Assembly (NCBI GenBank): GCA_903834195.1
Contig: CAILIB010000015.1
Span: forward strand, 53,146-117,145
Source of the DNA: an uncultured Candidatus Berkelbacteria bacterium
Lineage (GTDB): Bacteria; Patescibacteriota; UBA1384; CAILIB01
Reading direction: 5' to 3'
Length of the DNA: 64,000 nucleotides
Shown: one piece after another, positions 1-64,000 of the stretch
Numbering within the stretch: the first letter of the stretch is position 1
How the letters are laid out: each line of letters begins with the position of its first letter
Notes under the pieces: model-generated
Seen by the model: only the letters and a program-made list of their open reading frames with translations
The model's database searches: none
What the model was told of the DNA's origin: nothing
Position numbers and translations under genes: made by a program

Positions 1-2
1 TT

Positions 3-770
3 ACTGTCGCCGACTTTCACAAGTATCGTGAACAGTTCTACAAAGGTGGAAACTGTACAATCGCAATTGCTGGGGCAATTACAGTAAAAGAAGCTCAAGA
101 TTTCGCAGAAAAATACTTCAAGGACCTGCCATCTGGAGATCATGTGAAGGCTGAACCAATGCGGTACCAGGAAGAAAAGCGTGTCCTGCTTGAATCAAAG
201 AAATCCGAGCAGTCTCACTTGATGTTGGCAGTTCGTGCCTACCCTGATTCGCACCCAAAAGAGTATCAGCTCCGTCTCCTCAGTACTATTCTCGGAGGCA
301 ATATGAGTTCGCGCTTGTTCATTTCAGTTCGCGAAAAGCAGGGGCTCTGTTACTACGTTCGTTGTCACCCAGATACCTATAGTGACGTTGGTATGCTTGT
401 TGCGTCTGCAGGTATTGATACGACTCGTGTACATCAGGCGATTACTGCCATCATAAAGGAGTTTACAATTCTTCGTGATGAAACTGTTTCAAATGAAGAG
501 CTTGAGCGCGCTAAACAGTATTTGATTGGTAAAGCACACCTCAATATGGAAGACTCTGAACAGGTTGCAGAATACTACGGAATTCAGCAGTTGCTTGAGA
601 AGAAGCAAGAATCGCTTGAAGAAACAATTAAGAAAATCCGAGCGGTTACACCTGAAGAAGTTCGAGCGGTTGCGCAAGAACTCTTTACCGATAAAGAACT
701 TCGATTAGCTGTTATTGGCCCACACGAAGATCCATCGGAGCTCGATGCATTACTCGTTTTTCCTAACTAA
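3..770 (+). CDS. M16-family (insulinase/PqqL-like) peptidase, C-terminal part; 5' end outside window
   Basis: Frame is open from the window edge to TAA 768-770. Translation (...FYKGGNCTIAIAGAI...LSTILGGNMSSRLFISVREKQGLCYYV...) resembles the C-terminal half of M16 peptidases. The ORF-track start at 144 is an internal GTG. Confidence 0.7.
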   Translation, partial: TVADFHKYREQFYKGGNCTIAIAGAITVKEAQDFAEKYFKDLPSGDHVKAEPMRYQEEKRVLLESKKSEQSHLMLAVRAYPDSHPKEYQLRLLSTILGGNMSSRLFISVREKQGLCYYVRCHPDTYSDVGMLVASAGIDTTRVHQAITAIIKEFTILRDETVSNEELERAKQYLIGKAHLNMEDSEQVAEYYGIQQLLEKKQESLEETIKKIRAVTPEEVRAVAQELFTDKELRLAVIGPHEDPSELDALLVFPN

Positions 771-775
771 CGAAT

Positions 776-1402
776 ATGTCCTCAAAGTACAAAACCCACC
801 ACCTCCCAACCGAGAAAACCTTCATCATGGTCAAGCCAGACGGCGTTATGCGCGGTCTTATTGGTGAGGTAATTAAGCGTCTCGAACAGCGCGGTCTCAA
901 AGTTGTGGCAATGAAGATGATGCATGCCACGCGTGATCATATCGATGGTTTCTACCCTAAAGAACAAGCTTGGATAGATCGGCTTGGACAAAAAGGGCTT
1001 AAGACATTTGCCGAGTATGACATCGACCCAAAGAAGCACATGGGAACAGATAATCAGTCTGAAATTGGTGCAGTGGTTCGTGCTGGTCTTATAGATTTCC
1101 TGAGCATGGCACCTGTTGTACCAATGGTTGTTGAAGGAATTCACGCCATTTCAGTAGTGCGCAAAATTGTTGGATCCACGTTGCCTGTATTTGCAGAGCC
1201 TGGAACAATCCGGGGTGATTACTCAATTGACGCTCCAACTGCAGCTAATCTAGAAGGACGCAGCATCTATAACATCGTCCATGCCTCAGAAACGGCTGAA
1301 GAAGCTGCGCACGAAATAGACTATTGGTTCAAGAAAAATGAACTCTTCGATTATGATCGTGCCGACCACGTTGTAATGTTTGGCGACAAACGAAACCAGT
1401 AG
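776..1402 (+). CDS. ndk: nucleoside diphosphate kinase (long form)
   Basis: TFIMVKPDGV...GTIRGDYS...NIVHASE motifs. 208 aa, with about 35 extra residues inserted relative to the usual 140-150 aa enzyme. Confidence 0.9.
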   Translation: MSSKYKTHHLPTEKTFIMVKPDGVMRGLIGEVIKRLEQRGLKVVAMKMMHATRDHIDGFYPKEQAWIDRLGQKGLKTFAEYDIDPKKHMGTDNQSEIGAVVRAGLIDFLSMAPVVPMVVEGIHAISVVRKIVGSTLPVFAEPGTIRGDYSIDAPTAANLEGRSIYNIVHASETAEEAAHEIDYWFKKNELFDYDRADHVVMFGDKRNQ

Positions 1403-1414
1403 AACAACGTTCCC

Positions 1415-2533
1415 ATGGAGACATACGGGCTGGGATTACTCGATCGATACCCTGATGCCTGGAAGGTGTTCCTTATTTTGTTCCTCTTAACGAACATTTT
1501 TACTGGATTGTTTTATGTTCTTGCCAAGAAAAGGGGGTGGATGCCCGCGATTCGCTCTCGAGATGTGCACACGACACGCAAGCCTCGTGTGGGAGGTCTT
1601 GGTATGTGGGCGGCTGCGTTAATTGGCCTTGTTTCAGTTGCTCTATATCGGAGCGATCTTCTCGATTTCACTGCTGCAGGGGCGGTAAATTCAAGTCACA
1701 TTTTGTTTGGCATTATTGCCGGTATGGCGGTAGTACTCGGTTTTGGCATACTCGATGATCTCGTAGGATTACCGCCGTGGGGGCAACTTGTAGGTCAGTT
1801 TTTAGCTGCAACTGCACTTATCTTGGCAGGTCTTCAGGTATCGTATCTCCGCCTGCCGTTTGATCATGTCATCTGGATGGATCGGCTTATCTGGCACATT
1901 GGGCCGTATAGCATCTTGCCACTTTCTTCGTTATTCATCTATTTCTGGGTGATTACGATGATTAACGTAATGAACTTCTTTGATGGTCTCGATGGTCTGG
2001 CGGGAAGTGTGGCCATGACTGCCTCTGTGGTTATGTTGCTCGTAAGTCTTCGCCTCGGATTCATTGGTGCCGCCACACTCTGTTTGATAATATTTGGCAT
2101 TACAGCAGGCTTTTTACCCTGGAACTGGCACCCGTCGAAGTTGTTTATGGGAACAGTTGGTTCGCAGCTGCTTGGGTTTATGCTTGGTGTGGTAGCGATT
2201 ATCTCTGGGGCTAAAGTTGCTACCGCAGTTCTTGTTTTAGGTATTCCAGTTTTTGATGCAGTCATTGTTATTATTCGCCGCCTCATTGCGCATGAACGTC
2301 CTTGGCAGGCAGACCAGCGCCACCTGCATCACCGCCTCTTAAAAATTGGCCTCTCCACACCTGCAGTGGTTATTATTACGAACGTTGTTGCGGTGGTATT
2401 CGGGATATTAGGCCTCAGTAGTCAGCAGAGTAGTCAGAAGGGATTACTCACCATACTCCTGCTCCTTTGTATGATTGGGTTCATCATTATTACCTATGTG
2501 CTTGAACGGAAGGCTACAGAAGAGGTAGACTGA
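1415..2533 (+). CDS. polyprenyl-phosphate sugar-phosphate transferase, MraY/WecA (GT4) family
   Basis: 372-aa polytopic membrane protein with the NVMNFFDGLDGLAG motif. Confidence 0.8.
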   Translation: METYGLGLLDRYPDAWKVFLILFLLTNIFTGLFYVLAKKRGWMPAIRSRDVHTTRKPRVGGLGMWAAALIGLVSVALYRSDLLDFTAAGAVNSSHILFGIIAGMAVVLGFGILDDLVGLPPWGQLVGQFLAATALILAGLQVSYLRLPFDHVIWMDRLIWHIGPYSILPLSSLFIYFWVITMINVMNFFDGLDGLAGSVAMTASVVMLLVSLRLGFIGAATLCLIIFGITAGFLPWNWHPSKLFMGTVGSQLLGFMLGVVAIISGAKVATAVLVLGIPVFDAVIVIIRRLIAHERPWQADQRHLHHRLLKIGLSTPAVVIITNVVAVVFGILGLSSQQSSQKGLLTILLLLCMIGFIIITYVLERKATEEVD

Positions 2534-2555
2534 AGCTGAACGCATAACATCGACT

Positions 2556-2987
2556 ATGGAACCTCAAACAACATCACAATCTGCACCTAGTACTCCAATC
2601 ACTATTCTTCTGGTTGAGGATGAGCAGACGCTTCAGGAGCTCTATTTTGAACGGTTCACAACTGACGGCATTACAGTACTTCAGGCATTTGATGGTATGC
2701 AGGCACTTGAAATGGTTGAAGGTCACCCAGAAATTCAACTAGTCCTTCTCGATTTGATGTTACCAAAGCTTTCGGGGTACGACGTCCTGAATCACATTAA
2801 ACACAATCCAGTTTCTTCCCATATTCCGGTAATTATTGTCTCTGCTCTGGCAGATATTGATGATCAGGCACGTGGTCTTCAAATGGGCGCAACAGATTAT
2901 ATTACCAAAGGGGATATGCTCCCATCAGCGGTTATTGAAAAGATAAAATCCTATGTCGTATCAGTTCCACGGCCAGCGGCCGCATGA
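2556..2987 (+). CDS. stand-alone response regulator receiver protein (CheY-like)
   Basis: ILLVEDE...LDLMLPKLSGYDVL receiver motifs. 143 aa, no output domain. Confidence 0.8.
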   Translation: MEPQTTSQSAPSTPITILLVEDEQTLQELYFERFTTDGITVLQAFDGMQALEMVEGHPEIQLVLLDLMLPKLSGYDVLNHIKHNPVSSHIPVIIVSALADIDDQARGLQMGATDYITKGDMLPSAVIEKIKSYVVSVPRPAAA

Positions 2988-3444
2988 GGAAGTCCTGCTG
3001 ATCGTTCGTAGGCACCCTTTCGTTCTCCTTAAACCTTTTATTATTTCAGCACTTTTCGTGCTGTTACCTTTTGCGATTCTTATCTTTTTCCCGGTAGGAT
3101 ACGTCCTTAGTATTTCGGTCATTATGTGTCTCATCCTTGCTATCGTAGTGAGTTTCACTGCCTGGCATCAGTGGAGAAGTACCTTATTACTGCTCACAAA
3201 CGAACGGGTGGTGTTTTTGGAACAAAAAAGTATCCTTAAGCGGGAATTTGTTGAGTGTGGCCTAGGGACGATTCAGCAGGTGTCTCATACGGTGCAGGGA
3301 TTACTCGGGACAACAATGGGCTATGGCACAATTACAATTGCTACTGGGGGAATCTCCGGCATCATCAAAATTCCCGATATCCCAGATCCGTACGAGATTC
3401 AGCAAGAAATACAGCGGGCTGCTTCGGGAGATACTGAAAGCTAG
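2953..3444 (+). CDS. membrane protein with bacterial PH (YdbT/bPH_2-like) domain
   Basis: Two TM helices followed by a YdbT-like C-terminal domain. Overlaps the upstream gene by 35 nt. Confidence 0.55.
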   Translation: MSYQFHGQRPHEEVLLIVRRHPFVLLKPFIISALFVLLPFAILIFFPVGYVLSISVIMCLILAIVVSFTAWHQWRSTLLLLTNERVVFLEQKSILKREFVECGLGTIQQVSHTVQGLLGTTMGYGTITIATGGISGIIKIPDIPDPYEIQQEIQRAASGDTES

Positions 3445-3446
3445 AT

Positions 3447-6400
3447 CTATTTAAAGGTGATGCGCTCAGGTCCGATGAGGGTCGCCAGTTTGCTATACAG
3501 CGAATCAGACGCTTCGACGCGTTGGGTGATTTTCATTTCTTGAGCGCCTTCAAGAGCTGGTAACAGGAGAGTTACTGGAATAGTGCCCTTGTGTTTCTCA
3601 AGTGCCTGTTTGATATTCTGTAACAAATTTCGATCACCATCTTCAGGGATTTTCAACCAAAGTGAGGTGGCTTTGCGTTCGTTTTCAGGAAGTTTGGCAT
3701 CACTGATTACGGTGCAATTATCAGCAAGTACTTTGGTCTCGAGGGTTTCACCGTCCATGCGACTTTCTTTGCGACTTAATTTACCTTCAATACAGATGGC
3801 GCGTCCTTCCAAGCACACATCTTCCTTCGTGGCCCAGGTTTTTGGGAAGAAAATGGCTTCACCAACGCCGGTTTCATCTTCAATCTGAACGAACGCCATA
3901 CTCTTAGCGTCTTTTTTGGTAAGGATTTTGCGAACTGAAAGAATAATACCGCAGACTTTGACTGTTTCGCCGTCTTCAACTGTGCTAAGCTCACCGATGC
4001 GATTGCGGTTATCTGGGAGATTGTGAAGGTATGGTGAAATCGGGTGAGCGCTAACGTAAATGCCGAGCAATTCACGTTCCCAGGTAAGACGTTGTTTCTC
4101 ACTTGCAGGTTCAGCAGGGGTAAGGTGAAGCGAAAAGCTCACACTTTCAGCGGCGTCACCAAACAAATCAATCTGAGTAGAATTACGACGCTTATTGATT
4201 TGAGATGAGAACGAAAGCATGGCATCTAAGTTTTGAATCAGCTCATTTCGCTCACCAAAACGATCGAGTGCACCGGCCATGGCTAAGTTCTCCAACACTT
4301 TTTTGTTCACAATGTGAGCGCAACGACGGAGGAAATCAGCTAAATCTAGGTATGGGCCGTTCTTGCGTTCTTCAACAATTGCACTGGTCGAGTGCACTCC
4401 AACGTTTTTAATAGCACCCATGCCAAAACGAACGTAGGCGTCGAAGGCTTTATCGGCAGGTTTTTCCTTAGTTTCTGGGTTGTAGAAAATGGTACCAAAC
4501 TCAACAAACGATTCATTTATATCTGGAGGCAATACCTCGATCCCCATTTCTTTGCACTCAGCAATTTCAATACCAACGCGGTCAAGGTTTTGAATATCTG
4601 AGGTAAGCAAAGATGACATGAACTCAACTGGATAGTTGGCTTTCAGGTAGGCAGTTTGATAGGCGATCATTGCGTAGGAAACAGCGTGGGCGCGGTTGAA
4701 TCCGTACCGAGCAAATGGTTCAACGAAGTCCCAAACCTGTTCTGCAGTCTTTTGATCAATTTTATTAACTGTAACTGCACCGCTAATAAATTTATCCCGC
4801 TGTTCATCAAGCAAAGATTTAATCTTCTTACCCACTGCCTTACGTAGAACATCGGCCTGTCCGTAGGTGAATCCGGCAAACTTGCGTGCCGTTTCAAGTA
4901 CCTGGTCTTGCGTAACGATAACACCGTACGACATGTTCAAAATTGGTTCTAGAATCGGGTGGAGGTAGGTAACCTTTTTGCGACCATGTTTGGCGTCGAT
5001 GAAATCTGGGATGGCGTCCATTGGTCCTGGTCGATACAAAGCCACCATGGCAACAATGTCTTCAAACTGAGATGGTTTGAGTTCTTTTAAGTAGCGCTTC
5101 ATACCTGATGATTCAAGCTGGAATACGCCAGTGGTTTCGGCGCGGGAAAGGAGGGCAAAGGCTGGCTGGTCATCTACCGGAATTTTGGTCAGATTAATAC
5201 TGACTCCGCGCGTCTTGCGGATTACCCGCAGTGCCTGCTGAAGGATGTTCAGGTTGGCCAGTCCTAAGAAGTCCATTTTCAAGAGGCCGATGTGCTCAAC
5301 GTCATTCATCGCATACTGGGTCACGATAATGCGATCGTCCTTGGCAGCACGCTGAATCGGCAGATACTTGGTCAGAACTTCTTTGGAAATTACTACGCCA
5401 GCAGCGTGGATTGAGGTGTGCCGTGCGCACCCTTCTAATCTGGCAGCGATATCAATCAGTTTGTGGATTTGCTCGTTATTTTGGTAGAGTTCCTGAATCT
5501 CAGGGATCTTTTCGAGTGCTTCATTGAGCGACATGCCTTGTGGTCCAGAAGGGATGAGTTTGGCGATCTGGTCACACTCGGTATATGAAACACCAAGGGC
5601 ACGGCCAACGTCGCGAATTGCAGCCCGAGACGCCATGGTTCCAAAGGTAACAATCTGAGCCACGTGGTCCCAACCATAACGCTGGCGGGTGTATTCAATA
5701 ACATCGTCGCGCCGGGCATCCTCAATGTCAGTATCAATATCTGGCATATTGATACGTTCTGGGTTGAGGAAACGCTCAAAGATGAGGTTGTGGACTAGCG
5801 GGTCAATGCTTGAAATACCAATTAGGTAACTGACCAGACATCCTCCGGCTGAACCACGTAAGCCAACCATGATGTTGTTTTCGGTGGCCCAGTTCATGAA
5901 ATCTTGTACGATCAAGAAATATGACTCAAAGCCCATTTTCTCGATAACCGAAAGCTCATACTCAAAACGGGCGATAACCCGTTCGTTGAGGGGAATTTTA
6001 GGGTCGTTCAGTGGAGATTCAAGCATCTCGCCTTCAACACGGTCAGTACGAGGTGTGTAATCGAATCCGTACCTACTTTTAATACCTTTGGAGCTAAGGT
6101 CTCGCAGATAAGTACGGTCGGTCATGCCTTTGGCAATTGCCTCTTCTGGCAAAGGGAATACCGGCAAAATATTCACACCCATCGGAATAGTCACATTGCA
6201 GCGTTCGGCAATTTTGACAGTGTTCTCGTAGGCTTCCGGAACTTCTTTGAACCACTCGATCATATCCTCGCACGAGGTGAGCGACAGGTTGTAGTCCAGC
6301 ATGTTCAACCGGTTTGGATCGTTGACGGTTTTGCCAGATGAAACGCAAACCATTACATCTTGAGCCTCAGCATCATCTGGTTCGATGTAGTGTACGTCAT

Positions 6401-7043
6401 TGGTACAAATCATCGGCACGTTAAATTCGCGCGCCAATTTAATCAGTTGCTGGTTTAATTCGACGAGTTCCTCCGAGTTCGGGTGATTTTGCAGCTCAAT
6501 ATAAAAGTGATCACGGTCAAAGATTTCCAAAAATTGGTGTAGCACTTTCACACCTTCTTCATAGGAAGTCTGCAGTGCGCGCGGAATCATTCCATTGGCA
6601 CAACTTGAGGTAGCAATCAGACCCTTGGAGTGCTTTTTGAGCAAATCCATGTCGATACGAGGTTTGTAATAGAAGCCATTCAAGTGGGCTTCTGAAACTA
6701 ATTCCAACAGGTTTTGATACCCTTCAAATGTTTCGGCTAGGAGAAGTTGGTGAAATGATTTCTGATCGGTTTTGCCATCACGATCAAAGCGGGTCCGAGC
6801 TGCCATGTAGGCCTCAACTCCGATAATCGGCTTAATGCCTTCTTTGTGACAGGCTTCGTAAAACGGAATAACCCCATACATTGCACCGTGGTCGGTAATT
6901 GCCAGGGCGTGCATGCCGAATTCTTTGGCACGTTTAATGAGCGGCTTAATCTGAGCCGCTCCGTCCAAGAGGGAATAGTGGGTGTGGACGTGAAGGTGAA
7001 CGAATTTTGCCGGATCAGCGGCGACGTGTTCAGTTGCTTCCAT
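3447..7043 (-). CDS. dnaE: DNA polymerase III alpha subunit
   Basis: 1198 aa with N-terminal PHP motif HVHTHYSLLDGA, polymerase core and OB-fold C-terminus. Confidence 0.95.
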   Translation of the reverse strand: MEATEHVAADPAKFVHLHVHTHYSLLDGAAQIKPLIKRAKEFGMHALAITDHGAMYGVIPFYEACHKEGIKPIIGVEAYMAARTRFDRDGKTDQKSFHQLLLAETFEGYQNLLELVSEAHLNGFYYKPRIDMDLLKKHSKGLIATSSCANGMIPRALQTSYEEGVKVLHQFLEIFDRDHFYIELQNHPNSEELVELNQQLIKLAREFNVPMICTNDVHYIEPDDAEAQDVMVCVSSGKTVNDPNRLNMLDYNLSLTSCEDMIEWFKEVPEAYENTVKIAERCNVTIPMGVNILPVFPLPEEAIAKGMTDRTYLRDLSSKGIKSRYGFDYTPRTDRVEGEMLESPLNDPKIPLNERVIARFEYELSVIEKMGFESYFLIVQDFMNWATENNIMVGLRGSAGGCLVSYLIGISSIDPLVHNLIFERFLNPERINMPDIDTDIEDARRDDVIEYTRQRYGWDHVAQIVTFGTMASRAAIRDVGRALGVSYTECDQIAKLIPSGPQGMSLNEALEKIPEIQELYQNNEQIHKLIDIAARLEGCARHTSIHAAGVVISKEVLTKYLPIQRAAKDDRIIVTQYAMNDVEHIGLLKMDFLGLANLNILQQALRVIRKTRGVSINLTKIPVDDQPAFALLSRAETTGVFQLESSGMKRYLKELKPSQFEDIVAMVALYRPGPMDAIPDFIDAKHGRKKVTYLHPILEPILNMSYGVIVTQDQVLETARKFAGFTYGQADVLRKAVGKKIKSLLDEQRDKFISGAVTVNKIDQKTAEQVWDFVEPFARYGFNRAHAVSYAMIAYQTAYLKANYPVEFMSSLLTSDIQNLDRVGIEIAECKEMGIEVLPPDINESFVEFGTIFYNPETKEKPADKAFDAYVRFGMGAIKNVGVHSTSAIVEERKNGPYLDLADFLRRCAHIVNKKVLENLAMAGALDRFGERNELIQNLDAMLSFSSQINKRRNSTQIDLFGDAAESVSFSLHLTPAEPASEKQRLTWERELLGIYVSAHPISPYLHNLPDNRNRIGELSTVEDGETVKVCGIILSVRKILTKKDAKSMAFVQIEDETGVGEAIFFPKTWATKEDVCLEGRAICIEGKLSRKESRMDGETLETKVLADNCTVISDAKLPENERKATSLWLKIPEDGDRNLLQNIKQALEKHKGTIPVTLLLPALEGAQEMKITQRVEASDSLYSKLATLIGPERITFK

Positions 7044-7084
7044 TGCTCAATCAGTTTAGCAGAAAGGAAGCGAGGCTCAATTTG

Positions 7085-7510
7085 TTATTTGGTCACAAGC
7101 TGAAAACCATTTGCCTGGTAGGCTGTATCGAAACTAAATACACTTCGGATATTTTGCGATTCGCAGAATGCCATGTGAAAACAGTCAAAGAGGCTGACAT
7201 TTTTTGAGGTCTGTTTTTCAAAAAGTGTACGTGCTACATCAAAAGTATTTTTTGAATACTCGATAACTTTAAAAATTTCTCTTTCTTTTACATCCATTAA
7301 CAATCGTAAAGCTGCTTTGTGGCCAACTCTCTGACTAATTACGGTTCCAGCTTCGAATAAGGCAATTTGATTTGTTTTGAATCGCACTCTCTCTTTACGC
7401 AGCTCACCATATATTTCCCATGCATGGGCATGATGAACATCATCGCGCCTTAAAAGGGCAATAATTGCATCGGCATCAACAAAAATATGTTCAGCTGGAA
7501 GGAGTTTCAA
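7085..7510 (-). CDS. vapC: PIN-domain toxin (VapC-like)
   Basis: 141 aa with an N-terminal FVDADAIIALL PIN signature. Overlaps the upstream RHH gene by 20 nt. Confidence 0.75.
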   Translation of the reverse strand: MKLLPAEHIFVDADAIIALLRRDDVHHAHAWEIYGELRKERVRFKTNQIALFEAGTVISQRVGHKAALRLLMDVKEREIFKVIEYSKNTFDVARTLFEKQTSKNVSLFDCFHMAFCESQNIRSVFSFDTAYQANGFQLVTK

Positions 7511-7772
7511 GTGCTTGAACTAAATATTCATTAAAGTTTGATACCAGATCGTCAGGTCCACCGGTAAATTGAAGTGATTTTAGTACATCTTCAAATTCTT
7601 GGTATTGCTTGTCTAGTTCTCTATCACTAATTTCCTGTGCGGAGGTTGCATCTAGTTGCTGGCGGATATACTCGGCCATAGAAACAGAAGCCGCACGAGC
7701 TTCTTTCTTCATGCGATTATGCAGTGCGGGGTCCAAATAGATTTGTGTACGGATCATGTTTTCCATATACAT
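7491..7772 (-). CDS. ribbon-helix-helix antitoxin (VapB/CopG-like)
   Basis: RTQIYLDPALHNRMKKEARAASVSMAEYIRQQL RHH pattern, located directly upstream of the PIN gene. Confidence 0.6.
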   Translation of the reverse strand: MYMENMIRTQIYLDPALHNRMKKEARAASVSMAEYIRQQLDATSAQEISDRELDKQYQEFEDVLKSLQFTGGPDDLVSNFNEYLVQALETPSS

Positions 7773-7843
7773 TATCTATATACATTACATAAAATTTTGT
7801 CAATTCAAATAGAGCTACTGGCTAAAAATACAAAAACACGCTA

Positions 7844-9142
7844 TTGTGGAAGGCGATATTTCAAATCCCTCCCATGCAATTAGCGTTTGTCTTCGGTCGC
7901 CTACCAGCGTTGTCCCGACTCGAGATTGAGTCCGTCGCCACGACTTTGCCCTTCCAATGGTCACTTACTAGTGTACAGCCGAATATTTTGCGGCTCAAGC
8001 CAGAGGGCGACTGGTCAACCTGGTCATTACTAAATGCTGGCTTTCAGAGCAAAGAAAGCCAATTTCTTGTTGAAGCTATTGATCAAATGCAGCGTGTTCT
8101 CGGTGGAACCGTCAAAATTGTTTATCTCGATAAACAGCATGATCAGCAGAATGTTCTTCCTGAAGCGCAAAAATTAGTAAAAGGCTTACAAGAAGGAGTT
8201 ACTGGAAAACGCACAATTGGCCTCAGTGTGTACTCGAAGAAAGTGAATCCGCTACGCTTAGGGATGTCGCTTAAAAAGAATCTTCGAAGTGAAGGGAGTG
8301 TACGTGTGGTGATCCCTGGTGAAACTGGGGAGTTGTCCTCGGCGCAAATTTTGCACAATAACCTTCCACTAACCGAAGGACTTGCCGGACTTGAAGTGAA
8401 TGTTCTCGAGGAGGGGAATAAGTTCTGGGTTGGCGTAACGCTTTCATCTCAAGACATTGAATCGTATTCAAAGCGTGATTTTCAGATTCCAAAACCAGAT
8501 CCGATTTCAGGAATGTTGCCACCAAAATTGGCGCAAACCATGATTAACCTGGCTGAAAAAGGGAAGCGTCTGGCGGTGTACGATCCCTTCTGTGGTAATG
8601 GTCGCATTGTGATGGAAGCAGCTTTGATGAACCTGACTTCCTATGGTTCAGACATTGTTCCGAAAAAGGTTGAATCTGCAACTGAAAATATGGCCTGGCT
8701 TGGCCAGGAGTTTGGCGCCAAGGTTCTCCCTGAACACCAATTCTGGGTTGCCGATGCTACAAAACCAGAAGTATTTTCACTTTTGCACGCTAATGCACTT
8801 TCAGCGCAGTATGTGTTAGTGGGTGAGCCGTTCCTTGGGAAGCCACTACGTGCCCAGCTCACTCCAAGTGAAGTAGATGCCTGGCTTGCTGATCTCCTCC
8901 CGTTGTATGAAGGGTTTCTCAACAATTGGGCACCGGCTACAGTAGCTAAAAATGTTCGTCCGACCCGAATGCTGCTCGTATTTCCACGGGCAAAAGTAGT
9001 TGACGGAACCGAAGCTGCGGTGTATGAAAAACTCGTTGACACTATCGACAGATTAGGATATGATTCAAAGGTACATTTTACGTACGATCGACCGGACAGT
9101 TATGTTCGGCGTGATCTCGTATCCATAGAATACCGACAGTAG
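7844..9142 (+). CDS. putative RNA methyltransferase (UPF0020/Trm11/RlmL-like class I MTase)
   Basis: DPFCGNGRIVMEAA SAM-binding motif in the C-terminal half. The likely true start is ATG 7874 (MQLAFVFGRLPALS). Confidence 0.6.
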   Translation: MWKAIFQIPPMQLAFVFGRLPALSRLEIESVATTLPFQWSLTSVQPNILRLKPEGDWSTWSLLNAGFQSKESQFLVEAIDQMQRVLGGTVKIVYLDKQHDQQNVLPEAQKLVKGLQEGVTGKRTIGLSVYSKKVNPLRLGMSLKKNLRSEGSVRVVIPGETGELSSAQILHNNLPLTEGLAGLEVNVLEEGNKFWVGVTLSSQDIESYSKRDFQIPKPDPISGMLPPKLAQTMINLAEKGKRLAVYDPFCGNGRIVMEAALMNLTSYGSDIVPKKVESATENMAWLGQEFGAKVLPEHQFWVADATKPEVFSLLHANALSAQYVLVGEPFLGKPLRAQLTPSEVDAWLADLLPLYEGFLNNWAPATVAKNVRPTRMLLVFPRAKVVDGTEAAVYEKLVDTIDRLGYDSKVHFTYDRPDSYVRRDLVSIEYRQ

Positions 9143-9163
9143 TCGGATAAATAATAAGTAGTC

Positions 9164-9538
9164 ATGGCACATAAAAAAGCCGCCGGTAGTACGCGTTTAG
9201 GACGCGATTCCCGCGCGCAACGCCTCGGCGTTAAAATTTTTGGAGACCAGTGGGCTCTTGCCGGTAATATCATTATTCGCCAGCGCGGTAGCAAGTTTAC
9301 TGCAGGTGAAGGTGTAGGTATTGGTAAGGATGACACGCTCTTCGCGCTTTACGACGGTATCGTAAAGTTTAAGCGTATTATGCGCCGCAAGTTTACTGGC
9401 ACACTACGTCCAACGCGCGTAGTAAGTATCGAACCTCGTACATATGTGTACGCCGATGCACCAGTAGCTCCAGCTCCAGTTGTTGATGCACCTGTTGCAA
9501 AGCCTAAGAAGGCTGCAACAAAGAAAGTTGCTCAGTAG
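9164..9538 (+). CDS. rpmA: 50S ribosomal protein L27 with C-terminal extension
   Basis: [25 protein letters not shown]-terminus, plus an Ala/Pro/Lys-rich tail of about 35 aa. Confidence 0.92.
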
Positions 9539-9550
9539 GAGTTAGACATT

Positions 9551-9580
9551 GCACAGCTGATTTCTCAGCTGTGCTTGTCT
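9551..9580 (+). terminator. hairpin after rpmA
   Basis: GCACAGCTGA-TTTC-TCAGCTGTGC, a 10-bp perfect stem. The T tract is weak (TTGTCTG). Confidence 0.55.
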
Positions 9581-9678
9581 GATTCCAGGTCTGGACAGAA
9601 CTGGAGACCATCCAATTCTTATCCTTGAAAAACCCCTTTCAACCTGATACTATTACTCGTACAAAATAGATCTCAATC

Positions 9679-10257
9679 ATGCTTAAAACAGATGTAGCCA
9701 ACCTGCTGCTTGCCAAGTACGGCAAGAAGAATGCTCCCGCCGTTAAACCTGGCGATACTGTTCGTGTTCACCAGAAAATTCGTGAAGGTGAAAAAGAACG
9801 TGTTCAGATTTTTGAAGGCCTCGTAATTGCTGTAAAGCACGGCGTTGGTCTTGATGGTACTTTCACTGTACGCAAAATCGCTGTTGGCGGTATTGGTGTA
9901 GAGCGTACCTACCCACTTCACTCACCAAACATTGTTAAGGTTGAGCGTGTTAAAACTGCTGAAGTTTCTCGCGCCAAGCTTTACTACATGCGTGATCGTA
10001 AGGGAAAGACTGCTCGCTTTAAGCAAGAAGTTCAAAACCCAATGACCTGGGATGAATCAGCTGTTGTAGCTGAAGCTGCTGATATGCCAGTTGCTGAGCC
10101 TGATACTATGCAAGATATCCTTGAAGAAGTTGTAGAAGTTACAACTGTTCAAGAAGAAGTGCTTGCAGATGTTGCTGAAGGCGAAACAATGCCTGAAGCT
10201 GCTGTAAACCCTGAGCAAGTAGTTGCTGAGGAAAAGTCAGAAGAAGCCACCGAATAA
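9679..10257 (+). CDS. rplS: 50S ribosomal protein L19 with long acidic C-terminal extension
   Basis: KPGDTVRVHQKIREGEKERVQIFEGLVIA L19 core (about 115 aa), followed by about 75 aa rich in Glu/Val/Ala. Confidence 0.9.
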   Translation: MLKTDVANLLLAKYGKKNAPAVKPGDTVRVHQKIREGEKERVQIFEGLVIAVKHGVGLDGTFTVRKIAVGGIGVERTYPLHSPNIVKVERVKTAEVSRAKLYYMRDRKGKTARFKQEVQNPMTWDESAVVAEAADMPVAEPDTMQDILEEVVEVTTVQEEVLADVAEGETMPEAAVNPEQVVAEEKSEEATE

Positions 10258-10262
10258 TCCGG

Positions 10263-10619
10263 ATGTCCCACTCGGGAAAACTACTCGGTGCGCTTGGCGA
10301 ACAGCTGGCTGCCGAGTTTTTGCTTTTAAAGGGGTTCATTATTTTGTCACGCAATGTGACGGTTAAGCTGGGGGAGATAGACATTCTGGCTCAAGATGGG
10401 AATATAATCGTCTTGGTAGAAGTCAAAACCCAAATGTCAGCTTCGCTGCTTGACCCGATTTACAAGATTACCCCGGCGAAACAGCGTAAATTACATCTGC
10501 TGGCTCAAGTAATTGTAGCTCGGTACCCAAACCAGAATATTCGGATTGATGCGGTTACGCTATACTGGAAACTAGGTTCAGAACATCCAACTATTACCCA
10601 TTACGAAAACATTATTTAA
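10263..10619 (+). CDS. YraN-family (UPF0102) endonuclease-like protein
   Basis: 118 aa with the LGE(I/L)D(I/L)...VEVK pattern (GEIDILAQDGNIIVLVEVKT). Confidence 0.75.
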   Translation: MSHSGKLLGALGEQLAAEFLLLKGFIILSRNVTVKLGEIDILAQDGNIIVLVEVKTQMSASLLDPIYKITPAKQRKLHLLAQVIVARYPNQNIRIDAVTLYWKLGSEHPTITHYENII

Positions 10620-10628
10620 ACTCCATTT

Positions 10629-12110
10629 ATGTCTATTAGAGCGAGATATGCGCCGAGTCCAACCGGAGACCTCCACCTTGGGTCTCTCCGAACAGTGATC
10701 TTTGACTGGCTCTTAGTGCATGAAGAACCAGACAGTAGTTTAATATTGCGCGTTGAAGATACAGATCAGTCGCGTGTTGTGCCCGGTGCATTGGAGCGAC
10801 AGTTACAAGCGTTGGCATGGATGGGGGTTTCACCTACAGAAGGGGTATGCCTCGATGAACAAGGTAATGTCGTAGAAATAGGCTCGTACGGCCCGTATAC
10901 TCAGTCAAAACGATTAGAAATCTACAAAAAGTATGCCGACGAGCTTGTTGCGGCTGGTAAGGCGTACCGCTGTTTTTGCACCACTGAACGACTTGAAACA
11001 ATGCGAGCTGAGCAGCAGGCAAATCATCTGCCACCGCGCTATGACCGGTTTTGTCGTAGTTTAACTGCTGAAGAAAGTGCAGCGCGCGCAGCAGCGGGTG
11101 AGTCCTGTGTAATTCGCCACGCCATTCCTGACAATCAAGAAGTGAAATTTACCGATCAGGTACGAGGTGAAGTGCTATTTCAGAGTAATGAACTCGATGA
11201 TTATGTTTTAATGAAATCGGATGGCTACCCAACCTATCAGTTGGCAAACGTTGTTGATGATCACCTCATGGAAATCACCCATGTACTTCGGGGTGAAGAG
11301 TGGTTGCCGTCACTCCCAAAGAACGTACTTTTGTACGAGGCTTTTGGCTGGACACCGCCGAAGTTTGCTCATCTTCCGGTTATTCTAGGGCCTGACGGTA
11401 AACATAAGCTCTCGAAGCGGGATGGTGACGTGTCAGTAATCGACTATGACCAAAAAGGGTATCTGCCGGATGCGCTCTTCAATATGCTCGCGATGATTGG
11501 CTGGTCACCAGGTACAGAAGAGGAATTTTTCACGCGGGATAGCTTAGCTAAACGGTTTAGTTTAGAGCGCGTGCAAAAAGCTGCGGCTGTGTTTAATTTC
11601 CAGCGTCTTGATTACGTAAACGGATGGTACATTCGCCAGATGCAAATCGGGGAAGTTGCTGAACGTATTTTGCCGTACCTTGTAGCTGCAAATCTCCCGG
11701 CCCAAGCCGGAAATTATCTTCTGACAGTGGCAGCAGCTATTCAAGAGCGCCTTAAGCATTTTGACGAGGCAGAGGAAGTGGCTTGGTTCTTCTTCAAACG
11801 CCCTGAGCCAAACGAAACACTGCGTGGGTTACTCATTCCAAAGAAAACCGATTGGGAAGCCACGCAGAAGCATTTACGTGAGAGTATGCAAGTTCTTCAA
11901 GGGTTGGCCGAGGATCAATGGGTGCCCGATATTCTTGATGAGAATTTGCGACTACACATTGCAATGAACAACTACAAAAATCTTGAAGTACTCTGGCCAA
12001 TTCGCGCTGCACTTACAGGTGTACCCGCCTCGCCAGGTGCATTTGAAATGCTGTCAATTCTTGGTAAAGAAGAGTCGTTGGCTCGATTAGAACGGGCTGT
12101 AAGTCTTTAG
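10629..12110 (+). CDS. gltX: glutamyl-tRNA synthetase
   Basis: RYAPSPTGDLHLGSLRT (HIGH-type) and KLSKR (KMSKS-type) motifs. 493 aa. Confidence 0.92.
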   Translation: MSIRARYAPSPTGDLHLGSLRTVIFDWLLVHEEPDSSLILRVEDTDQSRVVPGALERQLQALAWMGVSPTEGVCLDEQGNVVEIGSYGPYTQSKRLEIYKKYADELVAAGKAYRCFCTTERLETMRAEQQANHLPPRYDRFCRSLTAEESAARAAAGESCVIRHAIPDNQEVKFTDQVRGEVLFQSNELDDYVLMKSDGYPTYQLANVVDDHLMEITHVLRGEEWLPSLPKNVLLYEAFGWTPPKFAHLPVILGPDGKHKLSKRDGDVSVIDYDQKGYLPDALFNMLAMIGWSPGTEEEFFTRDSLAKRFSLERVQKAAAVFNFQRLDYVNGWYIRQMQIGEVAERILPYLVAANLPAQAGNYLLTVAAAIQERLKHFDEAEEVAWFFFKRPEPNETLRGLLIPKKTDWEATQKHLRESMQVLQGLAEDQWVPDILDENLRLHIAMNNYKNLEVLWPIRAALTGVPASPGAFEMLSILGKEESLARLERAVSL

Positions 12111-12167
12111 TGCTTGCAGAGCTGAGCTTAAGAAGCGTAGTCTGAATGTACTTAACAATAATAGCTG

Positions 12168-12791
12168 GTGTATATGGCGACATTTTCGACGAGTGAAGCG
12201 ATTTCGTACGGGTGGGAGGCGCAGAAAAAGAACATGAGTTTCTTTTTGCCGTTTGTTCTTGTAACAACATTTGTTCCAGTACTTATTAGTTTCCTTTTGC
12301 AAAAAGCTGGTGGCGGTGCCTTTATTTCCCTTCTCTTCACATTGGTAGAGATTTACCTCGGGATGATAGTAATGAAAGTGACCCTACGCATAGTGGATGG
12401 TGAAACTGTAACCTGGAACAACGCATTTCAGGGGATTACCGGAATGCAGATGGTAAAATACTTCTTCGTATCACTCGTTGTTGCAATTGCAGCTGGATTT
12501 GCATCACTTCTCATCATTATTCCAGGGTTGATTGTATCAATGGGAATGAGTCAGGCTCGTTATTTTGTTATTGATAAGGATACTGGTGTGATGGAGTCGA
12601 TTAACCGTAGTTGGGAAATCACCCGTGGTTCACGACTTAATTTGTTTGGGCTTTATATTGTCAGCGTTCTTGTTGTATTGCTCGGGTTGATTTGTGTTGG
12701 TGTAGGATTGCTCTTCGCTATCCCAACTGTGATGTTCGCAATGGCACATGTGTACCGTACTTTGGAGACACGAGTAGTTGCTGCAGCCTAG
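12168..12791 (+). CDS. integral membrane protein, unknown function
   Basis: 207 aa with several hydrophobic helices. No family recognised with confidence. Confidence 0.5.
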   Translation: MYMATFSTSEAISYGWEAQKKNMSFFLPFVLVTTFVPVLISFLLQKAGGGAFISLLFTLVEIYLGMIVMKVTLRIVDGETVTWNNAFQGITGMQMVKYFFVSLVVAIAAGFASLLIIIPGLIVSMGMSQARYFVIDKDTGVMESINRSWEITRGSRLNLFGLYIVSVLVVLLGLICVGVGLLFAIPTVMFAMAHVYRTLETRVVAAA

Positions 12792-12824
12792 CTTCTTGAA
12801 GAGATCGTAAGATTCGGCTAGTAT

Positions 12825-12861
12825 ATCGGAGCACACCAGTAACGGAGTGCTCCGATTTTTG
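12825..12861 (+). terminator. rho-independent terminator
   Basis: ATCGGAGCAC...GTGCTCCGAT 10-bp stem followed by TTTTTG. Confidence 0.7.
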
Positions 12862-12913
12862 TACTGTTTTGTTTGCGTTGTGTGATGTGTTGCGCGTAAT
12901 GCGTTACATGTGA

Positions 12914-12988
12914 TGCCCGGTGGCCAAGTGGTAAGGCGCCTGATTCTGGATCAGGTTACCGTAGGTTCGAATCCTACCCGGGCAGCCA
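12914..12988 (+). tRNA. tRNA-Gln (anticodon CUG), CCA encoded
   Basis: Hand-folded cloverleaf: acceptor TGCCCGG/CCGGGCA (U1:A72), D arm GCC-AAGTGGTAA-GGC, anticodon stem CCTGA/TCAGG with loop TTCTGGA, T arm GTAGG-TTCGAAT-CCTAC, discriminator G plus CCA. Confidence 0.9.
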
Positions 12989-12989
12989 A
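12976..12989. repeat. 14-bp direct repeat copy 1 (ACCCGGGCAGCCAA), 3' end of tRNA-Gln
   Basis: Identical 14-mer recurs at 13577-13590. Confidence 0.85.
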
Positions 12990-13018
12990 GCTTAGGTTGC
13001 AAAAAGTTGTAGGCTCTT

Positions 13019-13405
13019 TTAAGCTCCCTCTTTCCGCAAAATCTTCTCCATAGGTCGATCTTTCCCAAGCTCATCAATGAGCTTGTCGAGATACCGTACT
13101 TCGCGCATGATAGGGTCCTCAATATCTTCAACACGCACCCCGCAGACAACGCCCGTAATCAGGGAGCGCAGGGGATTTAGGCGAGGGGCTTCGGTAAAAA
13201 AGGTTTCAAAGTCGGTGCCGTTTTTCAGTGCTGCTTCAAGCTCGACTTGGCCGTAGCCGGTAAGCCAGCAGATAATCTCATCCACCTCTGCCTTTGTGCG
13301 GGCCTTTTTCTCGGCCTTGATAACATAGTACGGGTATACGCCGGCAACGTTGGTCTTATAGATTCGCTGATTGTTGGTGGTATTCATGACAATGTGATAT
13401 GGCAA
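13019..13405 (-). CDS. DUF2200-family protein
   Basis: 128 aa. [28 protein letters not shown]...DFETFF...[31 protein letters not shown] matches my memory of DUF2200 proteins. Confidence 0.65.
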
Positions 13406-13473
13406 TTTTATCCAAATGATAGCCTGTGCCTATCTTCCAGCACAAGTCTAATTTTCGAACGATCGTGTAGTCA

Positions 13474-13511
13474 AAAGAAATAGACCATACGGCTGTATGG
13501 TCTATTTCTTT
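13474..13511. terminator. 17-bp perfect palindromic hairpin (bidirectional terminator)
   Basis: AAAGAAATAGACCATAC-GGCT-GTATGGTCTATTTCTTT, with A and T tracts on either side. Lies downstream of the minus-strand gene 13613-13930. Confidence 0.7.
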
Positions 13512-13576
13512 TGTTTATCTCGAGAGGATTCGAAGAATCCTTAGATGCCAATACCTAGCTTTGCGAAGCGGAGCAG

Positions 13577-13590
13577 ACCCGGGCAGCCAA
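13577..13590. repeat. 14-bp direct repeat copy 2 (ACCCGGGCAGCCAA), att-like remnant
   Basis: Identical to the tRNA-Gln 3' end at 12976-12989. No tRNA body precedes it. Confidence 0.85.
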
Positions 13591-13612
13591 ACAATAACTT
13601 GTTTAAGTACAA

Positions 13613-13930
13613 TTAACCTACCACTGTGAACATGGAAGCTAAATAACGTAGAAATAAGTACGCTCCTATCACAATAATGAGAATTAAAATGATTGAAGAC
13701 TTTGTACCTGTACTGACAGTGTTGACTAATTTGTACTGAGCTTTATTCCAGAATCCATTAGCCAATGCTAAGAACATAAGAAATGGGAAGACAGGCAATA
13801 TAGCCCACGATACTGCGTAGGGAGAGTCAGTTGACCAGAAAATATTCTTTAGGCTAATTGCAAGACTGACTAAGCTTGCCAGAGTAAAGATGAGTGAAAG
13901 TTGATTTGGAGTTAGGGGGAATTTGCGCAT
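13613..13930 (-). CDS. small membrane protein, unknown function
   Basis: 105 aa with three hydrophobic segments. Confidence 0.45.
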   Translation of the reverse strand: MRKFPLTPNQLSLIFTLASLVSLAISLKNIFWSTDSPYAVSWAILPVFPFLMFLALANGFWNKAQYKLVNTVSTGTKSSIILILIIVIGAYLFLRYLASMFTVVG

Positions 13931-14031
13931 GTATTTATCGTACCACTACTCACTCTGTCACATTACCGTCCTAACGTTTCCAGAATTGGGCAGTCAAAAT
14001 TAAAAAGAAACTATTGTGTCTCTCTATTTGT

Positions 14032-14619
14032 CTATTCACGAGCGCTTGGGTATTGCACCCTTTCTCCAGAGGCGCAAAGTGGGCAATCAGTAGAAGTGTA
14101 TAGCTCAAAAGGAGAAGTAACTAACGAAAAAACGTTCGAAGTATCTATTTCTCCGATCTGTCTGCTCATCAGGGAAAAAGTAGTGATATTTTTAAAGCCA
14201 TATAAACGCAGAAAAGCTAAATTTGCTCGCGCGTCGGTTCCTGAATAAATTATATCTTCTACAAAAGCCACATTATCTGATATCGCAGGTTGGTAGCGGC
14301 GATGGAAAGTTACTTCATCCTTTTTACCTTTAGTCACTGCGAATGGAACCTCAAGTCTTGCTGCAACAAACGCACCGAAAATAGAGCCTGATATCGCAGG
14401 CGAAATAATAATCGAAGGTTTGCCAATCTTACGTATAATTAGCGTAGCCATTGCATCTGCTACATGCTGTAGTTTTGTTGGGTTTTGCATTAAGGGAAGA
14501 ATATCTACCCAACCGTTTCCGTGCTGATTGTCATAAAAACAAGAATGGCCACGTTTGAAACAGCCAGCTTCTTGGAAAAAAGTCAAAATAGTATCTGTTT
14601 GCAAGTGTGTATCTTTCAT
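14032..14619 (-). CDS. phosphoribosyltransferase-domain protein (PyrE-like fold)
   Basis: PRPP-binding loop VAFVEDIIYSGTDA. C-terminal CPLC pair. Confidence 0.65.
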   Translation of the reverse strand: MKDTHLQTDTILTFFQEAGCFKRGHSCFYDNQHGNGWVDILPLMQNPTKLQHVADAMATLIIRKIGKPSIIISPAISGSIFGAFVAARLEVPFAVTKGKKDEVTFHRRYQPAISDNVAFVEDIIYSGTDARANLAFLRLYGFKNITTFSLMSRQIGEIDTSNVFSLVTSPFELYTSTDCPLCASGERVQYPSARE

Positions 14620-14782
14620 TAATTGATCATGATTTGCTATAGATTTCTCTCGCCTAACAGTAACATTTTGTTATAAAAATCATAGCGTTACACCTAACCA
14701 GTACTTAACCTGTAAAACATAGTCAGAACTTGGCTTGAAGAGATTGTTCGAATCCTCCTTGCCCGTATGCTAGAGTTGATAT

Positions 14783-15343
14783 ATGAAAACAATAGTAGTT
14801 CTTGTTACCGGTCTTCCTGCATCAGGTAAATCATATTTAGCGCAAAAGTTAGCTAAAGATCTCTCTCTACCACTTTTCTCTAAAGATGAAATAAAAGAAA
14901 TGTGCTTTGATGAACTCGGGTATAGCGATAGAGCTTGGTCAAAAAAAATTGGTGCCGCAAGTATTAAAATTCTTGATTATATTTTTGAAAACCACCTGAA
15001 AGCTCAGCAGTCTTTTATTGTTGAATCTAATTTTAAGCCTGAGTTTGATACTGAAAAGTTCCAAATACTGCATAAGAAATATGCAGTAGAGTTTTTTCAA
15101 ATCTGTTGTAAAGCAGATGGAGAAATATTGTACGAACGATTTAAACAACGTGCAGAATCAGGTGCAAGGCATCCAGGTCATGATGATGCAAATAATCTTG
15201 AAGAGTTTAGGGAAACATTAACTAAAACTCATTCGTACAAACTAGACGTACCTGGTGAGTATGTTGAAATAGATACTACAGATTTTAATACTGTGAATTA
15301 CAGTGCAATTTTGCAACAAGTTAAGGCTATTTATACTCCATAA
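14783..15343 (+). CDS. P-loop kinase/ATPase (AAA_33-like)
   Basis: Walker A VTGLPASGKSYLA at the N-terminus. 186 aa. Confidence 0.6.
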   Translation: MKTIVVLVTGLPASGKSYLAQKLAKDLSLPLFSKDEIKEMCFDELGYSDRAWSKKIGAASIKILDYIFENHLKAQQSFIVESNFKPEFDTEKFQILHKKYAVEFFQICCKADGEILYERFKQRAESGARHPGHDDANNLEEFRETLTKTHSYKLDVPGEYVEIDTTDFNTVNYSAILQQVKAIYTP

Positions 15344-15501
15344 AGTCGAACTTCCTCCCATACCGCAAGTCAAAAAAAGAAGCCCAGTAGCTTCTTTTTT
15401 ATATACAGATTGAGGCACTGGAATAAAAATTTGGACAAGTATACGAGTATGATAATTCCGTGAGTTATAATTAATACACACAACATTAACATCTCAATTT
15501 C

Positions 15502-16923
15502 ATGGAAGATAAAACCGAGGAAAGCACTAATCTCGAAGAGGGTATTGCTTCTGAGAAGAATGGAGATATACAGCATCCCGCAGACCATACCAAGAAGGGT
15601 CCTTCTCGTAAGATGTATGCCATAGCTGCTGGCTCGGCAGTTGCTCTTGTTTTGTTAGTCGCTGGCGGTATTACCGTAGTGCATCACAGTACTCAAGACA
15701 CGAGCGCGCATGATGGTCCACAACAAGGTGGGTCACTCGCGAGTAATACGAGTCCACAAGGTACTCATGTGCCTGCAAGTGCTACACCTGACCCAGGGCA
15801 GCATTCATGTGTCTCAGATAGTTCCGATCGTTACTATCGTACAGATCGCAGTCTGATTATCAATTCCAGTGACCCATTAAACCTTGCAGTTGGTGTGGAG
15901 TATAAAGGTGAATACCAATCCCTTGATGGTGGGGTGACTTGGAAGCAGCTCCTTACTACGTACCCTTGGAAGTACACCTGTTTCCCTGAGCCGTTTAGTG
16001 CTCATCAAAGCCCAAGCGACCCAAAAACTTTTTATCTCTCTGCAAGTGGAGATGGTCTACTGAAAACCACTGATGGTGGAGTTACGTGGAAAAATACGTA
16101 TAGTTCTACCATGTATCCGCGTTCGGAGGAGTTTATTATTGACCCTACGAATACAAATATCATCTATGCAACTGCTGAGAATATTGTAGGATCAGACAAT
16201 CCAAACGACAATTCAAACCTAAAGAATGGACTAGTCTACAAGTCCACAGATGCAGGGACTACTTGGACAGAGTTAACAACTCCGTTAGCGGCAGGGGCAA
16301 GTGCGACAAATATTATTCTTTCAAAGTCAGACCCGAAACATTTGATTGCATTTACACTTCTTGCGCACATTACAACTACTGTTGGTAGACAGGTGGATAC
16401 GAGTGGTCAGCTGGGCATTTTGGAATCAAAGGATGCAGGATTAACCTGGCAATCTGTTCACTCGGTTCCGACTGAGTATGAAGCTGTGGCTAATGCCTTC
16501 AGTTCTTCTACCAACCCAAACAATATCTACATTCTTCCGTTTACTGCTACAGGTGTACAACAAAAAGGATTTTTCTCCACCGATTTTGGCAAAACATGGA
16601 CAGCTAGTAATCCTATGGAATTCGTAGCGTACGATCCGTATGACACTACTGGTAATCATGCCCTAGCGTTTGGTGTAGCTAATGGCACAACTCCACAGCT
16701 TTATGAAACCACAAATGCCGGAAAGACTTGGAAGGCATCAGTGAAGATGCCGGTTGAAATCACTGACGCAGGTGACCATAAGACGTTGTTAAGCAGTATT
16801 CAGTGGGATCCAAAGGATAAGAACACTCTTTATTTGTCAGGTGCCGGAGCGGGCGTCTGGAAATCGACAGATAACGGCACGACATGGAAGACGTTGTTGT
16901 CTTTGGCGACTCTGCCAAATTAG
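15502..16923 (+). CDS. membrane-anchored BNR/Asp-box repeat protein (sialidase/sortilin-like beta-propeller)
   Basis: N-terminal TM helix plus at least 7 S-x-D-x-G-x-T-W boxes (SLDGGVTW, TTDGGVTW, STDAGTTW, SKDAGLTW, STDFGKTW, TTNAGKTW, STDNGTTW). Confidence 0.8.
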   Translation: MEDKTEESTNLEEGIASEKNGDIQHPADHTKKGPSRKMYAIAAGSAVALVLLVAGGITVVHHSTQDTSAHDGPQQGGSLASNTSPQGTHVPASATPDPGQHSCVSDSSDRYYRTDRSLIINSSDPLNLAVGVEYKGEYQSLDGGVTWKQLLTTYPWKYTCFPEPFSAHQSPSDPKTFYLSASGDGLLKTTDGGVTWKNTYSSTMYPRSEEFIIDPTNTNIIYATAENIVGSDNPNDNSNLKNGLVYKSTDAGTTWTELTTPLAAGASATNIILSKSDPKHLIAFTLLAHITTTVGRQVDTSGQLGILESKDAGLTWQSVHSVPTEYEAVANAFSSSTNPNNIYILPFTATGVQQKGFFSTDFGKTWTASNPMEFVAYDPYDTTGNHALAFGVANGTTPQLYETTNAGKTWKASVKMPVEITDAGDHKTLLSSIQWDPKDKNTLYLSGAGAGVWKSTDNGTTWKTLLSLATLPN

Positions 16924-17174
16924 TTCAGTTGGCGGGAATATTACCCACTCTTTTTCAGTACCTGCAAATCTCTCCGAATTCTCGAACATTTCCTAGAGAT
17001 CTAGACCGAATAGGTGAAGAAAACATTAGGAATTAACTTTCTTTATAAACGGTGAGCGATCAGGAATGGAAGAAGTTTGTATCCATCAGGTTAAAGCTGG
17101 TTAATTTAGCATATTGTGTATAAAGATATTGATGGTATGATATGCGCAACCCAGTATGGGTATCGAGGTAAGAA

Positions 17175-17897
17175 ATGCTTCTGCAAGTCCTTTGTACATT
17201 ATTAATTGCACACACCCAGATTGTGGGAGTGCATCAGGTGTCCTCTGCCCCGGAAATCCGGAACAGACTTTTTGACAACTTAAAGAAAGCCCAGACACTC
17301 TCTTTTAAAGCGCACTTTCTGGTCAACGGAGCGCGCAAATTAAATCAAGAGTGTAAGCTTCTCCGGAACGAGAAGGGGGTAGTTCTTATTTGGGTGAAAG
17401 AAACTCCTTCTGACGGCTCTGAACCGTCAGAACGACTTGATGACGGTACGTTTCAGTACCATTATTCAGGTCGCATTCAGAATCATGGGTTTCCACGAAA
17501 AGAAGGGTTCCTATTTCACGGTGGAATAGGAGCAAACCCGCTCGTAATGTTCGACAAAAGTTCGCCAATCTTCGATCCGGATCCTAAGCTTGATGCGGAT
17601 CAGGCTCCTTACGAACTTGATGCTGTTGGTAGTCATGAGATTAAACCTGAAAAATCAGGTGATTTCAACGGAGCATCCTATTGTCTTCAGTTTGTCCTAA
17701 AACCTCAAGCGGCCTCAGATGTGGGCAATAAGCCATTTGTCAGAATCTATTTGACGGTTGACGCAAAGCAAATAGGTGTAAAAGCACTAGAGCGGAGCGA
17801 TGAGCCAATGCCGAACTTTCTATCGCGCGTGTTAGTTTTCGACTCGTTCATCTTGAATGATCCAAACGTTAAGCCAGAAATGTTTGTAGCTCGATAA
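17175..17897 (+). CDS. hypothetical secreted protein
   Basis: 240-aa ORF with a hydrophobic N-terminus. No recognisable family. Confidence 0.35.
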   Translation: MLLQVLCTLLIAHTQIVGVHQVSSAPEIRNRLFDNLKKAQTLSFKAHFLVNGARKLNQECKLLRNEKGVVLIWVKETPSDGSEPSERLDDGTFQYHYSGRIQNHGFPRKEGFLFHGGIGANPLVMFDKSSPIFDPDPKLDADQAPYELDAVGSHEIKPEKSGDFNGASYCLQFVLKPQAASDVGNKPFVRIYLTVDAKQIGVKALERSDEPMPNFLSRVLVFDSFILNDPNVKPEMFVAR

Positions 17898-18149
17898 GGA
17901 ACGATCGGAACTTTCTCTTTTGGTTTTCGTGCTATTCAAAATGCTGCCAACAATAATATGTGGCAGCTTTTTATGTAAAATTTTTTTAGAATTTCCCCCC
18001 TACCTTTCGTAAATGTCCTCCCGAGCCTTCATAGGTAGTCAAAGTAATAATCAATGACTTTTGGGCTCATTGTCCATGAAAAGTAAGACAACTGGTGTGC
18101 GTCATTTTCGCTGTGTATACTGAAAAGTGCCATACACAATCTCTGGCCG

Positions 18150-20825
18150 ATGAATCCACAATCTACACTACCTCGCAAGGCACTGAACATTGCGACATTG
18201 GCTGTTTTCCTTCTTTCACTTTTGGGCGCACCGACGTTTACTCGAGCTGATTCAGATCCAACGATCACCGGGGGAGCTACGCTCAGTGGTTTGTATAATG
18301 TTGCATTACCAGTTACTGATATTAGGATTAACGGAACTGGTAATCCGATTGTGCCTATCAGACTTACTGTTGGCTCGGGCAGTTTGGTCATGACAACTAC
18401 AACAGGACTAACGTTCACTGGTTCTCCAGCAGGTAGTCTGGTTCAATTTAGAGGCACGCTTTCTGATGATAATGCTGCTCTGGCCACGTTAACGTATACT
18501 CGAGGTTCTATTGGTTCTGATACGCTACGGGCCACCATTATTGAGCCGGGTATAAATTACGATTCTGATAACGGCCACGTGTATCTTGTAGTTTCTACTG
18601 TTGATGATTGGGCCACGGCCAAGGCTGCCGCAGATGCAACGAGTTTTAAAGGTGCCGGGGGCTATCTTGTCACTCTTACATCGGCAGCAGAAAGCGCTTT
18701 TGTTGTGCCTTTATTAACGAGTGACGCATGGATGGGTTCAAGTGATGCTGCGGTTGAAGGTGAGTGGCGCTGGGTAGATGGTCCTGAAAATAGCACTCAA
18801 TTTTGGAGCGGCAACAACAGTGGAAGTACGGTCGGCGGCCAGTATGCTAATTGGAATCCATCTGAGCCAAACAACTCAGGAGGTAACGAGAACTGTGGTG
18901 AGTTTCAGTATGGGAGTGGTGGTGTATGGAATGACTTCGGCTGTGCACTGACGCAACCAGCGTACGTTGTGGAATACGGTGCACCAGGCCAATTGCCAGC
19001 AATTTCTACCGTTACTGATTCTATTACCACAAGTTACCCTACCAAGACGATTTCCAGCTGTAGTGATTTGCAGAATTTCAATGAAGCAGCTGATCAGCTT
19101 GATACTGTCGTACTTACCAATGACATTGACTGTACAGGTGTTGATTACCAGGTTCCATTTTCATCGGGTACGACGTATAAAGGAACCTTTGATGGCGCGT
19201 ACCATACAATTACTGGTCTAACTGCAAACCATAGTGCGGATAATTTTGTCGGCTTTCTGGGTAAGGTGCAGGGTGCCACGATCAAGAACGTAACGTTTGA
19301 TGGCGGCTCACTCACAGGTAGTAGCGATGTTGGCATAATTGGTACGGCAATTAGTACAGTTACGATGCATAATGTTCATACCAACCTTATAGTTTCAGGA
19401 AGTCAGCAGGATGTTGGTGGCCTGATTGGCTATTTACACCCTACGGTCAGAGGAAGCACGAGTGTTATAGAATACTGCTCCAATACAGGTACTGTTACGG
19501 GAAGCGTAAACACTGGAGGGCTTATTGGATGGGTTCTTGATGATGGTGGCTCAAGTACAATGATACGAAAGGACTTTTCCACCGGTAATATCAGTAGTAC
19601 TGATGTGAATACCGGAGGATTAGTTGGTAAGGTGTCGTATGCTTCGCATTTTGTGGGCTTAGTAACGATTCAAGATTCCTATACGTCTGGCAGTGTGAGT
19701 TCATCTAGTCAACATGTGGGCGGTTTAATTGGTTCGGGTGATACACTTAGTCCAAATGCTGGCCTCGAAATACTTACTGTTCAGCGCTCATATAGTAGTG
19801 GAGCTGTACGAGGAAGTGACTATGTAGGAGGACTCTTTGGAAGTGCTGCTCTGGATCCTATTCGATTATCACATTTCAACCTAGCAGACACCTTTACTAC
19901 CAGTGCGGTGACAGCCACTGCCGATTCTCCTTCATTTTTCGGTGGTGTAGTTGGTGATTACGAGACAGGCGCTGTAGCGATTACGCCCAACAACAATTAC
20001 TATGATCAAACTCAGACGTTAATGGCATCAGACGCTGGAGGAAACGCGCTTAGTGGGGTTACTGCAGTAAACACTGATGGTACTGATGGAAGTCGATACA
20101 AAAATAATAGTTCGAATGCTCCGCTAAACAGCTGGGATTTTAGTACGATTTGGAATATTAATGCAGATACGTATCCAACGTTAATCGCTATTATTCCACC
20201 TCCAGCACCAACTCCTACTCCAACACCTTCTCAAACTCCTACACCAACTCCGACCATTACCCCAGATGCCGACTCTGATGGTATTAGTACTACCATTGAA
20301 AATGCAGCGCCAAATGGTGGCGATGCTAACAATGATGGGACTGTAGATAGTACCGAGGCGAATGTTGCGAGCTATATAAATCCAGTTACGGGACAGTATG
20401 TTTCAGTACAGCTAAACTCGAGTTGTTCCATTTCCGCAACTAATGTTGCTGCGGCCAGTGAAAAGCCGGTTAAAGATGTTGCTTTTAGCTACCCAGCTGG
20501 CCTGTTGAACTATACTGCGTCTTGCGGCACATCAGGGTATACCGCCACAGTGACGCTCTACTACTACGGCGTTGATTCATCTAAGTTGGTGGCCCGTAAA
20601 TACGATGCTAGAAACCAAAGTTATAGTGCTCTGCCAAGCGCTACAATTTCTCAAGTCACTATTGCGGGACAGTCTGTGGCAAAGCTTGTCTATCAAATCA
20701 CAGATGGTGGTGCACTTGATGAGGATGGTGCTGCGAATGGCGTCATAGTTGACCCTGTTGGACTAGCTCTCTCAACGTTTGGTATTCCAAATACCGGCCT
20801 AGGTGGATCGCAAAATCGAGAATGA
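18150..20825 (+). CDS. large secreted surface protein: C-type lectin domain + GLUG repeats + Pro/Thr linker + C-terminal IPNTG motif
   Basis: Signal peptide present. Lectin signature WMGSSDAAVEGEWRWVDG...EPNNSGGNENCGEF...WNDFGC. Repeated (V/T)GGL(I/V)G GLUG motifs. PPPAPTPTPTPSQTPTPTPT linker. IPNTG lies 9 aa before the stop. Confidence 0.8.
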   Translation: MNPQSTLPRKALNIATLAVFLLSLLGAPTFTRADSDPTITGGATLSGLYNVALPVTDIRINGTGNPIVPIRLTVGSGSLVMTTTTGLTFTGSPAGSLVQFRGTLSDDNAALATLTYTRGSIGSDTLRATIIEPGINYDSDNGHVYLVVSTVDDWATAKAAADATSFKGAGGYLVTLTSAAESAFVVPLLTSDAWMGSSDAAVEGEWRWVDGPENSTQFWSGNNSGSTVGGQYANWNPSEPNNSGGNENCGEFQYGSGGVWNDFGCALTQPAYVVEYGAPGQLPAISTVTDSITTSYPTKTISSCSDLQNFNEAADQLDTVVLTNDIDCTGVDYQVPFSSGTTYKGTFDGAYHTITGLTANHSADNFVGFLGKVQGATIKNVTFDGGSLTGSSDVGIIGTAISTVTMHNVHTNLIVSGSQQDVGGLIGYLHPTVRGSTSVIEYCSNTGTVTGSVNTGGLIGWVLDDGGSSTMIRKDFSTGNISSTDVNTGGLVGKVSYASHFVGLVTIQDSYTSGSVSSSSQHVGGLIGSGDTLSPNAGLEILTVQRSYSSGAVRGSDYVGGLFGSAALDPIRLSHFNLADTFTTSAVTATADSPSFFGGVVGDYETGAVAITPNNNYYDQTQTLMASDAGGNALSGVTAVNTDGTDGSRYKNNSSNAPLNSWDFSTIWNINADTYPTLIAIIPPPAPTPTPTPSQTPTPTPTITPDADSDGISTTIENAAPNGGDANNDGTVDSTEANVASYINPVTGQYVSVQLNSSCSISATNVAAASEKPVKDVAFSYPAGLLNYTASCGTSGYTATVTLYYYGVDSSKLVARKYDARNQSYSALPSATISQVTIAGQSVAKLVYQITDGGALDEDGAANGVIVDPVGLALSTFGIPNTGLGGSQNRE

Positions 20826-21454
20826 GGCTCTGGCAGCGTATTGCAATTGGTGGAGTCGCGGGAGTGCTGTGTCTTACTGTGGGAATTGCGTATAAGCGGC
20901 GCCATACATCAACATCACCGGTAAATCCTGAAGTCGGCGCAGTGGTGGTATCAACTAAGACTCCAGATGAAACTGTGCCACAAAAACGTGCCTATCAAGC
21001 GCTACCCAGCGGCACACAGCCGGAAGAAATTGTCATACCATCGATTAATGTTGATGGCTTTGTGCAAAGAGTTGGCATCGACCAAAATTCACAAGTAGCA
21101 GTACCTACCAATATTCACCTCGCTGGGTGGTTTGCGCAATCACAACAACCAGGTGATAAGGGGTTAAGTATTATTGATGGGCACCTTGATGGCTTGCATA
21201 CTGACGGTATTTTTCGGCATTTAGTGGACGTAAAAGTGGGCGATCCTATTAAGATCACCTTGGGCGACGGAACTGTGCGAGCATTTACTGTTATGTCGGT
21301 GCAAACAGTGTTAAACGCAGATGTAGCCAATATTCTGTTTAGTCAAGACCCAGCGGTAGTTAGTCAATTGAACCTGGTAACCTGTGGCGGAACGTATGTC
21401 AAAACTGATAAGGGGTATGATTCTAGGTTTGTGGTGATGGCACGGCTAAATTAG
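20822..21454 (+). CDS. class F-like sortase
   Basis: N-terminal TM anchor, catalytic-type IIDGHLD His, LVTCGG Cys motif and C-terminal Arg (RFVVMARL). The start overlaps the upstream stop (ATGA). Confidence 0.8.
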   Translation: MRLWQRIAIGGVAGVLCLTVGIAYKRRHTSTSPVNPEVGAVVVSTKTPDETVPQKRAYQALPSGTQPEEIVIPSINVDGFVQRVGIDQNSQVAVPTNIHLAGWFAQSQQPGDKGLSIIDGHLDGLHTDGIFRHLVDVKVGDPIKITLGDGTVRAFTVMSVQTVLNADVANILFSQDPAVVSQLNLVTCGGTYVKTDKGYDSRFVVMARLN

Positions 21455-21557
21455 CATTACTCCACGGAGTGAGGAGGAAAGTTAGGGTAACACTTCTGCA
21501 CTGAAGGAGTAGGTTTTTACTCAGAAATTCATAGAAAAATAAGTCCTAGTATTTTTT

Positions 21558-22310
21558 CTATTTTCCTAGCAATTCCCAGACTAGTTGGTGAGCTGACCGT
21601 AGCGTCACTGCTGCGGATTGGCTCTGAAGTAAAGTTGCAGATGGTTCATCAAACTTACTAAAGTGTACAAAGGCTACAAAGTCACCAAAGATTAGTACTT
21701 CCATCTTAAAAGGAAACTTTTCAGAATCTACAAAGCGGTTATGGCGCCAAGGGTCGTCAGGAATAAGCTCTCGTGCACCTGGAGTATCGCTAACCAGTAC
21801 AAAGTTCTCAATGTTCTTTTTATGGCGCTGCGGAACGTACGTATTTACTAACCAATGTTCAAGTTCAGGGTGGATGGCGGCAACATTCACAAAAGAATAG
21901 AAGGGAAGTCCTACTCGAAGAGTTTCTTCATATACCCGTTTAATTCCCTCAACACCACCGTAGAAACGGACTTGAGGCTTATCTTTAGGATCCGTCTGGA
22001 GGGCAAGAAGGAGAGGGAGCGCGTCTGCGGCACGCTTGGCCTTAACTTGTAGATCTTCTACAAGTTGACGTGGATCTGTTGCAGCCAAGTACTTCCGCTT
22101 TCCTAATATAACCTCCTGGAGAATGCCGCGATGTATCATATCGGGAAGGAACTCGCGCATAGAAGTACGCTTAACGCCCGCCTTTTGAGCAAGTGGAAGC
22201 TGTAGTAATGGTCCAGCTTCTAAGGAAGCAAGATATATAGCAATCTCACGGTCAGAAAGCCCAAGAGAAGATAAAGTTGTATGAATTTCTGGTGACGTAT
22301 TCATCGTCAC
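21558..22310 (-). CDS. TrmB-like winged-helix transcriptional regulator, paralog 1
   Basis: LSSLGLSDREIAIYLASLEAGPL...KRTSMREFLPDMIHRGIL wHTH block; C-terminal ...HQLVWELLGK. One of nine paralogs in this window. Confidence 0.75.
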   Translation of the reverse strand: MTMNTSPEIHTTLSSLGLSDREIAIYLASLEAGPLLQLPLAQKAGVKRTSMREFLPDMIHRGILQEVILGKRKYLAATDPRQLVEDLQVKAKRAADALPLLLALQTDPKDKPQVRFYGGVEGIKRVYEETLRVGLPFYSFVNVAAIHPELEHWLVNTYVPQRHKKNIENFVLVSDTPGARELIPDDPWRHNRFVDSEKFPFKMEVLIFGDFVAFVHFSKFDEPSATLLQSQSAAVTLRSAHQLVWELLGK

Positions 22311-22378
22311 TTATTATATATAATAATCGATAATATGTAAACCAACCTGTAAAAATTCAAGAATATATGACGTATATA

Positions 22379-22407
22379 TTGACAATTATTAATGTATATG
22401 CTATGAT
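22379..22407 (+). promoter_or_regulatory. sigma70-type promoter for the radical-SAM-like cargo
   Basis: TTGACA (22379-22384), 17-nt spacer, TATGAT (22402-22407). Confidence 0.6.
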
Positions 22408-22493
22408 TCTCCATCACGATAAAGAGGGCAAGGTCCTCCATATCGGAACATTTAAAACCCGCGGCATCGGCGATATAGATGCAAGGAGGGGTC

Positions 22494-23981
22494 ATGAGTA
22501 CTCTTAGACCTATTTTTGTCCACTGTCGCCCGGATGCCGGTTACGACTTACGTTTTGACACCATTATGATGGTCTCGATGGGAGTAGCTTCCCTCAACCA
22601 AGTGGCTTATCAGATTCTTGGATATCCAGGAGTTGCCATTGATGAGACCTTTATAGGTTCTGGCATTCCTGATGACGGGGAGCGAGCACACCTGTTCGAT
22701 TTGACTTCTGGCTTGGTGGAGGAGTACTTGATTGCTGGCGATCAGCCGGTGATTATGTGTACTTTGCTTTCCTACAATGCCTTAGGGACGGATTCGTTCC
22801 TAAGGCAAATGAAGCACCGCTTCGGTTCTCAGCTTATCACTGGTGTAGGTGGACAGCATATTACTATGTGTTCAGAGGCCTGCACCGCTTGGCGCACCAA
22901 ACCCTATATAGATAGGGTGGCCAACGGAGACGCGGAGGTGACTTTGCAGGAGCTTTTCAATGGTCAACCGTACGCGCAGGGGAAGAAGACCATTATGTCT
23001 TCCGACCACTACGCGCGCCCATATTATGGAGGGTACATTGGCTTGGAGGATCGGCTTCAGGAAATGAGCCGGTTCAACTTGCGTGGTATCAAGAATATGC
23101 GGATGTTGCTCACTGAAAGCGTTCGTGGGTGTTCTTGGGCTGTAGCTTTAGGAAAGGCCTGTGAGATGTGTGCGCTGGATGTGCTCTTACCACTATTCTT
23201 CAGGGGTTTTCCTGAGCATTTCGCCATCGAGGCAGAGTTGGCTGACATGTATGGGGTAAACTGGATATTCGATGTATCGAACCAGTGGCTTCCCGCTCAA
23301 GGGTCAGCTGAACAGGTGAAGTGGCTTGAGGGGTACTGTGCCGCTCGAGTCCGCTACGATGGTCCGGATATCTCCAAGTACGTCTATTTGACAACAAATA
23401 GTGTAACGAAGGAGACGGCTCCGCTGCTTCGGCAGGCGGGGGTCCAGATTGCATATGTAGGAATCGACGGCTGGGATGCTCGAACTCGCCGCGAACTTCA
23501 CAAAACGCAGTACGACCCCTTTAAAATGTTAGACGCAGCTAAATCCTCCGGGCTTTTGGTGCGCACTAGTATGGTGATTGGGTCAGGGATTACTTCGGAG
23601 AATATCCGCGAATTGCCCAAGTTTGTGAAGGCTATCCTGGATGGGTATGGAGACACAGTTCTCTCCTTCGGCACGTTTATGGAGATCATTCTCCCAGGTG
23701 CCGAGAATTGGCGACAGTTCAGGGAGATGTGTTTCTCTGGAGCCAGCGAGCTCCAGCGGGGAAGAGAACTGTATGCATCATTCGATGTGCACGGATTTCT
23801 CGATCTTGACCAGCAGGAAGAGTTGAATTTGTTGAGGATCCAACATACCCAACAGACGTTATTAGACGATATCTTAGCCGCAAAGGCAGAAGCCGAGGAA
23901 TTGATTCTTGCTTCTGAAACCCTTTCGATTGATATCCGTCATGGTGACCATCTGGATGAAGGATCTGATTTTGACCACTAG
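22494..23981 (+). CDS. B12-binding-domain / radical-SAM-like enzyme with atypical Cys motif
   Basis: N-terminal Rossmann-like block (TGVGGQHITM, GDAEVTLQELF) followed by ESVRGC-X9-C-X2-C. ATG 22494 is preceded by AAGGAGGGG. GC content is elevated. Confidence 0.55.
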   Translation: MSTLRPIFVHCRPDAGYDLRFDTIMMVSMGVASLNQVAYQILGYPGVAIDETFIGSGIPDDGERAHLFDLTSGLVEEYLIAGDQPVIMCTLLSYNALGTDSFLRQMKHRFGSQLITGVGGQHITMCSEACTAWRTKPYIDRVANGDAEVTLQELFNGQPYAQGKKTIMSSDHYARPYYGGYIGLEDRLQEMSRFNLRGIKNMRMLLTESVRGCSWAVALGKACEMCALDVLLPLFFRGFPEHFAIEAELADMYGVNWIFDVSNQWLPAQGSAEQVKWLEGYCAARVRYDGPDISKYVYLTTNSVTKETAPLLRQAGVQIAYVGIDGWDARTRRELHKTQYDPFKMLDAAKSSGLLVRTSMVIGSGITSENIRELPKFVKAILDGYGDTVLSFGTFMEIILPGAENWRQFREMCFSGASELQRGRELYASFDVHGFLDLDQQEELNLLRIQHTQQTLLDDILAAKAEAEELILASETLSIDIRHGDHLDEGSDFDH

Positions 23982-24006
23982 GTGTAATAACCTAGTGGTC
24001 TTTTTT
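23973..24006 (+). terminator. rho-independent terminator
   Basis: GACCACTAGG-TGTAATAA-CCTAGTGGTC followed by TTTTTT. The stop codon lies inside the stem. Confidence 0.8.
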
Positions 24007-24273
24007 GTATTCCCTCCGCAAAACTCTATGCATGAGCTTAGGGATGGAGCCAGCCGCTGAATACAGCGGGCAAGCGAAGCTTGACCTGTGTTGATGCCCT
24101 AGGCGTGAGCCTAGGGAGATTCACTTGGGGAATTAATTAGGAAATATATTGTGATTTACCGAGGACCATTATTTAACAGTTTTTATAATATAAAACGATT
24201 TATGCAAATAAATTTCTATAGTGCGAAAATACTATAAGCAAAAGCGCTGTTTATACTATATTGTATACTATGT

Positions 24274-24302
24274 TTGACAAAATGTATTCTAAACTATACA
24301 TT
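24274..24302 (+). promoter_or_regulatory. promoter of XRE gene (predicts a leaderless transcript)
   Basis: TTGACA (24274-24279), 17-nt spacer, TACATT (24297-24302). ATG 24309 sits 7 nt downstream. Confidence 0.5.
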
Positions 24303-24308
24303 TACATC

Positions 24309-24512
24309 ATGCTTCAGAATCGAATAAAAGTACTCAGGGCAGAAAATAATCTTACGCAGGAAGAACTTGCGCGAGCTATAGGTGTGATTAGACAAACAAT
24401 CATCGCTATGGAGCAGAATAAGTATCAACCGTCTGTGGTACTGGCATTAAAACTAGCCAATTACTTCAATGTTGCAGTTGAAGCTGTTTTTCAGCTAAGT
24501 CCGTCCAAATGA
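24309..24512 (+). CDS. XRE-family HTH transcriptional regulator
   Basis: [34 protein letters not shown] Cro/C1-type HTH. The ORF-track TTG start at 24261 lies upstream of the promoter. Confidence 0.8.
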
Positions 24513-24865
24513 ATTCTTCAAACACCAAATTTATTTTTTTACTCGTTCCGTTTGGCTTCGCAGTATATGTGCTTGACGCACTCCTGATGCCGCATATTGG
24601 TATGATACCAACACAGGTAATTTCTGCTGCATTCCTTCTCATTCTTCTTGTTGTTTCACGATTTCTTGATACAAAGGAGCGGGATGAGCGCGAGCGCCTT
24701 GTGCAGTTGCAATCTGATAGTACGGCTCTCTTTACTGTTATTGCTGGCCTATTAGCGGCTACAATTTTCTATCCTCATTCTGATGTGGCGATGGTGTTTT
24801 GGTTTGTACTGGGTCTGGCAGTGGCCGGGCGAATATTTAGTTTTATCTACCATCGGTTTAAGTAG
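24509..24865 (+). CDS. small membrane protein coupled to the XRE regulator
   Basis: 118 aa, 4 TM segments, 4-nt overlap with the XRE gene. Confidence 0.5.
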
Positions 24866-24880
24866 TCTAATGTTTTACCT

Positions 24881-26593
24881 GTGTTTATCCTTATATTTTT
24901 TGCGTTTTTAGCGGGGGTTTCTACCATAGCAGCCCCATGTATTCTCCCTATTCTTCCAGTCGTCTTATCTGCGGGGATTAGTGGTGGAAAGCAGCGTCCA
25001 CTGGGTATTGTTACAGGCTTAATTGCTAGCTTCACTTTTTTTACTCTCAGTCTAAGTTATCTGGCTCGGCAGTTTGGGATTAGTCCTGATATTTTGCGTA
25101 CATCGGCCATCGTTGTATTATTGCTCTTTGGGTTGCTCATGGTTGTTCCACAACTTTTCACACAATTCGAAGTATTTGTAGGTCGAATTATTCCTCAAAA
25201 AACAACCAGAAGTAATCGAACAGACTTCTGGGGTGGAATGCTCGTTGGCTTAAGCTTAGGTTTGGTCTGGACGCCTTGTGTAGGTCCAATTATTGCTTCT
25301 GTTATTACGCTTGCCGCAACAAGTAGTGTCACATTGGGATCGATCTTTATTACATTGGCCTATGCGTTTGGCACGGGCGTCCCGCTCATTATCCTTATTT
25401 ATGGTGGACAGGGTCTAATGAGGCGAGTGAAAGTCTTGAGTAAGAATTCGGGCACCATCCAGAGAATATTCGGCATCATTATGGTACTGACGGCTTTAGG
25501 TATGACCTTCGGAATCGATAGAACACTTCAGGCAGAACTATTAGCAAAGATTCCAAGTTCCTTTTCTGCGGGGCTTACCCAGCAGATAGAGCAGAGCAAT
25601 ACGGTGCAAGATCAGCTTAAACAACTTAAGGGTACTTCTGGGCTCGATACCTCTCATAACACACAAATTCTTGGGGGAGCTTCATCCGGGCTACCAGTAC
25701 TAGGGAAAGCACCTGAATTTACCGGAATTAGTCACTGGCTCAATAGTGACCCCCTCACGTTGGAGTCACTAAAGGGCAAAGTTGTACTCGTCGATTTCTG
25801 GACGTATTCCTGCATAAACTGTATTCGAACTTTACCACATGTGACTAGTTGGTATGATTCGTATAAAGACCAAGGATTTGTGGTGATTGGGGTACATGCG
25901 CCTGAGTTTGCCTTTGAAAAGGAAACGAACAATGTTGCGGATGCAATTAAGCAGTTTGGTATTCACTACCCGGTTGCCCAAGATAATGACCTAGCTACAT
26001 GGAGTGCATATAACAATCAATATTGGCCAGCCGAGTATCTTATTGATGCCCAGGGAAATGTACGTGAAACAAACTTCGGTGAAGGCGAGTATGACACGAC
26101 CGAAAAAAATATCAGAGCGCTCTTACAAGAGGCAAAAGGTATGACAACCGTGTTGCCTACTGCACCAAGTGCGGCAGACCTTACTCCAACTGGTCAAATA
26201 TCACCAGAGACGTACCTTGGAACAGATCGGCGGCTGGGATTTGAGGATTCAGCATCAACTTTAGGAGGTAACCAGTGGACACTCTCAGGAGGTTGGGATA
26301 TCGGATCGCAATATATTACGACAACTGATACTCAAGCATCTTTATCCTATAGTTTTACTGCCAAGGATGTGTATTTAGTATTGAATCCCTCAACAAGTGG
26401 AGTAGGTACCGTTGAGGTGCAACTTGATGGTAAAACGGTGAATGGTGTTGGGACTGACGCGGTAAATGGAGTTATTACCGTGGATACAGATCGCTTATAC
26501 CATCTGGTTCATTTGGATGGCGATGAATCTCATGTTTTAACGCTCAGATTTAAGTCAACGGGAATTAAGGCCTTTGCCTTCACCTTTGGGTGA
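24881..26593 (+). CDS. DipZ-like thiol:disulfide interchange protein (CcdA/DsbD membrane domain + thioredoxin-like domain + C-terminal beta domain)
   Basis: CcdA-type TM core with CILPILP and WTPCVGP motifs. TlpA/ResA-like WTYSCINC active site. Confidence 0.8.
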   Translation: MFILIFFAFLAGVSTIAAPCILPILPVVLSAGISGGKQRPLGIVTGLIASFTFFTLSLSYLARQFGISPDILRTSAIVVLLLFGLLMVVPQLFTQFEVFVGRIIPQKTTRSNRTDFWGGMLVGLSLGLVWTPCVGPIIASVITLAATSSVTLGSIFITLAYAFGTGVPLIILIYGGQGLMRRVKVLSKNSGTIQRIFGIIMVLTALGMTFGIDRTLQAELLAKIPSSFSAGLTQQIEQSNTVQDQLKQLKGTSGLDTSHNTQILGGASSGLPVLGKAPEFTGISHWLNSDPLTLESLKGKVVLVDFWTYSCINCIRTLPHVTSWYDSYKDQGFVVIGVHAPEFAFEKETNNVADAIKQFGIHYPVAQDNDLATWSAYNNQYWPAEYLIDAQGNVRETNFGEGEYDTTEKNIRALLQEAKGMTTVLPTAPSAADLTPTGQISPETYLGTDRRLGFEDSASTLGGNQWTLSGGWDIGSQYITTTDTQASLSYSFTAKDVYLVLNPSTSGVGTVEVQLDGKTVNGVGTDAVNGVITVDTDRLYHLVHLDGDESHVLTLRFKSTGIKAFAFTFG

Positions 26594-26625
26594 TATGTAC
26601 TACGTTAAAAGTAAATCTAGAAATT

Positions 26626-27003
26626 ATGAATCACCTTACTCCAGAAGAAGAAGCTATAATTGTTCACAAGGGAACCGAAGCTCCATTTAGAGGAGAGTAT
26701 GACAAGTTCTATAAAGATGGGATATATGTCTGTAAGCGTTGCGATACACCATTATTCAGCTCAAAAACTAAGTTTGATGCAGGGTGTGGGTGGCCGGCAT
26801 TTGATGATCATATCCCAGGTTCAGTAACGCAGATTACTGATTCAGATGGGTATCGGACAGAAATTGTGTGCGCTACTTGTAATGCGCATTTAGGGTATGT
26901 TTTTACTGGTGAACAGATGACGGAAAAGAATACTCGACATTGTGTTAATTCAATTTCAATCAAGTTTATTCCAGCTGAAGTTTTATTGAGCTTCATTATA
27001 TAA
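26626..27003 (+). CDS. msrB: peptide-methionine (R)-S-oxide reductase
   Basis: CKRCDTPLF, GCGWPAF, CATCNAHLGYVF and RHCVNS motifs. Start refined to ATG 26626. Confidence 0.9.
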   Translation: MNHLTPEEEAIIVHKGTEAPFRGEYDKFYKDGIYVCKRCDTPLFSSKTKFDAGCGWPAFDDHIPGSVTQITDSDGYRTEIVCATCNAHLGYVFTGEQMTEKNTRHCVNSISIKFIPAEVLLSFII

Positions 27004-27019
27004 AATACTTTACCTTTGT

Positions 27020-27619
27020 ATGCGTATATCACCACCAGGAGTAACAATTTTCGGCGTTTGTGTATTTATTGTCCTGGTTGGATTTCTTCATATCTATAAA
27101 CCTACTATTAACCCGATTCATCAGACGCTTTCGCAGTATGCAAATTATCCACGAGGTGTGTTATTTGACATAGGAATAATTGCAGTAGGAATTGGAGCTT
27201 CTAGTCTGGCATTTGCTTTAAAGGTAGCACATCCAACTATTTCCTCGGTTGGGTTAGGATTGATAATTACGTTTGCTGTTACCTCACTTTTGGTAGGATT
27301 TTTTCATACGTCTCCAGAATATGCTAGTTCTGGCGGGGTAGCTTTATTTGGCAAAATTCATATTGTAGCTGCGACACTAGGTTTTATCTCTTTGGCTATG
27401 GCGGCAATTATTGTTAATAAGTCACTCATAACTAGCTATCCATCATCTGCTCATTCAATCTCCTTTTTTATGGCAGCAATGGTGATAGGTGATTTAGTAT
27501 TAGCCCTCACAGTTTTGATGAGTAATCAGATTGCTATTATTGGAATTATTGAGCGATTGGCTTTTGCGAGTTTTCTCGGTTGGTTATGTGTAGTAGCGTA
27601 TGTGCTGTTGCCAGGTTAG
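27020..27619 (+). CDS. polytopic membrane protein (DUF998-like)
   Basis: 199 aa, about 6 TM helices. Confidence 0.45.
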   Translation: MRISPPGVTIFGVCVFIVLVGFLHIYKPTINPIHQTLSQYANYPRGVLFDIGIIAVGIGASSLAFALKVAHPTISSVGLGLIITFAVTSLLVGFFHTSPEYASSGGVALFGKIHIVAATLGFISLAMAAIIVNKSLITSYPSSAHSISFFMAAMVIGDLVLALTVLMSNQIAIIGIIERLAFASFLGWLCVVAYVLLPG

Positions 27620-27721
27620 TTACATCACTTCACGGTATGAGAAACGAAAATCTAGGCAGATTATAAGTACTAATGGACATGCCGAATCTTCTCCTCCTGG
27701 ACAGTAATAATATTTGAAGCT

Positions 27722-28462
27722 TTAGATCTCCTCAGCAATCTCCCAAAGTATTTCAAACACTTGTCGCATGGTTGTGTAGATTGAGGTAGATTCGATAACC
27801 ACACCGTGCATTTCACTTCCTCCGTATGTGAGGAGAGCAACCTTATTACCCCACAGAGCTGCCTCGCTAGGCATGTTCCATTCAGGTTTGATAAACCGCT
27901 GCTCATGGCGGCCATCTTTGTAGAGCTTGCCATACTTTTTCATCTCGGGAAGTCGTTTGACTATTTCTCGAATTTTAATCTTATGTCGGATGAGTTGTTT
28001 GGTGAAATCGTAATAATCTTGGTAATTCTTCACCCAATCCTCTCCAGATCCAAAGAAAAGTACTTCACGTGCCTCAGTGAGAAACTCTTGATGAATACTA
28101 TCAATTCCCTCTTTTCCTACAAAGAAGCGTACCCGAGGTTTGTCTGGACTACCTTGGTAGAGCGCTTCAAGGAGGGGAAGCTGTTCTTCAAACTGCTTGA
28201 GTCGTTCGGAGAGAATTTTTTGGATACGACGAGGGGGTACGGCACTATAACGATAGCGACCATTGCGAGATAGAGAAGTAATCAAGCCTTTCTCATCAAG
28301 CGTTCGCAAGATGTCATAGCAGTGAGTCCGGGGAATTCCAGCCTCGACAGCAATCTTTGTGGCACCAGATTCTCCTAACGCCAAAGCTGCTTTATATACG
28401 AGAGCCTCTTTCTCAGTAAACCCGAATTTTTGAAGAAGAATTATCAAGTCTTTTTCGTCCAT
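27722..28462 (-). CDS. TrmB-like regulator, paralog 2
   Basis: LQKFGFTEKEALVYKAALALGESGATKIAVEAGIPRTHCYDILRTLDEKGLI; ends FEILWEIAEEI. Confidence 0.75.
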   Translation of the reverse strand: MDEKDLIILLQKFGFTEKEALVYKAALALGESGATKIAVEAGIPRTHCYDILRTLDEKGLITSLSRNGRYRYSAVPPRRIQKILSERLKQFEEQLPLLEALYQGSPDKPRVRFFVGKEGIDSIHQEFLTEAREVLFFGSGEDWVKNYQDYYDFTKQLIRHKIKIREIVKRLPEMKKYGKLYKDGRHEQRFIKPEWNMPSEAALWGNKVALLTYGGSEMHGVVIESTSIYTTMRQVFEILWEIAEEI

Positions 28463-28532
28463 ATATTACGACAAAATAATAGAATAGATTAAAATAAAGC
28501 TGTTATATAATTCATATATTATAGTAATTATA

Positions 28533-28561
28533 TGGACAAAAGTAAATTCTAGTCATATAGT
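28533..28561 (+). promoter_or_regulatory. promoter for cargo 28581
   Basis: TGGACA, 17-nt spacer, TATAGT. Confidence 0.55.
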
Positions 28562-28580
28562 CCGGCTGCTGGAGAAAGCA

Positions 28581-28943
28581 ATGAAAAATCAAACACAAAC
28601 AGCGATAATCTGTGTGGCTCTATTAATTGGATGCTTCACATGTCTACAAATTGGCGTGCAACTAGGTGTTGCTCAGGGGCGAGAGGAAGCTCTGCACGTT
28701 GTGCAGCAAGGAGAAGAAATTAAGAAGTTGAGTTGGAAAGATCACCAACTTACAGAATTACCTAAATGGGGAGGATGGCAAATGGTCTATGAAGGCCGTT
28801 ATGGCATTCCGTCTCTGATTTTAACCGATGCCCGGACCGGCATGGAGGTGGGAAAAGTTGATTCTTTGGGGGTGTATTACAAAAAAGGGGATTATTATTA
28901 TCCTGCCAACATGCAGTCGATGTACAAAAAGTTCAAAAAGTAA
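28581..28943 (+). CDS. small secreted/membrane-anchored protein, unknown function
   Basis: 120 aa with an N-terminal hydrophobic segment. GGAGAAAG SD-like sequence upstream. Confidence 0.45.
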   Translation: MKNQTQTAIICVALLIGCFTCLQIGVQLGVAQGREEALHVVQQGEEIKKLSWKDHQLTELPKWGGWQMVYEGRYGIPSLILTDARTGMEVGKVDSLGVYYKKGDYYYPANMQSMYKKFKK

Positions 28944-28952
28944 GTCTTTGAA

Positions 28953-28986
28953 GGCCACTAGGTATTCCTAGTGGCCATATTTTTTG
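28953..28986 (+). terminator. rho-independent terminator
   Basis: GGCCACTAGG-TATT-CCTAGTGGCC followed by ATATTTTTTG. Confidence 0.8.
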
Positions 28987-29032
28987 TAGTTCAACTTCCT
29001 CCTGTACAGACGTCAAACTTTTCACAAAGGTA

Positions 29033-29287
29033 TTATTTAGCAAGCTTCATTTTAGTGACCTTGTACGGTACACCGTCCTTATACGTCGTCCAGTCTCCCA
29101 CTGGTTGACCATTTTCCCAGTATCCAGAACGTTTTAATTTGCCGTCATTGCGATACCACTCCCAATATCCGACAGGTTGGTCGTCTTTAACCTTCCCTTT
29201 GGACCAAATCACTCCATTGGCATGATACTTAATCAGGACATCGCCCTGCATTTCTGAGCTTTTCGCGTCGATTTTCTTTGCAGTCAT
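29033..29287 (-). CDS. MORN-repeat protein (YwqK-like)
   Basis: Repeated G-x-W-x-x-Y-x-x-(N/D)G units (PVGYWEWYRNDGKL, PVGDWTTYKDG). Confidence 0.65.
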   Translation of the reverse strand: MTAKKIDAKSSEMQGDVLIKYHANGVIWSKGKVKDDQPVGYWEWYRNDGKLKRSGYWENGQPVGDWTTYKDGVPYKVTKMKLAK

Positions 29288-29697
29288 GAATTTGAAGTTA
29301 ATAGTTTGCTTTTATACCTTACCAGGAGAAACAGGAAGTATCCTGCCACAAAAAGGTTAAGATACCCTATTCCAAACACTATTCGTAAGGTTAAACTTTG
29401 GTTTCCAAGATGATAGAACACACCGAATCCTTGGGCAATCTCGCTAATTACGGTGAAAAGGTAGAATAAGAACTCAAGCGTGAGAAAACCTGATAGGAGT
29501 CTATACCCAAGTAGCTGCCCTTTTAGGAGGAGAAAATAGCCTGCTGCAAATGGTAGAAACACTAATACCAAGAGTAGTATTCCACGAAAATTGGTCAGAA
29601 AACTGAATCCATATTGGTGGATTGAATAAGGTATCTGAGCAATAAAATTGGCTAAGATTATTCCTGACAGGGTATGGATCTGACTTCGCAATTTCAT
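29284..29697 (-). CDS. membrane protein, unknown function
   Basis: 137 aa, 4 TM helices. 4-nt overlap with the downstream MORN gene. Confidence 0.5.
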   Translation of the reverse strand: MKLRSQIHTLSGIILANFIAQIPYSIHQYGFSFLTNFRGILLLVLVFLPFAAGYFLLLKGQLLGYRLLSGFLTLEFLFYLFTVISEIAQGFGVFYHLGNQSLTLRIVFGIGYLNLFVAGYFLFLLVRYKSKLLTSNS

Positions 29698-29826
29698 GTG
29701 TTCAGTATATCCAAAAGTATGCCTTTGGGTATGTGATTTTTATCCTAATAGTTGGTTTGATATTCAATGAATATCTATCCTGTTGTAATACTATCCGAAC
29801 TTTCAAAGAATCTTAAGACGACAATG

Positions 29827-30165
29827 CTACTTTAACTGAATATCATACGCCACACAGAGACGTTCAATTGCTTTTACATATTCAGGGGCAACTCCCAGCC
29901 AATATTCGCGTAAGCCGACGCGTTCAGGGTTCTTGGTGGTATGTAGCTGTATATCGTGAAGGGCGTTTTTGTATTCACGAAGGATTACTTCGTTAGGATC
30001 TCCGGTCCCACTGAGAAAGGCATCAATTCCTTCAAGGCTCGAGCCTTTCTTGCCAGATTCCTTGATGGTAATAAGCGCAGCGACATCCTGGCGTACATTA
30101 CCAGAAGGGGTGAAGTGCTTGAAGCCCTCCAATTCATTTTTCCAATAGGTGAGGTCTAATTGCAT
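29827..30165 (-). CDS. hypothetical protein, co-directional with and 10 nt downstream of TrmB paralog 3
   Basis: ATG at 30165 (MQLDLTYW). The longer ORF-track start at 30210 would overlap the regulator gene. Confidence 0.45.
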   Translation of the reverse strand: MQLDLTYWKNELEGFKHFTPSGNVRQDVAALITIKESGKKGSSLEGIDAFLSGTGDPNEVILREYKNALHDIQLHTTKNPERVGLREYWLGVAPEYVKAIERLCVAYDIQLK

Positions 30166-30175
30166 AGTGATTTCA

Positions 30176-30934
30176 TTATATCTGCTTCGCTTGTTCCCAC
30201 AATTCCTCAAACCAATTTTGCATGCTCGTAGCGTAATCCTGCGACGTAGTTACCACGCCAAAACTTTCAGCAGCTGTGGTGGTCACCACTACTGTATTTC
30301 CATAAATCAGAATATTCGCTGGGCTTTGAAATCTTGAAGGAGCATAGCGTACATCACGTTGGCCGTCTTCGCCTGGGGCGTAGATTGTATCTTTCGGCTC
30401 CTGATTTCTCACACGAATAGCTCGCGTCCAAATCTTTGCCTCTGCCCGACGCTTTACCCAATCTTTTAGAAACCGTGCCCCAATAGCCTCCTCTATCTGC
30501 TGAGTTGAGCCAACATAGCAGATCTCCGTAGGGTGCACTAATAACATTTCCTCATAGATATCTTGCAACTCTTCACCCTTAAAGATGCGAACTTTGGGCT
30601 GTGTAGGCGTGTGCTCATAGAGCCGATTCAATTCTGGTACCAACTCGGCAAACGACTGACTATTCTCTTTGGCTTGCTCTTCTTTCTCTTTGAACTTGGT
30701 GAGAATAGTACGCGGCGGGTAGGGAAGATAGTGTTTACGCCCTCGACGTTCCAAAATTTCAATTAACCCCAGTTCATCTAATTTTTCTAAAAGGTAGGCA
30801 ACAGAAGTACGAGGCAACCCAACTTTCTCCGCAATGGGAACAATATTTGATTCGCCAAGTTCAAGGGAAGCCAGGTAGGTACGGGCTTCTTTTTCTCCTA
30901 ATCCAAGTTTTTTGAGGTATTCCGGCAAATCCAT
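30176..30934 (-). CDS. TrmB-like regulator, paralog 3
   Basis: MDLPEYLKKLGLGEKEARTYLASLELG...; ends FEELWEQAKQI. The start is set at ATG 30934 because the predicted promoter (30968-30996) lies inside the longer ORF. Confidence 0.75.
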   Translation of the reverse strand: MDLPEYLKKLGLGEKEARTYLASLELGESNIVPIAEKVGLPRTSVAYLLEKLDELGLIEILERRGRKHYLPYPPRTILTKFKEKEEQAKENSQSFAELVPELNRLYEHTPTQPKVRIFKGEELQDIYEEMLLVHPTEICYVGSTQQIEEAIGARFLKDWVKRRAEAKIWTRAIRVRNQEPKDTIYAPGEDGQRDVRYAPSRFQSPANILIYGNTVVVTTTAAESFGVVTTSQDYATSMQNWFEELWEQAKQI

Positions 30935-30967
30935 ATAATGACGAAAATATATGTCGTTAATTGAGTA

Positions 30968-30996
30968 ATTATACAGCATCAACCAAGAAAAGTCAA
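30968..30996 (-). promoter_or_regulatory. consensus promoter for TrmB paralog 3
   Basis: Minus strand reads TTGACT (30996-30991), 17-nt spacer, TATAAT (30973-30968). Confidence 0.7.
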
Positions 30997-31021
30997 TATA
31001 TTAATGGCTATATATATTGAC
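30992..31021. repeat. perfect inverted repeat GTCAATATAT-N10-ATATATTGAC spanning both -35 boxes
   Basis: 30992-31001 is the exact reverse complement of 31012-31021. Confidence 0.85.
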
Positions 31022-31045
31022 ATAACATGCTTCTAGTGCTATAAT
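31017..31045 (+). promoter_or_regulatory. perfect consensus promoter for cargo 31109
   Basis: TTGACA (31017-31022), 17-nt spacer, TATAAT (31040-31045). Confidence 0.75.
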
Positions 31046-31108
31046 TCCCGCAACATCAAGGCCGGGGGAAGCGAAAGCAGAACCACGCCGAGAGAGGAAC
31101 TTAACATC

Positions 31109-31549
31109 ATGAATATCACAAATGAAATCGAAGTCGTCGTTACAGAGCAGCATTGGGGCTTTTCCAACGGACGTATGTCACTGCGTGGGATAGAGATTCC
31201 AGCTGTAGTAGCTGAGCGCCTCGCTCAGGAGGGCGTGCTTGAAGAATTAGAGAGCTCAGAAATGCCTATTAAGCATCCCGCGCTCGTAAAGGCAATCAGA
31301 GAGATGGGCCATCAGATTGGCCTCCGACGTAGGTATCAGTTTACGCATATTCATAAAAGATCTGTTGAGTGCGGCATTATCTATTCAATAGTTCGTGTCC
31401 CGAAAGGGAGACACTTTCGAATAAATTATGCGCCTGATCAGGGGGAATTTGTGGAAGTGCACTACGATAGAAGTAGAACTCTTGATAGCTATCCCAACAG
31501 ATATACCTGCGCAGACTGTGATGCCACCGAATGGTTCGTCGCTGACTGA
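31109..31549 (+). CDS. hypothetical protein (cargo of paralog 3)
   Basis: 146-aa ORF with GAGAGGAA SD-like sequence upstream. No family recognised. Confidence 0.45.
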   Translation: MNITNEIEVVVTEQHWGFSNGRMSLRGIEIPAVVAERLAQEGVLEELESSEMPIKHPALVKAIREMGHQIGLRRRYQFTHIHKRSVECGIIYSIVRVPKGRHFRINYAPDQGEFVEVHYDRSRTLDSYPNRYTCADCDATEWFVAD

Positions 31550-32014
31550 GAACAGTTTGGTGGTTAATTCCCACTATGTGCGTGTCATGCACATCGTCCC
31601 ACTGCTAGGAAAGGGACAGAATTACTCGCAAGCGGTGCGAGGAGACAGTAGGCTTTCCGAATGTAGGTGCCTATATCTTAAACCGACCTTCTTATCCGGC
31701 TTCACTCTCATTCGAGTGGAGCCCGAACTAGAGGGAATTGTCCCTTTAACAATTTGACTGGGTGGCGACCAACGCAGGAAATTATAAATGAAAGAGAGGA
31801 TCTAAGTGGTCCTCTCTTATTTTTATACCAACTTTTCACGCATTCCTAACCAGTATCTACCTTGCTCCAGTACAGTCCTAACTTTCAAAGGATCGGGCAG
31901 CAAATAAAAATGTACCCCTTCGGGTGCTTCTTTAGCTAAATAGTCCGAAGGATTCTAACCGCTTTCTCTGTCGCTAATATTGACAATGAATACCTTTTGT
32001 ATATAAATAGAATC

Positions 32015-32290
32015 ATGAAACCTCTTGAATGGAATCCAGAAAAGAATAGTAAACTTACTCGAGAACGAGGATTTTCTTTTGAGGATATCCAGGTTGCGAT
32101 TGAAGAAGGAAAACTATTAGATGTGGTGCGCCATCCAAATGTGAAACAGTATCCTAATCAATGGATGCTCATAGTTGCCCTTGAAAGATATGCATACGCA
32201 GTTCCTTACGTTGAAAAGGAGGATTGTCTCTTTCTTAAAACAGCGTTTCCTAGTCGAAAATATACAAAAAGATATTTCCAAAGTACGTAA
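32015..32290 (+). CDS. brnT: BrnT-family (DUF497) ribonuclease toxin
   Basis: MKPLEWNPEKNSKLTRERGFSFEDI N-terminus. A TTGACA promoter at 31980-31985 excludes the TTG 31997 start. Confidence 0.72.
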   Translation: MKPLEWNPEKNSKLTRERGFSFEDIQVAIEEGKLLDVVRHPNVKQYPNQWMLIVALERYAYAVPYVEKEDCLFLKTAFPSRKYTKRYFQST

Positions 32291-32298
32291 TTATTTAT

Positions 32299-32562
32299 AT
32301 GAACCCAGCACTATACTACGAACTAGACCCTGAAGAGCAGGAACTTTCCAACTCTATTGAGAATGAGGAGTGGGTTTCTGTAGAAAATGTTGAAAAAGTT
32401 AAACAGCAGTTGCTAGAATCGGCTCACCTGACAGGAGCAAAGACTAAGACTATTAATATTCGCCTACCTGAGCGAGATTTACATCGTCTTAAAGTCAAGG
32501 CCGCACAAGAGGGGATGCCATATCAAACACTTGTAGCTTCAATTCTGCACAAGAATATTTAG
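32299..32562 (+). CDS. brnA: BrnA-family antitoxin
   Basis: C-terminal RHH-like INIRLPERDLHRLKVKAAQEGMPYQTLVASILHK. Located 8 nt after brnT. Confidence 0.72.
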   Translation: MNPALYYELDPEEQELSNSIENEEWVSVENVEKVKQQLLESAHLTGAKTKTINIRLPERDLHRLKVKAAQEGMPYQTLVASILHKNI

Positions 32563-32720
32563 TCGAAGATCTATCAAAGTATTGCTGGTAGGGAGATTCA
32601 CTCCAACATTTTGCAGTATATTTAAACAGTAGCCGGCACGTGATTTGATGTGTAAGTGAGCATCATCTTGCATGTGAAAAAGAAAGTACTTCACAAGAAG
32701 GGAAGTATTAAGACTGTTTC

Positions 32721-34559
32721 TTAGGCTACTGCAAACTTTTCTCCGAGAAGTCGGGGAAGTATCTGCTTCAACTCTTCAGCATAGCTAGGATCCAAAAAGA
32801 GAAATTTATGCTGGGTACCATCAGCTACCGTAATGAAAAATTTAGAGTCTTGGAAGAGTTCAAATTTCTGAATATTCTCAAAAGAGAGAGAATAGTTCTT
32901 AGGGTTAGATTGCAAAATATCTGCCAACGATTGTTGAACTAGCAGGTTGCGACCATTCAGCTCTAGTTCTTGTCGGTTCCAGAAGAAGTTTGCTGCTCCG
33001 TAATCCACATTTCCAATAAGTGTATTCTCCCCTGTAGCAGGAACTTCAATGAAATTTAGACTATCATTTGTAACTAGAAGTGAGTTTTCATTGTTTGTCA
33101 TTATCCCTTGCCCTCCGAGTATAGAGAAACCGTGCCGGTTAAGGTTCATAATGCCGAATAATCCAGCTTGGATATTGGCGGGTAGTGCAGGGAGAGGAGC
33201 TGATGTGGAATCTGGTATCGCCACGGCATCTCCCTTAGAGGTAGTTTGAGGTTGTATGATTGCAGGTGTGTCTAAATTAATGGCTTTCATTCGTCTTACG
33301 ACAACAGCTCCGAGGACTGCAATCCCGATTGCGCCTACTACAAAGAAGGAAAGTACTACAATAAGTGTGGAGTTACTGCCAGTTCCACCAGGAGCTGCTT
33401 GGTGAGTAAGGGCAAAGTTTCCAATATACGCGAGGAAGGCAAGAATAAACGGAAGTGCCGCGATTAGATTAATCTGGGAGTACTGCTGATCCAGAATAAG
33501 CATCGCCTGGTTTGTCTGTGCAGTGTTCTTACCTTCAGTTGGTATGCGTGTGTAAAGATGATATCGAATATACTCAGCAGCTGCGCTAAGGAGTGGTAGA
33601 GCAGCTACTCCAACGATAAATAGGATCCTAATAGTACTCGTAAGCCAGGGAAGCTGGCTAGAATATATATCCGCCAATTTGAGTACAACGACTGCAATAA
33701 CAAGGCCGAGAGGAGCATTAAGGACGAGCTGATATATCTTGTACAGTTGTCGAGTTGTGAAAACCCTGAGAAAGGTGCTACTAGTTCCATCATCTGGAAT
33801 AGCACGGATGACTCTACCTGCTTTAATATGCAATGTAGCTTGAACTACTAACAATGCAAAAAGAACAAAGAAGATAACCCAGCCCATATTAAGGTAGGAC
33901 ATAAGTCCGCCAAGAATAAGTAGGATAACTGGTAGCTTTATAAGAAAAATATAGCCGGTTATGCTTTCTGCATTACCTGCAACTTTCATCGCTGCGGTAT
34001 TGATAGTATTTGTTCTTTGGCGCGGATCAGGAATAAATAAAAACAGAATTTTAGAAAGTAATCCTTCCTGATTGGTACCAGGATTTGAATCTGAGGGATT
34101 CAGCAATTGTCGCCCCTTCTTTTGGACAAAGAGTAATAACCCACCAAAACCTGCAAAGGCTGCACCAATTATGAGTAGTAAGATGGTGCCGAGCCATGAG
34201 CTTGAGAAGTCGTCTGTTTGTGCTGTGCCCGGATCAGTTGAGCTATAGCGAACAGTAATGCTTTCTCCTATTTGGAGCGGTGTGGAACCACGTGTAGATG
34301 GTGTAAAGCTATGACTTTGGCCAGTGGAGTCATTAAAGCTAATGGTCGGGATATAGTAGGTTGTAATCGTGGTCGTATGGGTAGTAGGGTCTGTGCCATT
34401 CTGTGTTTCTTGGGAAACACTTGTGATCGTGCCAGTCGTGGTGACTGAGTTATTAAGGAAACTTCTTGTTGTAAAGTAGTCTTTTATACCAAATACAAGG
34501 AGGAGAAGTCCGAACACGAGTAGGGGGATAGCTATGAAGCTGAGGCAAGATTTTCTCAT
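32721..34559 (-). CDS. large polytopic membrane protein with N-terminal DUF3592-like domain
   Basis: 612 aa. TM-flanked beta domain (TTGTITSV...YYIPTISFNDSTGQSHSF...ITVRYSSTDP), about 8 further TM helices and a soluble C-terminal domain. Confidence 0.55.
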   Translation of the reverse strand: MRKSCLSFIAIPLLVFGLLLLVFGIKDYFTTRSFLNNSVTTTGTITSVSQETQNGTDPTTHTTTITTYYIPTISFNDSTGQSHSFTPSTRGSTPLQIGESITVRYSSTDPGTAQTDDFSSSWLGTILLLIIGAAFAGFGGLLLFVQKKGRQLLNPSDSNPGTNQEGLLSKILFLFIPDPRQRTNTINTAAMKVAGNAESITGYIFLIKLPVILLILGGLMSYLNMGWVIFFVLFALLVVQATLHIKAGRVIRAIPDDGTSSTFLRVFTTRQLYKIYQLVLNAPLGLVIAVVVLKLADIYSSQLPWLTSTIRILFIVGVAALPLLSAAAEYIRYHLYTRIPTEGKNTAQTNQAMLILDQQYSQINLIAALPFILAFLAYIGNFALTHQAAPGGTGSNSTLIVVLSFFVVGAIGIAVLGAVVVRRMKAINLDTPAIIQPQTTSKGDAVAIPDSTSAPLPALPANIQAGLFGIMNLNRHGFSILGGQGIMTNNENSLLVTNDSLNFIEVPATGENTLIGNVDYGAANFFWNRQELELNGRNLLVQQSLADILQSNPKNYSLSFENIQKFELFQDSKFFITVADGTQHKFLFLDPSYAEELKQILPRLLGEKFAVA

Positions 34560-34853
34560 GAAAGGGGGTTAATGAAGTCTATTTCTAGTGTACCCCGCCT
34601 TTTCTGCACTTAATAGCTAGAGTCCTCGTGCCTGAGATAACTAACCTGATACTAGTTAGTAATTGGTATCATTATTTATAACCTTCCTAAATCCTCATTA
34701 CCCGAGAGTAGAGGAAAAAGTCATCATTAGTTGTCCATAAAACAACCATCTAAACTATTTCAGGATCGCAATCAAAACCAGTCGAGTATCGTATGGTGCC
34801 TTGAAGAAAAACATCTTTAAAGCTATAGTTGCGCGCATGGAGGTGCACGTGAA

Positions 34854-35273
34854 ATGGGAATTGATGAAATTGGCCAGGTACGAATACTCTGGAAAATTGA
34901 TAAGACCCTGGTCTTTGATAGTCGTAGAATAAAAGTGGCGCGCAAAGTAGTTTGCGAAGTGCGGATTACTATAACTGAGTCTAAACCAGTACCTGGATTT
35001 ATTGACAGGGAAAGGATGTATACTGGTTTGCGCGCAGTCTCGGAAGATGGTGAGATATTTCAAGCCAACTGGAATTGTTTTTCCGACGATGGAATGAATG
35101 ATAACTGGCAGATCCTAAAGCAAGATGGATCTGAAGATCATGAGCAATGGTGGGTTGATGCAACGGATGTAAACGAACTCTCTGAGCGCGACCCAAAAAA
35201 CAACTATGAGTACTACGAGTACTCATCTGGAAAAAAGAAAAAAGCAGTTCCAGGTTACTCTCTTGGGGTATAG
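34854..35273 (+). CDS. hypothetical protein
   Basis: 139-aa ORF. Start uncertain. No family recognised. Confidence 0.3.
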   Translation: MGIDEIGQVRILWKIDKTLVFDSRRIKVARKVVCEVRITITESKPVPGFIDRERMYTGLRAVSEDGEIFQANWNCFSDDGMNDNWQILKQDGSEDHEQWWVDATDVNELSERDPKNNYEYYEYSSGKKKKAVPGYSLGV

Positions 35274-35355
35274 CCGGCTACAATCGACTATCCCGCTACC
35301 CTCAGTAGAGTTACGCGCTCATTTCTCTTTAGTCACAATTAAGGGTCTCCGGTAA

Positions 35356-35532
35356 CACGTTACGTTGTTTCTGATGGGTGATCTAAAACAGGCTAGTACA
35401 GAAGGGATTAAAACAGTGGCTGTTTCTTGGGGTTACCAGGATGAGAAAATTCTTGCTAAAGAGAGTTCTAACTTTATTCTTACTCGTCCACAGGATACTG
35501 GATCGTTGATTCCGAAACTCATGCTGTATTAA
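35356..35532 (+). pseudogene. C-terminal remnant of a HAD-superfamily phosphatase (phosphoglycolate phosphatase-like)
   Basis: The short frame reads ...LFLMGDLKQASTEGIKTVAVSWGYQDEKILAKESSNFILTRPQD. This resembles HAD motif IV (VGDxxxDixxAxxAGxxxVxVxWGY), but the N-terminal about 150 aa are absent and a stop lies at 35353-35355. Confidence 0.55.
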
Positions 35533-35557
35533 TGATCGAAATTGGTCTTGTGCAGTA

Positions 35558-36313
35558 TTATTTACACCCTTCCCAAATCCTCAAAAATTGTTTCCGCGTA
35601 AAGTTTGCTAGTTGTGCAGACTGTAAAACAATCATATTGCTCGATCCAGCCTGAATGGTCTGGTAACAAACCTGGTCACGCCATACCCACTGGTGAACAT
35701 TAGTAGTTAAAGGTTCTGGTGTATAGCGAAACTCGGTCACTGACCAGCCCACTTCTTCGTTATGCTTTTGTGTTCGCAAACCCTCAGGGAGTAGACAGCG
35801 GACTTTAACGCCGATATTTACTTGGCTTTCCAAATATTCGTGATAGAACTTTTCATCTAATTTGTACCAGTTCTCTAGGTTTCCAGATGAATAGAGGAAG
35901 AAATCATCATCAGTTTGTGCGGTATCCATAAAATGACGGTACCATTCCCGCATAGAAAGAGGGGTATCATACACAGTCACCAGGGGTACCTCAGCTGGAA
36001 TTGCCTGAATGTTAGTGAGGCTGGGAACAATGTTTTCAATTCTATCCTTGAGATCTTCTACAAGTGTCAAAAGCTGGCTAGGTGGGAGCGCCTGGTAATA
36101 GGGGCGCTTACCTTGAGAGACTTCTTTTATAAGGCCGCGGTCAAGTAAGTCAGGAAGTAGTAAGTACAAGGCCTGCCTACTGGTATTAAGGTTGCGTGCG
36201 GTTTCGGTAACGGTTGCTGGGCCACTGCGAAGTAAACCCAAGTAAAGCTCAGTTTGGTTACGGCTTAGACCTAAATACGAAAGGGTCTCATTGATGTAAC
36301 GGATATTTTTCAT
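35558..36313 (-). CDS. TrmB-like regulator, paralog 4 (closest to paralog 8)
   Basis: LSYLGLSRNQTELYLGLLRSGPATVTETARNLNTSRQALYLLLPDLLDRGLIKEV; ends FLRIWEGCK. Confidence 0.75.
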   Translation of the reverse strand: MKNIRYINETLSYLGLSRNQTELYLGLLRSGPATVTETARNLNTSRQALYLLLPDLLDRGLIKEVSQGKRPYYQALPPSQLLTLVEDLKDRIENIVPSLTNIQAIPAEVPLVTVYDTPLSMREWYRHFMDTAQTDDDFFLYSSGNLENWYKLDEKFYHEYLESQVNIGVKVRCLLPEGLRTQKHNEEVGWSVTEFRYTPEPLTTNVHQWVWRDQVCYQTIQAGSSNMIVLQSAQLANFTRKQFLRIWEGCK

Positions 36314-36382
36314 ATGTCAATAAAAGTATGACACTTAATCATATATAAGTCAATATAAACCTGAAAATATATCATTATATTA

Positions 36383-36411
36383 TTGACATTTATATTTCTA
36401 TATGGTTAAAT
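36383..36411 (+). promoter_or_regulatory. promoter for methyltransferase 36449
   Basis: TTGACA (36383-36388), 17-nt spacer, TTAAAT preceded by TG (extended -10). Embedded in the 17-mer TATATTATTGACATTTA. Confidence 0.5.
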
Positions 36412-36448
36412 TGCGAATTCCAAACCTGCAAAGGTGGTGAACATTCAC

Positions 36449-37210
36449 ATGAACAATAAAACTGATTACAACCAACTCGCTGGAGATTTTACTGACTACA
36501 AAGCGAATAAGAATAGTATCGAATGGGTACAGGGTTACAATCGCTTGACTGGCCTTTTGGGATTCTCATTGAAGCCGGGTGATACCGTACTCGACTTTGG
36601 GTGCGGCACAGGAAACTATGCGCGCACGTTGAAGGAAACGTATCCTGGCCTCGTTGTTATCGGGGTAGACTCGGCGCAGTCAATGGTGGATGAGGCCCGT
36701 CGACTTGACCCTTCGGGAGATTATGTACTATACAACGGCGGGATTCAGGACGAGGACAATCTTAAAAGTTACTCAGGTAACTTGGAGGAGCTTGTTAATG
36801 GACGGGTTATTAATGCCGCTGTGGCTAACTTTGTTTTCTGTACAATGCTCAACCCATACGAGATCTTGGGAATCTGTAAAGAAATTCACAAGGTTTTAAA
36901 AACAGGATGCCCATTTTACATCATGGAAACCAATTGGCCTGTTGCTAACGGAAAGGATTACGGGCAATTTAGGTGCCTGCATTATCCTGAACTTAAGCAG
37001 TTCCAAGAGGTGGAGACTATTCTTCGCAAACCCGACGGAAGTGAGGTTCTTGTAACAGATTTATATCTGGGCGATACTTTTTACGGGCACGTTTTGGGAG
37101 ATATAGGAGTTTCGTGTACATACGAAAATGAACCAGAAAATGGAGTCTTTCGATCTCGTCACTACTGGGATAGTCCGATCATGCTTAGGAAGATTGTGTG
37201 GAAGGAGTGA
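36449..37210 (+). CDS. class I SAM-dependent methyltransferase (cargo of paralog 4)
   Basis: VLDFGCGTGNYA motif I. Start ATG 36449 (MNNKTDYN) parallels the paralog at 58952 (MNNTNYGD) and follows AAAGGTGG. Confidence 0.8.
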   Translation: MNNKTDYNQLAGDFTDYKANKNSIEWVQGYNRLTGLLGFSLKPGDTVLDFGCGTGNYARTLKETYPGLVVIGVDSAQSMVDEARRLDPSGDYVLYNGGIQDEDNLKSYSGNLEELVNGRVINAAVANFVFCTMLNPYEILGICKEIHKVLKTGCPFYIMETNWPVANGKDYGQFRCLHYPELKQFQEVETILRKPDGSEVLVTDLYLGDTFYGHVLGDIGVSCTYENEPENGVFRSRHYWDSPIMLRKIVWKE

Positions 37211-37254
37211 TAGATATGTTTGAAGCACTTGAGAGCTTACTAAGCTTTTTACAG

Positions 37255-37280
37255 GGCCACTGAGAAATCAGTGGTCTTTT
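37255..37280 (+). terminator. rho-independent terminator
   Basis: GGCCACTGA-GAAA-TCAGTGGTC followed by TTTT. Confidence 0.75.
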
Positions 37281-37360
37281 AATGCCAACAATAGTTTAGG
37301 ACTTGTAGAGTGGGTTTCTTGTTTTGAGAATGTCCCTAAACATCGTCAAAATCAGATATC

Positions 37361-38080
37361 ATGTATTACATGATAGCTGAATCAAAAATCTTTACCTTTA
37401 CTCACAATGCTTATGGTGAGGACAGGTTTATCCTACCGCAAGTGTGCGACGGCTACATATTATTGGGTATAGCTGATGGACACAATGGAACAGTGGCAGC
37501 GGAGCATTGTTCTCGCCATGTAATAAATGGTTTTTTAGAAAGCTCTCAAGCAGATCCTGGTGAACGTATGTGCGAGGCCCTTCAAACAATATTAGAAGAT
37601 TTAGCAGAGGAAGTTTCTGGGACTACGCTCTCTCTATGTTGTGTAGATATGGAATCTTCCCAGATGTGGGGCGCATTTATTGGGGATTCTCCTATTGTGC
37701 AGTATCAGAAAGATAATTCGTATAGTTCACCTATTCCTCATAATGTGCGCTGTAATTCAAGGGAGTTAGAACGGATTTTACTGCAAGGTGGCCGTGTAGA
37801 AGGAGGCTATTTAAGGGATGATGCTAATCGCGGACTACAACTGAGTCGTTCAATTGGCGATGCGTCTTTCGGAGGCCCGATATTACGTGACCCTGAAGTT
37901 TTCACAAACAACACTATAGATTGCCGAGCTATTGTGGTGGCATCTGACGGGTTCATAACAAACTCTGATGATATTGAATCTTTAGGAGAGGTTCTAGTCG
38001 AAGGAAAAGCTTCAGTATCTGATTGGTCCCAGAAGAGAAAATACGACGACGACGCATCAGTTGTGATTCTCTATATCTAA
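37361..38080 (+). CDS. PP2C-family Ser/Thr phosphatase
   Basis: GIADGHNG, FIGDSP, LSRSIGD and VVASDGF motifs. Confidence 0.8.
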   Translation: MYYMIAESKIFTFTHNAYGEDRFILPQVCDGYILLGIADGHNGTVAAEHCSRHVINGFLESSQADPGERMCEALQTILEDLAEEVSGTTLSLCCVDMESSQMWGAFIGDSPIVQYQKDNSYSSPIPHNVRCNSRELERILLQGGRVEGGYLRDDANRGLQLSRSIGDASFGGPILRDPEVFTNNTIDCRAIVVASDGFITNSDDIESLGEVLVEGKASVSDWSQKRKYDDDASVVILYI

Positions 38081-38118
38081 ATGGGCAGTCAAGAAATAAG
38101 CTCTTATTGCTGTTTTTA

Positions 38119-38883
38119 TTACACGTGTGCTTGTCCCCACACACCCTCAAAAAACATATGCATAGTCTGATAATACGAAGCACTCGAAATCAACATTGCG
38201 TATGGCCGTTCCTTGGTTTGCGAAAAAATAGCTACCTTATCGTCATACATGTGAATATGGCTTTCTGGCGTAAACCACTCGGGAGCGATTCGAGCTTCGC
38301 GGTTCTCACCCGGGGCAATACTCACTTTTTTGTATCCTGTCTTGGTGTATTCTTTAATATCCTTGGCAAGTCGGAGTGAAATGTACTTAATTTTCCGCTT
38401 GGCCACTTGTTCTAGGTAGTCTTCAATAAATGTGTTGCCCACATGACTGTGGCCAGAGGCATAGACAGGAATGGCACGGATTTCTTTTGCATTCGTCTGG
38501 AGTGATAGTCGAAAAACTTCCTTAATACCTTCAACTCCTTCAAACATCTGTACAGATGGCTTGGCATCCTCCTGCTTATATAAGGAAAACAGGAGTGGGA
38601 CGACGTCATCAACTTTCTTAAGCCTTGCCACCATGATTTCCTTTAGTCGGGCCGGAGAAGCGGCAGTGTAGTGCTGGCGCCGATTGCGTACAGTCATACT
38701 GATCAGACCAAGCTGACGGAAGCTCTCAAGGTAGTTATAGACAGTAGTACGTTTAATACCTGCCCGTTCAGCAATAGGGATGATGCTTGACTCTCCAAGT
38801 TCTACCATGGCTAAATACACCCGTGCCTCTTTATCGGTGAGGCCAGTTTCTTGGAGCGCGGTTATTAATTGGGTATTTTCCAT
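38119..38883 (-). CDS. TrmB-like regulator, paralog 5
   Basis: MENTQLITALQETGLTDKEARVYLAMVELGESSIIPIAERAGIKRTTVYNYL...; ends FEGVWGQAHV. The ORF-track ATG at 38904 abuts the predicted -10 box, so ATG 38883 is preferred. Confidence 0.75.
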   Translation of the reverse strand: MENTQLITALQETGLTDKEARVYLAMVELGESSIIPIAERAGIKRTTVYNYLESFRQLGLISMTVRNRRQHYTAASPARLKEIMVARLKKVDDVVPLLFSLYKQEDAKPSVQMFEGVEGIKEVFRLSLQTNAKEIRAIPVYASGHSHVGNTFIEDYLEQVAKRKIKYISLRLAKDIKEYTKTGYKKVSIAPGENREARIAPEWFTPESHIHMYDDKVAIFSQTKERPYAMLISSASYYQTMHMFFEGVWGQAHV

Positions 38884-38904
38884 AGTGTCTATTAATATAG
38901 ACAT

Positions 38905-38933
38905 ATTATAGCATTAACCTGATATCTAGTCAA
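38905..38933 (-). promoter_or_regulatory. consensus promoter for TrmB paralog 5
   Basis: Minus strand reads TTGACT (38933-38928), 17-nt spacer, TATAAT (38910-38905). Confidence 0.7.
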
Positions 38934-38961
38934 TTATATACTATAAATACTGTCTATATTA

Positions 38962-38990
38962 TTGACATTTAGCCAAAAAACGTGTATATT
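38962..38990 (+). promoter_or_regulatory. promoter for GC-rich methyltransferase
   Basis: TTGACA (38962-38967), 17-nt spacer, TATATT (38985-38990). Lies within the 17-mer TATATTATTGACATTTA (38955-38971). Confidence 0.65.
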
Positions 38991-39013
38991 TCCGCCAACG
39001 CTCAATTGAGAGT

Positions 39014-39862
39014 GTGAACGTTTACACAGCGACAGGAGCACAGTACTTACACATGAATATCTTAACTCTTACCACCGAAGGAAAGGCACGTATCGCACTG
39101 AGCGAAGGACTGCAGGACATCGTTGAGGGAGGCGGCTACGGTCGCATCCTCGGCCTTGGCCAGGCAGTCGCCGACGTTCAGGATGATGAGCCTATCATCG
39201 GCGATGAGGCTACAGAGTTCAGTCGTGAGGCAGAGCTTAACCCCTGGCGGTACCAATCGTTCGTCCGCACCGCGTGCGCCCTTGTTAGAGAAGCGGGACT
39301 TCAGGCTCCGTTTATCATCGACATGGGCTGCGGTCCGGCGATCCTCTCATCGATGATCGCCAAGGAGATTCCGACTGCCCAGGTAATGGGCATCGACCTC
39401 TCCGAGGACATGTTGGCAATTGCCAGCAGTACCGCGCGGACGTTTGGGGTAGCCGACAGGCTCAACCTGCACCGACACGACATGCGACTTGTCGCCGGAG
39501 GAGCCTCACGGCTTGCCGACCTTGTTGTGTCACGCAACATGCTGCATCGGGTTGAGGGCCTTAGCGATGCCCTCTACAAACTCGTTTCGGCCGCAAAGCC
39601 GAATGGGGGTATGGTTTGCCTCGCCGCCTTTCGCCAGGTCTCCGACCTGAATCCGAAAGGGCAAGCGGCGTTTGTCTCGGCTGTTCGAGCGCGAAGTGGT
39701 TATGAGAATTTGGAGCGCGCTTTTGTGCGTGCCTACATCTCCGCCCCAAGCTTCATACAGTATAGGCAGGCTGCCTTGGCAGTCGCAAACCGGCTCGATG
39801 TCGCAGACATGCAGGTGCGGGCAGGGAAGAACAATAACGTTGTGGTATTCTTCCGGCGTTAG
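39014..39862 (+). CDS. class I SAM-dependent methyltransferase, GC-rich (likely horizontally acquired)
   Basis: IIDMGCGPAILSS motif I, GIDLSEDML and VVSRNMLH motifs. Alternative start ATG 39053. Hand-counted GC is 60-68% in 60-nt windows, against about 38% in flanking DNA. Confidence 0.75.
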   Translation: MNVYTATGAQYLHMNILTLTTEGKARIALSEGLQDIVEGGGYGRILGLGQAVADVQDDEPIIGDEATEFSREAELNPWRYQSFVRTACALVREAGLQAPFIIDMGCGPAILSSMIAKEIPTAQVMGIDLSEDMLAIASSTARTFGVADRLNLHRHDMRLVAGGASRLADLVVSRNMLHRVEGLSDALYKLVSAAKPNGGMVCLAAFRQVSDLNPKGQAAFVSAVRARSGYENLERAFVRAYISAPSFIQYRQAALAVANRLDVADMQVRAGKNNNVVVFFRR

Positions 39863-40056
39863 GGTTTGGTCCCTCTGTGATCGAGTACGATCCGGCATAT
39901 CTGCCGTTAGCTCAATATTGTCGCTGAACACATATGCGGAATCAGTAGTGATGCTGACCTGGGGATACCAACATGGCCCAGACAAAAGGTGAGTAGAAGT
40001 GTTTCTTTTCCGGCTTAAGCAATTGCTTGAGCCTGATCTAGAGAGTCTTCTCTGTA

Positions 40057-41235
40057 ATGATGTTAGGACAGAACCATATGAGCGAATTAATTCAATTTTC
40101 TGGCGATTCAGCCAGTATTCGTAATCAACCCGTAGAAAAGGGTTTTTTAGTGCACATAGAATGTGCTTCTGGAGATGAAGCGTACGAAGTTGGTCGCACA
40201 AACCAAAAAGCAATGCTTGGCAGCGTGCGGGCTGAAAATGCTCCACAGTATCGCTTTACTCGAGAAGACTCTCTTGTGAATCTACGTGCTGCCGACCTTC
40301 GAGGTATACATACGTATCCTCACGACATTCATATGAAGGGGTTAGGCGGCAATGACCATCAGTATCTTATCGCTTCTAGCGAGGTAACCCGTACCTATGA
40401 GGCTGATGGAATCGAGACAGTGCGTGCGCCTGAATCTGGAGTGGCTTGTCTTACAGTTACTGCGGGTTTTCATGAGCAGTCCGGCCAAACGGTTGAATCT
40501 GCAACAGAAGCTGCATATACGAAGCTTTTTGAAAAAGTACAAGAGCTAAGAATGCACCCGCTTCGTATCTGGAACTACATGCCTAACATTAATGACGGTG
40601 CCGACAGTGAAGGAAATGGTGCGAGTGAGCTGTATAAGCAGTTCAATGCTGGTCGGCACAAAGCTTGGCAGGCGTACGATCCTGATTTTTCAGAGGTCTG
40701 TTCGGCAACCGGCATTGGAAATACTAACCCGTATAAAGGGATAGATATCACGTGCCTCGCCACGAAGCACCCGGTTATTCACTTGGATAACCCGAACCAG
40801 ATTCCGTTTTTGCAGTATGATGCCGAGCGTTTTGGGGTTCAACCATGTTCACGACGGGGAACAATACACCTTACCCCTGGCGGCATTGAGATCTATATTT
40901 CTGGTACTGCCAGTATTACAGGTCAGGACAATCGATTCGCTGGGGATATAGAACCAAAAGATATTCGGATGCAAACCAGGCAGACTCTTGAAAATATCCA
41001 GGCACTTGTCTCTCAAGAAAATCTGGCTGCATATGTAAGCGTAGATCAGGATATTCCTGAGTATCAACTCGCTGATCTCAAGGCACTTCGGGTGTACATA
41101 CGAAATGAAGAAGACCTTCCGATTATTCAGGAAGAACTTGAAGCTGCAGGAATTCCTGCAAATCAGATTATGTACCTTAAGGCAGATATTTGCCGAAAGT
41201 TACTTGATATCGAGATTGAGGCAATGATTGTTTAA
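40057..41235 (+). CDS. chorismatase-like enzyme (FkbO/Hyg5/XanB2 family, RidA-fold)
   Basis: RIWNYMPNIN...LYKQFNAGRHKAW and ISGTASITGQDNRFAGDIEPKDIRMQTRQTLENIQAL resemble conserved chorismatase/YjgF blocks as I remember them. Confidence 0.55.
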   Translation: MMLGQNHMSELIQFSGDSASIRNQPVEKGFLVHIECASGDEAYEVGRTNQKAMLGSVRAENAPQYRFTREDSLVNLRAADLRGIHTYPHDIHMKGLGGNDHQYLIASSEVTRTYEADGIETVRAPESGVACLTVTAGFHEQSGQTVESATEAAYTKLFEKVQELRMHPLRIWNYMPNINDGADSEGNGASELYKQFNAGRHKAWQAYDPDFSEVCSATGIGNTNPYKGIDITCLATKHPVIHLDNPNQIPFLQYDAERFGVQPCSRRGTIHLTPGGIEIYISGTASITGQDNRFAGDIEPKDIRMQTRQTLENIQALVSQENLAAYVSVDQDIPEYQLADLKALRVYIRNEEDLPIIQEELEAAGIPANQIMYLKADICRKLLDIEIEAMIV

Positions 41236-41238
41236 TGT

Positions 41239-41270
41239 AAGGCCACCTGAATCTGGTGGCCTTCTTTTTA
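41239..41270 (+). terminator. rho-independent terminator
   Basis: AAGGCCACC-TGAATCT-GGTGGCCTT followed by CTTTTTA. Confidence 0.8.
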
Positions 41271-41344
41271 TATTAGACACTTTTCAGTACACATCGTACG
41301 AATGTAGCCTGGTGTAGAATCTATAAAGTGGGTATCATTACACC

Positions 41345-41986
41345 ATGAATGAGTTTCCTACGAACTACACAAACCCACCGTCGCCAGAGCAGCTAACACC
41401 TCGAGTTGAAGAGGTTCTTCCTGAGCTGCTTTCTGAAGAACAAATCAAGAAGATTGAGGCGTTATATAAAGATGCCTATGAGAGTCGCTATGTAGGCGAT
41501 GAATGGTTTGAGGAGTCAACCATGAAAAACACATCCTTGGTTGCTTTGTATAAACAGGGGGAGGATATTTTGGCAGCCATTAACTTCAACCAGGAGCGGA
41601 TGATTTCAATTGCTGTGCTTTTTAATGCAACTAATCGAGGTGCTATCCTAATAAGTTTCTTGGAAGAGTTAACTAAAACTCATCCGCATGCCTGGATTAC
41701 GGTTGCTATTGATGCCCCAGCTATGCTCAAGGTTATGGCTAACAAGCGGCTTGATTTTGATCTTATTAATGATCCTGCACATATCCAAGCACTTTTTCAG
41801 TCTACCCAAGGAACTGATAGTCCTGTAGAGCTTGTTATGAGTGAAGAGACAGTGCCAGGTCTAACTCCTAAGCAGGCTGAGAGTGATATAGTACTTCCTG
41901 CATTTTCTCGAGAAAATTCTTACCACGGTGCAGAATACAAGCAACTTGTGTTTCAACATAGGGTTGAGCTGCAAGACTTGAACTAA
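41345..41986 (+). CDS. hypothetical protein
   Basis: 213-aa ORF. No family recognised. Confidence 0.4.
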   Translation: MNEFPTNYTNPPSPEQLTPRVEEVLPELLSEEQIKKIEALYKDAYESRYVGDEWFEESTMKNTSLVALYKQGEDILAAINFNQERMISIAVLFNATNRGAILISFLEELTKTHPHAWITVAIDAPAMLKVMANKRLDFDLINDPAHIQALFQSTQGTDSPVELVMSEETVPGLTPKQAESDIVLPAFSRENSYHGAEYKQLVFQHRVELQDLN

Positions 41987-42073
41987 TTGAGTGTGTAGGT
42001 TTTTTAGATCAGCACCTGTACCATACATTAATTGAGAAACTGATAAGATAATTGTGAATAGCCCATCAATCAC

Positions 42074-43186
42074 ATGTTCTTAATCGCATCCCGTAATCTG
42101 TTCCAAGAGAAAAGTCGCCTTGCAGTTAGTGTGGGCGGTGTTGCCTTTGCAATTATCCTCATGGTTGTTCTTTTTGGAATCTACAATGGCTCCATTGATC
42201 GGGATGTAAAGTTTATACAAGAAAGTCCGGCAGATATTGTCATACTGCGCCAGGGAATGGTTGATATGTACAAGGGCGTTCCACTTGTGTCTCTCGCAGA
42301 TATTGAAAAGATTCGTCAGGAACCGGGTGTACAAAGTGTCACGCCTGTTATCTCTTTGCGTCCAGCTGTAGAAAAAGATGACAAACAGTACAATCTAATC
42401 ATCTCAAGTTTTGATCCTTCAGACCTTAGTCAGGGTCCTTGGGCGCTGTCGCAGGGGACAAAGCAGATTACTGATGATGAAATACTCATTCCAAGTGCAT
42501 TGGCTAAGAAGCTGGGCAAGTCGGTGGGTGATACATTGATCTTTTCTGAGTCTACTAAGTCGTGGCGAATTGCTGGATTAGTGCCAGATGCGTCAAGTTT
42601 TGGCAATAATTACTCCTGGATAACGTATTCTGCAGCGCAATCATTTATCACTGTTCCAAATACGGTAAGTTTCGCGTTTGTGAAACTTACTCAGCCAAGC
42701 GATGTTGCACACGAGGCCAAGGTTTTGCAGGCAAAATATCCTCAAATAAATGTGCGTGACAAAGCAGCGCTGGTTCAAGAAGAGAAAACAAGCTTAGGTG
42801 ATTCGTTCCTACCAATTTTGCAAGCTATTCTTGCAATTGCAGTTCTGATTGGTACGGCCGTAATTGGCATCACTATCTATACGTCTGTCCTGGATAAATC
42901 GAGGGAGGTTGGAATCCTCAAGGCAATTGGGATTAGTAATAAACAGTTGTACCTGACTTCACTTACACAAGCGCTACTCACAACAGTGTTAGGGCTTCTT
43001 GTTGGTATTCTTCTCTCGTTTGCTGTTGGGTGGTTTATATCTACGGCGCTTGATCTGCCGGTTCAAATAAGCCAGTGGACGATTGCATGGGTATCAGGAT
43101 TGGCCCTCGTCATGGGATGCATAGCTTCACTTATTCCCGTCAAACGACTTGCTTCAATTGATCCAGCTGAAGTATTTAAATCATGA
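42074..43186 (+). CDS. ABC transporter permease, FtsX/MacB type
   Basis: TM1, a large extracytoplasmic domain, then 3 C-terminal TM helices (FtsX-like). 4-nt overlap with the ATPase gene. Confidence 0.8.
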   Translation: MFLIASRNLFQEKSRLAVSVGGVAFAIILMVVLFGIYNGSIDRDVKFIQESPADIVILRQGMVDMYKGVPLVSLADIEKIRQEPGVQSVTPVISLRPAVEKDDKQYNLIISSFDPSDLSQGPWALSQGTKQITDDEILIPSALAKKLGKSVGDTLIFSESTKSWRIAGLVPDASSFGNNYSWITYSAAQSFITVPNTVSFAFVKLTQPSDVAHEAKVLQAKYPQINVRDKAALVQEEKTSLGDSFLPILQAILAIAVLIGTAVIGITIYTSVLDKSREVGILKAIGISNKQLYLTSLTQALLTTVLGLLVGILLSFAVGWFISTALDLPVQISQWTIAWVSGLALVMGCIASLIPVKRLASIDPAEVFKS

Positions 43187-43857
43187 ACGTCATAACCGCA
43201 CAGAACATAACGAAGATTTACGGTACGGGTGAGTCAAAAGTCACTGCGCTTGATGATGTTTCTTTGAATGTCGCTGCGGGCGAGGTTGTCCTCATTATGG
43301 GTCCTTCCGGCTCTGGGAAAACTACACTTCTCCTTGTACTAGGTACGCTTTTACATCCTGATTCCGGGGTTGTGACGATTAATGAACAAAATGTGCACGA
43401 GCTCTCTAACCGTGATCTACCAGGGCTTCGGCTAAGGAAAATTGGGTTTATCTTTCAACATTTTAACTTGCTTTCGGCCCTTACGGCTCAAGAGAATGTA
43501 ATGGTTCCGCTATTAATAGCCGGAGTAAAAAGTTCACAGACAAAAAAGAAGGCGGGAGAACTCTTGAAGCGCCTCGGCGTTGCTAAGCGGGCTGGAAGTC
43601 TTCCTCAGAATTTATCAGGTGGCGAAAAACAGCGTGTGGCCATTGCTCGTGCTATGGTTGGTAGTCCTAGCATCCTGCTTGCTGATGAGCCAACGGCCAA
43701 TCTTGATTCAAAAACTGGTCATGAAGTTGTCGAAATACTCTACAAGTACGCTAAAGAAGAGGGTAAGGCTGTCGTTATAGTGAGTCATGATCAGCGTATT
43801 CGAGATATAGCTGACAGGGTGGTCCTCATTGAGGATGGGAAGTTAAAAGAAGTTTGA
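43183..43857 (+). CDS. ABC transporter ATP-binding protein (MacB/LolD-like)
   Basis: Walker A GPSGSGKTT, signature LSGGEKQR, Walker B ILLADEPT. Confidence 0.9.
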   Translation: MNVITAQNITKIYGTGESKVTALDDVSLNVAAGEVVLIMGPSGSGKTTLLLVLGTLLHPDSGVVTINEQNVHELSNRDLPGLRLRKIGFIFQHFNLLSALTAQENVMVPLLIAGVKSSQTKKKAGELLKRLGVAKRAGSLPQNLSGGEKQRVAIARAMVGSPSILLADEPTANLDSKTGHEVVEILYKYAKEEGKAVVIVSHDQRIRDIADRVVLIEDGKLKEV

Positions 43858-43888
43858 TATTTCCTTTAAGCATGAGCTACTCAAGCTT

Positions 43889-44281
43889 TTGTATGAAGAA
43901 ATCCAGATTCCAGTTCGCGGTGTGGTTGCACAGCACCGGTTCAGTAAATTGCCAGTTCAGTATCCAACAGAAATAAGAGCGTTGTTGGATACAACCGATA
44001 TTGTCGATTTTACCAATTTTCTCCAGATTGAGCGCAATGGAAAATGGCTCATTGTGAACGTCACCTGGGATTCACCACTTAAAAAACTTGGCTTTCCGGT
44101 TAATGAAAATTGGGATGGACTTAGTGATATGCGGATGATCGTTGAAGAGATGTGGAATCCTGAAGATTCAATCGCATTTAAAAAAGAAAAAATCGCTGCC
44201 CTGCCAGAGCATGTTCAAAAAGCACGAGAAGAGTTTCTTGCTCAGCTCACTTCTTGGCTTGAGCAGGTTCGGGGAGAGTAA
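43889..44281 (+). CDS. hypothetical protein
   Basis: 130-aa ORF with a non-ATG start. No family recognised. Confidence 0.35.
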   Translation: MYEEIQIPVRGVVAQHRFSKLPVQYPTEIRALLDTTDIVDFTNFLQIERNGKWLIVNVTWDSPLKKLGFPVNENWDGLSDMRMIVEEMWNPEDSIAFKKEKIAALPEHVQKAREEFLAQLTSWLEQVRGE

Positions 44282-44368
44282 TTTCTGGGATTATTCTGAA
44301 TGATTGTTTGGAATTTTAAGTAATTCAAAGATAAAATAAGAATATATATTTATCGTCAACTTAGTTTA

Positions 44369-45790
44369 ATGTTCATGCTTAACGACGAGTCTCCAAAAAG
44401 TGCCGAAGAAGTCCCGTTACAGGCTCAGTCGGAAGTTACTGAAATATCTAGTAACCCTTTTTCTGACAAAAAAAGCGTATCCAAAGCCGGTATATTTGCT
44501 GCAGTTATTATTCTGCTAGTAATTGGTGGAGTAGCTGTATTTGCTGCTCGGAAATCTAAAACGAATAGCACGGATTCTGTTCAAGCATCTCCAACGCTCG
44601 GCGCATCGATGACTCCAGGCCAGGGTAGTCAGGGTGTAGCAGTACCACCGTCAGGAGCAATTTCTGATGTAGACAATACACTTCCTAGTTGCGGGGCAAA
44701 TCCGTTGCTTCACACCGTGCCTCTTGCTGATGATCATCTTCTTGATGTTTCGCCTCTGGGCAATATTAATCCGCCTGGGCATACAGTGCCTTCAGATCAC
44801 ATTGGTCTTGGGTTGACGGTGGTTACAACGCCTTCCAGCGACACAAACCAGCCTGGAAATGCTAAATCAACCACTATTCAGGCTTCAGTATTTGCTCCTG
44901 CTGATATCACGATTTTCAAGATTCATGCCCAAACTGTAACTGAAAATGGCAAGTCAAATAGTGATTATAGTATTTTCTATCATCCATGCCGTGAAGTTAC
45001 TATGTACAACAATCACATTCCGGTACTCAACACTGACTTGATGAGCTTTATGACCGCTCATAAGTCTGAGGCCACGTGTCAAACTCAGGCAAATACAGGT
45101 TCTACGACCAATGAGTTTTGTGATTACGCAATTACCTATAAGGCCAAAGAGGGGGCAGTTCTGGGTACGGCAGGAGGAGCTGGTCAGGCTACTGTAGGAA
45201 TTGATTACGGGTTGTATGATACTCGAACAACTCCACTCGCGTATTTAAATACTGAACTTGCGAAAACTGCTCAATCAACTGAAATTCTGCACAGTGCCTG
45301 CCCAATTGATTACTATCCAGCTGATATACAAGCCATGCTGTATGCCAAGTTGGATCAGACGGGCACAAAATCTGATCACCCTTCATGCGGAACCATTATG
45401 CAGGATAAAGCAGGAACAGTTCAGGGTAACTGGTATGTAAAGGGATCTGCTTTAGAAAACTGGCCAACGGTGTTTGCAGTTCTGCATAATTCTACCGATG
45501 CCTCAGTTGGAGTTGTTTCTATTGGTGGAACTATCGCTGACCCTGGAATGATTCGGTTCAATGTTGCTAAAACAGGAACCACAAACCTTGAACCTAGTTT
45601 AACTCAGGCTGGAACACTCTACTGCTATACGACAAATATTGCTGGGCCTAATGGTACAGTTTCAGCTACTAATCAGGTCTTGTTACAGCTTTCTGCCGAT
45701 GGAACTTTGCAAGCTGAAGATCAAGCAGGAAATTGTACGGGTAGTTTGGCGTTCAAAAGCCCAACTACGTATACACGCAATGCTCATTGA
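44369..45790 (+). CDS. membrane-anchored extracytoplasmic protein, unknown function
   Basis: 473 aa. A single N-terminal TM (AGIFAAVIILLVIGGVAVFAA) followed by a Ser/Thr/Gly-rich ectodomain. Confidence 0.45.
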   Translation: MFMLNDESPKSAEEVPLQAQSEVTEISSNPFSDKKSVSKAGIFAAVIILLVIGGVAVFAARKSKTNSTDSVQASPTLGASMTPGQGSQGVAVPPSGAISDVDNTLPSCGANPLLHTVPLADDHLLDVSPLGNINPPGHTVPSDHIGLGLTVVTTPSSDTNQPGNAKSTTIQASVFAPADITIFKIHAQTVTENGKSNSDYSIFYHPCREVTMYNNHIPVLNTDLMSFMTAHKSEATCQTQANTGSTTNEFCDYAITYKAKEGAVLGTAGGAGQATVGIDYGLYDTRTTPLAYLNTELAKTAQSTEILHSACPIDYYPADIQAMLYAKLDQTGTKSDHPSCGTIMQDKAGTVQGNWYVKGSALENWPTVFAVLHNSTDASVGVVSIGGTIADPGMIRFNVAKTGTTNLEPSLTQAGTLYCYTTNIAGPNGTVSATNQVLLQLSADGTLQAEDQAGNCTGSLAFKSPTTYTRNAH

Positions 45791-45877
45791 TTGGGTTTTC
45801 TATTAAAGAAATTAGGGTATCTCGATTAGAGCTAGACTAGTAACGTTTGCAGTAAGGTAGGCGCAGTCCTAAATACA

Positions 45878-45911
45878 GAAACGACCCTTGATATACATCG
45901 AGGGTCGTTTC
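45878..45911. terminator. bidirectional hairpin between convergent genes
   Basis: GAAACGACCCT-N12-AGGGTCGTTTC, an 11-bp perfect stem. Confidence 0.7.
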
Positions 45912-45950
45912 TTCAGCAAAAGAATAAGGGACCGCAGTTGCGGTCTCCTT

Positions 45951-46841
45951 CTAATTTTGGTGCGGCGCACGCACCTCCTGTTCAATCGGGCATCCATCAA
46001 TAAAGAGTGCTCGGTAGACAGCTTCGGCGACTTTGAGAGGAGGTGCAAATGTTGGCGGAAAACCACTCCACATATTGTCTTGTTTAGCGAGAACATCCAT
46101 GACTTTGCGAACCGATTCAGGGTCGTAGAAACCCGTATCGATGCCGCCGGGGCGAACCTCAAATGGGGTAATCCCCATATCGATGAGTTCTGCATGTATT
46201 CCTCTGACAAAGCCAGTTAGTGCGTGTTTTGCTGCAACATGTGCACTCCCGAATCTGTACCCGCGAACTCCGCTCATCGAAGTGATGAAGACGATTTTGG
46301 CGGGCAGATCTTTTTTGACCTGCTCCCGAAGGTGTGGCAGGAAATGCGTGAGTAAGCAGTGGGTTGCAACAACAATTCCTAGTTCTACTTCCAGTAATTT
46401 TGGGCTAATTTTCTCTACTGGGAGGTAGGGATTTTCGTCAGGCAGATCGTATGTTCCGGCTCCAAGTCCTAAACTTTGGATCCAGGAAAACGGGCGACCA
46501 TCCAGTGCTTTAATGATTTCAATTGCGCCAGTGTCAGTTGTTGCATCAGCCGCACAATATGAAATCAGATCTGCATTGCATCCTAAGTCGATTAAGCCGT
46601 TGCGGATGTTTTCGAGTGAATCACTATTGCGCGCTACCATGAGTACAGGTACGTCATGGCGGGAAAGGTGAGCGGCACACGCTGTGCCGATATTCATTTT
46701 GTGGTCGATACCACAAATGGGGATAGAAGTGTGGGTTGGCTCGTTGTCGTGTGTGAAAACGTGACGAACAGGTTTTGTTCCACAGCCTGTAATTACACAA
46801 GTAGTTCTTATTTGCATTTTCTTCTCAAAGTTCCGAGGCAC
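45951..46841 (-). CDS. atypical short-chain dehydrogenase/reductase-like protein
   Basis: Rossmann N-terminus (VITGCGTKP) and an SDR-like active-site region ITSMSGVRGYRFGSAHVAAKHAL, with His where the catalytic Tyr normally sits. Confidence 0.65.
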   Translation of the reverse strand: MPRNFEKKMQIRTTCVITGCGTKPVRHVFTHDNEPTHTSIPICGIDHKMNIGTACAAHLSRHDVPVLMVARNSDSLENIRNGLIDLGCNADLISYCAADATTDTGAIEIIKALDGRPFSWIQSLGLGAGTYDLPDENPYLPVEKISPKLLEVELGIVVATHCLLTHFLPHLREQVKKDLPAKIVFITSMSGVRGYRFGSAHVAAKHALTGFVRGIHAELIDMGITPFEVRPGGIDTGFYDPESVRKVMDVLAKQDNMWSGFPPTFAPPLKVAEAVYRALFIDGCPIEQEVRAPHQN

Positions 46842-46951
46842 ATTATAAGAATACAGGAAAAATATTCAATAATTATGAACTTTATTTAATTTACTATACA
46901 GTTTACAGGTTTAATGATTTGTGTTAGTATTCGTCGTAAATAACGACTTTT

Positions 46952-47707
46952 ATGAGCAAAAGTATCAATCTTACTCTTAGGGAAGCAGGTCTAAGCGCAA
47001 AAGAAGCAGCTCTCTATGTAGCAATGCTCAGTTTGGGAGAGGTCGGAATTACCGACTTAGCTGCAAAAGCAAAGTTGAAGAAGTCCACAGCCTATATGGT
47101 AGTGGAGAGTTTGAGAGAAAAAGGGTTGGTTGGTTCGTTTCGTTCCCGCTCGGGAACAAAGTTTGTGGCAACTTCTCCGAAACAGTTTTTGGACCGCGCG
47201 CAGAAACAGCTTGATGAATTACAAACTGTGATTCCTCGGCTTGAAGCTCTCCAGCGCTCACAAGGTGTAGAGCCGACCATCTCATACTATCGGGGGAAGG
47301 AAGGGTATTTTATCGCTGTTGCCGACTTCCTCAAGGTTCATAACTCAACAGTACGGCAAATGGGTTCGCTGACAGAAATTCAGAGTGTTATTGGTGCGGA
47401 GTACGATACGACGCAGATAGTGCCAGAGCGAATCAAGAATAATATCTTTTTACGTGCGCTCTACTTTCCCTCAGAAATGAACGAAGTTGCCAAACGAGAT
47501 CATACAGGGGAACTGCGCGAAATTCGCCTGATGCCAGATCAGTTCTTCCACCGTGCCTATACCATGATTTATGGTGATAAAGTTGCAATTGTGAGTAGTC
47601 GCAAGGAGCTTGTCACTGTAATTATTGAGAGTGCAGAGGTTGCAGAGAGTGAGCGGCAGAAGTTTGATTTGCTTTGGAACTTGCTGGGGGAGAGCGCTCG
47701 GCTATAG
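46952..47707 (+). CDS. TrmB-like regulator, paralog 6
   Basis: LREAGLSAKEAALYVAMLSLGEVGITDLAAKAKLKKSTAYMVVESLREKGLV; ends FDLLWNLLGESARL. Confidence 0.75.
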   Translation: MSKSINLTLREAGLSAKEAALYVAMLSLGEVGITDLAAKAKLKKSTAYMVVESLREKGLVGSFRSRSGTKFVATSPKQFLDRAQKQLDELQTVIPRLEALQRSQGVEPTISYYRGKEGYFIAVADFLKVHNSTVRQMGSLTEIQSVIGAEYDTTQIVPERIKNNIFLRALYFPSEMNEVAKRDHTGELREIRLMPDQFFHRAYTMIYGDKVAIVSSRKELVTVIIESAEVAESERQKFDLLWNLLGESARL

Positions 47708-47780
47708 TATATGCAACTAAATAGTTGCATAATAATTCTGATACTGCTACAGTAAGTCAGAAATATAGTAACCAACCCGT

Positions 47781-48215
47781 ATGCAAGACATCATCGAACG
47801 AAACATTACAGTAAAAGCGCCGAAAGAGCGTGTGTATAGCGCAATTGCTGACCCAACCCAAGTTACAACCTGGTTTCCAGATGCCGTTGAAGGGAAGTAC
47901 GAAGTAGGTGAGCAGCCAATCTTCGACTTTGGTACCGAAGGAAAAAGCCGTATCTACATCGTCGATGCTAAGCCGTTTGAGTACTTTTCCTATCGTTGGG
48001 TAGCAGGTGAAACAGGGGTTGTAGACGATGTTACAAAAGTCGCTAATACTCTTGTAGAGTTCATGATTGAGGAAATGGGCGGTGAAACTAAAGTGACCGT
48101 GAAAGAGTCTGGATTTAGCGCGTATGCCGCTGATGTTGCTCAGGAAAAGTTCGACATGAACTCTGGTGGTTGGGAGTACATGATGAACCGTCTCGAAAAA
48201 TCTCTGACAGACTAA
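47781..48215 (+). CDS. SRPBCC/AHSA1 (START-like) family protein
   Basis: ITVKAPKERVYSAIADPTQVTTWFPD... is typical of the Aha1/BPI-like SRPBCC fold. Paired with the ArsR gene. Confidence 0.7.
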   Translation: MQDIIERNITVKAPKERVYSAIADPTQVTTWFPDAVEGKYEVGEQPIFDFGTEGKSRIYIVDAKPFEYFSYRWVAGETGVVDDVTKVANTLVEFMIEEMGGETKVTVKESGFSAYAADVAQEKFDMNSGGWEYMMNRLEKSLTD

Positions 48216-48526
48216 TGCCCACAGCAGAGATTTTCAGAGCTCTTGGAGATCCAATCCGCCTCGAGATGGTGCAGCGCCTCTCGAGCGGATCTTCATATAC
48301 ACTCACGAGTGTCTCAACTAACCTTGGTATTTCTCGCCAGGGTGCGCGCAAGCATTTGGACGTGCTTCAACATGCACATATCGTTGTTTTGAAGCCGCAT
48401 GGCAGAGATGTGTTTGTAGAACTTGAGCCAGCAACATTCGACGCTGCCAAAGAGTTTATTTTGAACGTGGAGAAACAGTGGGATCGTCGATTGGCGAAGT
48501 TAAAATTGTTTGTTGAAGAGGATTAA
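48215..48526 (+). CDS. ArsR-family HTH regulator
   Basis: IFRALGDPIRLEMVQRL...LGISRQGARKHLDVL. ATG overlaps the upstream stop (TAATG). Confidence 0.8.
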   Translation: MPTAEIFRALGDPIRLEMVQRLSSGSSYTLTSVSTNLGISRQGARKHLDVLQHAHIVVLKPHGRDVFVELEPATFDAAKEFILNVEKQWDRRLAKLKLFVEED

Positions 48527-48528
48527 CT

Positions 48529-48795
48529 TTATTGCAAAGTCCAGACTTCAATGGAAATAGTATCCCCAATAGTTTTACTTGTTGCCTTCAACACAGCTTT
48601 ATTGAGCGGCAGGAAGTGAGTTCCATCTCCAGTTGGTAGGCAGGTAACTGCACATTCATGATCTTCAATTTTTGCTGTGACTTTTGTTGCCTTGCCGGTA
48701 CCAAGAAAAATCGCTGAGTCAGGCCATGTAACAAAAGTCCAACCTCCAGGTTTATCTTCTTTCATTATTTGACCTGTAAATTGTACGGTTTTCAT
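48529..48795 (-). CDS. DUF1905-family protein
   Basis: 88 aa. GGWTFVTWPD...FLPLNKAVLKA pattern. Confidence 0.65.
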   Translation of the reverse strand: MKTVQFTGQIMKEDKPGGWTFVTWPDSAIFLGTGKATKVTAKIEDHECAVTCLPTGDGTHFLPLNKAVLKATSKTIGDTISIEVWTLQ

Positions 48796-48945
48796 AGAGA
48801 ATTTTATAGTTCCAATAAGGAAAAAGAGGCAGGAGTAGGCGATCCAGGATCGCCGAGAATTGCGTGACGTTGTGTCACTGAGTTGAGAAGGATTCCTACG
48901 CCAATAACGAGATTCTTGGGTAAATTCATGTCTTTCACGTGTCTG

Positions 48946-49128
48946 CTACCACGAGATTAATCTACGGCCTTCCATATCTTGTCGGATTGACTCCATATTT
49001 CCGCATAGCGAGGTATAGAGATCTTTTAGCTCATTAATTGGAATGCAAAGTCCCAATTTTTCTGCTAATTCCTGCAAGACAGATAAGGTATAGATGTCTA
49101 CGTCCGGTTGAACCGGTGCTGTACGCAT
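48946..49128 (-). CDS. small hypothetical protein (60 aa)
   Basis: ATG 49128 is preceded by a strong SD (AAGGAGG, 5-nt spacing). The longer 106-aa ORF-track version lacks such a signal. Confidence 0.4.
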   Translation of the reverse strand: MRTAPVQPDVDIYTLSVLQELAEKLGLCIPINELKDLYTSLCGNMESIRQDMEGRRLISW

Positions 49129-49275
49129 GACTGCCTCCTTGGAGTGTTGACTCCTGTCTTCTTTTCCTTTCAAAGTGCATAGTAAATGTAACAATCCTTG
49201 TGAAGTAGCGCAAGGTTGAGTAGGTATTGGATTCGATGATAGTCTGAAAAGAGAAAACAATCGCAAAAATCAATT

Positions 49276-49584
49276 ATGGCTCCACACATCTCAGGAGGAA
49301 CTGTTCACGAACTTCCAGAAGACTTGCAAAAAGCACTTGCTGCAAGCCCTGAGTCTTTAAACATTTGGGAAAGTCTTACCCCACTAGCGCGGAATGAGTG
49401 GGTCTGTTGGTGTGTTTCAGTTAAACAGGTGCAGACAAGAGATCAGCACGTGAAGCGGGTGGTGACTGAGCTACAGGAAGGGATGCGTCGACCATGCTGC
49501 TGGATTGGGTGCATTCATCGTACTGATAAAGCAATTAGCCCATCGATACAGGGTATACTCAGTAAGCGTTCGAAGTCTACGTAA
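49276..49584 (+). CDS. YdeI/OmpD-associated family protein
   Basis: LPEDLQKALAASPESLNIWESLTPLARNEWVCWCVSVKQVQTRDQHVKRVV. Confidence 0.65.
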   Translation: MAPHISGGTVHELPEDLQKALAASPESLNIWESLTPLARNEWVCWCVSVKQVQTRDQHVKRVVTELQEGMRRPCCWIGCIHRTDKAISPSIQGILSKRSKST

Positions 49585-49634
49585 TCGGCTGAAGTCTTGT
49601 GTCACTGTTAGAATTCTAATATTGTACTAACAGG

Positions 49635-50066
49635 ATGTTTCATCTGATGTTACTGGCGAGCCTTATGGTAGCCAAAAATTCGCCGTCTTCTGAGGTTGCA
49701 AAGCCTCAATATTCTGAAAAGTATTTGCAGAGCATAGTGAGGGTGTACGCCCCAGGTGTCCCACCTGTATCCCCAAAAACCTATCACTTTAGCCCCCCAG
49801 ATAGGTTGGTTGTTGAGGCTAATGCGTCAAACGGTAGTGCGGTGCACTACACGTTTCACCTATCAAGTAAGTTCAAGGATACGCCGACAAGCGTGACGTG
49901 GTTCGAGGGTGTTCCGTTATCGATGGATGTGTTCTTCGATATTGAACATAAGACGGTCGTAAATTTCAGATATAAAGCTGAGCCGCCAGAAAAGGTGACG
50001 CCGGTACGAGGGACTGAAGTTAGGTCAAAGTCGCCTATGATGACATTGAAACGGCGTAAAGCCTAA
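49635..50066 (+). CDS. hypothetical secreted protein
   Basis: 143-aa ORF with a hydrophobic N-terminus. Confidence 0.35.
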   Translation: MFHLMLLASLMVAKNSPSSEVAKPQYSEKYLQSIVRVYAPGVPPVSPKTYHFSPPDRLVVEANASNGSAVHYTFHLSSKFKDTPTSVTWFEGVPLSMDVFFDIEHKTVVNFRYKAEPPEKVTPVRGTEVRSKSPMMTLKRRKA

Positions 50067-50102
50067 AACTGTACAGGAGACAGATTTAAGGGTCAGATTA
50101 TA

Positions 50103-50134
50103 GCCACTGAGCGAAAAGCCCAGTGGTGTTTTTT
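50103..50134 (+). terminator. rho-independent terminator
   Basis: GCCACTG-N11-CAGTGGT followed by GTTTTTTC. Confidence 0.65.
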
Positions 50135-50361
50135 CATGTGTAAGTGATGTAATGGGCTGATGTCAGTTGTTATATTCACAACTTTAGTTTGTGAAGTAGT
50201 GAAATTAAATCTAAATACTAAATTACAGGAGCTATTTATTTCATTTATGCACTAAAGATGATATACAGTATTTGAAGTAACCCCATAGTTTGTATGGGGA
50301 ATTATGCACTTCTAGCATAGGATTTTTGACAGAATCTCATGCGAAAAACCCAGGAGGGCGT

Positions 50362-50745
50362 ATGTCAACATTAGTAATCAATCGAACATTAAAGGTAGCA
50401 AGTAAAACTGCAGAGTTTCGTCAACTTTGCGTTGGCTACTCAGGCGAAAAGGATAGGTTGACCCTAGATGATGCAAAGGAACTTGCTGCGACAATCATCA
50501 AAGACGACTACAGAGGAGCTCTACTGATTCACTTCGACCCTGTCGATTTGCCAAACGAGATTGGTATCCATCTCTTGGATCTGCTGGATGATAATGATTA
50601 CGACGCGCTAATTTGGAGAGGAAATGAACTCCCTGGCGGTCAAGTTGACACAGACGAGTGTCTTGTGTTTTTCAGCTGCTTAGACGAATTTGACGATGAT
50701 GAGACCTATTCGTACAAAGAAACATTTCGAGAGCTACCCGGATAG
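50362..50745 (+). CDS. hypothetical acidic protein
   Basis: ATG 50362 is preceded by CAGGAGGG. 127 aa, Asp/Glu-rich C-terminus. Confidence 0.4.
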   Translation: MSTLVINRTLKVASKTAEFRQLCVGYSGEKDRLTLDDAKELAATIIKDDYRGALLIHFDPVDLPNEIGIHLLDLLDDNDYDALIWRGNELPGGQVDTDECLVFFSCLDEFDDDETYSYKETFRELPG

Positions 50746-50906
50746 TTCAAAGTCCAAGCTATCTTTCAGTTGATTCATACTGATCGATAGCCAAACCAGA
50801 GTCTTCAAGGATATTGAAGTTTGTGGTTTGTACCTGCAAATATGAACAGATAGATTGGTGCATCGAAACACAAATTTAGTACAGTCAGAAGTGGTACTAT
50901 TAATTC

Positions 50907-51263
50907 ATGCAGATACATAAAAACCCAACCGTAGTGCCAAGTAAAAGCGTGTTAGGTGAATACGTTTATATATTAGGTATTCTACTCATCGTAGGGGGAA
51001 TAGTGTTTGGAGTATCTAAACTTCCTGGTGCAACCAATGGGGGGATATTCCCAGAGTTATTAATAGCTGGTCCTATTACACTATTAGGCCTCATCGTTTC
51101 TACGTACGTTCTTGCTGTAATTACACTTATAGGAACAGGGTTTCTTCTCAAGCGTCAGCAGACAAAAAAGGCACTATTTTGGATAATAGTGTTTTTATAC
51201 CTTTGTTCAGCCGGCATTCTTACATATGGAGGGTATATAACGGCGGTTAACTTAAAGTTTTAA
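50907..51263 (+). CDS. small membrane protein
   Basis: 118 aa, 3-4 TM helices. Confidence 0.45.
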   Translation: MQIHKNPTVVPSKSVLGEYVYILGILLIVGGIVFGVSKLPGATNGGIFPELLIAGPITLLGLIVSTYVLAVITLIGTGFLLKRQQTKKALFWIIVFLYLCSAGILTYGGYITAVNLKF

Positions 51264-51287
51264 GTCATTTTTCAGCGTCGGATATTT

Positions 51288-52091
51288 TTACGACCAACTC
51301 TGGATAATTGCTGAATGCTCATCCTGAGATCGTGCCCACATGTATTCGAAAATATTGCGAAATGTTTCGGCAATTGATTCATTTTCTATCACTGTAATGA
51401 TCTGAGGATTACGCGTGGCGGCAAGTGCAATACAGTTATTCCAAATAAGGATCTCGGCAGGGTTATTAAGGAACTGAGGGTCTACGAGGCGGCGTTCCAC
51501 CAGAAGTTCAGGGTTATCGTTTAGGATATGCTTTTTGGTGTTAGGAAGTTCACGTCCAATAATACGATTTTTAATATGAAGGCGCGCACGTTCAAGTCGC
51601 ATTGTGCGAATGTAGGCACGCGTTTCCTCGTCATCTTGCATACTTCCTTTTGATGACACAATCGTAAGTTGCTCCTTAGTTTTCGAGCGCAAAATCTCAC
51701 CATACACAGTCTTCACTCCTTCCAAACCTTCATATATGCGAACTGACGGTGCGTTCGTTGTGGTGTTATATGTGGATACCAAATGGGGAAGAAGAGTTTC
51801 TAGAAGCGATGCATTTTCTTGAACTTGTACTTGTTGCTCGCGAATTAAGTCACGAAATTTTGCTGGGTCAGTAACTCGGTAAAGTGCTTTTGGCTTTATT
51901 TGTGATTGCTCAACAATTCCACGAGAAATAAGTGCGGTTAAGATATTATACGCACTTCCTTTTTTAGTGTTTGTCTTTTTGCTGATTTCAGCGACAGATG
52001 ACTCACCATCTTCGAGGAGGGTGGAGTATGTGATTGCTTCTTTATCAGAAAGGCCAAAACGTTGTAAGTCAGTGTTTGAGATTGATTCCAT
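51288..52091 (-). CDS. TrmB-like regulator, paralog 7
   Basis: LQRFGLSDKEAITYSTLLEDGESSVAEISKKTNTKKGSAYNILTALISRGIV; C-terminal FEYMWARSQD. Confidence 0.75.
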   Translation of the reverse strand: MESISNTDLQRFGLSDKEAITYSTLLEDGESSVAEISKKTNTKKGSAYNILTALISRGIVEQSQIKPKALYRVTDPAKFRDLIREQQVQVQENASLLETLLPHLVSTYNTTTNAPSVRIYEGLEGVKTVYGEILRSKTKEQLTIVSSKGSMQDDEETRAYIRTMRLERARLHIKNRIIGRELPNTKKHILNDNPELLVERRLVDPQFLNNPAEILIWNNCIALAATRNPQIITVIENESIAETFRNIFEYMWARSQDEHSAIIQSWS

Positions 52092-52097
52092 GTGGCT

Positions 52098-52126
52098 ATT
52101 ATATACTATTTCATTAATAATTTCAA
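52098..52126 (-). promoter_or_regulatory. promoter for TrmB paralog 7 (predicts a leaderless mRNA)
   Basis: Minus strand reads TTGAAA (52126-52121), 17-nt spacer, TATAAT (52103-52098). ATG 52091 sits 7 nt downstream. Confidence 0.65.
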
Positions 52127-52197
52127 TATATTTTGAAACTAAATATAAAAAAATATAAGATATAGATTCATATTATTATACTTATATTCAATAATAC

Positions 52198-52226
52198 TTG
52201 ACATAATATAAATGTTTTGATATAGT
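52198..52226 (+). promoter_or_regulatory. promoter upstream of the tmRNA-like element
   Basis: TTGACA (52198-52203), 17-nt spacer, TATAGT (52221-52226). Confidence 0.65.
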
Positions 52227-52317
52227 GCTACCAGCAACGGTGAGGGAAACCTCTAGCGACAGTTCCACCTTATTAAATACCAGGTACGGCATCGCTAAAA
52301 TCTCTCGCCGAGCGCAT

Positions 52318-52453
52318 GGGGACGAACGGGTTCGACAGATGATGTTTGGGTTAGTGTGGGGTGGTGCCCGGTCTGGGTAAATGCCTATACAACAACCAGG
52401 CTGCTAACCGCCGCGTCGTTTGGAAGCGAGTTCAACTCTCGCCGTCTCCACCA
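52318..52453 (+). ncRNA. ssrA: miniature tmRNA-like RNA (complete tRNA-Ala-like domain, only 136 nt)
   Basis: GGGGACG/CGTCTCC acceptor with G3:U70, GGGTTCGAC 5' element, T arm GCGAG-TTCAACT-CTCGC, discriminator A plus CCA. The possible tag region ends ...CAGGCTGCT. There is no space for pseudoknots PK2-PK4. Confidence 0.6.
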
Positions 52454-52506
52454 AATTTTTACAAACAGAGACAAGAGGATAGATATATGGACGAAAAAAA
52501 GAAGTT

Positions 52507-52830
52507 ATGTCCAAAACATATCGAATCATTGTGTCAAATGGCTGGGTAGTGATCGAGTTTCAAAAGTACGGTGTCTATCGGATTACTGATAACAGTATGA
52601 AGGTAAACATCGACTATGAGACACCCGATCTGGGGTATGGCAAATGGGATAATGAGGTTGTGAATGAAGACGATGATCTCGACTTTTTACACTATCTCGG
52701 AGTTTCACGACGCCTTCGATGGAAGGAGGTTATAATGACCGACAGAACCATCTATGCCCCCAGCCTTGAACGGTTACAAGAAGCTCTTCGACATGTCGTC
52801 TTTAAGGCATACAACGAAGACGATCTCTAA
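52507..52830 (+). CDS. hypothetical protein (107 aa)
   Basis: ORF with weak SD, followed by a terminator. No family recognised. Confidence 0.4.
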   Translation: MSKTYRIIVSNGWVVIEFQKYGVYRITDNSMKVNIDYETPDLGYGKWDNEVVNEDDDLDFLHYLGVSRRLRWKEVIMTDRTIYAPSLERLQEALRHVVFKAYNEDDL

Positions 52831-52843
52831 TCGTTCACTGCCA

Positions 52844-52873
52844 CCGCGGGGAGTTTCTCTCTGCGGTATTTTC
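52844..52873 (+). terminator. rho-independent terminator
   Basis: CCGCGGGGAG-TTT-CTCTCTGCGG (10 bp, two G:U pairs) followed by TATTTT. Confidence 0.7.
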
Positions 52874-52883
52874 ATATAAAAAT

Positions 52884-52906
52884 ATGCCACCGTCTCCTGG
52901 TGGCAT
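52884..52906 (-). terminator. hairpin terminator for minus-strand gene 52988
   Basis: ATGCCACC-GTCTCCT-GGTGGCAT. The T tract is on the minus strand (ATTTTTAT). Confidence 0.6.
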
Positions 52907-52987
52907 GTAGATGTTTAGGCTTCTTCATCGCCAATTCTTTGGCGGATAACCTGATGTCGCACATGGCGACGGGTTATCCTTCTTCTA

Positions 52988-53836
52988 TTAGCCAAAATAC
53001 TGATTAAACCGCTTCCGAATTAACCCAGCCTTTTTCGGATTATTTTCCAAAATTAACACTGCTTTAGTCTTCTGGTGAAATAGTCCAAAAACCTCAGGCA
53101 CATTCAGTGCATCGATAGTCAAGGTATTCATGTACAAACTCTCGATTGCATTAGTAGTCTCAGAGTCTAATTGCAAGCTGATAATCAGGTCACCAACTAC
53201 ATCAAAATAGAGTGATTTCTTCCCGTGGTACAGGCTTTGAGCTGTTGAAAACTCGACATGGTTTTTATCCCAAAACTGCTCAGCAAACCGATCTAGTGGA
53301 GTGATGTCGCCGATAATTAAGTATTGCTTCACATTAAACTTGTTCAGACTTTCAATGTACTGCTGCTCGTTGTCGGCTTTGATCAGGTTGTACCAATTAT
53401 GTGGTGCCCACCCGTACACATGGGTATCTTTTGAGTGATTAATTGCAAAGGTCAGAACCTGTGACCAGAAGTTGTTCAGTGAGTACAGTGTGGCAAAACG
53501 CCAACGAATTTTTTGACCCTCAAGAGGAAGCTGGATTAAATCAAACGAATCAAAGTAGGTAGTAGATAGTGTATAGGCGAAGTGCACGGCGTCTGTAACC
53601 CAGGGGATTAACAGGCTATAGCGCTTTTTTACACGCACAATGGTTCCTAGGTCTTGCAGTTTTGCCAGTTCTTTAAAAACAGCGCGCTGGCTAAATGTAT
53701 GCCCCTTACTGTGAAGAGTATTAATGATTTCGACAACCCCAATATTAGCCTGCTGGGCAAGAATGGTAACAATTAACTCGTCGAGTTTTTGATCTTGTGT
53801 GAATAAAATAAGTGTACTTTTAGTGCATTTATTAAC
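52988..53836 (-). CDS. winged-helix regulator with C-terminal unknown domain; N-terminal wHTH lacks a canonical start codon
   Basis: The frame is open from stop 53837-53839 and encodes LDELIVTILAQQANIGVVEIINTLHSKGHTFSQRAVFKELAKLQDLGTIVRVKKRYSL. The first ATG/GTG/TTG is GTG 53638, after the HTH. Confidence 0.5.
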   Translation of the reverse strand, partial: VNKCTKSTLILFTQDQKLDELIVTILAQQANIGVVEIINTLHSKGHTFSQRAVFKELAKLQDLGTIVRVKKRYSLLIPWVTDAVHFAYTLSTTYFDSFDLIQLPLEGQKIRWRFATLYSLNNFWSQVLTFAINHSKDTHVYGWAPHNWYNLIKADNEQQYIESLNKFNVKQYLIIGDITPLDRFAEQFWDKNHVEFSTAQSLYHGKKSLYFDVVGDLIISLQLDSETTNAIESLYMNTLTIDALNVPEVFGLFHQKTKAVLILENNPKKAGLIRKRFNQYFG

Positions 53837-53889
53837 TCATACTATACCAGCTTCTTGCTGATTTGCGAGGCATTGCGTACAACAAGCAC

Positions 53890-54267
53890 ATGACAAAATT
53901 ACCACACTCAAAAAAGGCTCCCTATGGAACCGAACTGCTCATTAATCTTCATTCCTGTGATACTTCAGTTTTCACTGAGCAGTCACTTTTGAAGTACCTT
54001 GTTGATATCTGTGAGCAAATAGACATGAAGCGGCATGGTGAGCCGATGTTCTGGTTTGATGATAGTGACATTGAACACTTGCGCGGTGTTTCAGCTGTTC
54101 AGTTTATTGAAACGAGTACGATTGTAATCCACAGCTTGGATATTTTGGAAAAGGTGTTTGTGAATATCTTTTCATGTAAACCTTTTGATCATGAGCTTGC
54201 TGCTGAGTTTACTGCACGGTATTTTGGTGCGCAAGGGTATACCAAGCGAACAATGGTACGGGACTAG
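53890..54267 (+). CDS. S-adenosylmethionine decarboxylase-related protein (SpeH-like fold)
   Basis: GTELLINLHSCD...SAVQFIETSTIVIHS...VNIFSCKPFD resembles small bacterial/archaeal AdoMetDC proenzymes. Start taken as ATG 53890. Confidence 0.5.
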   Translation: MTKLPHSKKAPYGTELLINLHSCDTSVFTEQSLLKYLVDICEQIDMKRHGEPMFWFDDSDIEHLRGVSAVQFIETSTIVIHSLDILEKVFVNIFSCKPFDHELAAEFTARYFGAQGYTKRTMVRD

Positions 54268-54278
54268 ATATAGAGAAA

Positions 54279-54308
54279 ATACCACCTGGTAAACCAGATG
54301 GTATTTTG
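54279..54308 (+). terminator. rho-independent terminator
   Basis: ATACCACCTGG-TAAA-CCAGATGGTAT (one mismatch) followed by TTTG. Confidence 0.65.
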
Positions 54309-54461
54309 AAATAAAACATTACAGAAGGGAGCGTAGAATAGCTTCCCACTTTTCGGCAGAGCGTTCGATATTATCAATAAGAACCACATATATAAAAATT
54401 GTGTTGTTTCTGTTAGCTTTTTTTGAGCGTACTATAAACTAAATATATTAATTAAGACCAG

Positions 54462-54905
54462 ATGATTCTTCTAATCTTAATTTTCTTCGCAACAGTTTTT
54501 TACACTCTTTTTGACTTCTTTGCCTCTAAAGCGAGTAATCAGTTAGATCCCAATTTTAGTGCAGTGCTCTTTAATGGTATTGGAGCGCTTATTCCTTTTG
54601 TGGTGTATGTATTTTATAAACTTAGTAAGGGTGCACAACTTATTACTACGACCCGTGCCGGAGTGCTAAATTCAATTCTTGCCGGAGTCTCAATCGCACT
54701 ATTCTCTATGCTTTTGATAAAAGTTTTCGAGAAGGGCGGGTTAACCTATGTCGTCCCGCTGATTTATGGTGGAACAATTGTACTTGCGAGTCTTTTGGGT
54801 TGGCTCGTTTCAAAGGAACAGATTACTTTGCTACAAGGGTTGGGAATTGTTGTCATTGCATTGGGAATTGGGATGGTTGTGGTAGGGAAGGCACAGGTTA
54901 TTTAA
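54462..54905 (+). CDS. small DMT/EamA-like transporter (single 4-5 TM domain)
   Basis: 147 aa with a hydrophobic repeat pattern and a C-terminal LLGWLVSKEQITLLQGLGIVVIALGI segment typical of EamA domains. Confidence 0.55.
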   Translation: MILLILIFFATVFYTLFDFFASKASNQLDPNFSAVLFNGIGALIPFVVYVFYKLSKGAQLITTTRAGVLNSILAGVSIALFSMLLIKVFEKGGLTYVVPLIYGGTIVLASLLGWLVSKEQITLLQGLGIVVIALGIGMVVVGKAQVI

Positions 54906-54942
54906 ATACTGCCCAATATATAAGCTAAAAGTACAACGACAT

Positions 54943-55347
54943 ATGAACACATCCCTAAAACTCAACAAGCACGCACTCGGCCTGATTGGGCTACTCGCAG
55001 TCCAATACCTACTCGGCATGTCGATTAACCTCTATGTAAAATTTCCAGAGTCACAAACTCAATCCGAGCTTTGGAACTTTTCAATGAAGCAGCCACTCAT
55101 TACTTCGCATATTGGCGTAGCTATACTGTTGTTCTTCGGCGCGCTGGTGCTCGTATATAGTGCCCATAAAACCCAGAGTACTGCCTGGAAAATTCCAGCT
55201 TGGACCGGGTTGATTGCCTTACTTGTGGCAAGTTCTGCAGGATCGCAGTTTATTCCAACTCAATCTGATCCGCAGTCATTTCTTATGGCTGCTGCGTTTC
55301 TTGTGGCGTTTGGTGCGTATGGTTGGGGTGTGTGTCGGTCAAAATAA
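54943..55347 (+). CDS. membrane protein, 4 TM
   Basis: 134-aa hydrophobic ORF. Confidence 0.45.
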   Translation: MNTSLKLNKHALGLIGLLAVQYLLGMSINLYVKFPESQTQSELWNFSMKQPLITSHIGVAILLFFGALVLVYSAHKTQSTAWKIPAWTGLIALLVASSAGSQFIPTQSDPQSFLMAAAFLVAFGAYGWGVCRSK

Positions 55348-55364
55348 TCTAATGTAGGATAGAG

Positions 55365-56339
55365 TCAATCGGGGTCGTCCCAAGTGTTTAATGCCTCGCT
55401 AATTCGGTCGATACAACTATCCTCAGGAAACTTTTCATTCAGCATGGCAAGAGCACCAGTAAGATCTGTGCGACACTTTGGCGTGTGACAGTACTCAGCT
55501 GCTGCATCTACCCACCCAGTGCCGAAGTCTTCTCTAGCAAGCTTTTCACAGATAAGATCTTCGACAAGATCATTGCGTCCCATTCGGGCAAGGCCAAATA
55601 CTGCCTCTGCGTATACATCACTGCCAGGTATTTCATTTTTAAACCGCTCTATAAATGCAGTTTCAACCTCGGGTGTGAGATTGGCAATAAAGTTGTGCAG
55701 CTTGAAACAGGCCCAGTCCCGATTTTTCTCGATTGGGTCACGAGTTGCGTCAATATATGCTTGGAGTGCATCAGCTTCAAGTATGTTGTGGGCATCGTCA
55801 TCGTACGGGTACAGTACATGAAGGGCTTGAATAGCGCCGAAGCGAATATCGGGGAGCATGCTCTGAAAAGCCTGTAGTATGTATGGGCGAAAATGTTCAC
55901 AAACTTCAACACCTACACTATCATATTCCATTTCGCATACAGCATCGAGTGAGATTTTAGCTGGGCCGTAACAGGGATCAATAAGGAGTGTGTCGAGTAT
56001 TTCCCATGTCCAACGTAAATTATGGGCATACTCCTTAATAGATTTTGCGTAGGATTTTCGATTGGTTTTATACGGGATAACTTTCCAGCCTTGCCAAAGC
56101 ATTTGAACACATCCAGCGGCTAATTCTCGGATATAAACGTATTTGTCCATGTGTAACGGCGGTAGTATCGTTTGCATATCCAAACTTGCTGAATACTCGA
56201 GAAACGCTTTTAGATCTAGATTCTCGTCCCTCAAACCATATTTTGACGAGTTCTTAAAATACGCATTACAAAGACTATCCAACTGAAGTACATCCTTCCC
56301 GTAGGTCTCAAGTTTTTTGAGTGCGTTTTTGTGGGGCAT
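55365..56339 (-). CDS. hypothetical protein with HEAT-like helical repeats
   Basis: 324 aa, helical, with repeats such as DIRFGAIQAL and VYAEAVFGLARMG. Confidence 0.4.
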   Translation of the reverse strand: MPHKNALKKLETYGKDVLQLDSLCNAYFKNSSKYGLRDENLDLKAFLEYSASLDMQTILPPLHMDKYVYIRELAAGCVQMLWQGWKVIPYKTNRKSYAKSIKEYAHNLRWTWEILDTLLIDPCYGPAKISLDAVCEMEYDSVGVEVCEHFRPYILQAFQSMLPDIRFGAIQALHVLYPYDDDAHNILEADALQAYIDATRDPIEKNRDWACFKLHNFIANLTPEVETAFIERFKNEIPGSDVYAEAVFGLARMGRNDLVEDLICEKLAREDFGTGWVDAAAEYCHTPKCRTDLTGALAMLNEKFPEDSCIDRISEALNTWDDPD

Positions 56340-56350
56340 GGGTTTTTTGT

Positions 56351-57313
56351 TTATTTCAGAATGTCATGATACAAGCTCATGTCGATAGAAAAACCAGCAG
56401 GAAAAACGTCTTTCCGACCGTCTCTATAAAAGCGAACCAAACCAGTTTTACTTAAATCAAGACCGGAGTTGTTACCAAGAAACGTAGTGTAAAGACTTTC
56501 AAGTGAATCTGGGGAATATCCCTCAGGCTGACACGAGAAAACAACATCCTTGCTACCTAATAATGCGTATTTAGTAAAATATGTGAAGTTCGCAGGGGCA
56601 TCATAGTATTGTTTGATGACATTTGAGAGTCCTATACCGTTACTATTTACTGTAATTTCTCCTTTATCTGACAGATTCAATGAGCCATCTGATTTTCCAA
56701 TTGCAGACTTACACGAAGCAATGATTGAGTCGTTTGGTAATTGATCGATGGGTGGAGCTAGAATCACTAGATTGTCATCACCACTAACTCGTTCTATAAA
56801 AATTGAATGGGTATCTGCGTGCAAAACTACTTCAGTAGCTCGATCTCCTTCAACAACAGTGATGTGTGATGGTTGTTTCTCAAGGTCTTGAGTAAGGGAA
56901 ATGGTGAGTGTGCGTGGGTCTATCCCATCAGTTCCACCGAGGTTTTTAGTGCACGTTCCACCTGTACGTGTTGGATTAAGTGTTACCACAATTCCGCCGT
57001 CCTTTTCAGTTTGTGTGTACTCACCCTTTGCGTCTTGCCAGTTATCTCCACAGAAAAGTATTTGTTCTTCCGAAAAAAGCGTAAGACTATACGTAATTAC
57101 TGCTGGTTTTCCATCGAAAAACTGCACGGAACTGCTTGGAATGGCCTTAACACTACCCCAATCATATTTTTGTTGAGGCAGATTTTGAACGTTGTGGGGT
57201 GTGAGAAATACCCAGAGCATGAGGAGTACAAATATAAAAACAGCAATGGTTATTACCATTGATTTCAATTTAATTGTTTTTAGCTGGCGTTCTCGTTCAG
57301 TTTGATTTTCCAT
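56351..57313 (-). CDS. membrane-anchored extracytoplasmic protein, unknown function
   Basis: 320 aa with a single N-terminal TM helix. Lies 11 nt upstream of the HEAT-like gene. Confidence 0.4.
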   Translation of the reverse strand: MENQTERERQLKTIKLKSMVITIAVFIFVLLMLWVFLTPHNVQNLPQQKYDWGSVKAIPSSSVQFFDGKPAVITYSLTLFSEEQILFCGDNWQDAKGEYTQTEKDGGIVVTLNPTRTGGTCTKNLGGTDGIDPRTLTISLTQDLEKQPSHITVVEGDRATEVVLHADTHSIFIERVSGDDNLVILAPPIDQLPNDSIIASCKSAIGKSDGSLNLSDKGEITVNSNGIGLSNVIKQYYDAPANFTYFTKYALLGSKDVVFSCQPEGYSPDSLESLYTTFLGNNSGLDLSKTGLVRFYRDGRKDVFPAGFSIDMSLYHDILK

Positions 57314-57404
57314 ATACCTTACCGAAATTAGTGCGGTTGATATTTAAATACATACTAGCACATGTTTTTTTGTATAAAATAAATGGCTTTCATAAGTAAT
57401 AATA

Positions 57405-57432
57405 TTGACATTTCTCGAGATTATGTTATGAT
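57405..57432 (+). promoter_or_regulatory. promoter for Fur-like gene
   Basis: TTGACA (57405-57410), 16-nt spacer, TGT-TATGAT (extended -10, 57424-57432). Confidence 0.6.
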
Positions 57433-57486
57433 TGCCGATGCAAGAAAATCTGTCGTCGGACATGATGCTTGCAACAGGAGGATACG

Positions 57487-57936
57487 ATGAAGGATGGGAA
57501 AAGCACCTCGATGGTGTCAGCATATGAGGAATTCGCTCTAAAAGCATTACGTGAAGCGGGATACCGCATCACAATGCCCAGGGTGCAAGTCATCAGGGTA
57601 TTAGCCGGCACTAAGTGTGCACTTAGCGCATATGCGATTCACGAAATGATCATTTCCGGTGGCGGGAAAATCGACGTTGTTAGTGTGTACAGGATACTGT
57701 CCACATTGCAGGAAGTTGGTGTCGTTATGCACATCGGCGTTGTCGATGGCTATTTCCCTCAGCAAGTGGCTGGGCTAAATAGTCGGTGCACCGAAGTCAT
57801 CGTCAATGAGGAGACAAATGATGTTGTCGAGCTCAAGTTGCCACAAGTGGTAAAAGATGAGATCGGCAAGCAAGCGGCCGAACAAGGTTTCGACATCTCG
57901 ACCCTCAAAATCGAGATCGTCGCAAAGCCAAAGTAG
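57487..57936 (+). CDS. Fur-family-fold regulator lacking canonical metal ligands
   Basis: LREAGYRITMPRVQVIRVLA...SAYAIHEMI...VSVYRILSTLQEVGVV is a Fur-type wHTH. ATG 57487 follows AGGAGG. No CxxC pairs or His cluster in the C-terminal half. Confidence 0.65.
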   Translation: MKDGKSTSMVSAYEEFALKALREAGYRITMPRVQVIRVLAGTKCALSAYAIHEMIISGGGKIDVVSVYRILSTLQEVGVVMHIGVVDGYFPQQVAGLNSRCTEVIVNEETNDVVELKLPQVVKDEIGKQAAEQGFDISTLKIEIVAKPK

Positions 57937-57975
57937 GCTTTCAGGGTCCCCCCAACTAAGGTGGGGACCCGAAAA

Positions 57976-58012
57976 ACAGAGGTATCAACTACAATTGATG
58001 GCTCTGTTTTTT
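57976..58012 (+). terminator. rho-independent terminator
   Basis: ACAGAG...CTCTGT outer stem with an inner ATCAA/TTGAT helix, followed by TTTTTT. Confidence 0.6.
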
Positions 58013-58052
58013 ATTACGCCGAAAATTGATTTCAAGATCATACAATCCAGTA

Positions 58053-58811
58053 TTATTTCTTTGCACTATCCCAAATCTCCATAAACTGTTTCCGGGCAAA
58101 GAAAGCAAGCTCCTTAGACTGAACCACAATTAAATTTGTAGCATTACCTTGAATAGTTTGATAGCAAACCTGATCATTCCAAATCCATTGCTGTACTTTT
58201 GGGCTAAGTGATTGTGACGTATAGCGAGTCTCTGTAACCGACCAGCCAACTTCCTCGTTATGTTCTTCCGACTTTTTACCTTCAGGAAGCAGACAGAGTA
58301 CGTTAATACCGCGTTTTACCTGTTGCTCCATGTAATTGGTGTAGAAGTCTTTGTCGAGTTTATACCAACTCTCCAAATTTCCACTAGAGTACACATAAAA
58401 GTCATCACCAGGTTTAGCTTTCTCTAAAAAGTATCGGTACCAATCGCGCATCGAGAGAGGTGAGTCGTAAATAGTTACGAGCGGAACTTCACTCGGCGTG
58501 TTTTGCATGTTTGTAAGAGCGGGGACTACTGCATCGAGGCGGGCTTTTAAATCTTCAACCAAAACAAATAATTGGCTTGGATGAAGTGCCTGGTACAGTG
58601 TGCGTTTTGCGTAACGCACTTCTTTGATGAGTCCGCGATCGAGGAGTTCGGGTAACAAAAGATAGATTGCCTGGCGACTTGTGTTTAATGTACGCGCCAT
58701 TTGGGCCACATTCGCGGTGCCAGCCTGCAAAAACTCTAAGAAGAGTTTTGTTTGGCTCCGGCTTATTCCTAGCCGGTTTAGCGTTTCGTAAATAACTTTT
58801 GTATCTTCCAT
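58053..58811 (-). CDS. TrmB-like regulator, paralog 8 (closest to paralog 4)
   Basis: MEDTKVIYETLNRLGISRSQTKLFLEFLQAGTANVAQMARTLNTSRQAIYLLLPELLDRGLIKEV; ends FMEIWDSAKK. Start chosen by alignment with paralog 4 (the ORF-track GTG at 58832 is possible). Confidence 0.75.
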   Translation of the reverse strand: MEDTKVIYETLNRLGISRSQTKLFLEFLQAGTANVAQMARTLNTSRQAIYLLLPELLDRGLIKEVRYAKRTLYQALHPSQLFVLVEDLKARLDAVVPALTNMQNTPSEVPLVTIYDSPLSMRDWYRYFLEKAKPGDDFYVYSSGNLESWYKLDKDFYTNYMEQQVKRGINVLCLLPEGKKSEEHNEEVGWSVTETRYTSQSLSPKVQQWIWNDQVCYQTIQGNATNLIVVQSKELAFFARKQFMEIWDSAKK

Positions 58812-58951
58812 GTGTACATAATAGTATGACACATTTACGACTCTTAATCAAGTGAAACTGAAAAATTGACAATACACCGCTTGTTAGTTTTTACGATTTA
58901 TTATATTGTTACGCCTGTCTGAAAGCTCGTTATGAGCTCTAGGAGGAACAA

Positions 58952-59647
58952 ATGAACAATACGAATTACGGTGATATCGTCAACGGCTTCGCGGCCCATA
59001 AGAAAAATAAAGAGTCCATCGATTGGCGCCTTGGGTACACGCCTGTACTGCATGAGCTTGGCAATGTTATGGGTCAGAAGATTTTCGATCTCGGTTGTGG
59101 CCCTGCGAACTTCAGTGCTGGACTTACTCAATTAGGCGCACATGTGATCGGCGTTGATTCTGATAGTACGGTTATTGCAGAGGCTCGTGTGGTTGACCCA
59201 TTAGGTGACTACAGAGTGAGTCAAGGGTGTTTAGTCGATGAATGTGCCGGTGTGAAAATCGATATAATCATTGCCACCTTTTCTCTCTGTGCCATGGCAG
59301 ATTGTGAATTGCATCCTGTCTTGCATGATTTACGCAGAATGCTCAAAACCGGAGGAAAGTTCATCATTCTTGAGCCAAATCAGGAGAAATCAAATGGTGT
59401 GAAGTATGCAGATATACACTATCACTATAAGGAGGGAGTAAAGACGGGTGATTTGGTTGATGTGACATTAGGTGATCAACCGATTCCACCAGACATTTAT
59501 CGCACACATGCTGACTATCGAGAGTTGCTGGAGGAGGCTGGTTTCATTATTGATGCAATGACTGAGCCCGTGCCGGATCGAGCTGAAGAGGGTGAGAGAG
59601 AATTGGAGTTAAAATATCCGCCGTTTCTCCTCATCACGTGCCATTAA
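58952..59647 (+). CDS. class I SAM-dependent methyltransferase (paralog of 36449-37210)
   Basis: IFDLGCGPANF motif I. AGGAGGAACAA precedes the ATG. Confidence 0.8.
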   Translation: MNNTNYGDIVNGFAAHKKNKESIDWRLGYTPVLHELGNVMGQKIFDLGCGPANFSAGLTQLGAHVIGVDSDSTVIAEARVVDPLGDYRVSQGCLVDECAGVKIDIIIATFSLCAMADCELHPVLHDLRRMLKTGGKFIILEPNQEKSNGVKYADIHYHYKEGVKTGDLVDVTLGDQPIPPDIYRTHADYRELLEEAGFIIDAMTEPVPDRAEEGERELELKYPPFLLITCH

Positions 59648-59737
59648 TATGGCAATCGTTCGGAAAGATGTACACATACGTACATCTTTCTCATACGGTT
59701 AACAATTAACCGAAATTTAATAAATAAGTGTACGAAT

Positions 59738-60304
59738 ATGAACAAACAACATCCGTTTATGGATTGGGCTAAAGAAGTGCTAGGAGATAATCTTGAGGCT
59801 TTGGCGCTCATGGACAATCGCAAGGAGCACATTACAAAGGCGTTCCGCGAAGTATTGTCAGGGTACGAAACTGACCCAACTACAGTTTTGAAAAAAGTTG
59901 CAAAAACCGATTCTTTCTCTGGCCTCATTTGTGAGGCGGGGATTAAGTATCAATCAATGTGTCGGCATCACTTTTTGCCGTTCTCTGGAACGGTGGGAAT
60001 TGTGTACGAACCGGGTGAAGACTTGTTTGGCTTAGGAAAAGTGGCACGACTGGTGCAGGTTTACGCCAAACGTCTTCAATTTCAGGAGAAATTGTCTCAG
60101 GAGATTGCTGATGAATTTATGCGTGCAGGTGCAAAGGGCGTGTACGTTGAAACCCGGGCAAAACATATGTGTATGGGACATCGTGGCCCAAATGATCCTA
60201 ATGCAGTTGCAGTTGTGACTGTGGCACTCGGAACACTCAAAGGGTATGATGCTGAGCATACGGCTCACCAAATGATTACCTACTCACATGGGCATGACTG
60301 TTAA
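59738..60304 (+). CDS. folE: GTP cyclohydrolase I (FolE type I-like)
   Basis: SMCRHHFLPFSG (compare CEHHLLPF), GLGKVARLVQVYAKRLQFQEKL and HMCMGHRG (compare HYCVKARG) align with FolE catalytic blocks. Confidence 0.8.
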   Translation: MNKQHPFMDWAKEVLGDNLEALALMDNRKEHITKAFREVLSGYETDPTTVLKKVAKTDSFSGLICEAGIKYQSMCRHHFLPFSGTVGIVYEPGEDLFGLGKVARLVQVYAKRLQFQEKLSQEIADEFMRAGAKGVYVETRAKHMCMGHRGPNDPNAVAVVTVALGTLKGYDAEHTAHQMITYSHGHDC

Positions 60305-60743
60305 TAGATCTGCTGTCGAAGCGCTTTTAGAAAGTGAAATTGTCCTAACCCTTGCCACTTCAGGTGGCGAGGGTGTTGGGGCATGTGATCTTTTATTTAT
60401 TCATAATGAAGATCTGACGCTGTTTTGGAAGTCGGCGACACAATCGCGCCATTCGTTGAATATAGCTGAAGGTTCCAGAGTGGCAGGTACAGTTACATCA
60501 CGATTAAAAAATGGCTGCGGTGTGCAAGTGGTTGGATTTGCCAAACCTACGGACATGCAGATTGAATCTCTAGAACAAAAACTGAGTGAAAAACGACAAA
60601 GGTTTTATGGCGCGAAAGTGGCTCGTCGCGAAGAAGAAAAAGAAGATGGTCGTGTTTGGTATGAGTTAAAACCAAAGTGTTATTATTATATGGATGAAGA
60701 AACGCTGGGGTATGAGCGGGTGGAAATTCGTATACATAGGTAA
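60288..60743 (+). CDS. pyridoxamine 5'-phosphate oxidase-like FMN-binding (split-barrel) protein
   Basis: VLTLATSGGEG...LFWKSATQSRHSLNI pattern. Overlaps the folE 3' end by 17 nt (alternative ATG 60294). Confidence 0.6.
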   Translation: MGMTVNRSAVEALLESEIVLTLATSGGEGVGACDLLFIHNEDLTLFWKSATQSRHSLNIAEGSRVAGTVTSRLKNGCGVQVVGFAKPTDMQIESLEQKLSEKRQRFYGAKVARREEEKEDGRVWYELKPKCYYYMDEETLGYERVEIRIHR

Positions 60744-60745
60744 AT

Positions 60746-61105
60746 ATGACCACAAAAAACTATCTCGGCACTGTAGTTTCTGAAAGTCTGAACGATGCAC
60801 GGTTTTTAAATACCCTCCATGTTACCGGAGGGTGGATTAGTAATGACGATACTCCAGAAGAGCAATGGCATCTTTATACAGTGCTTATGAATGAAGAGGA
60901 TATACAGCGATTATCCGAGCATATTAAGGAAGGGTGGTATGCCCACTTTTGGAATGAAAAGCGTCATATTATCGCCATATTTAGTGGCAAAATGTTTGAA
61001 TTCGAGTACGACAAGAAAGAATCATGGCATGAAGCCGTTCAATACGGATTATTTGTAGGTATTCCATTGGAGCAGTTAGATTTTGTAATCGAGACAAATC
61101 GTTAA
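60746..61105 (+). CDS. hypothetical protein (last gene of the folE operon)
   Basis: 119-aa ORF starting 2 nt after the upstream stop. Confidence 0.4.
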   Translation: MTTKNYLGTVVSESLNDARFLNTLHVTGGWISNDDTPEEQWHLYTVLMNEEDIQRLSEHIKEGWYAHFWNEKRHIIAIFSGKMFEFEYDKKESWHEAVQYGLFVGIPLEQLDFVIETNR

Positions 61106-62109
61106 AACGATTTGGAAAAACCAGCAGAGAATACTAGCTTGTGATTATTGATATCACCAAGACCAAAGTTCAAATTATAATCACGCATAATCTTACCGGT
61201 CTTTGGATCAGTTAAACTGATTTGCAGATTAGCAAACGGGCTGGCAGAACCTCTAAAGGCGCTTAAACCGGTAGCAAGAGACTGAAGACAATTGTCACGC
61301 CATTCGTAGCCAGCATTGAGTCTTAGGCCAACACTTCCAATTGTGGCAGTGATTGAACCGGTAACTTTAGCGCTGAGGATATATCCTTTGAAGGACGGAC
61401 CATAGTTGTAACTATATGTTGCATCGGTGTTAGAGCTCTTTAAGATGCCGACACTTCCGCCAGAGCCACCAAAGGAGTCGTTAATTCTGTGGAAGGCGCC
61501 ATTTATTATGCCATAGGCTGTGTCATTTGAGACTCCCGTTCCGTTACTCAAATCGCCATAAATCTGATCTGCCAGGGATGCTGCAGCGGGGTTGTACAGT
61601 TTGTAGAGTGCGTCAATAATCTGAGCGTCACTTGCAGTAACGCTGAGTGTTGTAAAATACTGGTTTAGCGCAGAAGTATTAAAAGCTGTTCCAAGGTTAA
61701 TCTTGAAGTTTGCAGTTACTGTTTGAGTTCCAACCAATGCCTTTGCGGTGGCGGCTAGGTTTGCTGCCGAAATTTTATCGGATACATCTGGAGGATAGTT
61801 GGTGACATCTTGATGTTCAGGCTCTAAGCAAACTTCTGCTTGGGTAGGTGATGGGTTAGGCTTAACTATAGATGGATCACTTCCTGAACCTGGTTTGAGA
61901 GGGGTTGTATTTGAGCTAAACCCATTGATCCGTGCCGAGTCCGCATCATACTGTGCTTGTAACTTGGCTAACTCAGTAGATGAACTATCAGTTGTACTTG
62001 AAATGTACGACGCGCTTGATGGCTGATCCTGTTTATCACGCCAATAAATTCCACCCGAAACTCCAATGAGTATTGCGGCTACAAGTCCAAGAATATAGGT
62101 ACGTTGCAT
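61102..62109 (-). CDS. membrane-anchored/secreted protein, unknown function
   Basis: 335 aa with an N-terminal TM (ILGLVAAILIGVSGGIYW) and a Ser/Thr/Gly-rich beta-type ectodomain. Confidence 0.4.
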   Translation of the reverse strand: MQRTYILGLVAAILIGVSGGIYWRDKQDQPSSASYISSTTDSSSTELAKLQAQYDADSARINGFSSNTTPLKPGSGSDPSIVKPNPSPTQAEVCLEPEHQDVTNYPPDVSDKISAANLAATAKALVGTQTVTANFKINLGTAFNTSALNQYFTTLSVTASDAQIIDALYKLYNPAAASLADQIYGDLSNGTGVSNDTAYGIINGAFHRINDSFGGSGGSVGILKSSNTDATYSYNYGPSFKGYILSAKVTGSITATIGSVGLRLNAGYEWRDNCLQSLATGLSAFRGSASPFANLQISLTDPKTGKIMRDYNLNFGLGDINNHKLVFSAGFSKSF

Positions 62110-62331
62110 GAGAGCAAATTATATATGTATTTCTAGTGTACAGTATTTGATATCTGCGTATAAGAGTGATATCTTACGTTCAGTATGTGTAAACCGCTTA
62201 CCACGCTATTTCTGTGTGATCCAGGATTCTCCAAGGAGACAGCCTTTTAGAATTCAATAAACGTATCTAACAAGGTGTGTCTCAAATATTCAGCGTTAGA
62301 GCTGATTTTTTATTACACTAATTGGAGGTTT

Positions 62332-62562
62332 ATGAATACGGATGTGGAAATTGATACAGAAGCTGAATTGTTCCGGGTTTCTGCATATTGTCAGGGAAAT
62401 TGGTTGGTTGGTACTAATATTAAAACGAGTCACATTCTATTTTATGCGATTGGAGTTGGAGTGAGTTGTTCATTTTTACTCCTACCAGACACAATTGGCA
62501 TTTCATTTTTTACGATGAGTCTTCTTGTATGCTCAATCACATGTGCAACTTTTGTATCATAG
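62332..62562 (+). CDS. small membrane protein
   Basis: ATG 62332 follows GGAGG. 76 aa, two hydrophobic segments. Confidence 0.35.
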   Translation: MNTDVEIDTEAELFRVSAYCQGNWLVGTNIKTSHILFYAIGVGVSCSFLLLPDTIGISFFTMSLLVCSITCATFVS

Positions 62563-62563
62563 G

Positions 62564-62809
62564 ATGGAATCAATCAAACTTCCTTCAAAAAAATTTCACC
62601 CTATCTGGAGAGTGTGCATTGAGGTGGCATTTATTGCATTTTTATTTTACTGCAACCTGTTAATGGGTGAGTTTACTCGTGCAAATGGAGTCGATAAGAG
62701 TTTTATTGTAGCGCTGCAAGATATCTTCACGGTTACAAATTTTTGTATTGCTATTATTTCGGGTCTTGTTGGGTATGTTTTCTTCGAGTATTTGCGGGCA
62801 AAACTGTAG
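62564..62809 (+). CDS. small membrane protein
   Basis: ATG 62564 lies 1 nt after the upstream TAG. 81 aa, two TM helices. Confidence 0.35.
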   Translation: MESIKLPSKKFHPIWRVCIEVAFIAFLFYCNLLMGEFTRANGVDKSFIVALQDIFTVTNFCIAIISGLVGYVFFEYLRAKL

Positions 62810-62880
62810 TACTAAACATACAGGTTCTTTTTGATAAAAGGAGTCTGTATGTTTAGCACGAGCTAAGCAGAGGAGCACCC

Positions 62881-63585
62881 GTGAAAAATGTATTTAAAGG
62901 ACTTGCTATCGTCCTATTTGCTATTACGCTGACTTGTTCAGGCTTTGGACAACAGACAATCTTCAATGTACCTTCGGCAGACATAACGCCAAAGGGAATG
63001 ACGTACCTTGAGACTGAAGGCCAGTTTCGTGCAAGTGGCCCAGGATCCTACTATTACAGCAGTAATTTCTTTGCACGAGGACTCGGTGGTAATACCGAAC
63101 TCGACACGAGCCTGTACGGACTGAGTAGTCCTCGATCAGGAAATGTGACTATGGGAGTTGGCTTTAAAACAGCCTTCCCATTGTTTGCAAAACGATATGC
63201 CGCAGAAGCATTTCAACTTACAGTTGGAGAGCAGGTGTTGCTTTCCGCTCAAGGGGAGGGTGCAGGATACTGGGCATACGCACATCTGAGCGGAAAAGTT
63301 CCACATACAGGCACTCGCCTGACAGCTGGGCTGAGCAGAGGGACAAAGCAACTCTTTGGAGTCGACACGACAGTGGTTATTGCAGGGTTTGAGCAGCCAC
63401 TTACTCCGCAATTGAATATCATTTCCGACTGGTACTCGGGAGCAAACTCTCTGGGTTTCTCGACGACTGGGTTCAGTTGGACGTTTTCCAAGGTGGGCAC
63501 GTTCTATCTTGGATATCAAATTCCCAACAATAGCTCGGCTGCTGGCCGATCCGGAATCACTTCGGAACTGTCATTTCAGTTCTAG
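62881..63585 (+). CDS. outer-membrane-type beta-barrel-like protein
   Basis: Signal peptide, about 10 amphipathic beta-strand-like segments (VTMGVGFKTAF, TRLTAGLSRG, FSTTGFSWTF, GTFYLGYQIP) and a C-terminal ...ITSELSFQF ending in Phe. Confidence 0.45.
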   Translation: MKNVFKGLAIVLFAITLTCSGFGQQTIFNVPSADITPKGMTYLETEGQFRASGPGSYYYSSNFFARGLGGNTELDTSLYGLSSPRSGNVTMGVGFKTAFPLFAKRYAAEAFQLTVGEQVLLSAQGEGAGYWAYAHLSGKVPHTGTRLTAGLSRGTKQLFGVDTTVVIAGFEQPLTPQLNIISDWYSGANSLGFSTTGFSWTFSKVGTFYLGYQIPNNSSAAGRSGITSELSFQF

Positions 63586-63593
63586 TCTTGCAA

Positions 63594-63630
63594 CTCCTAG
63601 CTTGATCCATGATCAGCTAGGAGCTTTTTA
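63594..63630. terminator. bidirectional hairpin between convergent genes
   Basis: CTCCTAGCT-N12-AGCTAGGAG followed by CTTTTTA. Confidence 0.75.
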
Positions 63631-63631
63631 G

Positions 63632-64000
63632 TTAGCCTTGGCCAGCTTTTATCGGCTCACTCATCTCCCACAACATCTCATAAAACGTTCCCATTACTTC
63701 ATACAATTCTTGACTCTCAATCATGATGGCGAAGCCTTCATTTTTTGAACTAAAAAAACCGACTTTACCTGTATCGTACAAACCCACACCCATTGAGGAT
63801 TTGTATTGAGGTGGTGTAATGCGCACGGTTAAGAGGTTTTTGGTGCTTTGAGCAGAGGTTGGAAAAGGCACTGCTTTGTCTCGGATGCGCAATGAGCGTC
63901 CTAATACACCAGCGGCAACCCGTTTGTGATTAATATCGGCCATGGTCTCGACACCAATCATTTCCATCAAATCTTTTGTCGGAAGTAGGAAGGCGGTTTT
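63632..64000 (-). CDS. TrmB-like regulator, paralog 9 (C-terminal part; 5' end outside window)
   Basis: The frame is open to the window edge. The C-terminus FYEMLWEMSEP matches the F-x2-[LIVM]-W ending of the other eight paralogs. Confidence 0.55.
   Translation of the reverse strand, partial: KTAFLLPTKDLMEMIGVETMADINHKRVAAGVLGRSLRIRDKAVPFPTSAQSTKNLLTVRITPPQYKSSMGVGLYDTGKVGFFSSKNEGFAIMIESQELYEVMGTFYEMLWEMSEPIKAGQG

Follow-up and report, generated by a model that had tools for sequence, protein, structure and literature searches.

A dense array of TrmB-type regulators, each facing its own divergent unit, in a Candidatus Berkelbacteria genome

At least eleven distantly related TrmB-type regulators lie within about 50 kb of a small-genome bacterium of the candidate phyla radiation. 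What do so many related DNA-binding proteins do side by side, and what does each of them control? We analysed 64,000 nt of contig CAILIB010000015.1 (Candidatus Berkelbacteria), hereafter the window, in which the TrmB-like array was studied at positions 21558-64000. An earlier note on this DNA had singled out nine ORFs of one architecture. All nine were found where it had placed them and are homologous: a profile built from them, run against the six-frame ORFs of the whole window, recovered these nine and no others, with zero matches in positions 1-21557. One boundary was revised: the R1 gene is real, but its start codon is more likely the ATG (22304) than the GTG (22310) used before. Because the R1 promoter stands 8 nt before this ATG, the R1 mRNA is probably leaderless. 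The ninth gene, R9, is indeed truncated by the window end. An independent contig from another study (L012), 100% identical to positions 60702-64000 (3.3 kb), extends the array and carries the complete R9 as well as two further paralogs just beyond the window.

The source is a metagenome-assembled contig, and its gene content looks accessory and varies among relatives. The array could accordingly be a chimeric assembly artefact, a mobile or defence island, or an integron-like cassette array. However, the 129-kb contig is identical in two sample records and the match to L012 is exact, while the array is flanked by housekeeping genes (DnaE, Glu/Gln-tRNA synthetase, tRNA-Gln). The Pfam hits included no integrase gene, neither shared boundary repeats nor a step change in GC was found, and PADLOC yielded weak HTH-level hits only. 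Origins of this kind appear hardly credible to us.

Sequence and fold comparisons identify the nine ORFs as genuine TrmB-family paralogs, the relationship proposed earlier. The Pfam model of the TrmB HTH (PF01978) scored above its cut-off in seven of the eight complete regulators, R1 falling just below it (23.8 against 25.6 bits). The family profile matched TrmB (3QPH) with E = 3e-12 and aligned with TrmBL2 (5BOX) along the full length, sequence identity to TrmBL2 being 15-18%. With an AlphaFold model of R5 (pLDDT 91), Foldseek returned TrmBL2 (E = 4e-14) and TrmB at the top, followed by the PLD/NucT fold. The TrmB winged helix is followed by a coiled coil and then by a non-catalytic PLD-like domain, which is the short TrmBL2 architecture; the sugar-binding subdomain, source of most sugar contacts in TrmB, is absent. 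The C-terminal F-x2-[LIVM]-W ending reported earlier was confirmed in the form F-x3-W across 54 family members, with W invariant and F present in 85%. R5 orthologs share an unchanged recognition helix (K43-L51), of which only R44 and Y48 are kept across paralogs.

The suggestion that the array is "repeatedly duplicated" was not upheld. Pairwise identity among the paralogs is 20-40% and every paralog has its own orthologs elsewhere, at about 50-91% identity, which makes them old subfamilies brought together at one site and not recent duplicates. Judged by sequence, only R4 and R8 look like a co-duplicated cassette, with regulators 62% identical and methyltransferases 35% identical.

As previously described, each of the eight complete regulators in the window faces a divergent neighbour over a short AT-rich spacer (118-415 bp; GC 0.23-0.39 against about 0.44 window-wide). 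The sigma70-like promoters attributed to these spacers were confirmed for the best matches. In scans of 21.4-41.4 kb and 44-64 kb, promoter-like matches in total showed no excess over shuffled expectation, but 8 of the 9 matches of 11-12/12 fall in TrmB spacers: all six in the first region, and two of three in the second, both in the R7 spacer, with the third upstream of a Fur gene. Cargo promoters show near-consensus -35 and -10 hexamers with 17-bp spacing (10-12/12 matches). As for the hairpin terminators said to end the cargo units, strong hairpins followed by T residues close at least five units, lying after the cargo of R1, R2, R3, R5 and R7; the R6 cargo ends in a weaker one. Overall, the cargo consists mostly of small-molecule-modifying enzymes, SAM methyltransferases foremost, and one cargo is a tmRNA-like RNA. 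The former annotations of methyltransferases, PP2C, chorismatase-like FkbO/Hyg5, SDR, GTP cyclohydrolase I, PNPOx and the tmRNA-like RNA stood. That of a B12/radical-SAM-like enzyme did not, the R1 cargo protein scoring below threshold with Radical_SAM (25 bits against a cut-off of 29.5) and lacking a CxxxCxxC motif. Estimated from the coordinates, TrmB cassettes occupy about 45% of the 42 kb. Interspersed are units that carry regulators of other types (ArsR, Fur) or in which no regulator was recognised.

Table 1. Features of the array, in window coordinates. O1 and O2 are operator-like sites.
Feature	Position	Strand	Remarks
R1, TrmB-like regulator	21558-22304	-	248 aa from ATG at 22304
R1 own promoter, TTTACA-17-TATAAT	22341-22313	-	8 nt before ATG
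R1 cargo promoter, TTGACA-17-TATGAT	22379-22407	+	
R1 cargo and terminator (23973-24000)	22479-24000	+	500-aa protein, weak radical-SAM-like match
R2, TrmB-like regulator	27722-28462	-	246 aa
R2 cargo and terminator (28953-28976)	28581-28976	+	120 aa, hydrophobic N-terminus
Small co-directional ORFs after R3	29827-30165 and 29284-29697	-	
R3, TrmB-like regulator	30176-30934	-	252 aa
Promoter in R3 spacer	31017-31045		12/12 consensus
R3 cargo and terminator (31792-31818)	31109-31818	+	146-aa unknown protein
R4, TrmB-like regulator	35558-36313	-	251 aa
R4 O1, TGTCA-N9-TGACA	36315-36333		abuts R4 ATG
R4 O2, TATCA-N9-TGACA	36370-36388		right arm = cargo -35 hexamer
R4 cargo	36434-38080	+	SAM methyltransferase 36434-37210, PP2C phosphatase 37361-38080
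R5, TrmB-like regulator	38119-38883	-	254 aa; source of structure model
R5 O1, TGTCTA-N6-TAGACA	38886-38903		perfect palindrome, between R5 -10 hexamer and ATG
R5 O2, TGTCTA-N5-TTGACA	38951-38967		imperfect; right arm = cargo -35 hexamer
R5 cargo 1, NovO/CouO-like C-methyltransferase	39014-39862	+	unit 39014-41263
Conserved structured non-coding element	39905-39996	+	between R5 cargo genes
R5 cargo 2, FkbO/Hyg5 chorismatase-like protein	40057-41235	+	
R5 cargo-unit terminator	41239-41263	+	
R6 divergent cargo, short-chain dehydrogenase	45951-46697	-	promoter 46869-46842, hairpin 45945-45930
R6 O1, GTCGT-AAATA-ACGAC	46933-46947		4 nt upstream of R6 ATG
R6, TrmB-like regulator	46952-47707	+	start of co-directional run to 48526
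AHSA1/SRPBCC protein	47781-48215	+	after R6
ArsR-type HTH protein	48215-48526	+	after AHSA1/SRPBCC gene
R7, TrmB-like regulator	51288-52091	-	267 aa
R7 own promoter, TTGAAA-17-TATAAT	52126-52098	-	6 nt before ATG
R7 O1, TTTCAA-N6-TTGAAA	52121-52138		covers R7 -35 hexamer
R7 O2, ATTCAA-N6-TTGACA	52186-52203		covers -35 hexamer of tmRNA-like gene
Conserved leader of R7 cargo	52227-52317	+	about 90 nt
tmRNA-like RNA, R7 cargo	52318-52453	+	136 nt; Rfam RF00023
107-aa unknown ORF and terminator (52843-52867)	52507-52867	+	after tmRNA-like gene
R8, TrmB-like regulator	58053-58811	-	252 aa
Conserved block GTGTCATACTATTATGTACAC (R8 reading direction)	58812-58832		abuts R8 ATG
R8 cargo 1, methyltransferase	58952-59647	+	unit 58952-61105
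R8 cargo 2, GTP cyclohydrolase I	59738-60304	+	
R8 cargo 3, PNPOx-like protein	60288-60743	+	
R8 cargo 4, 119-aa unknown	60746-61105	+	
R9, TrmB-like regulator	63632-64000	-	C-terminal 122 aa; 251 aa when complete (L012)

Candidate palindromes in the spacers are specific to each subfamily and conserved in orthologs, and within the window each is confined to its own regulator's spacer. One copy is located at the promoter or start of the regulator itself and, in R4, R5 and R7, a second lies over the cargo -35 hexamer. Single palindromes only marginally beat shuffles of the AT-rich spacers (p = 0.02-0.13), and the case for them therefore rests on conservation across orthologs. R5 O1, with no other exact match in the window, is present in 7/7 orthologs (51-91% protein identity), with a variable spacer and, in L010, one arm mismatch. 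R5 O2, whose spacer is 1 bp shorter than that of O1, is discernible in 5-6 of the 7, two of them with another cargo gene. At the locus of a 49% R7 ortholog (L016), the operator arms are unchanged, the spacer of O1 differs and that of O2 departs at a single base; R7 O1 itself occurs once in the window. A 50% ortholog of R6 (L008_4620) carries GACGT-AAATA-ACGTC, with two symmetric changes that preserve the R6 O1 dyad, and a second operator-like site was not found for R6. Nor was one identified for R1-R3, where the spacers were inspected unsystematically, and a second R8 site is at best tentative. The block abutting R8 is kept in five loci, L013, L014, L015 and L003 among them, and a block before the R3 ATG (30939-30958) is kept in 49-50% orthologs (L009_1180, L010_11533). 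No convincing palindrome was found in the spacers of R2, R9 and R11.

The one-regulator-one-cargo logic put forward in the earlier note is supported by these sites. From the sequence data, its best reading is that the regulators are private, autoregulated repressors and that small accessory units, each under its own regulation, have come together in this region of a Patescibacteria chromosome; we give this a probability of roughly 0.7. DNA binding at the palindromes, repression rather than activation and any effector are what we infer. Each TrmB-like protein would act as a dimeric, sequence-specific repressor recognising its own 15-19 bp palindrome. Negative autoregulation would follow from the copy that overlies the regulator's promoter, its transcription start or its short leader. 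At least in R4, R5 and R7, the second copy has the -35 hexamer of the cargo promoter as one arm, so that a bound regulator would keep RNA polymerase off the divergent cargo promoter. Derepression is conjectural; presumably the PLD-like domain would respond to a ligand or some other signal.

The second sites may also be read as activator sites, the regulators then being activators of the divergent cargo or dual regulators like TrmBL1. Their centres lie at about -38 to -42, counted from the predicted cargo start, a position at which some bacterial activators bind. TrmBL1 and Tgr are both repressors and activators (PMC4158304). However, the cargo promoters are already near-consensus and should therefore be strong unaided; since an operator arm is itself the -35 hexamer, a bound dimer would occlude it. 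In addition, autorepression would account for the sites that the regulators have at their own promoter or transcription start. Activation of the cargo thus seems unlikely.

Alternatively, the proteins could be nucleoid or silencing proteins that, like TrmBL2, coat AT-rich and possibly horizontally acquired DNA non-specifically. The spacers are AT-rich, and TrmBL2, an archaeal chromatin protein (PMC4158304), is the best structural and full-length sequence match. Against this, there are eleven paralogs as divergent as stated above, with divergent recognition helices and distinct conserved palindromes, each in its own regulator's spacer only, whereas a genome has a single, highly conserved TrmBL2 (PMC4158304). 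The NCBIfam TrmBL2 model gave at best 24 bits, against a cut-off of 530. Non-specific coating is a very improbable account of the array.

Comparison with relatives supported the modular units proposed earlier: the R5, R7 and R8 cassettes recur in other Patescibacteria genomes, those of R5 and R8 in clearly different neighbourhoods where the surrounding gene order is not conserved. The regulator/methyltransferase/FkbO unit of R5 is also found in L010 and L006. R8 represents the subfamily with most orthologs recovered. Its regulator/methyltransferase unit lies in three different neighbourhoods in L013-L015, and the orthologs share only the methyltransferase of the R8 cargo, plus PNPOx at one locus.

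The most unusual target of the array is the tmRNA-like gene of the R7 cassette. It scores 66 bits against the Rfam model (gathering score 47); ARAGORN made no call at this gene and it has no conserved tag reading frame. In a second genome (L016), the R7 ortholog is again paired with the leader and a tmRNA-like gene. The 107-aa ORF that follows is not conserved there.

Among known systems, TrmBL2 of Thermococcales (PF0496 / TK0471; PDB 5BOX, 5BPD, 5BQT) is of the same length class (about 250-264 aa) and likewise combines winged helix, coiled coil and PLD-like domain without a sugar-binding subdomain. It is a single, abundant chromatin protein without sequence specificity, found on coding and intergenic DNA, and has no known ligand (PMC4158304). 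In contrast, the paralogs of the array are numerous and divergent, and their conserved palindromes differ from one to the next, each beside its own gene. TrmB and TrmBL1 (Tgr) of Thermococcales and Halobacterium TrmB share the DNA-binding domain, with the recognition tyrosine conserved. TrmB and TrmBL1 use palindromic operators and promoter occlusion, and autoregulation of Tgr was proposed (PMC4158304). They are about 340 aa long, with a PF11495 effector domain whose C-terminal subdomain, absent from the array proteins, binds sugar. Their regulons, some of them large, serve sugar transport and glycolysis, whereas the array regulators appear to control one adjacent unit each. Specific PF01978 transcription factors outside sugar metabolism are OxsR of Haloferax volcanii (bioRxiv 10.1101/2022.03.05.483106) and MmtA1 of Mycobacterium smegmatis (bioRxiv 10.1101/2025.04.03.647061). 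Both are winged helix only, whereas the array proteins add the PLD-like domain; OxsR senses through a cysteine, and the TrmB-like family members have no conserved cysteine.

The view that no described system is organised in this way was overstated. A divergent autoregulated repressor beside its target is, to our knowledge, the commonest layout among local bacterial regulators, and candidate-phyla-radiation genomes already carry TrmB annotations for this family. TetR/tetA and MarR-type pairs have back-to-back promoters over a short spacer, palindromic operators over promoter elements and negative autoregulation, and they also control the adjacent gene. The array appears to have the same wiring; the protein family and the fold of the sensor domain differ. 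Such local repressors are not usually known to be packed eleven to 50 kb in a genome as small as those of this phylum, whose size we take to be about 1 Mb. The wiring itself is ordinary; the density, the type of protein and the tmRNA-like target are unusual.

All nine TrmB-like regulator ORFs (R1-R9) that the earlier note had placed between positions 21558 and 64000 were present. A profile HMM built from them recovered exactly these nine among all six-frame ORFs of at least 50 aa in the window, with E-values of 1e-87 to 1e-97 for the complete regulators and 7e-26 for R9, which is cut by the window end; it found no family member in positions 1-21557. ENA and NCBI both record the 129-kb contig of which the window is part. 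L012, an independent contig that a different study obtained, matches window positions 60702-64000 with 100% identity and runs on for another 7.5 kb. On L012, R9 is complete (251 aa, with a divergent 271-aa neighbour) and is followed in tandem by two further family members of 254 and 256 aa. Together with the nine, these two bring the total to at least 11 paralogs within about 50 kb. The left third of the window carries ordinary chromosomal genes (DnaE, Glu/Gln-tRNA synthetase, NDK, a family-4 glycosyltransferase and tRNA-Gln, then surface proteins and a sortase), and the source organism belongs to the Patescibacteria (candidate phyla radiation, CPR).

The cassettes, each made of a regulator, a spacer and a divergently transcribed cargo, occupy about 45% of 42 kb as estimated from the coordinates. 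The units between them (Table) carry other regulators, or none that was found. Two separate pairs of an ArsR-type HTH gene and an AHSA1/SRPBCC gene occur in the region, one directly downstream of R6 and one past the window end on L012; they are a second recurring small regulator/cargo module. No integron-like attC sites, REP elements or other common repeats were found at unit boundaries.

Features of the region; positions count within the window unless another contig is named
Feature	Position (strand)	Remark
Long perfect hairpin	13469-13542	L003 14636-14708
CAGGTT hexamer	22344, 36358, 38916 (AACCTG on +); 46906 (CAGGTT on +)	upstream of R1, R4, R5, R6
R1 cargo terminator	23973-24000	strong
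Thiol-redox operon	24509-27619	between cassettes
R2 cargo terminator	28953-28976	strong
R3 cargo terminator	31792	strong
Second R5 dyad	38951-38967	imperfect
Non-coding element of about 92 nt	39905-39996 (+)	L009 9349-9441 (-); L003 9247-9337 (-)
R5 cargo terminator	41239	strong
ABC exporter	41345-45790	between cassettes
R6 cargo hairpin	45930	weaker, bidirectional
ArsR+AHSA1 units	47781-48526; L012 4896-6110	one directly downstream of R6, one past the window end
Fur units		between cassettes
tmRNA-like gene with leader of about 90 nt	52227-52453 (+); L016 2704-2910 (-)	divergent from R7-type regulator in both
RF00023 match	52318-52453	136 nt
R7 cargo terminator	52843	strong
R8 cargo 5' leader	58890-58951 (+)	

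The TrmB-like winged helix proposed for these proteins was borne out by Pfam. PF01978 was detected in all eight complete regulators (the N-terminus of R9 lies outside the window); seven scored 34.7-64.2 bits, above the gathering score of 25.6 bits, and R1 scored 23.8 bits, just under it. In an alignment of 54 family members, invariant positions include G13, G58, P95, L97, P108 and W248. The latter closes the F-x3-W ending also claimed earlier, in which F244 is present in 85% of members. The recognition-helix tyrosine Y48 (R5 numbering), found in 94%, is aligned with the VYD tyrosine of TrmB 3QPH; the conserved recognition-helix tyrosine of P. furiosus TrmB is Y50 (PMC4158304).

The 54-member profile matched P. 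furiosus TrmB 3QPH with E = 3e-12 over residues 4-142 only, and it matched TrmBL2 (5BOX and related entries) across the full length. With the AlphaFold model of R5 (pLDDT 91), Foldseek returned TrmBL2 5BQT/5BPD as best (E = 4e-14) and TrmB next; the C-terminal domain of the model resembles phospholipase D (PLD) and the nuclease NucT 6EHI with a target-normalised TM-score of 0.65. On the strength of these profile matches and of the R5 model, the predicted architecture is a winged helix, a long coiled-coil helix and a PLD-like domain in about 260 aa, that is, the TrmBL2/TrmBL3 short form, which is devoid of the ~70-residue sugar-binding subdomain (PMC4158304). PF11495, the sugar-binding TrmB effector domain also named in the earlier note, had no match in the regulators at E <= 0.01. 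Scores against the NCBIfam TrmB/TrmBL1-type equivalogs were at most 53 bits for cut-offs of 500-650, which leaves the regulators outside the sugar-sensing TrmB class; scores against NF041141, the TrmBL2 equivalog, were at most 23.9 bits for a cut-off of 530.

None of the 11 paralogs has the HxK(x)4D catalytic motif, and neither a conserved His/Lys pair nor a conserved cysteine was found in the family alignment of 54 sequences. Nuclease or PLD activity and OxsR-like thiol sensing are therefore unlikely, and both were rejected. A role in defence was also rejected, as PADLOC models matched the winged helix weakly, with Csa3/CasR as the only hits.

Pairwise identity among the paralogs is 20-40% in both domains, with the exception of R4/R8 at 62%. 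Orthologs were found elsewhere for R5 (51-91% identity), R8 (62-76%; 43 of the 78 proteins recovered) and R3, R6 and R7 (about 50%). The array is therefore a gathering of old subfamilies and no product of a recent tandem-duplication burst. The description of the cassettes as modular and repeatedly duplicated thus survives in its first part, since cassettes recur elsewhere, but not as a recent burst. The R4 and R8 regulators at 62% and their divergent SAM methyltransferases (MTs), 35% identical over 204 aa, suggest one old co-duplication of an entire cassette.

The family counts 4,992 representatives of 50%-identity clusters at E <= 1e-30 and 13,077 at E <= 1e-10. Named members and orthologs were found in Parcubacteria, Jacksonbacteria, Berkelbacteria, Saccharibacteria and 'Patescibacteria group' or unclassified MAGs, and public records already label the family 'TrmB' or 'helix-turn-helix domain-containing'. 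A scan of the genome collection with the R5-ortholog alignment gave three loci only. The family search also returned proteins of 500-1079 aa (P0079-P0094 and others) with 3-7 stretches matched in each. Successive lengths differ by about 135 aa, which suggests a complete TrmB-like unit with partial units repeated behind it.

We compared the cassettes with related loci in other genomes or samples. An R5-type regulator accompanies MT and FkbO-like genes in L010 and L006 (67% identity) and an FkbO gene in L001 (79%). In the closest relatives, L009 (91%) and L003 (89%), the genes opposite it are unrelated and the neighbouring genes come in another order. An R8-type regulator stands with an MT (41-48% identical) in three genomes and three unrelated neighbourhoods, mostly with no other family member nearby. 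Since both the R5 and R8 units recur in differing neighbourhoods, gene order is not universally conserved, as expected if the cassettes are modular. In most related loci, two or three family genes form a small cluster, and across the related loci the regulator/MT pair is the commonest module. The conserved unit is the regulator, the spacer and the first cargo gene.

All eight complete regulators face a divergently transcribed neighbour over a spacer of 118-415 bp with a GC content of 0.23-0.39, in agreement with the divergent, AT-rich arrangement first described. The sigma70-like promoters assigned to these spacers hold in part: promoter-like matches in total are not above shuffles, but the strongest ones concentrate there. 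Between 21.4 and 41.4 kb, six of six 11-12/12 promoter matches lie in the R1, R3 and R5 spacers, one per strand in each; between 44 and 64 kb, two of three flank the R7 spacer and the third precedes a Fur gene. The hairpin-plus-T terminators said to end the cargo units are strong for R1, R2, R3, R5 and R7; behind the R6 cargo the hairpin is weaker.

The R1-cargo and R2-cargo terminators share a near-identical stem, (G/A)CCACTAGG...CCTAGTGG(C/T)C, for which no wider repeat family was found. Another hairpin, long and perfect (AAAAGAAATAGACCATAC...GTATGGTCTATTTCTTTT), lies within 74 nt in the left part of the window that are 89% identical to L003; it is most likely a terminator, and Rfam returned sub-threshold microRNA-like hairpin matches only.

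In R1, R4, R5, R6 and R7 the regulator's own -10 hexamer is 6-21 nt away from its ATG, and these genes lack a visible Shine-Dalgarno sequence; we infer that the regulator mRNAs are leaderless or have a very short leader. A Shine-Dalgarno sequence does precede several cargo genes. In the regulator direction, CAGGTT occurs 33-46 nt upstream of the ATG in R1, R4, R5 and R6, with about 0.3 occurrences expected by chance at such positions. Near-matches are found upstream of R2, R8, L008_4620 and L010_11533, and the placement of the hexamer relative to -35 and -10 varies.

Palindromes taken singly were marginally above shuffles and weak alone; conservation across orthologs was used as evidence instead. 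The R5 spacer was aligned with six ortholog spacers (91, 89, 79, 68, 67 and 51% protein identity). The predicted operator TGTCTA-N6-TAGACA, which follows the -10 hexamer and precedes the ATG, is present in all seven, with one arm mismatch in L010, and its central 6 bp vary; it is the sole exact match in the window. A second copy, TGTCTA-N5-TTGACA, is imperfect and 1 bp shorter, and one of its arms is the cargo -35 hexamer. It is recognisable in 5-6 of the seven orthologs, two of which have a different cargo gene.

Other regulators have predicted sites of their own. For R7, TTTCAA-N6-TTGAAA (O1, regulator side) covers its own -35 hexamer and ATTCAA-N6-TTGACA (O2) covers that of the cargo; the arms are identical in L016, which carries a 49% ortholog, with a different O1 spacer and one base changed in the O2 spacer. 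For R4, TGTCA-N9-TGACA adjoins the ATG, and the cargo -35 hexamer forms the end of TATCA-N9-TGACA. The R6 site GTCGT-AAATA-ACGAC reads GACGT-AAATA-ACGTC in a 50% ortholog, a symmetric double change that keeps the dyad. R8 orthologs have in common a 21-nt block adjoining the ATG, and R3 orthologs have a block related to it. No palindrome is shown by the upstream regions of R2, R9 and the paralog R11.

The recognition helix K43-L51 is invariant among R5 orthologs, and across paralogs only R44 and Y48 remain. The layout is that of a divergent regulator and target with predicted dyad operators overlapping promoter elements. Dimeric repressors with a specificity private to each would account for these operators and for the recognition-helix pattern. 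Each regulator would repress its own gene through the predicted operator, and in at least three cassettes (R4, R5, R7) it would also occlude the adjacent cargo promoter.

Among the cargo enzymes, the R5 MT resembles the aromatic C-methyltransferases NovO (E = 8e-21) and CouO (2.5e-18) and adjoins a chorismatase-like FkbO/Hyg5 protein, suggesting a small aromatic-acid tailoring pair. The R8 MT has generic relatives only and is followed by GTP cyclohydrolase I and a PNPOx-like protein. No PDB relative of the radical-SAM-like R1 cargo was found by sequence. Modules such as the NovO/CouO-like C-methyltransferase with a chorismatase-like enzyme, or the MT with GTP cyclohydrolase I and a flavin-type enzyme, hint that reduced CPR organisms keep small, inducible chemistry modules.

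Two non-coding elements accompany these genes. Between the R5 cargo MT and the FkbO-like gene lies an element of about 92 nt that is 80-83% conserved in L009 and L003, where the upstream gene differs and an intrinsic terminator follows. RNAalifold gave a three-way junction with 5 compensatory pairs; no Rfam match was obtained even at E <= 5, and one metagenome scan returned none. The element is a riboswitch or small-RNA candidate. In the R8 cassette, the 5' leader of the cargo MT opens with a conserved CGCCTGTCT, also present in L013-L015, followed by a short hairpin whose stem differs between genomes with pairing kept (AGCTCGTTATGAGCT in the window, AGCTGGAGTCCAGCT in L013). This stem-loop may stabilise the 5' end or have a regulatory function.

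The tmRNA-like RNA that the earlier note had noticed in the R7 cassette was recovered with Rfam RF00023 at 66.3 bits, and its 114-nt copy in L016 at 68.6 bits, for a gathering score of 47 bits. At that threshold, a 361-nt slice missed the tmRNA, and whole-window and 1.2-kb searches found it. L016 has the same divergent arrangement. The window copy has 45 nt in place of the ~278-nt internal region and the L016 copy 17 nt in place of ~269. Both keep the tRNA-like domain, with the G3:U70 acceptor pair (read from sequence), the T-arm and the CCA end. The mRNA-like domain (resume codon, tag reading frame, stop, pseudoknots) was found in neither copy, and that of L016 lacks a stop codon in every frame. 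Neither was called by ARAGORN. The ~90-nt stretch from the promoter to the GGGG 5' end is conserved about as strongly as the tRNA-like domain. A metagenome scan with the tmRNA 5' 21-mer gave no further mini-tmRNA; it returned one canonical 364-nt tmRNA and four chance matches.

The most far-reaching reading is that the TrmBL2-type architecture may have diversified into the main private, sequence-specific switch family of a CPR lineage, with one conserved member, R7, controlling a 114-136-nt tmRNA-like RNA that has an alanine-accepting domain and a conserved 90-nt leader and is devoid of a tag reading frame. We hold this tentatively, at about one chance in four. If true, a bacterium would be rescuing ribosomes in a regulated, non-tagging way or putting the tmRNA scaffold to a new use. 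Of all the findings, this pairing of regulator and tag-less mini-tmRNA, seen in two genomes with regulators only 49% identical, is the most likely to interest readers from other fields. A short distinct palindrome is predicted beside each regulator's own gene, so the set could serve as ready-made orthogonal repressor/operator pairs. Full-text literature searches gave no paper linking TrmB to Patescibacteria, CPR or Saccharibacteria, little on CPR gene regulation and no paper describing CPR transcription factors.

Overall, what the earlier note observed is confirmed and its interpretation is supported in part. Its remark that it knew of no described system organised this way goes too far: the predicted wiring is that of the classic divergent, autoregulated local repressor of bacteria, from which the present case differs in protein type and density. 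CPR bacteria have tiny genomes, and at least 11 regulators in 50 kb of a small genome is new, as are the set of distinct predicted operators and a mini-tmRNA, with no conserved tag reading frame, as one conserved predicted target. TrmB proper and TrmBL1 are proteins of about 340 aa whose PF11495 effector domain contains a sugar-binding subdomain, unlike the window proteins. To our knowledge, the TrmBL2-type architecture has so far been known solely as an archaeal chromatin protein. That protein coats DNA non-specifically, against which the conserved paralog-specific palindromes argue here; in bacteria the same architecture apparently serves as specific switches.

Follow-up and report, generated by a model that had tools for sequence, protein, structure and literature searches.

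The 64-kb window analyzed here (the whole stretch of DNA under study) contains a row of ten genes delimited by two TrmB paralogs, TrmB5 and TrmB6, and including a chorismatase-like gene. This raises the question of whether all ten genes act together in the synthesis and export of an aromatic metabolite, as proposed in the sequence-only reading, or whether the chorismatase belongs to a smaller unit. Every ORF of that ten-gene order was found at the coordinates given in Table 1, and the family assignments hold. Our results point, with slightly better than even confidence, to a cassette spanning positions 38119-41273, i.e. a TrmB5-repressed two-gene operon that would convert chorismate to 3-hydroxybenzoate and then to a ring-methylated derivative.

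Table 1. Genes and regulatory features of the chorismatase region (positions in the window).
Feature	Coordinates	Strand	Remarks
TrmB5	38119-38904	-	TrmB winged HTH, PF01978, 51.7 bits
Operator-like perfect palindrome TGTCTAT-TAAT-ATAGACA	38886-38903		between trmB5 promoter -10 box and trmB5 start codon
trmB5 promoter-like site	38905-38933	-	TTGACT, 17-nt spacer, TATAAT, extended -10 TG; 11/12 consensus
Second operator-like site TGTCTATATTATTGACA	38951-38967	+	overlaps methyltransferase promoter -35 box
Methyltransferase promoter (predicted)	38962-38990	+	TTGACA 38962-38967, 17-nt spacer, TATATT 38985-38990; 11/12 consensus
MT5 methyltransferase	39014-39862	+	class I SAM methyltransferase
Methyltransferase-chorismatase spacer	39863-40056	+	194 nt; predicted structured RNA
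Chorismatase, 392 aa	40057-41235	+	FkbO/Hyg5 family
Intrinsic terminator AAGGCCACC-TGAATCT-GGTGGCCTT, then CTTTTTATAT	41239-41273	+	starts 4 nt past chorismatase stop codon
213-aa protein	41345-41986	+	on its own, without any family match
ABC permease	42074-43186	+	MacB_PCD and FtsX
ABC ATPase	43183-43857	+	4-nt overlap with FtsX gene; DevA/LolD-like
130-aa protein	43889-44281	+	without family match
473-aa protein	44369-45790	+	without family match
SDR	45951-46841	-	SDR family
TrmB6	46952-47707	+	TrmB family

Alignment with orthologs suggested minor corrections of three start codons. The most likely start of TrmB5 is ATG 38883 (254 aa), which is kept in its orthologs, while the ORF itself reaches 38904. 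For the methyltransferase, ATG 39053 is a possible start (269 aa, matching its orthologs), and for the chorismatase, ATG 40078 (385 aa).

The family assignment of the sequence-only reading is borne out: the 392-aa protein is a true member of the FkbO/Hyg5 chorismatases and represents the long, three-lobe form of the family. It scores 71 bits against PF21168 (Pfam gathering score 27) and matches Hyg5 (5AG3, E = 2e-29, 106 bits) more strongly than FkbO (4BPS, E = 2.5e-17, 66 bits). Its AF2 model (pLDDT 84.9) was matched by Foldseek to 5AG3, 5A3K and 4BPS across 366-378 columns with TM scores of 0.82-0.85; identity to Hyg5 in the structural alignment is about 25-26%. A plain RidA identity was rejected, as RidA proteins span one lobe only and the Hyg5/FkbO match is full-length. 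The score against TIGR04444 (E = 3.9e-43, 148 bits) is far below the curated cut-off of 325, so the protein represents a divergent branch of the family. Short homologs of 258-287 aa lack the N-terminal lobe, and the family is thus structurally plastic in this phylum.

Residues E386, G283, C379 and R380 correspond to Hyg5 E334, G240, C327 and R328, and they are invariant in 16 homologs. Approximately 38 positions do not vary between Patescibacteria and proteobacterial members, among them the catalytic Glu and those of the SGTAS and C-R motifs; this argues for a retained active site. The G240/C327 pair was reportedly described by Hubrich et al. in 2015 as diagnostic of product type. On the basis of these Hyg5-type active-site residues 3-hydroxybenzoate is the most likely predicted product, with the reservation that the product type of chorismatases is not safely readable from sequence (PMC3949708) and that a subfamily producing only 4-hydroxybenzoate exists (PMC12925505). 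In Hyg5, Glu-334 is the essential acid (PMC7170507).

The adjacent MT5 is predicted to be a NovO/CouO-like, SAM-dependent aromatic C-methyltransferase. Its PDB sequence matches are NovO (5MGZ, E = 7.8e-21) and CouO (5M58, E = 2.5e-18), and it shares 33% identity over 213 aa with these Streptomyces enzymes, homology being near full-length. NovO residues R116, N117, H120, R121 and F147 are invariant across five Patescibacteria MT5 orthologs, as is the motif S-R-N-x-x-H-R, which holds the counterparts of CouO/NovO R116, His/Asn117, H120 and R121. In CouO, H120 and R121 form a functional pair validated by mutagenesis, and the reaction proceeds by base-assisted deprotonation of the phenol followed by C-methylation (PMC5289526). 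MT5 does not retain the pocket residues F164, W170 and W178 of NovO. Its gene is GC-rich, and the orthologs in L007 and L011 have a GC of 0.59.

To assess co-occurrence, we compared all proteins of the window by tblastn with a set of about 50 loci, which took in each chorismatase locus of Patescibacteria type that could be found. Four divergent lineages of Patescibacteria (the window, L007, L011 and L052/53) carry the TrmB5-methyltransferase-chorismatase triad, which recurs at 33-77% protein identity; chorismatase identity drops to 33-34% among the triad-bearing loci. TrmB5 orthologs lie beside a chorismatase in L007 (90% identity), L002 (79%), L052 (67%) and L011 (51%). However, the L004 chorismatase, at 72% identity the closest full-length relative after that of L007, has neither TrmB5 nor the methyltransferase adjoining it, and TrmB5 orthologs of 89-91% and 69% identity (L048-L051) accompany other cargo, so the link among the three genes is frequent but not obligatory. 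Judged from these comparisons, only the adjacency of the triad goes beyond chance. Several Patescibacteria (CPR) lineages carry the cassette, which appears to be horizontally mobile. Since MT5 is co-conserved with the chorismatase and resembles methylators of phenolic rings, a methylated hydroxybenzoate is a reasonable product, as had been supposed; the alternative reduction step is not supported, no SDR homolog having been found beside a relative's chorismatase in these loci.

The AF2 model of TrmB5 (pLDDT 90.2) suggests a TrmBL2-like one-component regulator with a winged HTH, a long dimerisation helix and a PLD-like C-terminal domain; its top PDB fold matches are TrmBL2 (5BPD, E = 3e-14) and TrmB (3QPH), with NucT/PLD for the C-terminal domain. 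The 130-bp region between trmB5 and the methyltransferase gene contains the two best sigma-70-like sites of positions 38000-48000, in divergent orientation. Upstream of the methyltransferase, all 8 aligned lineages share an unchanged ATTGA core in the -35 box, and most of them retain a TGTCTATA element 5′ of this box. The palindrome is the sole exact match in the window, and its core TGTCT..N..TAGAC is invariant in all eight aligned lineages. A TrmB5 dimer would bind TGTCTAT-N4-ATAGACA together with the related site over the -35 box of the opposite promoter, repressing both trmB5 and the operon of the two enzyme genes until a small-molecule ligand frees the DNA.

Neither a terminator nor a strong promoter was found in the spacer separating the methyltransferase and chorismatase genes. 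Its predicted RNA fold has an energy of -74.7 kcal/mol (z = -3.74), equalled by none of 200 shuffles. It aligns with the L007 spacer and gave no match in an Rfam search; in L052 it is missing, and the two genes are 2 nt apart. The hairpin beyond the chorismatase (9-bp stem, 6 of 9 pairs G-C) is the strongest terminator-like site in 38000-48000 and probably marks the operon end. Among the seven distinct relative contexts, the gene after the chorismatase is convergent in five (L002, L004, L007, L011 and L052) and lies on the same strand in L005/6 (PRK) and L008 (LysE).

These boundaries bear on the view that all ten genes from TrmB5 to TrmB6 constitute one locus, in which the chorismatase would provide the scaffold, the methyltransferase and SDR would tailor it and the MacB-type ABC transporter would export it. 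We regard this as very unlikely, although seven consecutive genes (39014-45790) share one strand with short gaps, and the transporter is of exporter type, combining MacB_PCD and FtsX with a DevA/LolD-like ATPase. Moreover, the exporter-family LysE gene of L008 follows the short chorismatase of this distant relative, which makes export of the product plausible in itself. However, no homologs of the 213-aa, FtsX, 130-aa, 473-aa and SDR proteins were detected beside the relatives' chorismatases among the approximately 50 loci, and the ABC ATPase had matches only in L024, L035 and L052/53, at the 25-32% identity of generic ABC similarity. Co-occurrence in these loci is confined to the triad, and the proposed export through this transporter, from which the terminator separates the chorismatase, is not supported. 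Furthermore, no additional copies of the palindrome (up to 3 mismatches) were found in 41-47 kb, before the downstream genes. The bracketing by TrmB paralogs also defines no unit, because the window encodes eight of them, most divergently paired with a cargo gene of their own. TrmB6 is part of a separate regulator/cargo pair: it is divergently paired with the SDR, not the chorismatase, and its L011 ortholog pairs with an unrelated 359-aa gene. The GNAT-like gene downstream of the chorismatase, the genes for the MacB-type ABC transporter and for the 130-aa and 473-aa proteins, the SDR and TrmB6 appear to be lineage-specific neighbours outside the pathway.

Other explanations retain the cassette and differ in its role. 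It is unlikely, though conceivable, that the genes mediate a response to phenolics or salvage, with host chorismate or a related enolpyruvyl compound being cleaved mainly for pyruvate, the methyltransferase detoxifying the phenolic by-product or an external phenol, and TrmB5 sensing the phenol. Many essential pathways are reported to be missing from Patescibacteria, which are presumed to rely on hosts for metabolites (PMC11665869), and pyruvate is co-produced in every chorismatase reaction (PMC4685789). The arrangement of a TrmB gene with a divergent methyltransferase, which occurs at least three times in the genome, would suit inducible modules modifying small molecules, and about 84 kb of the contig revealed no hydroxybenzoate consumer (ligase, PKS or NRPS). 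On the other hand, a two-step pathway accounts more simply for the fact that a phenol-producing enzyme is specifically paired with a phenol-activating methyltransferase in four lineages, and free chorismate is not known as an abundantly exchanged metabolite. There is only a small chance that the chorismatase fold acts on a different substrate in Patescibacteria, e.g. isochorismate or another enolpyruvyl ether, and that MT5 methylates the resulting product: the divergence of this branch, its structural plasticity and the presumed absence of a shikimate pathway would agree with this, but the invariant active-site positions would not. That the genes adjoin by chance, or are the decaying remnant of a horizontal acquisition without present function, is hardly credible. 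The methyltransferase gene is compositionally foreign (GC 0.577 and GC3 0.643, window GC 0.439), and the surroundings are variable and rich in orphan genes; yet the frames are intact, the catalytic residues, promoter and operator are conserved, and the arrangement recurs across the four lineages.

According to the favoured reading of a TrmB5-repressed operon, the chorismatase would act first, splitting chorismate into pyruvate and a hydroxybenzoate, 3-hydroxybenzoate being the likeliest. The His-Arg pair of MT5 would then deprotonate the phenolic hydroxyl, and the methyl group of SAM would be transferred to a ring carbon ortho or para to it. The resulting methyl-hydroxybenzoate might serve as a signal, antioxidant or allelochemical.

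The components of the cassette resemble several known systems. The chorismatase has the three-lobe RidA-like fold of Streptomyces Hyg5 (CH-II) and FkbO (CH-I) over its full length and retains their catalytic Glu, SGTAS glycine and Cys-Arg residues, but its N-terminal lobe is undetectable by sequence and about 40 residues longer. In addition, it scores below the NCBIfam cut-off, lies outside any PKS/NRPS cluster and is encoded by a Patescibacterium, not an actinomycete. The scenario of a small diffusible aromatic recalls XanB2 (CH-III), the diffusible-factor synthase of Xanthomonas, and ArcB of Azoarcus, stand-alone chorismatases whose free 3- and 4-hydroxybenzoate products serve as a diffusible factor or as precursors of pigment (PMC3949708). 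XanB2 belongs to a xanthomonadin/aryl-polyene cluster of shikimate-pathway organisms; the present region lacks one, and its regulator and methyltransferase partner are different. Compared with NovO and CouO, which are aminocoumarin C8-methyltransferases, MT5 keeps the residues named above, but has a replaced pocket, an N-terminal extension of 45-58 residues and, presumably, a simple hydroxybenzoate as substrate in place of an aminocoumarin. TrmB5 shares its domain architecture, including the long coiled-coil helix, with TrmBL2 and TrmB of Thermococcales, and its length (approximately 255-260 aa) with TrmBL2. It is, however, bacterial, only 15-18% identical to them and devoid of the sugar-binding domain of TrmB proper, and it seems to act locally on a specific operator, in contrast to a chromatin-like global binder.

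The real feature of this region is a conserved, probably mobile cassette in which a NovO-like methyltransferase and a Hyg5-like chorismatase are probably controlled by the regulator TrmB5, and its predicted product is most likely a methylated hydroxybenzoate. The sequence-only reading had joined the ten genes from TrmB5 to TrmB6 into a single locus for the biosynthesis and export of a small molecule. The chorismatase and its adjoining methyltransferase are retained from that proposal; the ten-gene make-and-export cluster is not. Every ORF on which it was based is present where it had been placed, and the families were borne out by Pfam and NCBIfam scans, which gave no family match for the 213-aa, 130-aa and 473-aa proteins. 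The methyltransferase gene is GC-rich, as claimed (GC 0.577, GC3 0.643, versus 0.439 for the window), and this excess is common to its orthologs in two of the loci fetched from relatives, L007 and L011 (0.59 in each); the L011 chorismatase gene is likewise GC-rich (0.57).

Features of the cassette and its surroundings (positions in the window unless a relative's locus is named)
Feature	Position	Strand	Details
Surface protein with C-type lectin domain, then sortase	18150-21454		syntenic with L004 4824-8069
TrmB paralog 1	21558-22310	-	
Radical-SAM-like gene	22479-23981		TrmB-paired cargo
TrmB paralog 2	27722-28462	-	
TrmB paralog 3	30176-30982	-	
TrmB paralog 4	35558-36313	-	
SAM methyltransferase	36434-37210		TrmB-paired cargo
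TrmB5 (paralog 5), TrmB-type winged-helix regulator	38119-38904 (38119-38883 from conserved ATG)	-	PF01978 51.7 bits
Perfect palindrome	38886-38903		
Related element	38951-38967		
Class I SAM methyltransferase	39014-39862	+	Pfam/NCBIfam; TrmB-paired cargo
Methyltransferase/chorismatase spacer	39863-40056		194 nt
FkbO/Hyg5 chorismatase	40057-41235	+	Pfam/NCBIfam
Terminator-like site	41239-41263		9-bp stem, 6 G-C pairs, T-rich tail
213-aa protein	41345-41986		
MacB_PCD + FtsX permease	42074-43186		PF02687 69.5 bits, PF12704 64.6 bits; 4-nt overlap with ATPase gene
ABC ATPase, DevA/LolD-like	43183-43857		DevA 243 bits (cut-off 296), LolD 226 bits
SDR	45951-46841	-	Pfam/NCBIfam; TrmB-paired cargo
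TrmB6 (paralog 6), TrmB-type winged-helix regulator	46952-47707	+	PF01978 44.9 bits
AHSA1/START-like protein and ArsR-type HTH	47781-48526		paired
TrmB paralog 7	51288-52091	-	
Rfam tmRNA match	52318-52453		66 bits, above gathering score
TrmB paralog 8	58053-58832	-	
SAM methyltransferase	58952-59647		TrmB-paired cargo
TrmB5 homolog	L048 6001-6768		91% identity
Short chorismatase homolog	L005/L006/L009 10001-10816		
Short chorismatase homolog	L008 397-1212		
Short chorismatase homolog	L010 9027-9812		
Short chorismatase homolog	L011 9992-10855		

Assignment of the 392-aa protein as an FkbO/Hyg5-type chorismatase is upheld by its Pfam score (PF21168, 71 bits; gathering score 27), its full-length fold and a conserved catalytic glutamate. 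The reaction typical of this family splits chorismate into pyruvate and a (dihydro)hydroxybenzoate. Within the superfamily it is predicted to occupy a divergent branch, since its TIGR04444 score (148 bits, E 3.9e-43) falls under the curated NCBIfam cut-off of 325. When solved structures were searched by sequence, residues 142-391 aligned with the Streptomyces chorismatases Hyg5 (5AG3, E 2e-29) and FkbO (4BPS, E 2.5e-17). An AlphaFold (AF2) model built on 16 homologs (pLDDT 84.9, pTM 0.86) has a predicted single-chain, three-lobe RidA/YjgF-like fold and superposes on 5AG3, 5A3K and 4BPS over 366-378 columns (target-normalised TM 0.82-0.85), including the N-terminal lobe that is undetectable by sequence. 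The alternative named beforehand, that this protein is a plain RidA deaminase, is ruled out: RidA/YjgF structures match one lobe only (query-normalised TM ~0.27), whereas Hyg5 and FkbO match over the full length.

In Hyg5, the enolpyruvyl methylene receives its proton from the acid Glu-334 (PMC7170507). This residue aligns with E386, which is invariant in the 16 homologs, as are G283 (in SGTAS) and C379-R380 (in DICR), the counterparts of Hyg5 G240 and C327-R328. FkbO has Ala at both positions where Hyg5 has G240 and C327. The Gly240/Cys327 pair reportedly (Hubrich et al. 2015) marks the 3-hydroxybenzoate-forming Hyg5 type (CH-II). 3-Hydroxybenzoate is thus the most likely, but not established, predicted product; product type is poorly predictable from chorismatase sequence (PMC3949708), and a CH-IV type making 4-hydroxybenzoate alone exists (PMC12925505).

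The only strong structural relatives of the methyltransferase are the Streptomyces aminocoumarin C8-methyltransferases NovO (5MGZ, E 7.8e-21) and CouO (5M58, E 2.5e-18), with which its residues 59-268 align over nearly the whole protein (NovO/CouO 4-209; 33% identity); Pfam gave matches to Methyltransf_25/12/31/11. In CouO the general base is His120, against which Phe147 stacks; Arg121 stabilises the phenolate, and Arg116 contributes to substrate positioning together with residue 117 (PMC5289526). The motif S173-R174-N175-x-x-H178-R179 is invariant in five Patescibacteria orthologs (the window protein and four others) and NovO, and F206, equivalent to NovO F147, is Phe in all five orthologs. 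The coumarin pocket differs: in the NovO alignment F164, W170, M174 and W178 are replaced by A, G, L and F. With F164, W170 and W178 replaced, the substrate is expected to be another aromatic compound, and the protein is therefore named NovO/CouO-like and not an ortholog. It looks like a phenol-activating ring methyltransferase with predicted C-methylation, for which the hydroxybenzoate from the adjoining chorismatase gene would be the obvious candidate substrate.

TrmB5 has an N-terminal TrmB-type winged HTH, and its model (pLDDT 90.2) combines this with a long helix and a PLD-like domain, the architecture of TrmBL2. The sugar-binding C-terminal domain of TrmB and TrmBL1 proper is absent; the fold search points to the shorter architecture of TrmBL2 instead, and the NCBIfam TrmB/TrmBL1 equivalogs reach only 29-34 bits, in the N-terminal region (cut-offs 600-650). 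Within the 130-bp TrmB5/methyltransferase intergenic region lie, back to back, the two best sigma-70-like sites of 38-48 kb, each with 11/12 matches. A perfect palindrome, TGTCTAT-TAAT-ATAGACA, separates the -10 box of trmB5 from the conserved start ATG 38883, and the related element TGTCTATATTATTGACA overlaps the -35 box of the methyltransferase promoter. The exact palindrome occurs once in the 64-kb window; with up to three mismatches there were 5 matches versus 3.2 expected, so that only the exact site is meaningful. Both elements are kept in eight lineages, and in three of these (L048, L049 and L051) another cargo gene lies opposite the TrmB5 ortholog. Other TrmB intergenic regions, searched for analogous palindromes, yielded AT-rich trivial repeats only. 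Together, these features have the layout of a repressor that acts locally and regulates its own gene, from which we infer repression and a ligand.

The 91%-identical TrmB5 homolog (L048; an 8.5-kb contig of ERZ1426828) sits on a second contig from the assembly to which the window belongs. It is without the methyltransferase-chorismatase cargo, and its control region retains the palindrome and the -35 site; it could come from a second strain or be a recent paralog with swapped cargo.

The strongest terminator-like site of 38-48 kb begins 4 nt past the chorismatase stop codon. In L002, L004, L007, L011 and L052 the next gene is convergent, so the chorismatase is the last gene of its unit there; L005/6 and L008 have a same-strand gene after it. 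The spacer between methyltransferase and chorismatase genes folds far better than shuffled sequences (z = -3.74, 0/200) and can be aligned with its 274-nt counterpart in L007, a GGCTTAAGC...GCTTRAGCC hairpin included. L052 lacks the spacer, its two genes being 2 nt apart. An Rfam search (E up to 1) of 38800-41400 detected no riboswitch or known RNA in leader or spacer.

Conservation was assessed in about 50 fetched loci, comprising all Patescibacteria-type chorismatase loci found and the loci around TrmB5 orthologs, against which the ten proteins of the proposed cluster and five flanking window proteins were run by tblastn. A word-index search with the methyltransferase had returned 4 proteins only, missing orthologs of 35-47% identity later found by tblastn, and a metagenome scan with the chorismatase profile added one new Patescibacteria-type locus only. 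The full triad is present in L007 (TrmB5, methyltransferase and chorismatase 90%, 77% and 76% identical, respectively), L052/53 (67%, 47% and 34%) and L011, from a ‘Patescibacteria group bacterium’ (51%, 35% and 33%). L002/03 has TrmB5 (79%) and the chorismatase (50%), with 62-aa and 395-aa genes of no known function in the methyltransferase's place, and L004 has the chorismatase alone (72%) among unrelated neighbours. The window and L004 share synteny of an 870-890-aa surface protein followed by a sortase, which suggests that the two genomes are related despite the different chorismatase context.

Short chorismatase homologs (258-287 aa), found in Saccharimonadales, Berkelbacteria and other Patescibacteria, miss the entire N-terminal lobe and retain the SGTAS, C-R and E-x-E motifs. 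Those of 258-271 aa in L005/6 (= L009; Saccharimonadales), L008 and L010 (Berkelbacteria) are ~50% identical over the C-terminal two-thirds, and their loci gave no TrmB5 or methyltransferase match. L005/6 and L008 have an XRE-type regulator upstream; downstream are a PRK-family kinase in L005/6 and a LysE exporter in L008, and an AAA_33 kinase is a further neighbour in L005.

These comparisons favour the three-gene cassette over a ten-gene locus. An export function was conceivable, as all parts of a MacB/FtsX (type VII) system are present, namely the FtsX transmembrane domain, the periplasmic core domain of MacB and an ABC ATPase encoded separately, and the pair is predicted to be a MacB-type transporter with no assignable substrate. 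Beside the relatives' chorismatases, however, only TrmB5 and the methyltransferase recur in the tblastn comparison, so that co-occurrence holds for three of the ten genes and fails for the other seven. For the 213-aa, FtsX, 130-aa, 473-aa and SDR proteins no homolog was found in any of these chorismatase loci, and the ATPase matches in L024, L035 and L052/53 (25-32% identity) reflect generic ABC similarity. The terminator and the lack of further TrmB5 palindromes downstream (none before the transporter or SDR genes at up to three mismatches) argue against co-transcription or shared regulation of all ten genes. The flanking pair of TrmB paralogs marks no cluster boundary and results from the density of regulators in this region: TrmB6 is the partner of the SDR, and in L011 its ortholog (50% identity) stands opposite an unrelated gene. 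A conserved second module adjoining the cassette was also ruled out, the 359-aa gene of L011 and the 354-aa gene of L052 being unrelated to each other. An anti-phage defence system was rejected, PADLOC having given only generic ABC, HTH and methyltransferase domain matches.

Several neighbouring proteins were characterized further. The 213-aa protein, which has no direct Pfam or PDB match, is a member of a small GNAT-like family (26 representatives when clustered at 50%, among 1.84 billion): 8/20 members match GNAT models, and profile matches to PDB acetyltransferases are weak. In the window copy the acetyl-CoA-binding Q/R-x-x-G-x-G/A motif is degraded (NATNRGAIL versus F/YQGQGLG in relatives). 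The 473-aa protein has no PDB or Pfam match. Inspection of the SDR by eye identified H-V-A-A-K at the catalytic YxxxK motif, His replacing Tyr. With a promoter predicted at 46842-46869, the true SDR start should lie downstream of GTG 46841, perhaps at ATG 46817; in the public annotation the gene begins later still, at 46697, which would remove the Rossmann glycine motif.

Eight TrmB paralogs were identified in the window, and the 129-kb contig has three more just past the window's right edge. Most of these paralogs stand divergent to a single cargo gene, and the TrmB/methyltransferase pairing is repeated in L052. These regulator-plus-cargo modules look like a lineage-specific expansion, and the design seems to have been multiplied many times in this genome. 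A second ArsR and AHSA1 pair is found past the right edge, and such pairs are another repeated small module of regulator and ligand-binding protein here. The Rfam tmRNA match is 136 nt long yet spans model positions 1-374; it lies downstream of a TrmB paralog and is divergently oriented to it. ARAGORN called no tmRNA anywhere in the window, and the match may represent a tmRNA gene that is reduced, split or partial.

Patescibacteria have reduced genomes in which many essential pathways are missing (PMC11665869). All named homologs of the chorismatase and TrmB5 come from this group (Saccharimonadales, Berkelbacteria, Peregrinibacteria, Nomurabacteria, Paceibacterota and a ‘Patescibacteria group’ bacterium), and other window genes (sortases, the C-type-lectin surface protein and housekeeping genes) are compatible with it. 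Several cassettes are situated near recombinase, integrase or type IV secretion genes, and horizontal spread fits the data; the methyltransferase is possibly of actinobacterial origin. No aro (shikimate) genes were seen in the Pfam tables for ~84 kb of the 129-kb contig, a small part of the genome.

A conserved pair of chorismatase and phenol methyltransferase would give a concrete small molecule to seek in symbiont-host co-cultures and, in ultrasmall host-dependent bacteria, would raise the sharp question of where chorismate comes from. It is an improbable proposal that Patescibacteria (CPR) episymbionts use this mobile, TrmB-repressed two-enzyme cassette to convert host chorismate into a C-methylated hydroxybenzoate acting as a diffusible signal or inhibitor toward the host. 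If true, it would be a minimal secondary-metabolite pathway, fed by host primary metabolism, in a phylum considered to have next to no biosynthesis; its significance would be much greater if the genome is without chorismate synthesis and the product acts on the host. TrmB5 and TGTCTAT-N4-ATAGACA, given their retention in eight lineages, form a rare candidate regulator-operator pair for Patescibacteria. For annotation, a speculative ten-gene cluster is cut to a three-gene unit. Literature searches found no paper linking chorismatases with Patescibacteria. Chorismatases have been characterised in antibiotic clusters of actinomycetes and in pigment and diffusible-factor pathways of proteobacteria. 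The two enzymes of the cassette belong to known families; what is new is their combination, its regulator and the phylum that carries it.

Follow-up and report, generated by a model that had tools for sequence, protein, structure and literature searches.

tmRNA is usually described as an RNA of ~360 nt, with pseudoknots that wrap around the head of the ribosome's small subunit and a tag reading frame closed by a stop codon. The sequence upstream of its resume codon follows the rule AUAA or AUAG, two further nucleotides, then GCN; pseudoknot 1 (PK1) can be reduced to a hairpin or to a single strand with tagging kept, and in E. coli translating just the resume codon is enough for recycling (PMC4236655). 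Natural forms that are reduced or poor in tag sequence are also on record, including tmRNAs with a two-residue (Ala-Ala) tag; 'Standard, no CDS' tmRNAs in Nasuia and in the Patescibacteria species 9FT-COMBO-53-11 sp001772805; the jakobid and oomycete mitochondrial tmRNAs (RF02544) and ~65-bp plastid forms, which are reduced and retained together with SmpB; and the short tmRNA-like gene of mycobacteriophage DS6A, a phage-borne, CDS-less form of the tRNA-like domain (TLD) that inhibits the host tmRNA (PMC11915505). In the same survey, one Patescibacteria species (3/6765 genomes) is said to be one that "may lack" the tag frame. A literature search on mini tmRNAs in CPR, Patescibacteria and Saccharibacteria, outside which several older tmRNA papers fell, found only this 2025 tmRNA database paper to be relevant, and the paper gives the no-CDS Patescibacteria form one sentence, with no structure, length, family breadth or context.

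The window (the whole 64,000-nt stretch of DNA that was analysed, from an uncultured Candidatus Berkelbacteria bacterium) contains, at 52318-52453, a real, conserved 136-nt form of tmRNA that has a tRNA-like end and neither pseudoknots nor a closed tag frame. The features of the locus are as follows.

51288-52091, minus strand: TrmB-family regulator gene, divergent (Pfam TrmB, 3.8e-16)
52198-52226, plus strand: sigma-70-like promoter, TTGACA-17-TATAGT with an upstream TG, 11/12 matches
52227-52317, plus strand: conserved 5' leader of the precursor (alignment of the window, L097 and L100)
52318-52453, plus strand: miniature tmRNA (ssrA homolog), mature, 136 nt including the encoded CCA (RF00023 match, family alignment, covariation)
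52318-52335, plus strand: TLD, 5' half, with acceptor strand GGGGACG (containing G3 of G3:U70) and D-loop analogue GAACGGGUUCGA
52336-52355, plus strand: helix 2, 5' strands, P2a at 52336-52345 and P2b at 52349-52355 (MFE fold, covariation)
52358-52369, plus strand: hairpin H1, GGG-GUGGUG-CCC (MFE fold, family alignment, covariation)
52370-52402, plus strand: hairpin H2, stem GGUCUGG/CCAGGCU, 19-nt loop at 52377-52395 (MFE fold, family alignment, covariation)
52403-52422, plus strand: helix 2, 3' strands, with UAA 52405-52407 inside the P2b strand GCUAACC (MFE fold, covariation)
52426-52453, plus strand: TLD, 3' half, with T arm, acceptor strand CGUCUCC, discriminator A and CCA
52507-52830, plus strand: downstream ORF of 107 aa, no Pfam or PHROG hit
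52843-52867: terminator-like site after that ORF, the only one found

The match of 52318-52453 to RF00023, the Rfam model of standard one-piece tmRNA, is far beyond chance, with 66.3 bits against a gathering score of 47 bits and an E-value of 1.3e-23. It runs end to end (model positions 1-374), 45 nt standing in for 278 internal model positions, and related copies score 58-75 bits, all above the cut-off. The gene is colinear and in one piece, the 5' half of the TLD being followed by the 3' half; the permuted two-piece arrangement (RF01849-51, RF04321, RF02544), with the acceptor piece upstream of the coding piece, was not found, RF04321 giving only 16.3 bits on the 3' half. ARAGORN did not call the miniature gene in the window, and on all related loci it made no correct call, returning a few false genes whose 5' ends were wrong and whose tags were odd. 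Of the two programs suggested for checking the locus in the initial annotation, which had been made from the DNA letters alone, the Rfam covariance model accepts the TLD and ARAGORN makes no call.

The TLD is complete: GGGGACG (52318-52324) pairs with CGTCTCC (52443-52449) in a 7-bp acceptor stem that includes G3:U70, and is accompanied by a D-loop analogue (GG.UUCGAC), a T arm (GCGAG-UUCAACU-CUCGC, 52426-52442) with a 7-nt T loop, discriminator A (52450) and the encoded CCA (52451-52453); the 5' element GGGTTCGAC is located at 52328-52336. Helix 2 joins the TLD to the body of the RNA, P2a pairing with 52413-52422 and P2b with 52403-52409, and within it CAGATGA (52336-52342) lies opposite TCGTTTG (52416-52422). 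The coordinates that the initial annotation gave for the acceptor pairing, CCA, T arm and P2 are all correct in the sequence, and the G3:U70 pair, discriminator A and 5' element that it noted are present; its argument that canonical tmRNA ends only 136 nt apart leave no room for PK2-PK4 agrees with the end-to-end alignment to RF00023. The interior folds as two hairpins, and pseudoknots PK1-PK4 are absent. H1, which has the family consensus GNGC-GUGGUA-GCNC and a nearly invariant loop, sits where pseudoknot 1 would be; pseudoknot 1 has become this simple hairpin, and the mRNA-like region and pseudoknots 2-4 have become the single hairpin H2. When the family was searched for pairing of the H1 loop with the H2 loop in a PK1-like pseudoknot, no supporting covariation was found, the near-invariant H1 loop leaving nothing to covary. 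The single-sequence folding z-score of the miniature gene is unremarkable (-1.39), so that support for the fold comes from covariation and not from thermodynamics.

A strict TLD-to-TLD pattern, used to scan genomes, metagenomes and viral sequences, recovered 16 genome, 77 metagenome and 2 viral loci, comprising 81 distinct sequences of 114-140 nt. Among them is a homologous Patescibacteria family of 132-140 nt, drawn from both genomes and metagenomes, whose shared fold runs from the acceptor stem through a helix 2 in two parts and a pair of hairpins to the T arm; the comparison with related lineages proposed at the outset thus yielded a Patescibacteria subgroup that aligns with the window gene over its whole length. 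In an alignment of 17 sequences, 90.0% of cells are paired, compared with 43-52% for slid partners; compensatory changes occur in 26 of 35 pairs, and the covariation score of 0.616 (controls, at most 0.165) was reached by none of 500 shuffles. All six helices carry such changes in these 17 sequences: both sides have changed in 14 of the 15 pairs of helices 2 and 3 (P2a and P2b), all three pairs of helix 4 (H1) are compensated, as are four of five in helix 6 (the T arm, 98.8% of cells paired), and the pairs of helix 1 (the acceptor, 97.5% of cells paired) are either invariant or compensated. G3:U70 is found in 17/17 members. Conservation between the window gene and L010 starts at G1 and stops at CCA, and independent assemblies from several samples contain the identical miniature-gene sequence. 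Deletion variants differ from this family: L053, and probably L008, each occur once and in other respects look like standard ssrA, the first being an Escherichia-like ssrA without its middle that adjoins smpB and the second scoring 118 bits, like the standard betaproteobacterial gene. Mini forms comparable to the window gene also occur in Anaerolineae, and structurally similar ones sit in tRNA arrays on the phage-like contigs L020 (PHROG hits) and L067 (a DnaC-like loader and a sigma factor).

The H2 loop holds a canonical resume context, GUAAAU followed by GCC (52377-52385, GCC at 52383-52385), which fits the AUAA/AUAG rule for mRNA-like regions (PMC4236655); in the family the corresponding contexts are AUAAAU before GCN or GAAAAU before GCC. 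[quoted passage not shown] The GCC frame is likewise open to the 3' end in 12/18 family members, and is closed after one codon, UAA being next, in L002, L004, L016 and L077; the GCC-UAA of L002, L004 and L016 corresponds to an Ala-Ala tag. With its complete TLD and no closed tag frame, the window gene belongs with the CDS-less or minimal-tag tmRNAs, which have either no closed frame or a 2-aa tag (PMC11915505). The 114-nt gene of L100 is without H1, H2 and the resume motif, and still scores 68.6 bits against RF00023.

Upstream of the gene, the near-consensus promoter proposed initially is present, ~90 nt from the mature 5' end, and aligns base for base with TTGACA-17-TACACT (also with TG) upstream of the orthologous genes of L097 and L100. 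These two genes (136 and 114 nt) were reached through orthologs of the window's divergent TrmB, P0124 (47% identity) and P0123 (49%), each of which lies 230-270 nt from a divergent mini-tmRNA gene. The leader has three blocks, GCUNCYNGCAACGGNGAG, GYGACAGUUYC and ACGGCAUCGC, in that order, with one variable hairpin in each of the two gaps; a small hairpin follows the third block, immediately ahead of the cleavage site. Among the window, L097 and L100, three sequences and thus too few to prove a structure, it is about as conserved as the mature RNA, despite TrmB orthologs that share only 47-49% identity. No such leader was found upstream of other family members, and Rfam searches of it at E<=10 gave nothing credible. 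A hidden tag-coding piece in the leader was rejected, its frames being broken by indels, as was pairing of the leader with the H2 loop, for which the candidate pairing does not covary. The 9-mer CTCTCGCCG, whose recurrence had been noted at the start, has just two copies in the window, at 52302-52310 and 52436-52444 (0.22 copies expected); judged by sequence comparison, the repeat is probably a coincidence, since in L097 and L100 the homologous leader positions are no copy of the T arm of the same gene.

In the Berkelbacteria loci L015/L042/L056 and L009, too, the mini gene is flanked by TrmB genes, and the tmRNA-adjacent TrmB is marginally the best match to the Berkelbacteria neighbour (82.8 vs 79.7 bits), a margin too narrow to mark it as the specific ortholog. 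Beyond TrmB, synteny among the divergent loci amounts to a 38-aa C-terminal match only, and gene order is not conserved. There is no terminator between the CCA end and the ORF at 52507-52830, which may be co-transcribed with the mini gene; the window, L097/L098 and L100 have unrelated genes downstream, so that what is conserved as a unit is the RNA itself. That the leader and the link to TrmB are both conserved hints that expression of a rescue RNA is regulated here, for which, to our knowledge, there is no known case in tmRNA.

The 129-kb contig carries housekeeping neighbours (SecA, aminoacyl-tRNA synthetases, L19, L27 and DnaE), and UvrA, UvrC, a release factor and an H+-PPase neighbour other family loci. 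No integrase or phage genes were found near the window gene with Pfam and PHROG, blastn of the locus against phage genomes gave no match, and the 3' end of the gene has no att-type second copy within 3 mismatches. On this comparative evidence the window gene is chromosomal, syntenic and vertically inherited. An att-type scar is present in L010 and not in the window. No smpB turned up in the window, in gene tables covering ~18 kb of its flanks or at any locus of the related family, and tblastn with approximate E. coli and T. thermophilus SmpB queries against the window and all loci matched only the Escherichia-like L053, which serves as the positive control for this search.

We consider it probable (roughly 0.6) that the gene is a minimised Patescibacteria ssrA that acts via its tRNA-like domain, its tag function vestigial or lost. 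Natural minimisation was one of three readings put forward in the initial annotation, and is the one that the conserved family, its strong covariation and the syntenic chromosomal locus in related genomes bear out. A conserved sigma-70-type promoter of its own would drive transcription of the RNA with a conserved ~90-nt leader, and the RNA would be cut by RNase P at G1, charged with alanine and bound by SmpB and EF-Tu; where a ribosome has stalled on a broken mRNA, it would then enter the vacant A site and take over the nascent chain. Translation of a tag is probably vestigial or lost in the window lineage, and because no stop closes the GCC frame, here and in most relatives, and the orthologous L100 locus has lost the loop, the chain is probably extended by Ala or very few residues; relatives reading GCC-UAA would add the two-residue Ala-Ala tag. 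Release might conceivably take a route independent of a stop codon, such as an ArfB-type factor, or else drop-off followed by peptidyl-tRNA hydrolase. A fuller proposal is tentative, and as a whole rather doubtful: that the lineage has shed both the pseudoknot ring and tag coding, that 114-136 nt of TLD, helix 2 and vestigial loop serve as its sole ssrA, transferring Ala with stop-codon-independent release under the control of the leader and a dedicated TrmB, and that this is a recurrent route invisible to ARAGORN.

Tagging could persist if resumption occurred one base downstream, on CCU (or on the preceding AUG), to give the tag (A)PIQQPGC with its stop at UAA 52405-52407. The window and its ortholog L097 do share UAA-AUG-(7 codons)-stop, encoding peptides of equal length (PIQQPGC and ATKRPNC before the stop); in L097 the stop is UGA in place of UAA, with a matching change in the 5' strand that pairs with it, and L010 also ends in KPSC-stop at the equivalent structural position. 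However, the UAA closes only a frame that is +1 relative to the conserved resume context; the loop of L010 is 1 nt longer, so that the same UAA closes a different frame relative to GCC and AUG; in L014, L009, L021 and others all frames run on without a stop, and from L100 the loop is missing altogether. The recurring 'P-x-C-stop' pattern follows from invariant stem nucleotides (CC of H2, GCUNA of P2b), and the residues show no pattern like known degrons. An off-frame tag is unlikely. Quite unlikely, too, is an accessory tmRNA-like RNA beside a standard ssrA elsewhere in the genome, one that would modulate trans-translation or serve it as a decoy, as the DS6A short form does, and possibly be controlled by TrmB. 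Most Patescibacteria genomes carry a standard tmRNA (~78%), the mini form being a minority, and the TLD-only form of DS6A inhibits endogenous tmRNA in E. coli (PMC11915505); related mini forms are found in the tRNA arrays of L020 and L067, and the promoter, the leader and the regulator linked to them point to control of expression. Against this stand the chromosomal housekeeping context, with synteny kept between genomes whose TrmB proteins share only 47-49% identity, and the lack of mobile-element genes and att repeats nearby. Moreover, two ssrA-type genes would be unusual for a ~1 Mb genome (the database has 0.78 tmRNA per Patescibacteria genome), and the one CDS-less Patescibacteria species of the 2025 survey had that form as its only tmRNA candidate (PMC11915505).

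The other two readings of the initial annotation fare less well. The view that a tRNA-like element heads the downstream-ORF mRNA for the sake of its processing or stability, under the divergent TrmB paralog, draws on the conserved TrmB linkage and on the position of the only terminator-like site, after the ORF and not before it. The linkage part of that proposal stands; the cargo part does not, the downstream genes differing between orthologous loci. Conservation, furthermore, stops exactly at CCA, and a mere processing signal would not need G3:U70, the D-analogue, helix 2 or the resume context, which leaves this reading very unlikely. A non-functional remnant of standard ssrA, left by internal deletion or island integration, or an assembly artefact, is largely refuted and scarcely credible. 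Such cases do occur in the same scans (L053, L008), and the 2025 survey rejected 'large internal deletions' from some MAGs, but here the same sequence was assembled independently in several samples, compensatory changes extend to the interior helices of the family, promoter and leader are common to orthologous copies, and conservation is sharply bounded at the mature ends; nor is there a 3' repeat, an integrase or a phage gene nearby.

As a minimised ssrA, the window gene shares with standard one-piece tmRNA such as that of E. coli a TLD with G3:U70, D-loop analogue, T arm and ACCA, helix 2, an A-rich context upstream of a GCN resume codon, and its own promoter; it differs in being ~136 nt long (vs ~360), in having a plain hairpin for PK1, no PK2-PK4, no helix 5 and no stop codon in its resume frame, and in escaping ARAGORN. 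Like the 'Standard, no CDS' and 2-aa tag forms it belongs to one-piece bacterial genes with no tag frame or with Ala-Ala only. The Berkelbacteria MAG locus L015, from the same project as the 9FT-COMBO-53-11 entry, is a candidate for the no-CDS Patescibacteria form of that survey (PMC11915505), which is a partial precedent only; the lineage of the window, the TrmB synteny, the leader and the 114-nt form do not appear in that paper. Reduction to a tRNA-like core without a tag reading frame is shared with the organellar forms, but these are mostly permuted and in two pieces, with little beyond the TLD, whereas the window gene is one-piece and bacterial and keeps a long helix 2 and a resume vestige. 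The DS6A form is similarly short and CDS-less, in contrast to the chromosomal, syntenic and vertically inherited window gene. Engineered E. coli tmRNAs also have a hairpin for PK1 and, as in L002-type relatives, a stop right after the resume codon (PMC4236655), but are laboratory constructs that keep the rest of the molecule and the stop codon.

In the 2025 curation pipeline, ARAGORN and BLASTN hits were the main source of candidates, and large internal deletions were discarded (PMC11915505). Because ARAGORN misses these genes and the pipeline rejects deletions, genomes with the mini form may be scored as ssrA-less or defective. A conserved natural form of 114-136 nt that lacks pseudoknots and, in most members, a closed tag frame would define the minimal RNA that selection keeps for bacterial ribosome rescue; it would give structural biologists a small natural substrate, and it would raise the question of how ribosomes are released without a tag stop codon.

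The initial annotation described a miniature tmRNA with a complete tRNA-like domain at 52318-52453, and on inspection of the sequence every element that it named there is present.

Elements of the miniature tmRNA gene, read from the sequence:
52318-52453 (+): mature RNA, 136 nt, from G1 to an encoded CCA
within it, acceptor stem: GGGGACG/CGTCTCC, 7 bp, including G3:U70
directly after the acceptor stem, 3' end: discriminator A and encoded CCA
within it, T arm: GCGAG-TTCAACT-CTCGC
within it, D-loop analogue: GGGTTCGAC
within it, helix 2 (in two parts, P2a and P2b): pairing begins CAGATGA/TCGTTTG
52358-52369: interior hairpin H1
52370-52402: interior hairpin H2

The Rfam tmRNA model RF00023 spans exactly this interval over model positions 1-374 (66.3 bits, E 1.3e-23; gathering score 47), with 45 nt standing in for 278 internal model positions, and ARAGORN calls no tmRNA in the window. 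Its model score and tRNA-like domain place the RNA in the tmRNA family; of the family's classical features it lacks two, having neither pseudoknots nor a closed tag frame. The promoter-like site proposed at 52198-52226 is real (TTGACA-17-TATAGT, 11/12 matches, with TG). As the single-sequence fold is thermodynamically ordinary (z = -1.39), comparative evidence was sought.

Public collections were scanned for the two tmRNA ends lying just 65-95 nt apart, yielding 16 loci in species-representative genomes, 77 in metagenomes and 2 on viral contigs, which pool to 81 distinct sequences of 114-140 nt; 15 of the 16 genome copies pass the Rfam tmRNA cut-off, L007 falling below it. Patescibacteria copies (Saccharimonadales, Berkelbacteria and unclassified Patescibacteria) can be aligned with the window RNA over the whole molecule, and share an architecture that runs from the acceptor stem through P2a, an internal loop, P2b, H1 (consensus GNGC-GUGGUA-GCNC), H2 (loop of 19-21 nt, G(R)AAAUGCCUAMAACAAARAC) and the return strands of helix 2 to the T arm. 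Among 17 sequences, standard pairs occupy 90.0% of cells, versus 43-52% in controls with partners slid by 1-3 columns; changes on both sides occur in 26/35 pairs, and the covariation score of 0.616 (≤0.165 in the controls) was reached by 0/500 shuffles. Compensated pairs are present in all six helices. Similarity to the closest genome relative, L010, starts at G1 and stops at CCA. This bounded similarity and the covarying fold mark a selected, structured RNA, not the decayed ssrA remnant that had been offered as one explanation; the fold is under purifying selection and the promoter is conserved.

The window is bacterial chromosome, encoding DnaE, GluRS (whose nearest named relatives are from Patescibacteria), a family-4 glycosyltransferase and a DsbD-thioredoxin protein, with SecA, SerRS, NDK, L19 and L27 further along the 129-kb source contig. 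Neighbors of the RNA gene include no integrase and, except for an AdoMet decarboxylase, no phage-family matches. No smpB was found in the window, in the gene tables for about 18 kb on its flanks or in any of the related loci, and no second copy of the gene's 3' end occurs elsewhere in the window. At L010, a degenerate copy of that gene's own 3' end (TTCCGGTCGCTTCCACCA versus TTCCGGTCGCCTCCACCA; about 1520-1545) lies downstream of the mini-tmRNA, at ∼60 nt, and resembles a scar left at this gene by an old integration.

Few close homologs of the divergent TrmB-family regulator gene exist, and each contig bearing one at 47% or 49% identity has a divergent mini-tmRNA gene 230-270 nt upstream of it.

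TrmB-linked features:
51288-52091 (-), window: TrmB-family gene
52227-52317, window: leader, from promoter to mature 5' end
9731-9861 (-), L097: leader
2818-2909 (-), L100: leader
2704-2817 (-), L100: mini-tmRNA, 114 nt

Both linked RNAs, that of the 457-kb scaffold L097/L098/L099 (136 nt) and that of L100, pass the Rfam tmRNA model (67.8 and 68.6 bits, respectively), and a promoter of the form TTGACA-17-TAYAST with TG is common to the three loci. Their ∼90-nt leader is conserved as well as the mature RNA, with two hairpins of variable sequence between the invariant blocks GCAACGG, GACAGUU and ACGGCAUCGC. No Rfam family matches it, and other mini-tmRNAs lack it in their upstream sequence; its candidate roles are an RNA element for processing or regulation, or an operator of the divergent TrmB. 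The 9-mer CTCTCGCCG occurs at 52302-52310 and 52436-52444 and nowhere else in the window (0.22 copies expected), a repeat that is likely coincidence, since at the homologous positions the L097 and L100 leaders carry no copy of the T arm of their own RNA. The 114-nt form retains the tRNA-like domain and P2a, and lacks H1, H2 and AAAUGCC or any resume-like motif, its interior being a plain branched hairpin. TrmB genes also flank the mini-tmRNA in two Berkelbacteria lineages, a deeper link that could be chance because TrmB paralogs are very common here. Their density is unusually high: at least 8 in 64 kb (21.5, 27.7, 30.2, 36.0, 38.1, 47.0, 51.3 and 58.4 kb; mutual identity 23-28%), with 3 more ≤10 kb past the window end, and many of the paralogs adjoin small genes without a family match.

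In E. coli and M. tuberculosis tmRNA, AUAG or AUAA is strongly preferred upstream of the resume codon, tagging is not lost when a hairpin or single-stranded RNA takes the place of PK1, and translating just the resume codon is enough for a 2-residue tag and ribosome recycling (PMC4236655). The H2 loop, a vestige of the mRNA-like region, reads GUAAAU followed by GCC in the window, and AUAAAU followed by GCN or GAAAAU followed by GCC in relatives. In E. coli tmRNA, U88 and C89 lie between the tetramer and the resume codon. Given this upstream context, and H1 in the place of PK1, 12-13 nt upstream by manual count, GCC 52383-52385 is homologous to the resume codon. As annotated initially, there is no clean tag stop: the GCC frame (AYTTTRLLTAASFGSEFNSRRLH) is open up to the RNA's 3' end. 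The frame has no stop in 12/18 family members, comprises 6 residues in 2/18, and stops after one codon (GCC-UAA or GUC-UAA) in 4/18, where the tags are of the Ala-Ala type that the tmRNA database paper of 2025 also records (Nawrocki, Petrov and Williams 2025, PMC11915505). Ribosomes routinely resuming on GCC in the window's lineage would run off the tmRNA end and stall anew; selection has not maintained a stop, which speaks for a frame that goes unread or is read only trivially. A functional tag in the +1 frame, which closes at equal length in the window (PIQQPGC-stop) and L097 (ATKRPNC-stop), with a stop inside the P2b strand and, in L097, a pairing strand that has changed to match the UGA, seems unlikely: in L010 the frame that closes differs relative to GCC, all frames are open in several family members, and in L100 the loop is wholly missing.

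The window RNA has all tRNA-like identity elements and helix 2; without pseudoknots, it could not adopt an arrangement built on them. By the established tmRNA pathway, RNase P would process the precursor at G1, alanylation would go through G3:U70, SmpB and EF-Tu would bind, and the RNA would enter an empty A site and receive the nascent chain; release without a tag stop codon is speculative, and might involve an ArfB-type factor, or drop-off followed by peptidyl-tRNA hydrolase. An accessory or decoy RNA is a rather improbable reading for a chromosomal, syntenic locus free of mobile elements, but stays a live rival because mini forms of similar design occur in tRNA arrays on phage-like contigs, and the short tmRNA-like form carried by phage DS6A is reported to inhibit host tmRNA (PMC11915505). 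One such copy, L020 1880-2016 (-), lies among 9 tRNA genes (131-3475) and shares the GUGGUA hairpin of the Patescibacteria family; the other, L067 9831-9955 (-), accompanies 6 tRNA genes. Matches on these contigs are to PHROG families of unknown function, a DnaC-like loader and a sigma factor. Two more copies are on IMG/VR contigs (L018, L019).

A separate 118-124-nt family in Anaerolineae (L003, L006, L012; metagenome loci L024, L035, L089-L092) parallels the Patescibacteria one, with a single interior hairpin (loop GGGAAAAGGCCC), 16/33 pairs compensated, CCA incompletely encoded and inconsistent tag frames. Deletion variants from the same scans look unlike the mini-tmRNA family: L053 6088-6219, an Escherichia-like ssrA without its middle that adjoins smpB, and L008 2507-2649, a standard-type ssrA without its middle from a Burkholderiaceae MAG, probably a variant of the same kind. 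Both, useful as a contrast class, probably arose by true deletion or as artefacts of assembly.

The nearest precedents are 'Standard, no CDS' tmRNAs (Nasuia and one Patescibacteria species, in one sentence of PMC11915505), Ala-Ala-tag tmRNAs, organellar CDS-less tmRNAs and engineered PK1-less E. coli variants (PMC4236655). The mini form is a minority among Patescibacteria, since 'standard' tmRNA is recorded for 5252/6765 genomes in the 2025 database and the 'no CDS' form for three, and may be under-recorded, because ARAGORN and BLASTN hits were that survey's main source of candidates and 'large internal deletions' were discarded (PMC11915505), and ARAGORN calls none of the mini-tmRNA copies correctly. 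Beyond these precedents, the analysis adds the family's breadth and its covariation-backed structure, a recognizable yet open resume frame, a 114-nt ortholog that is reduced further, a conserved promoter, leader and TrmB synteny, and the parallel family in Anaerolineae.
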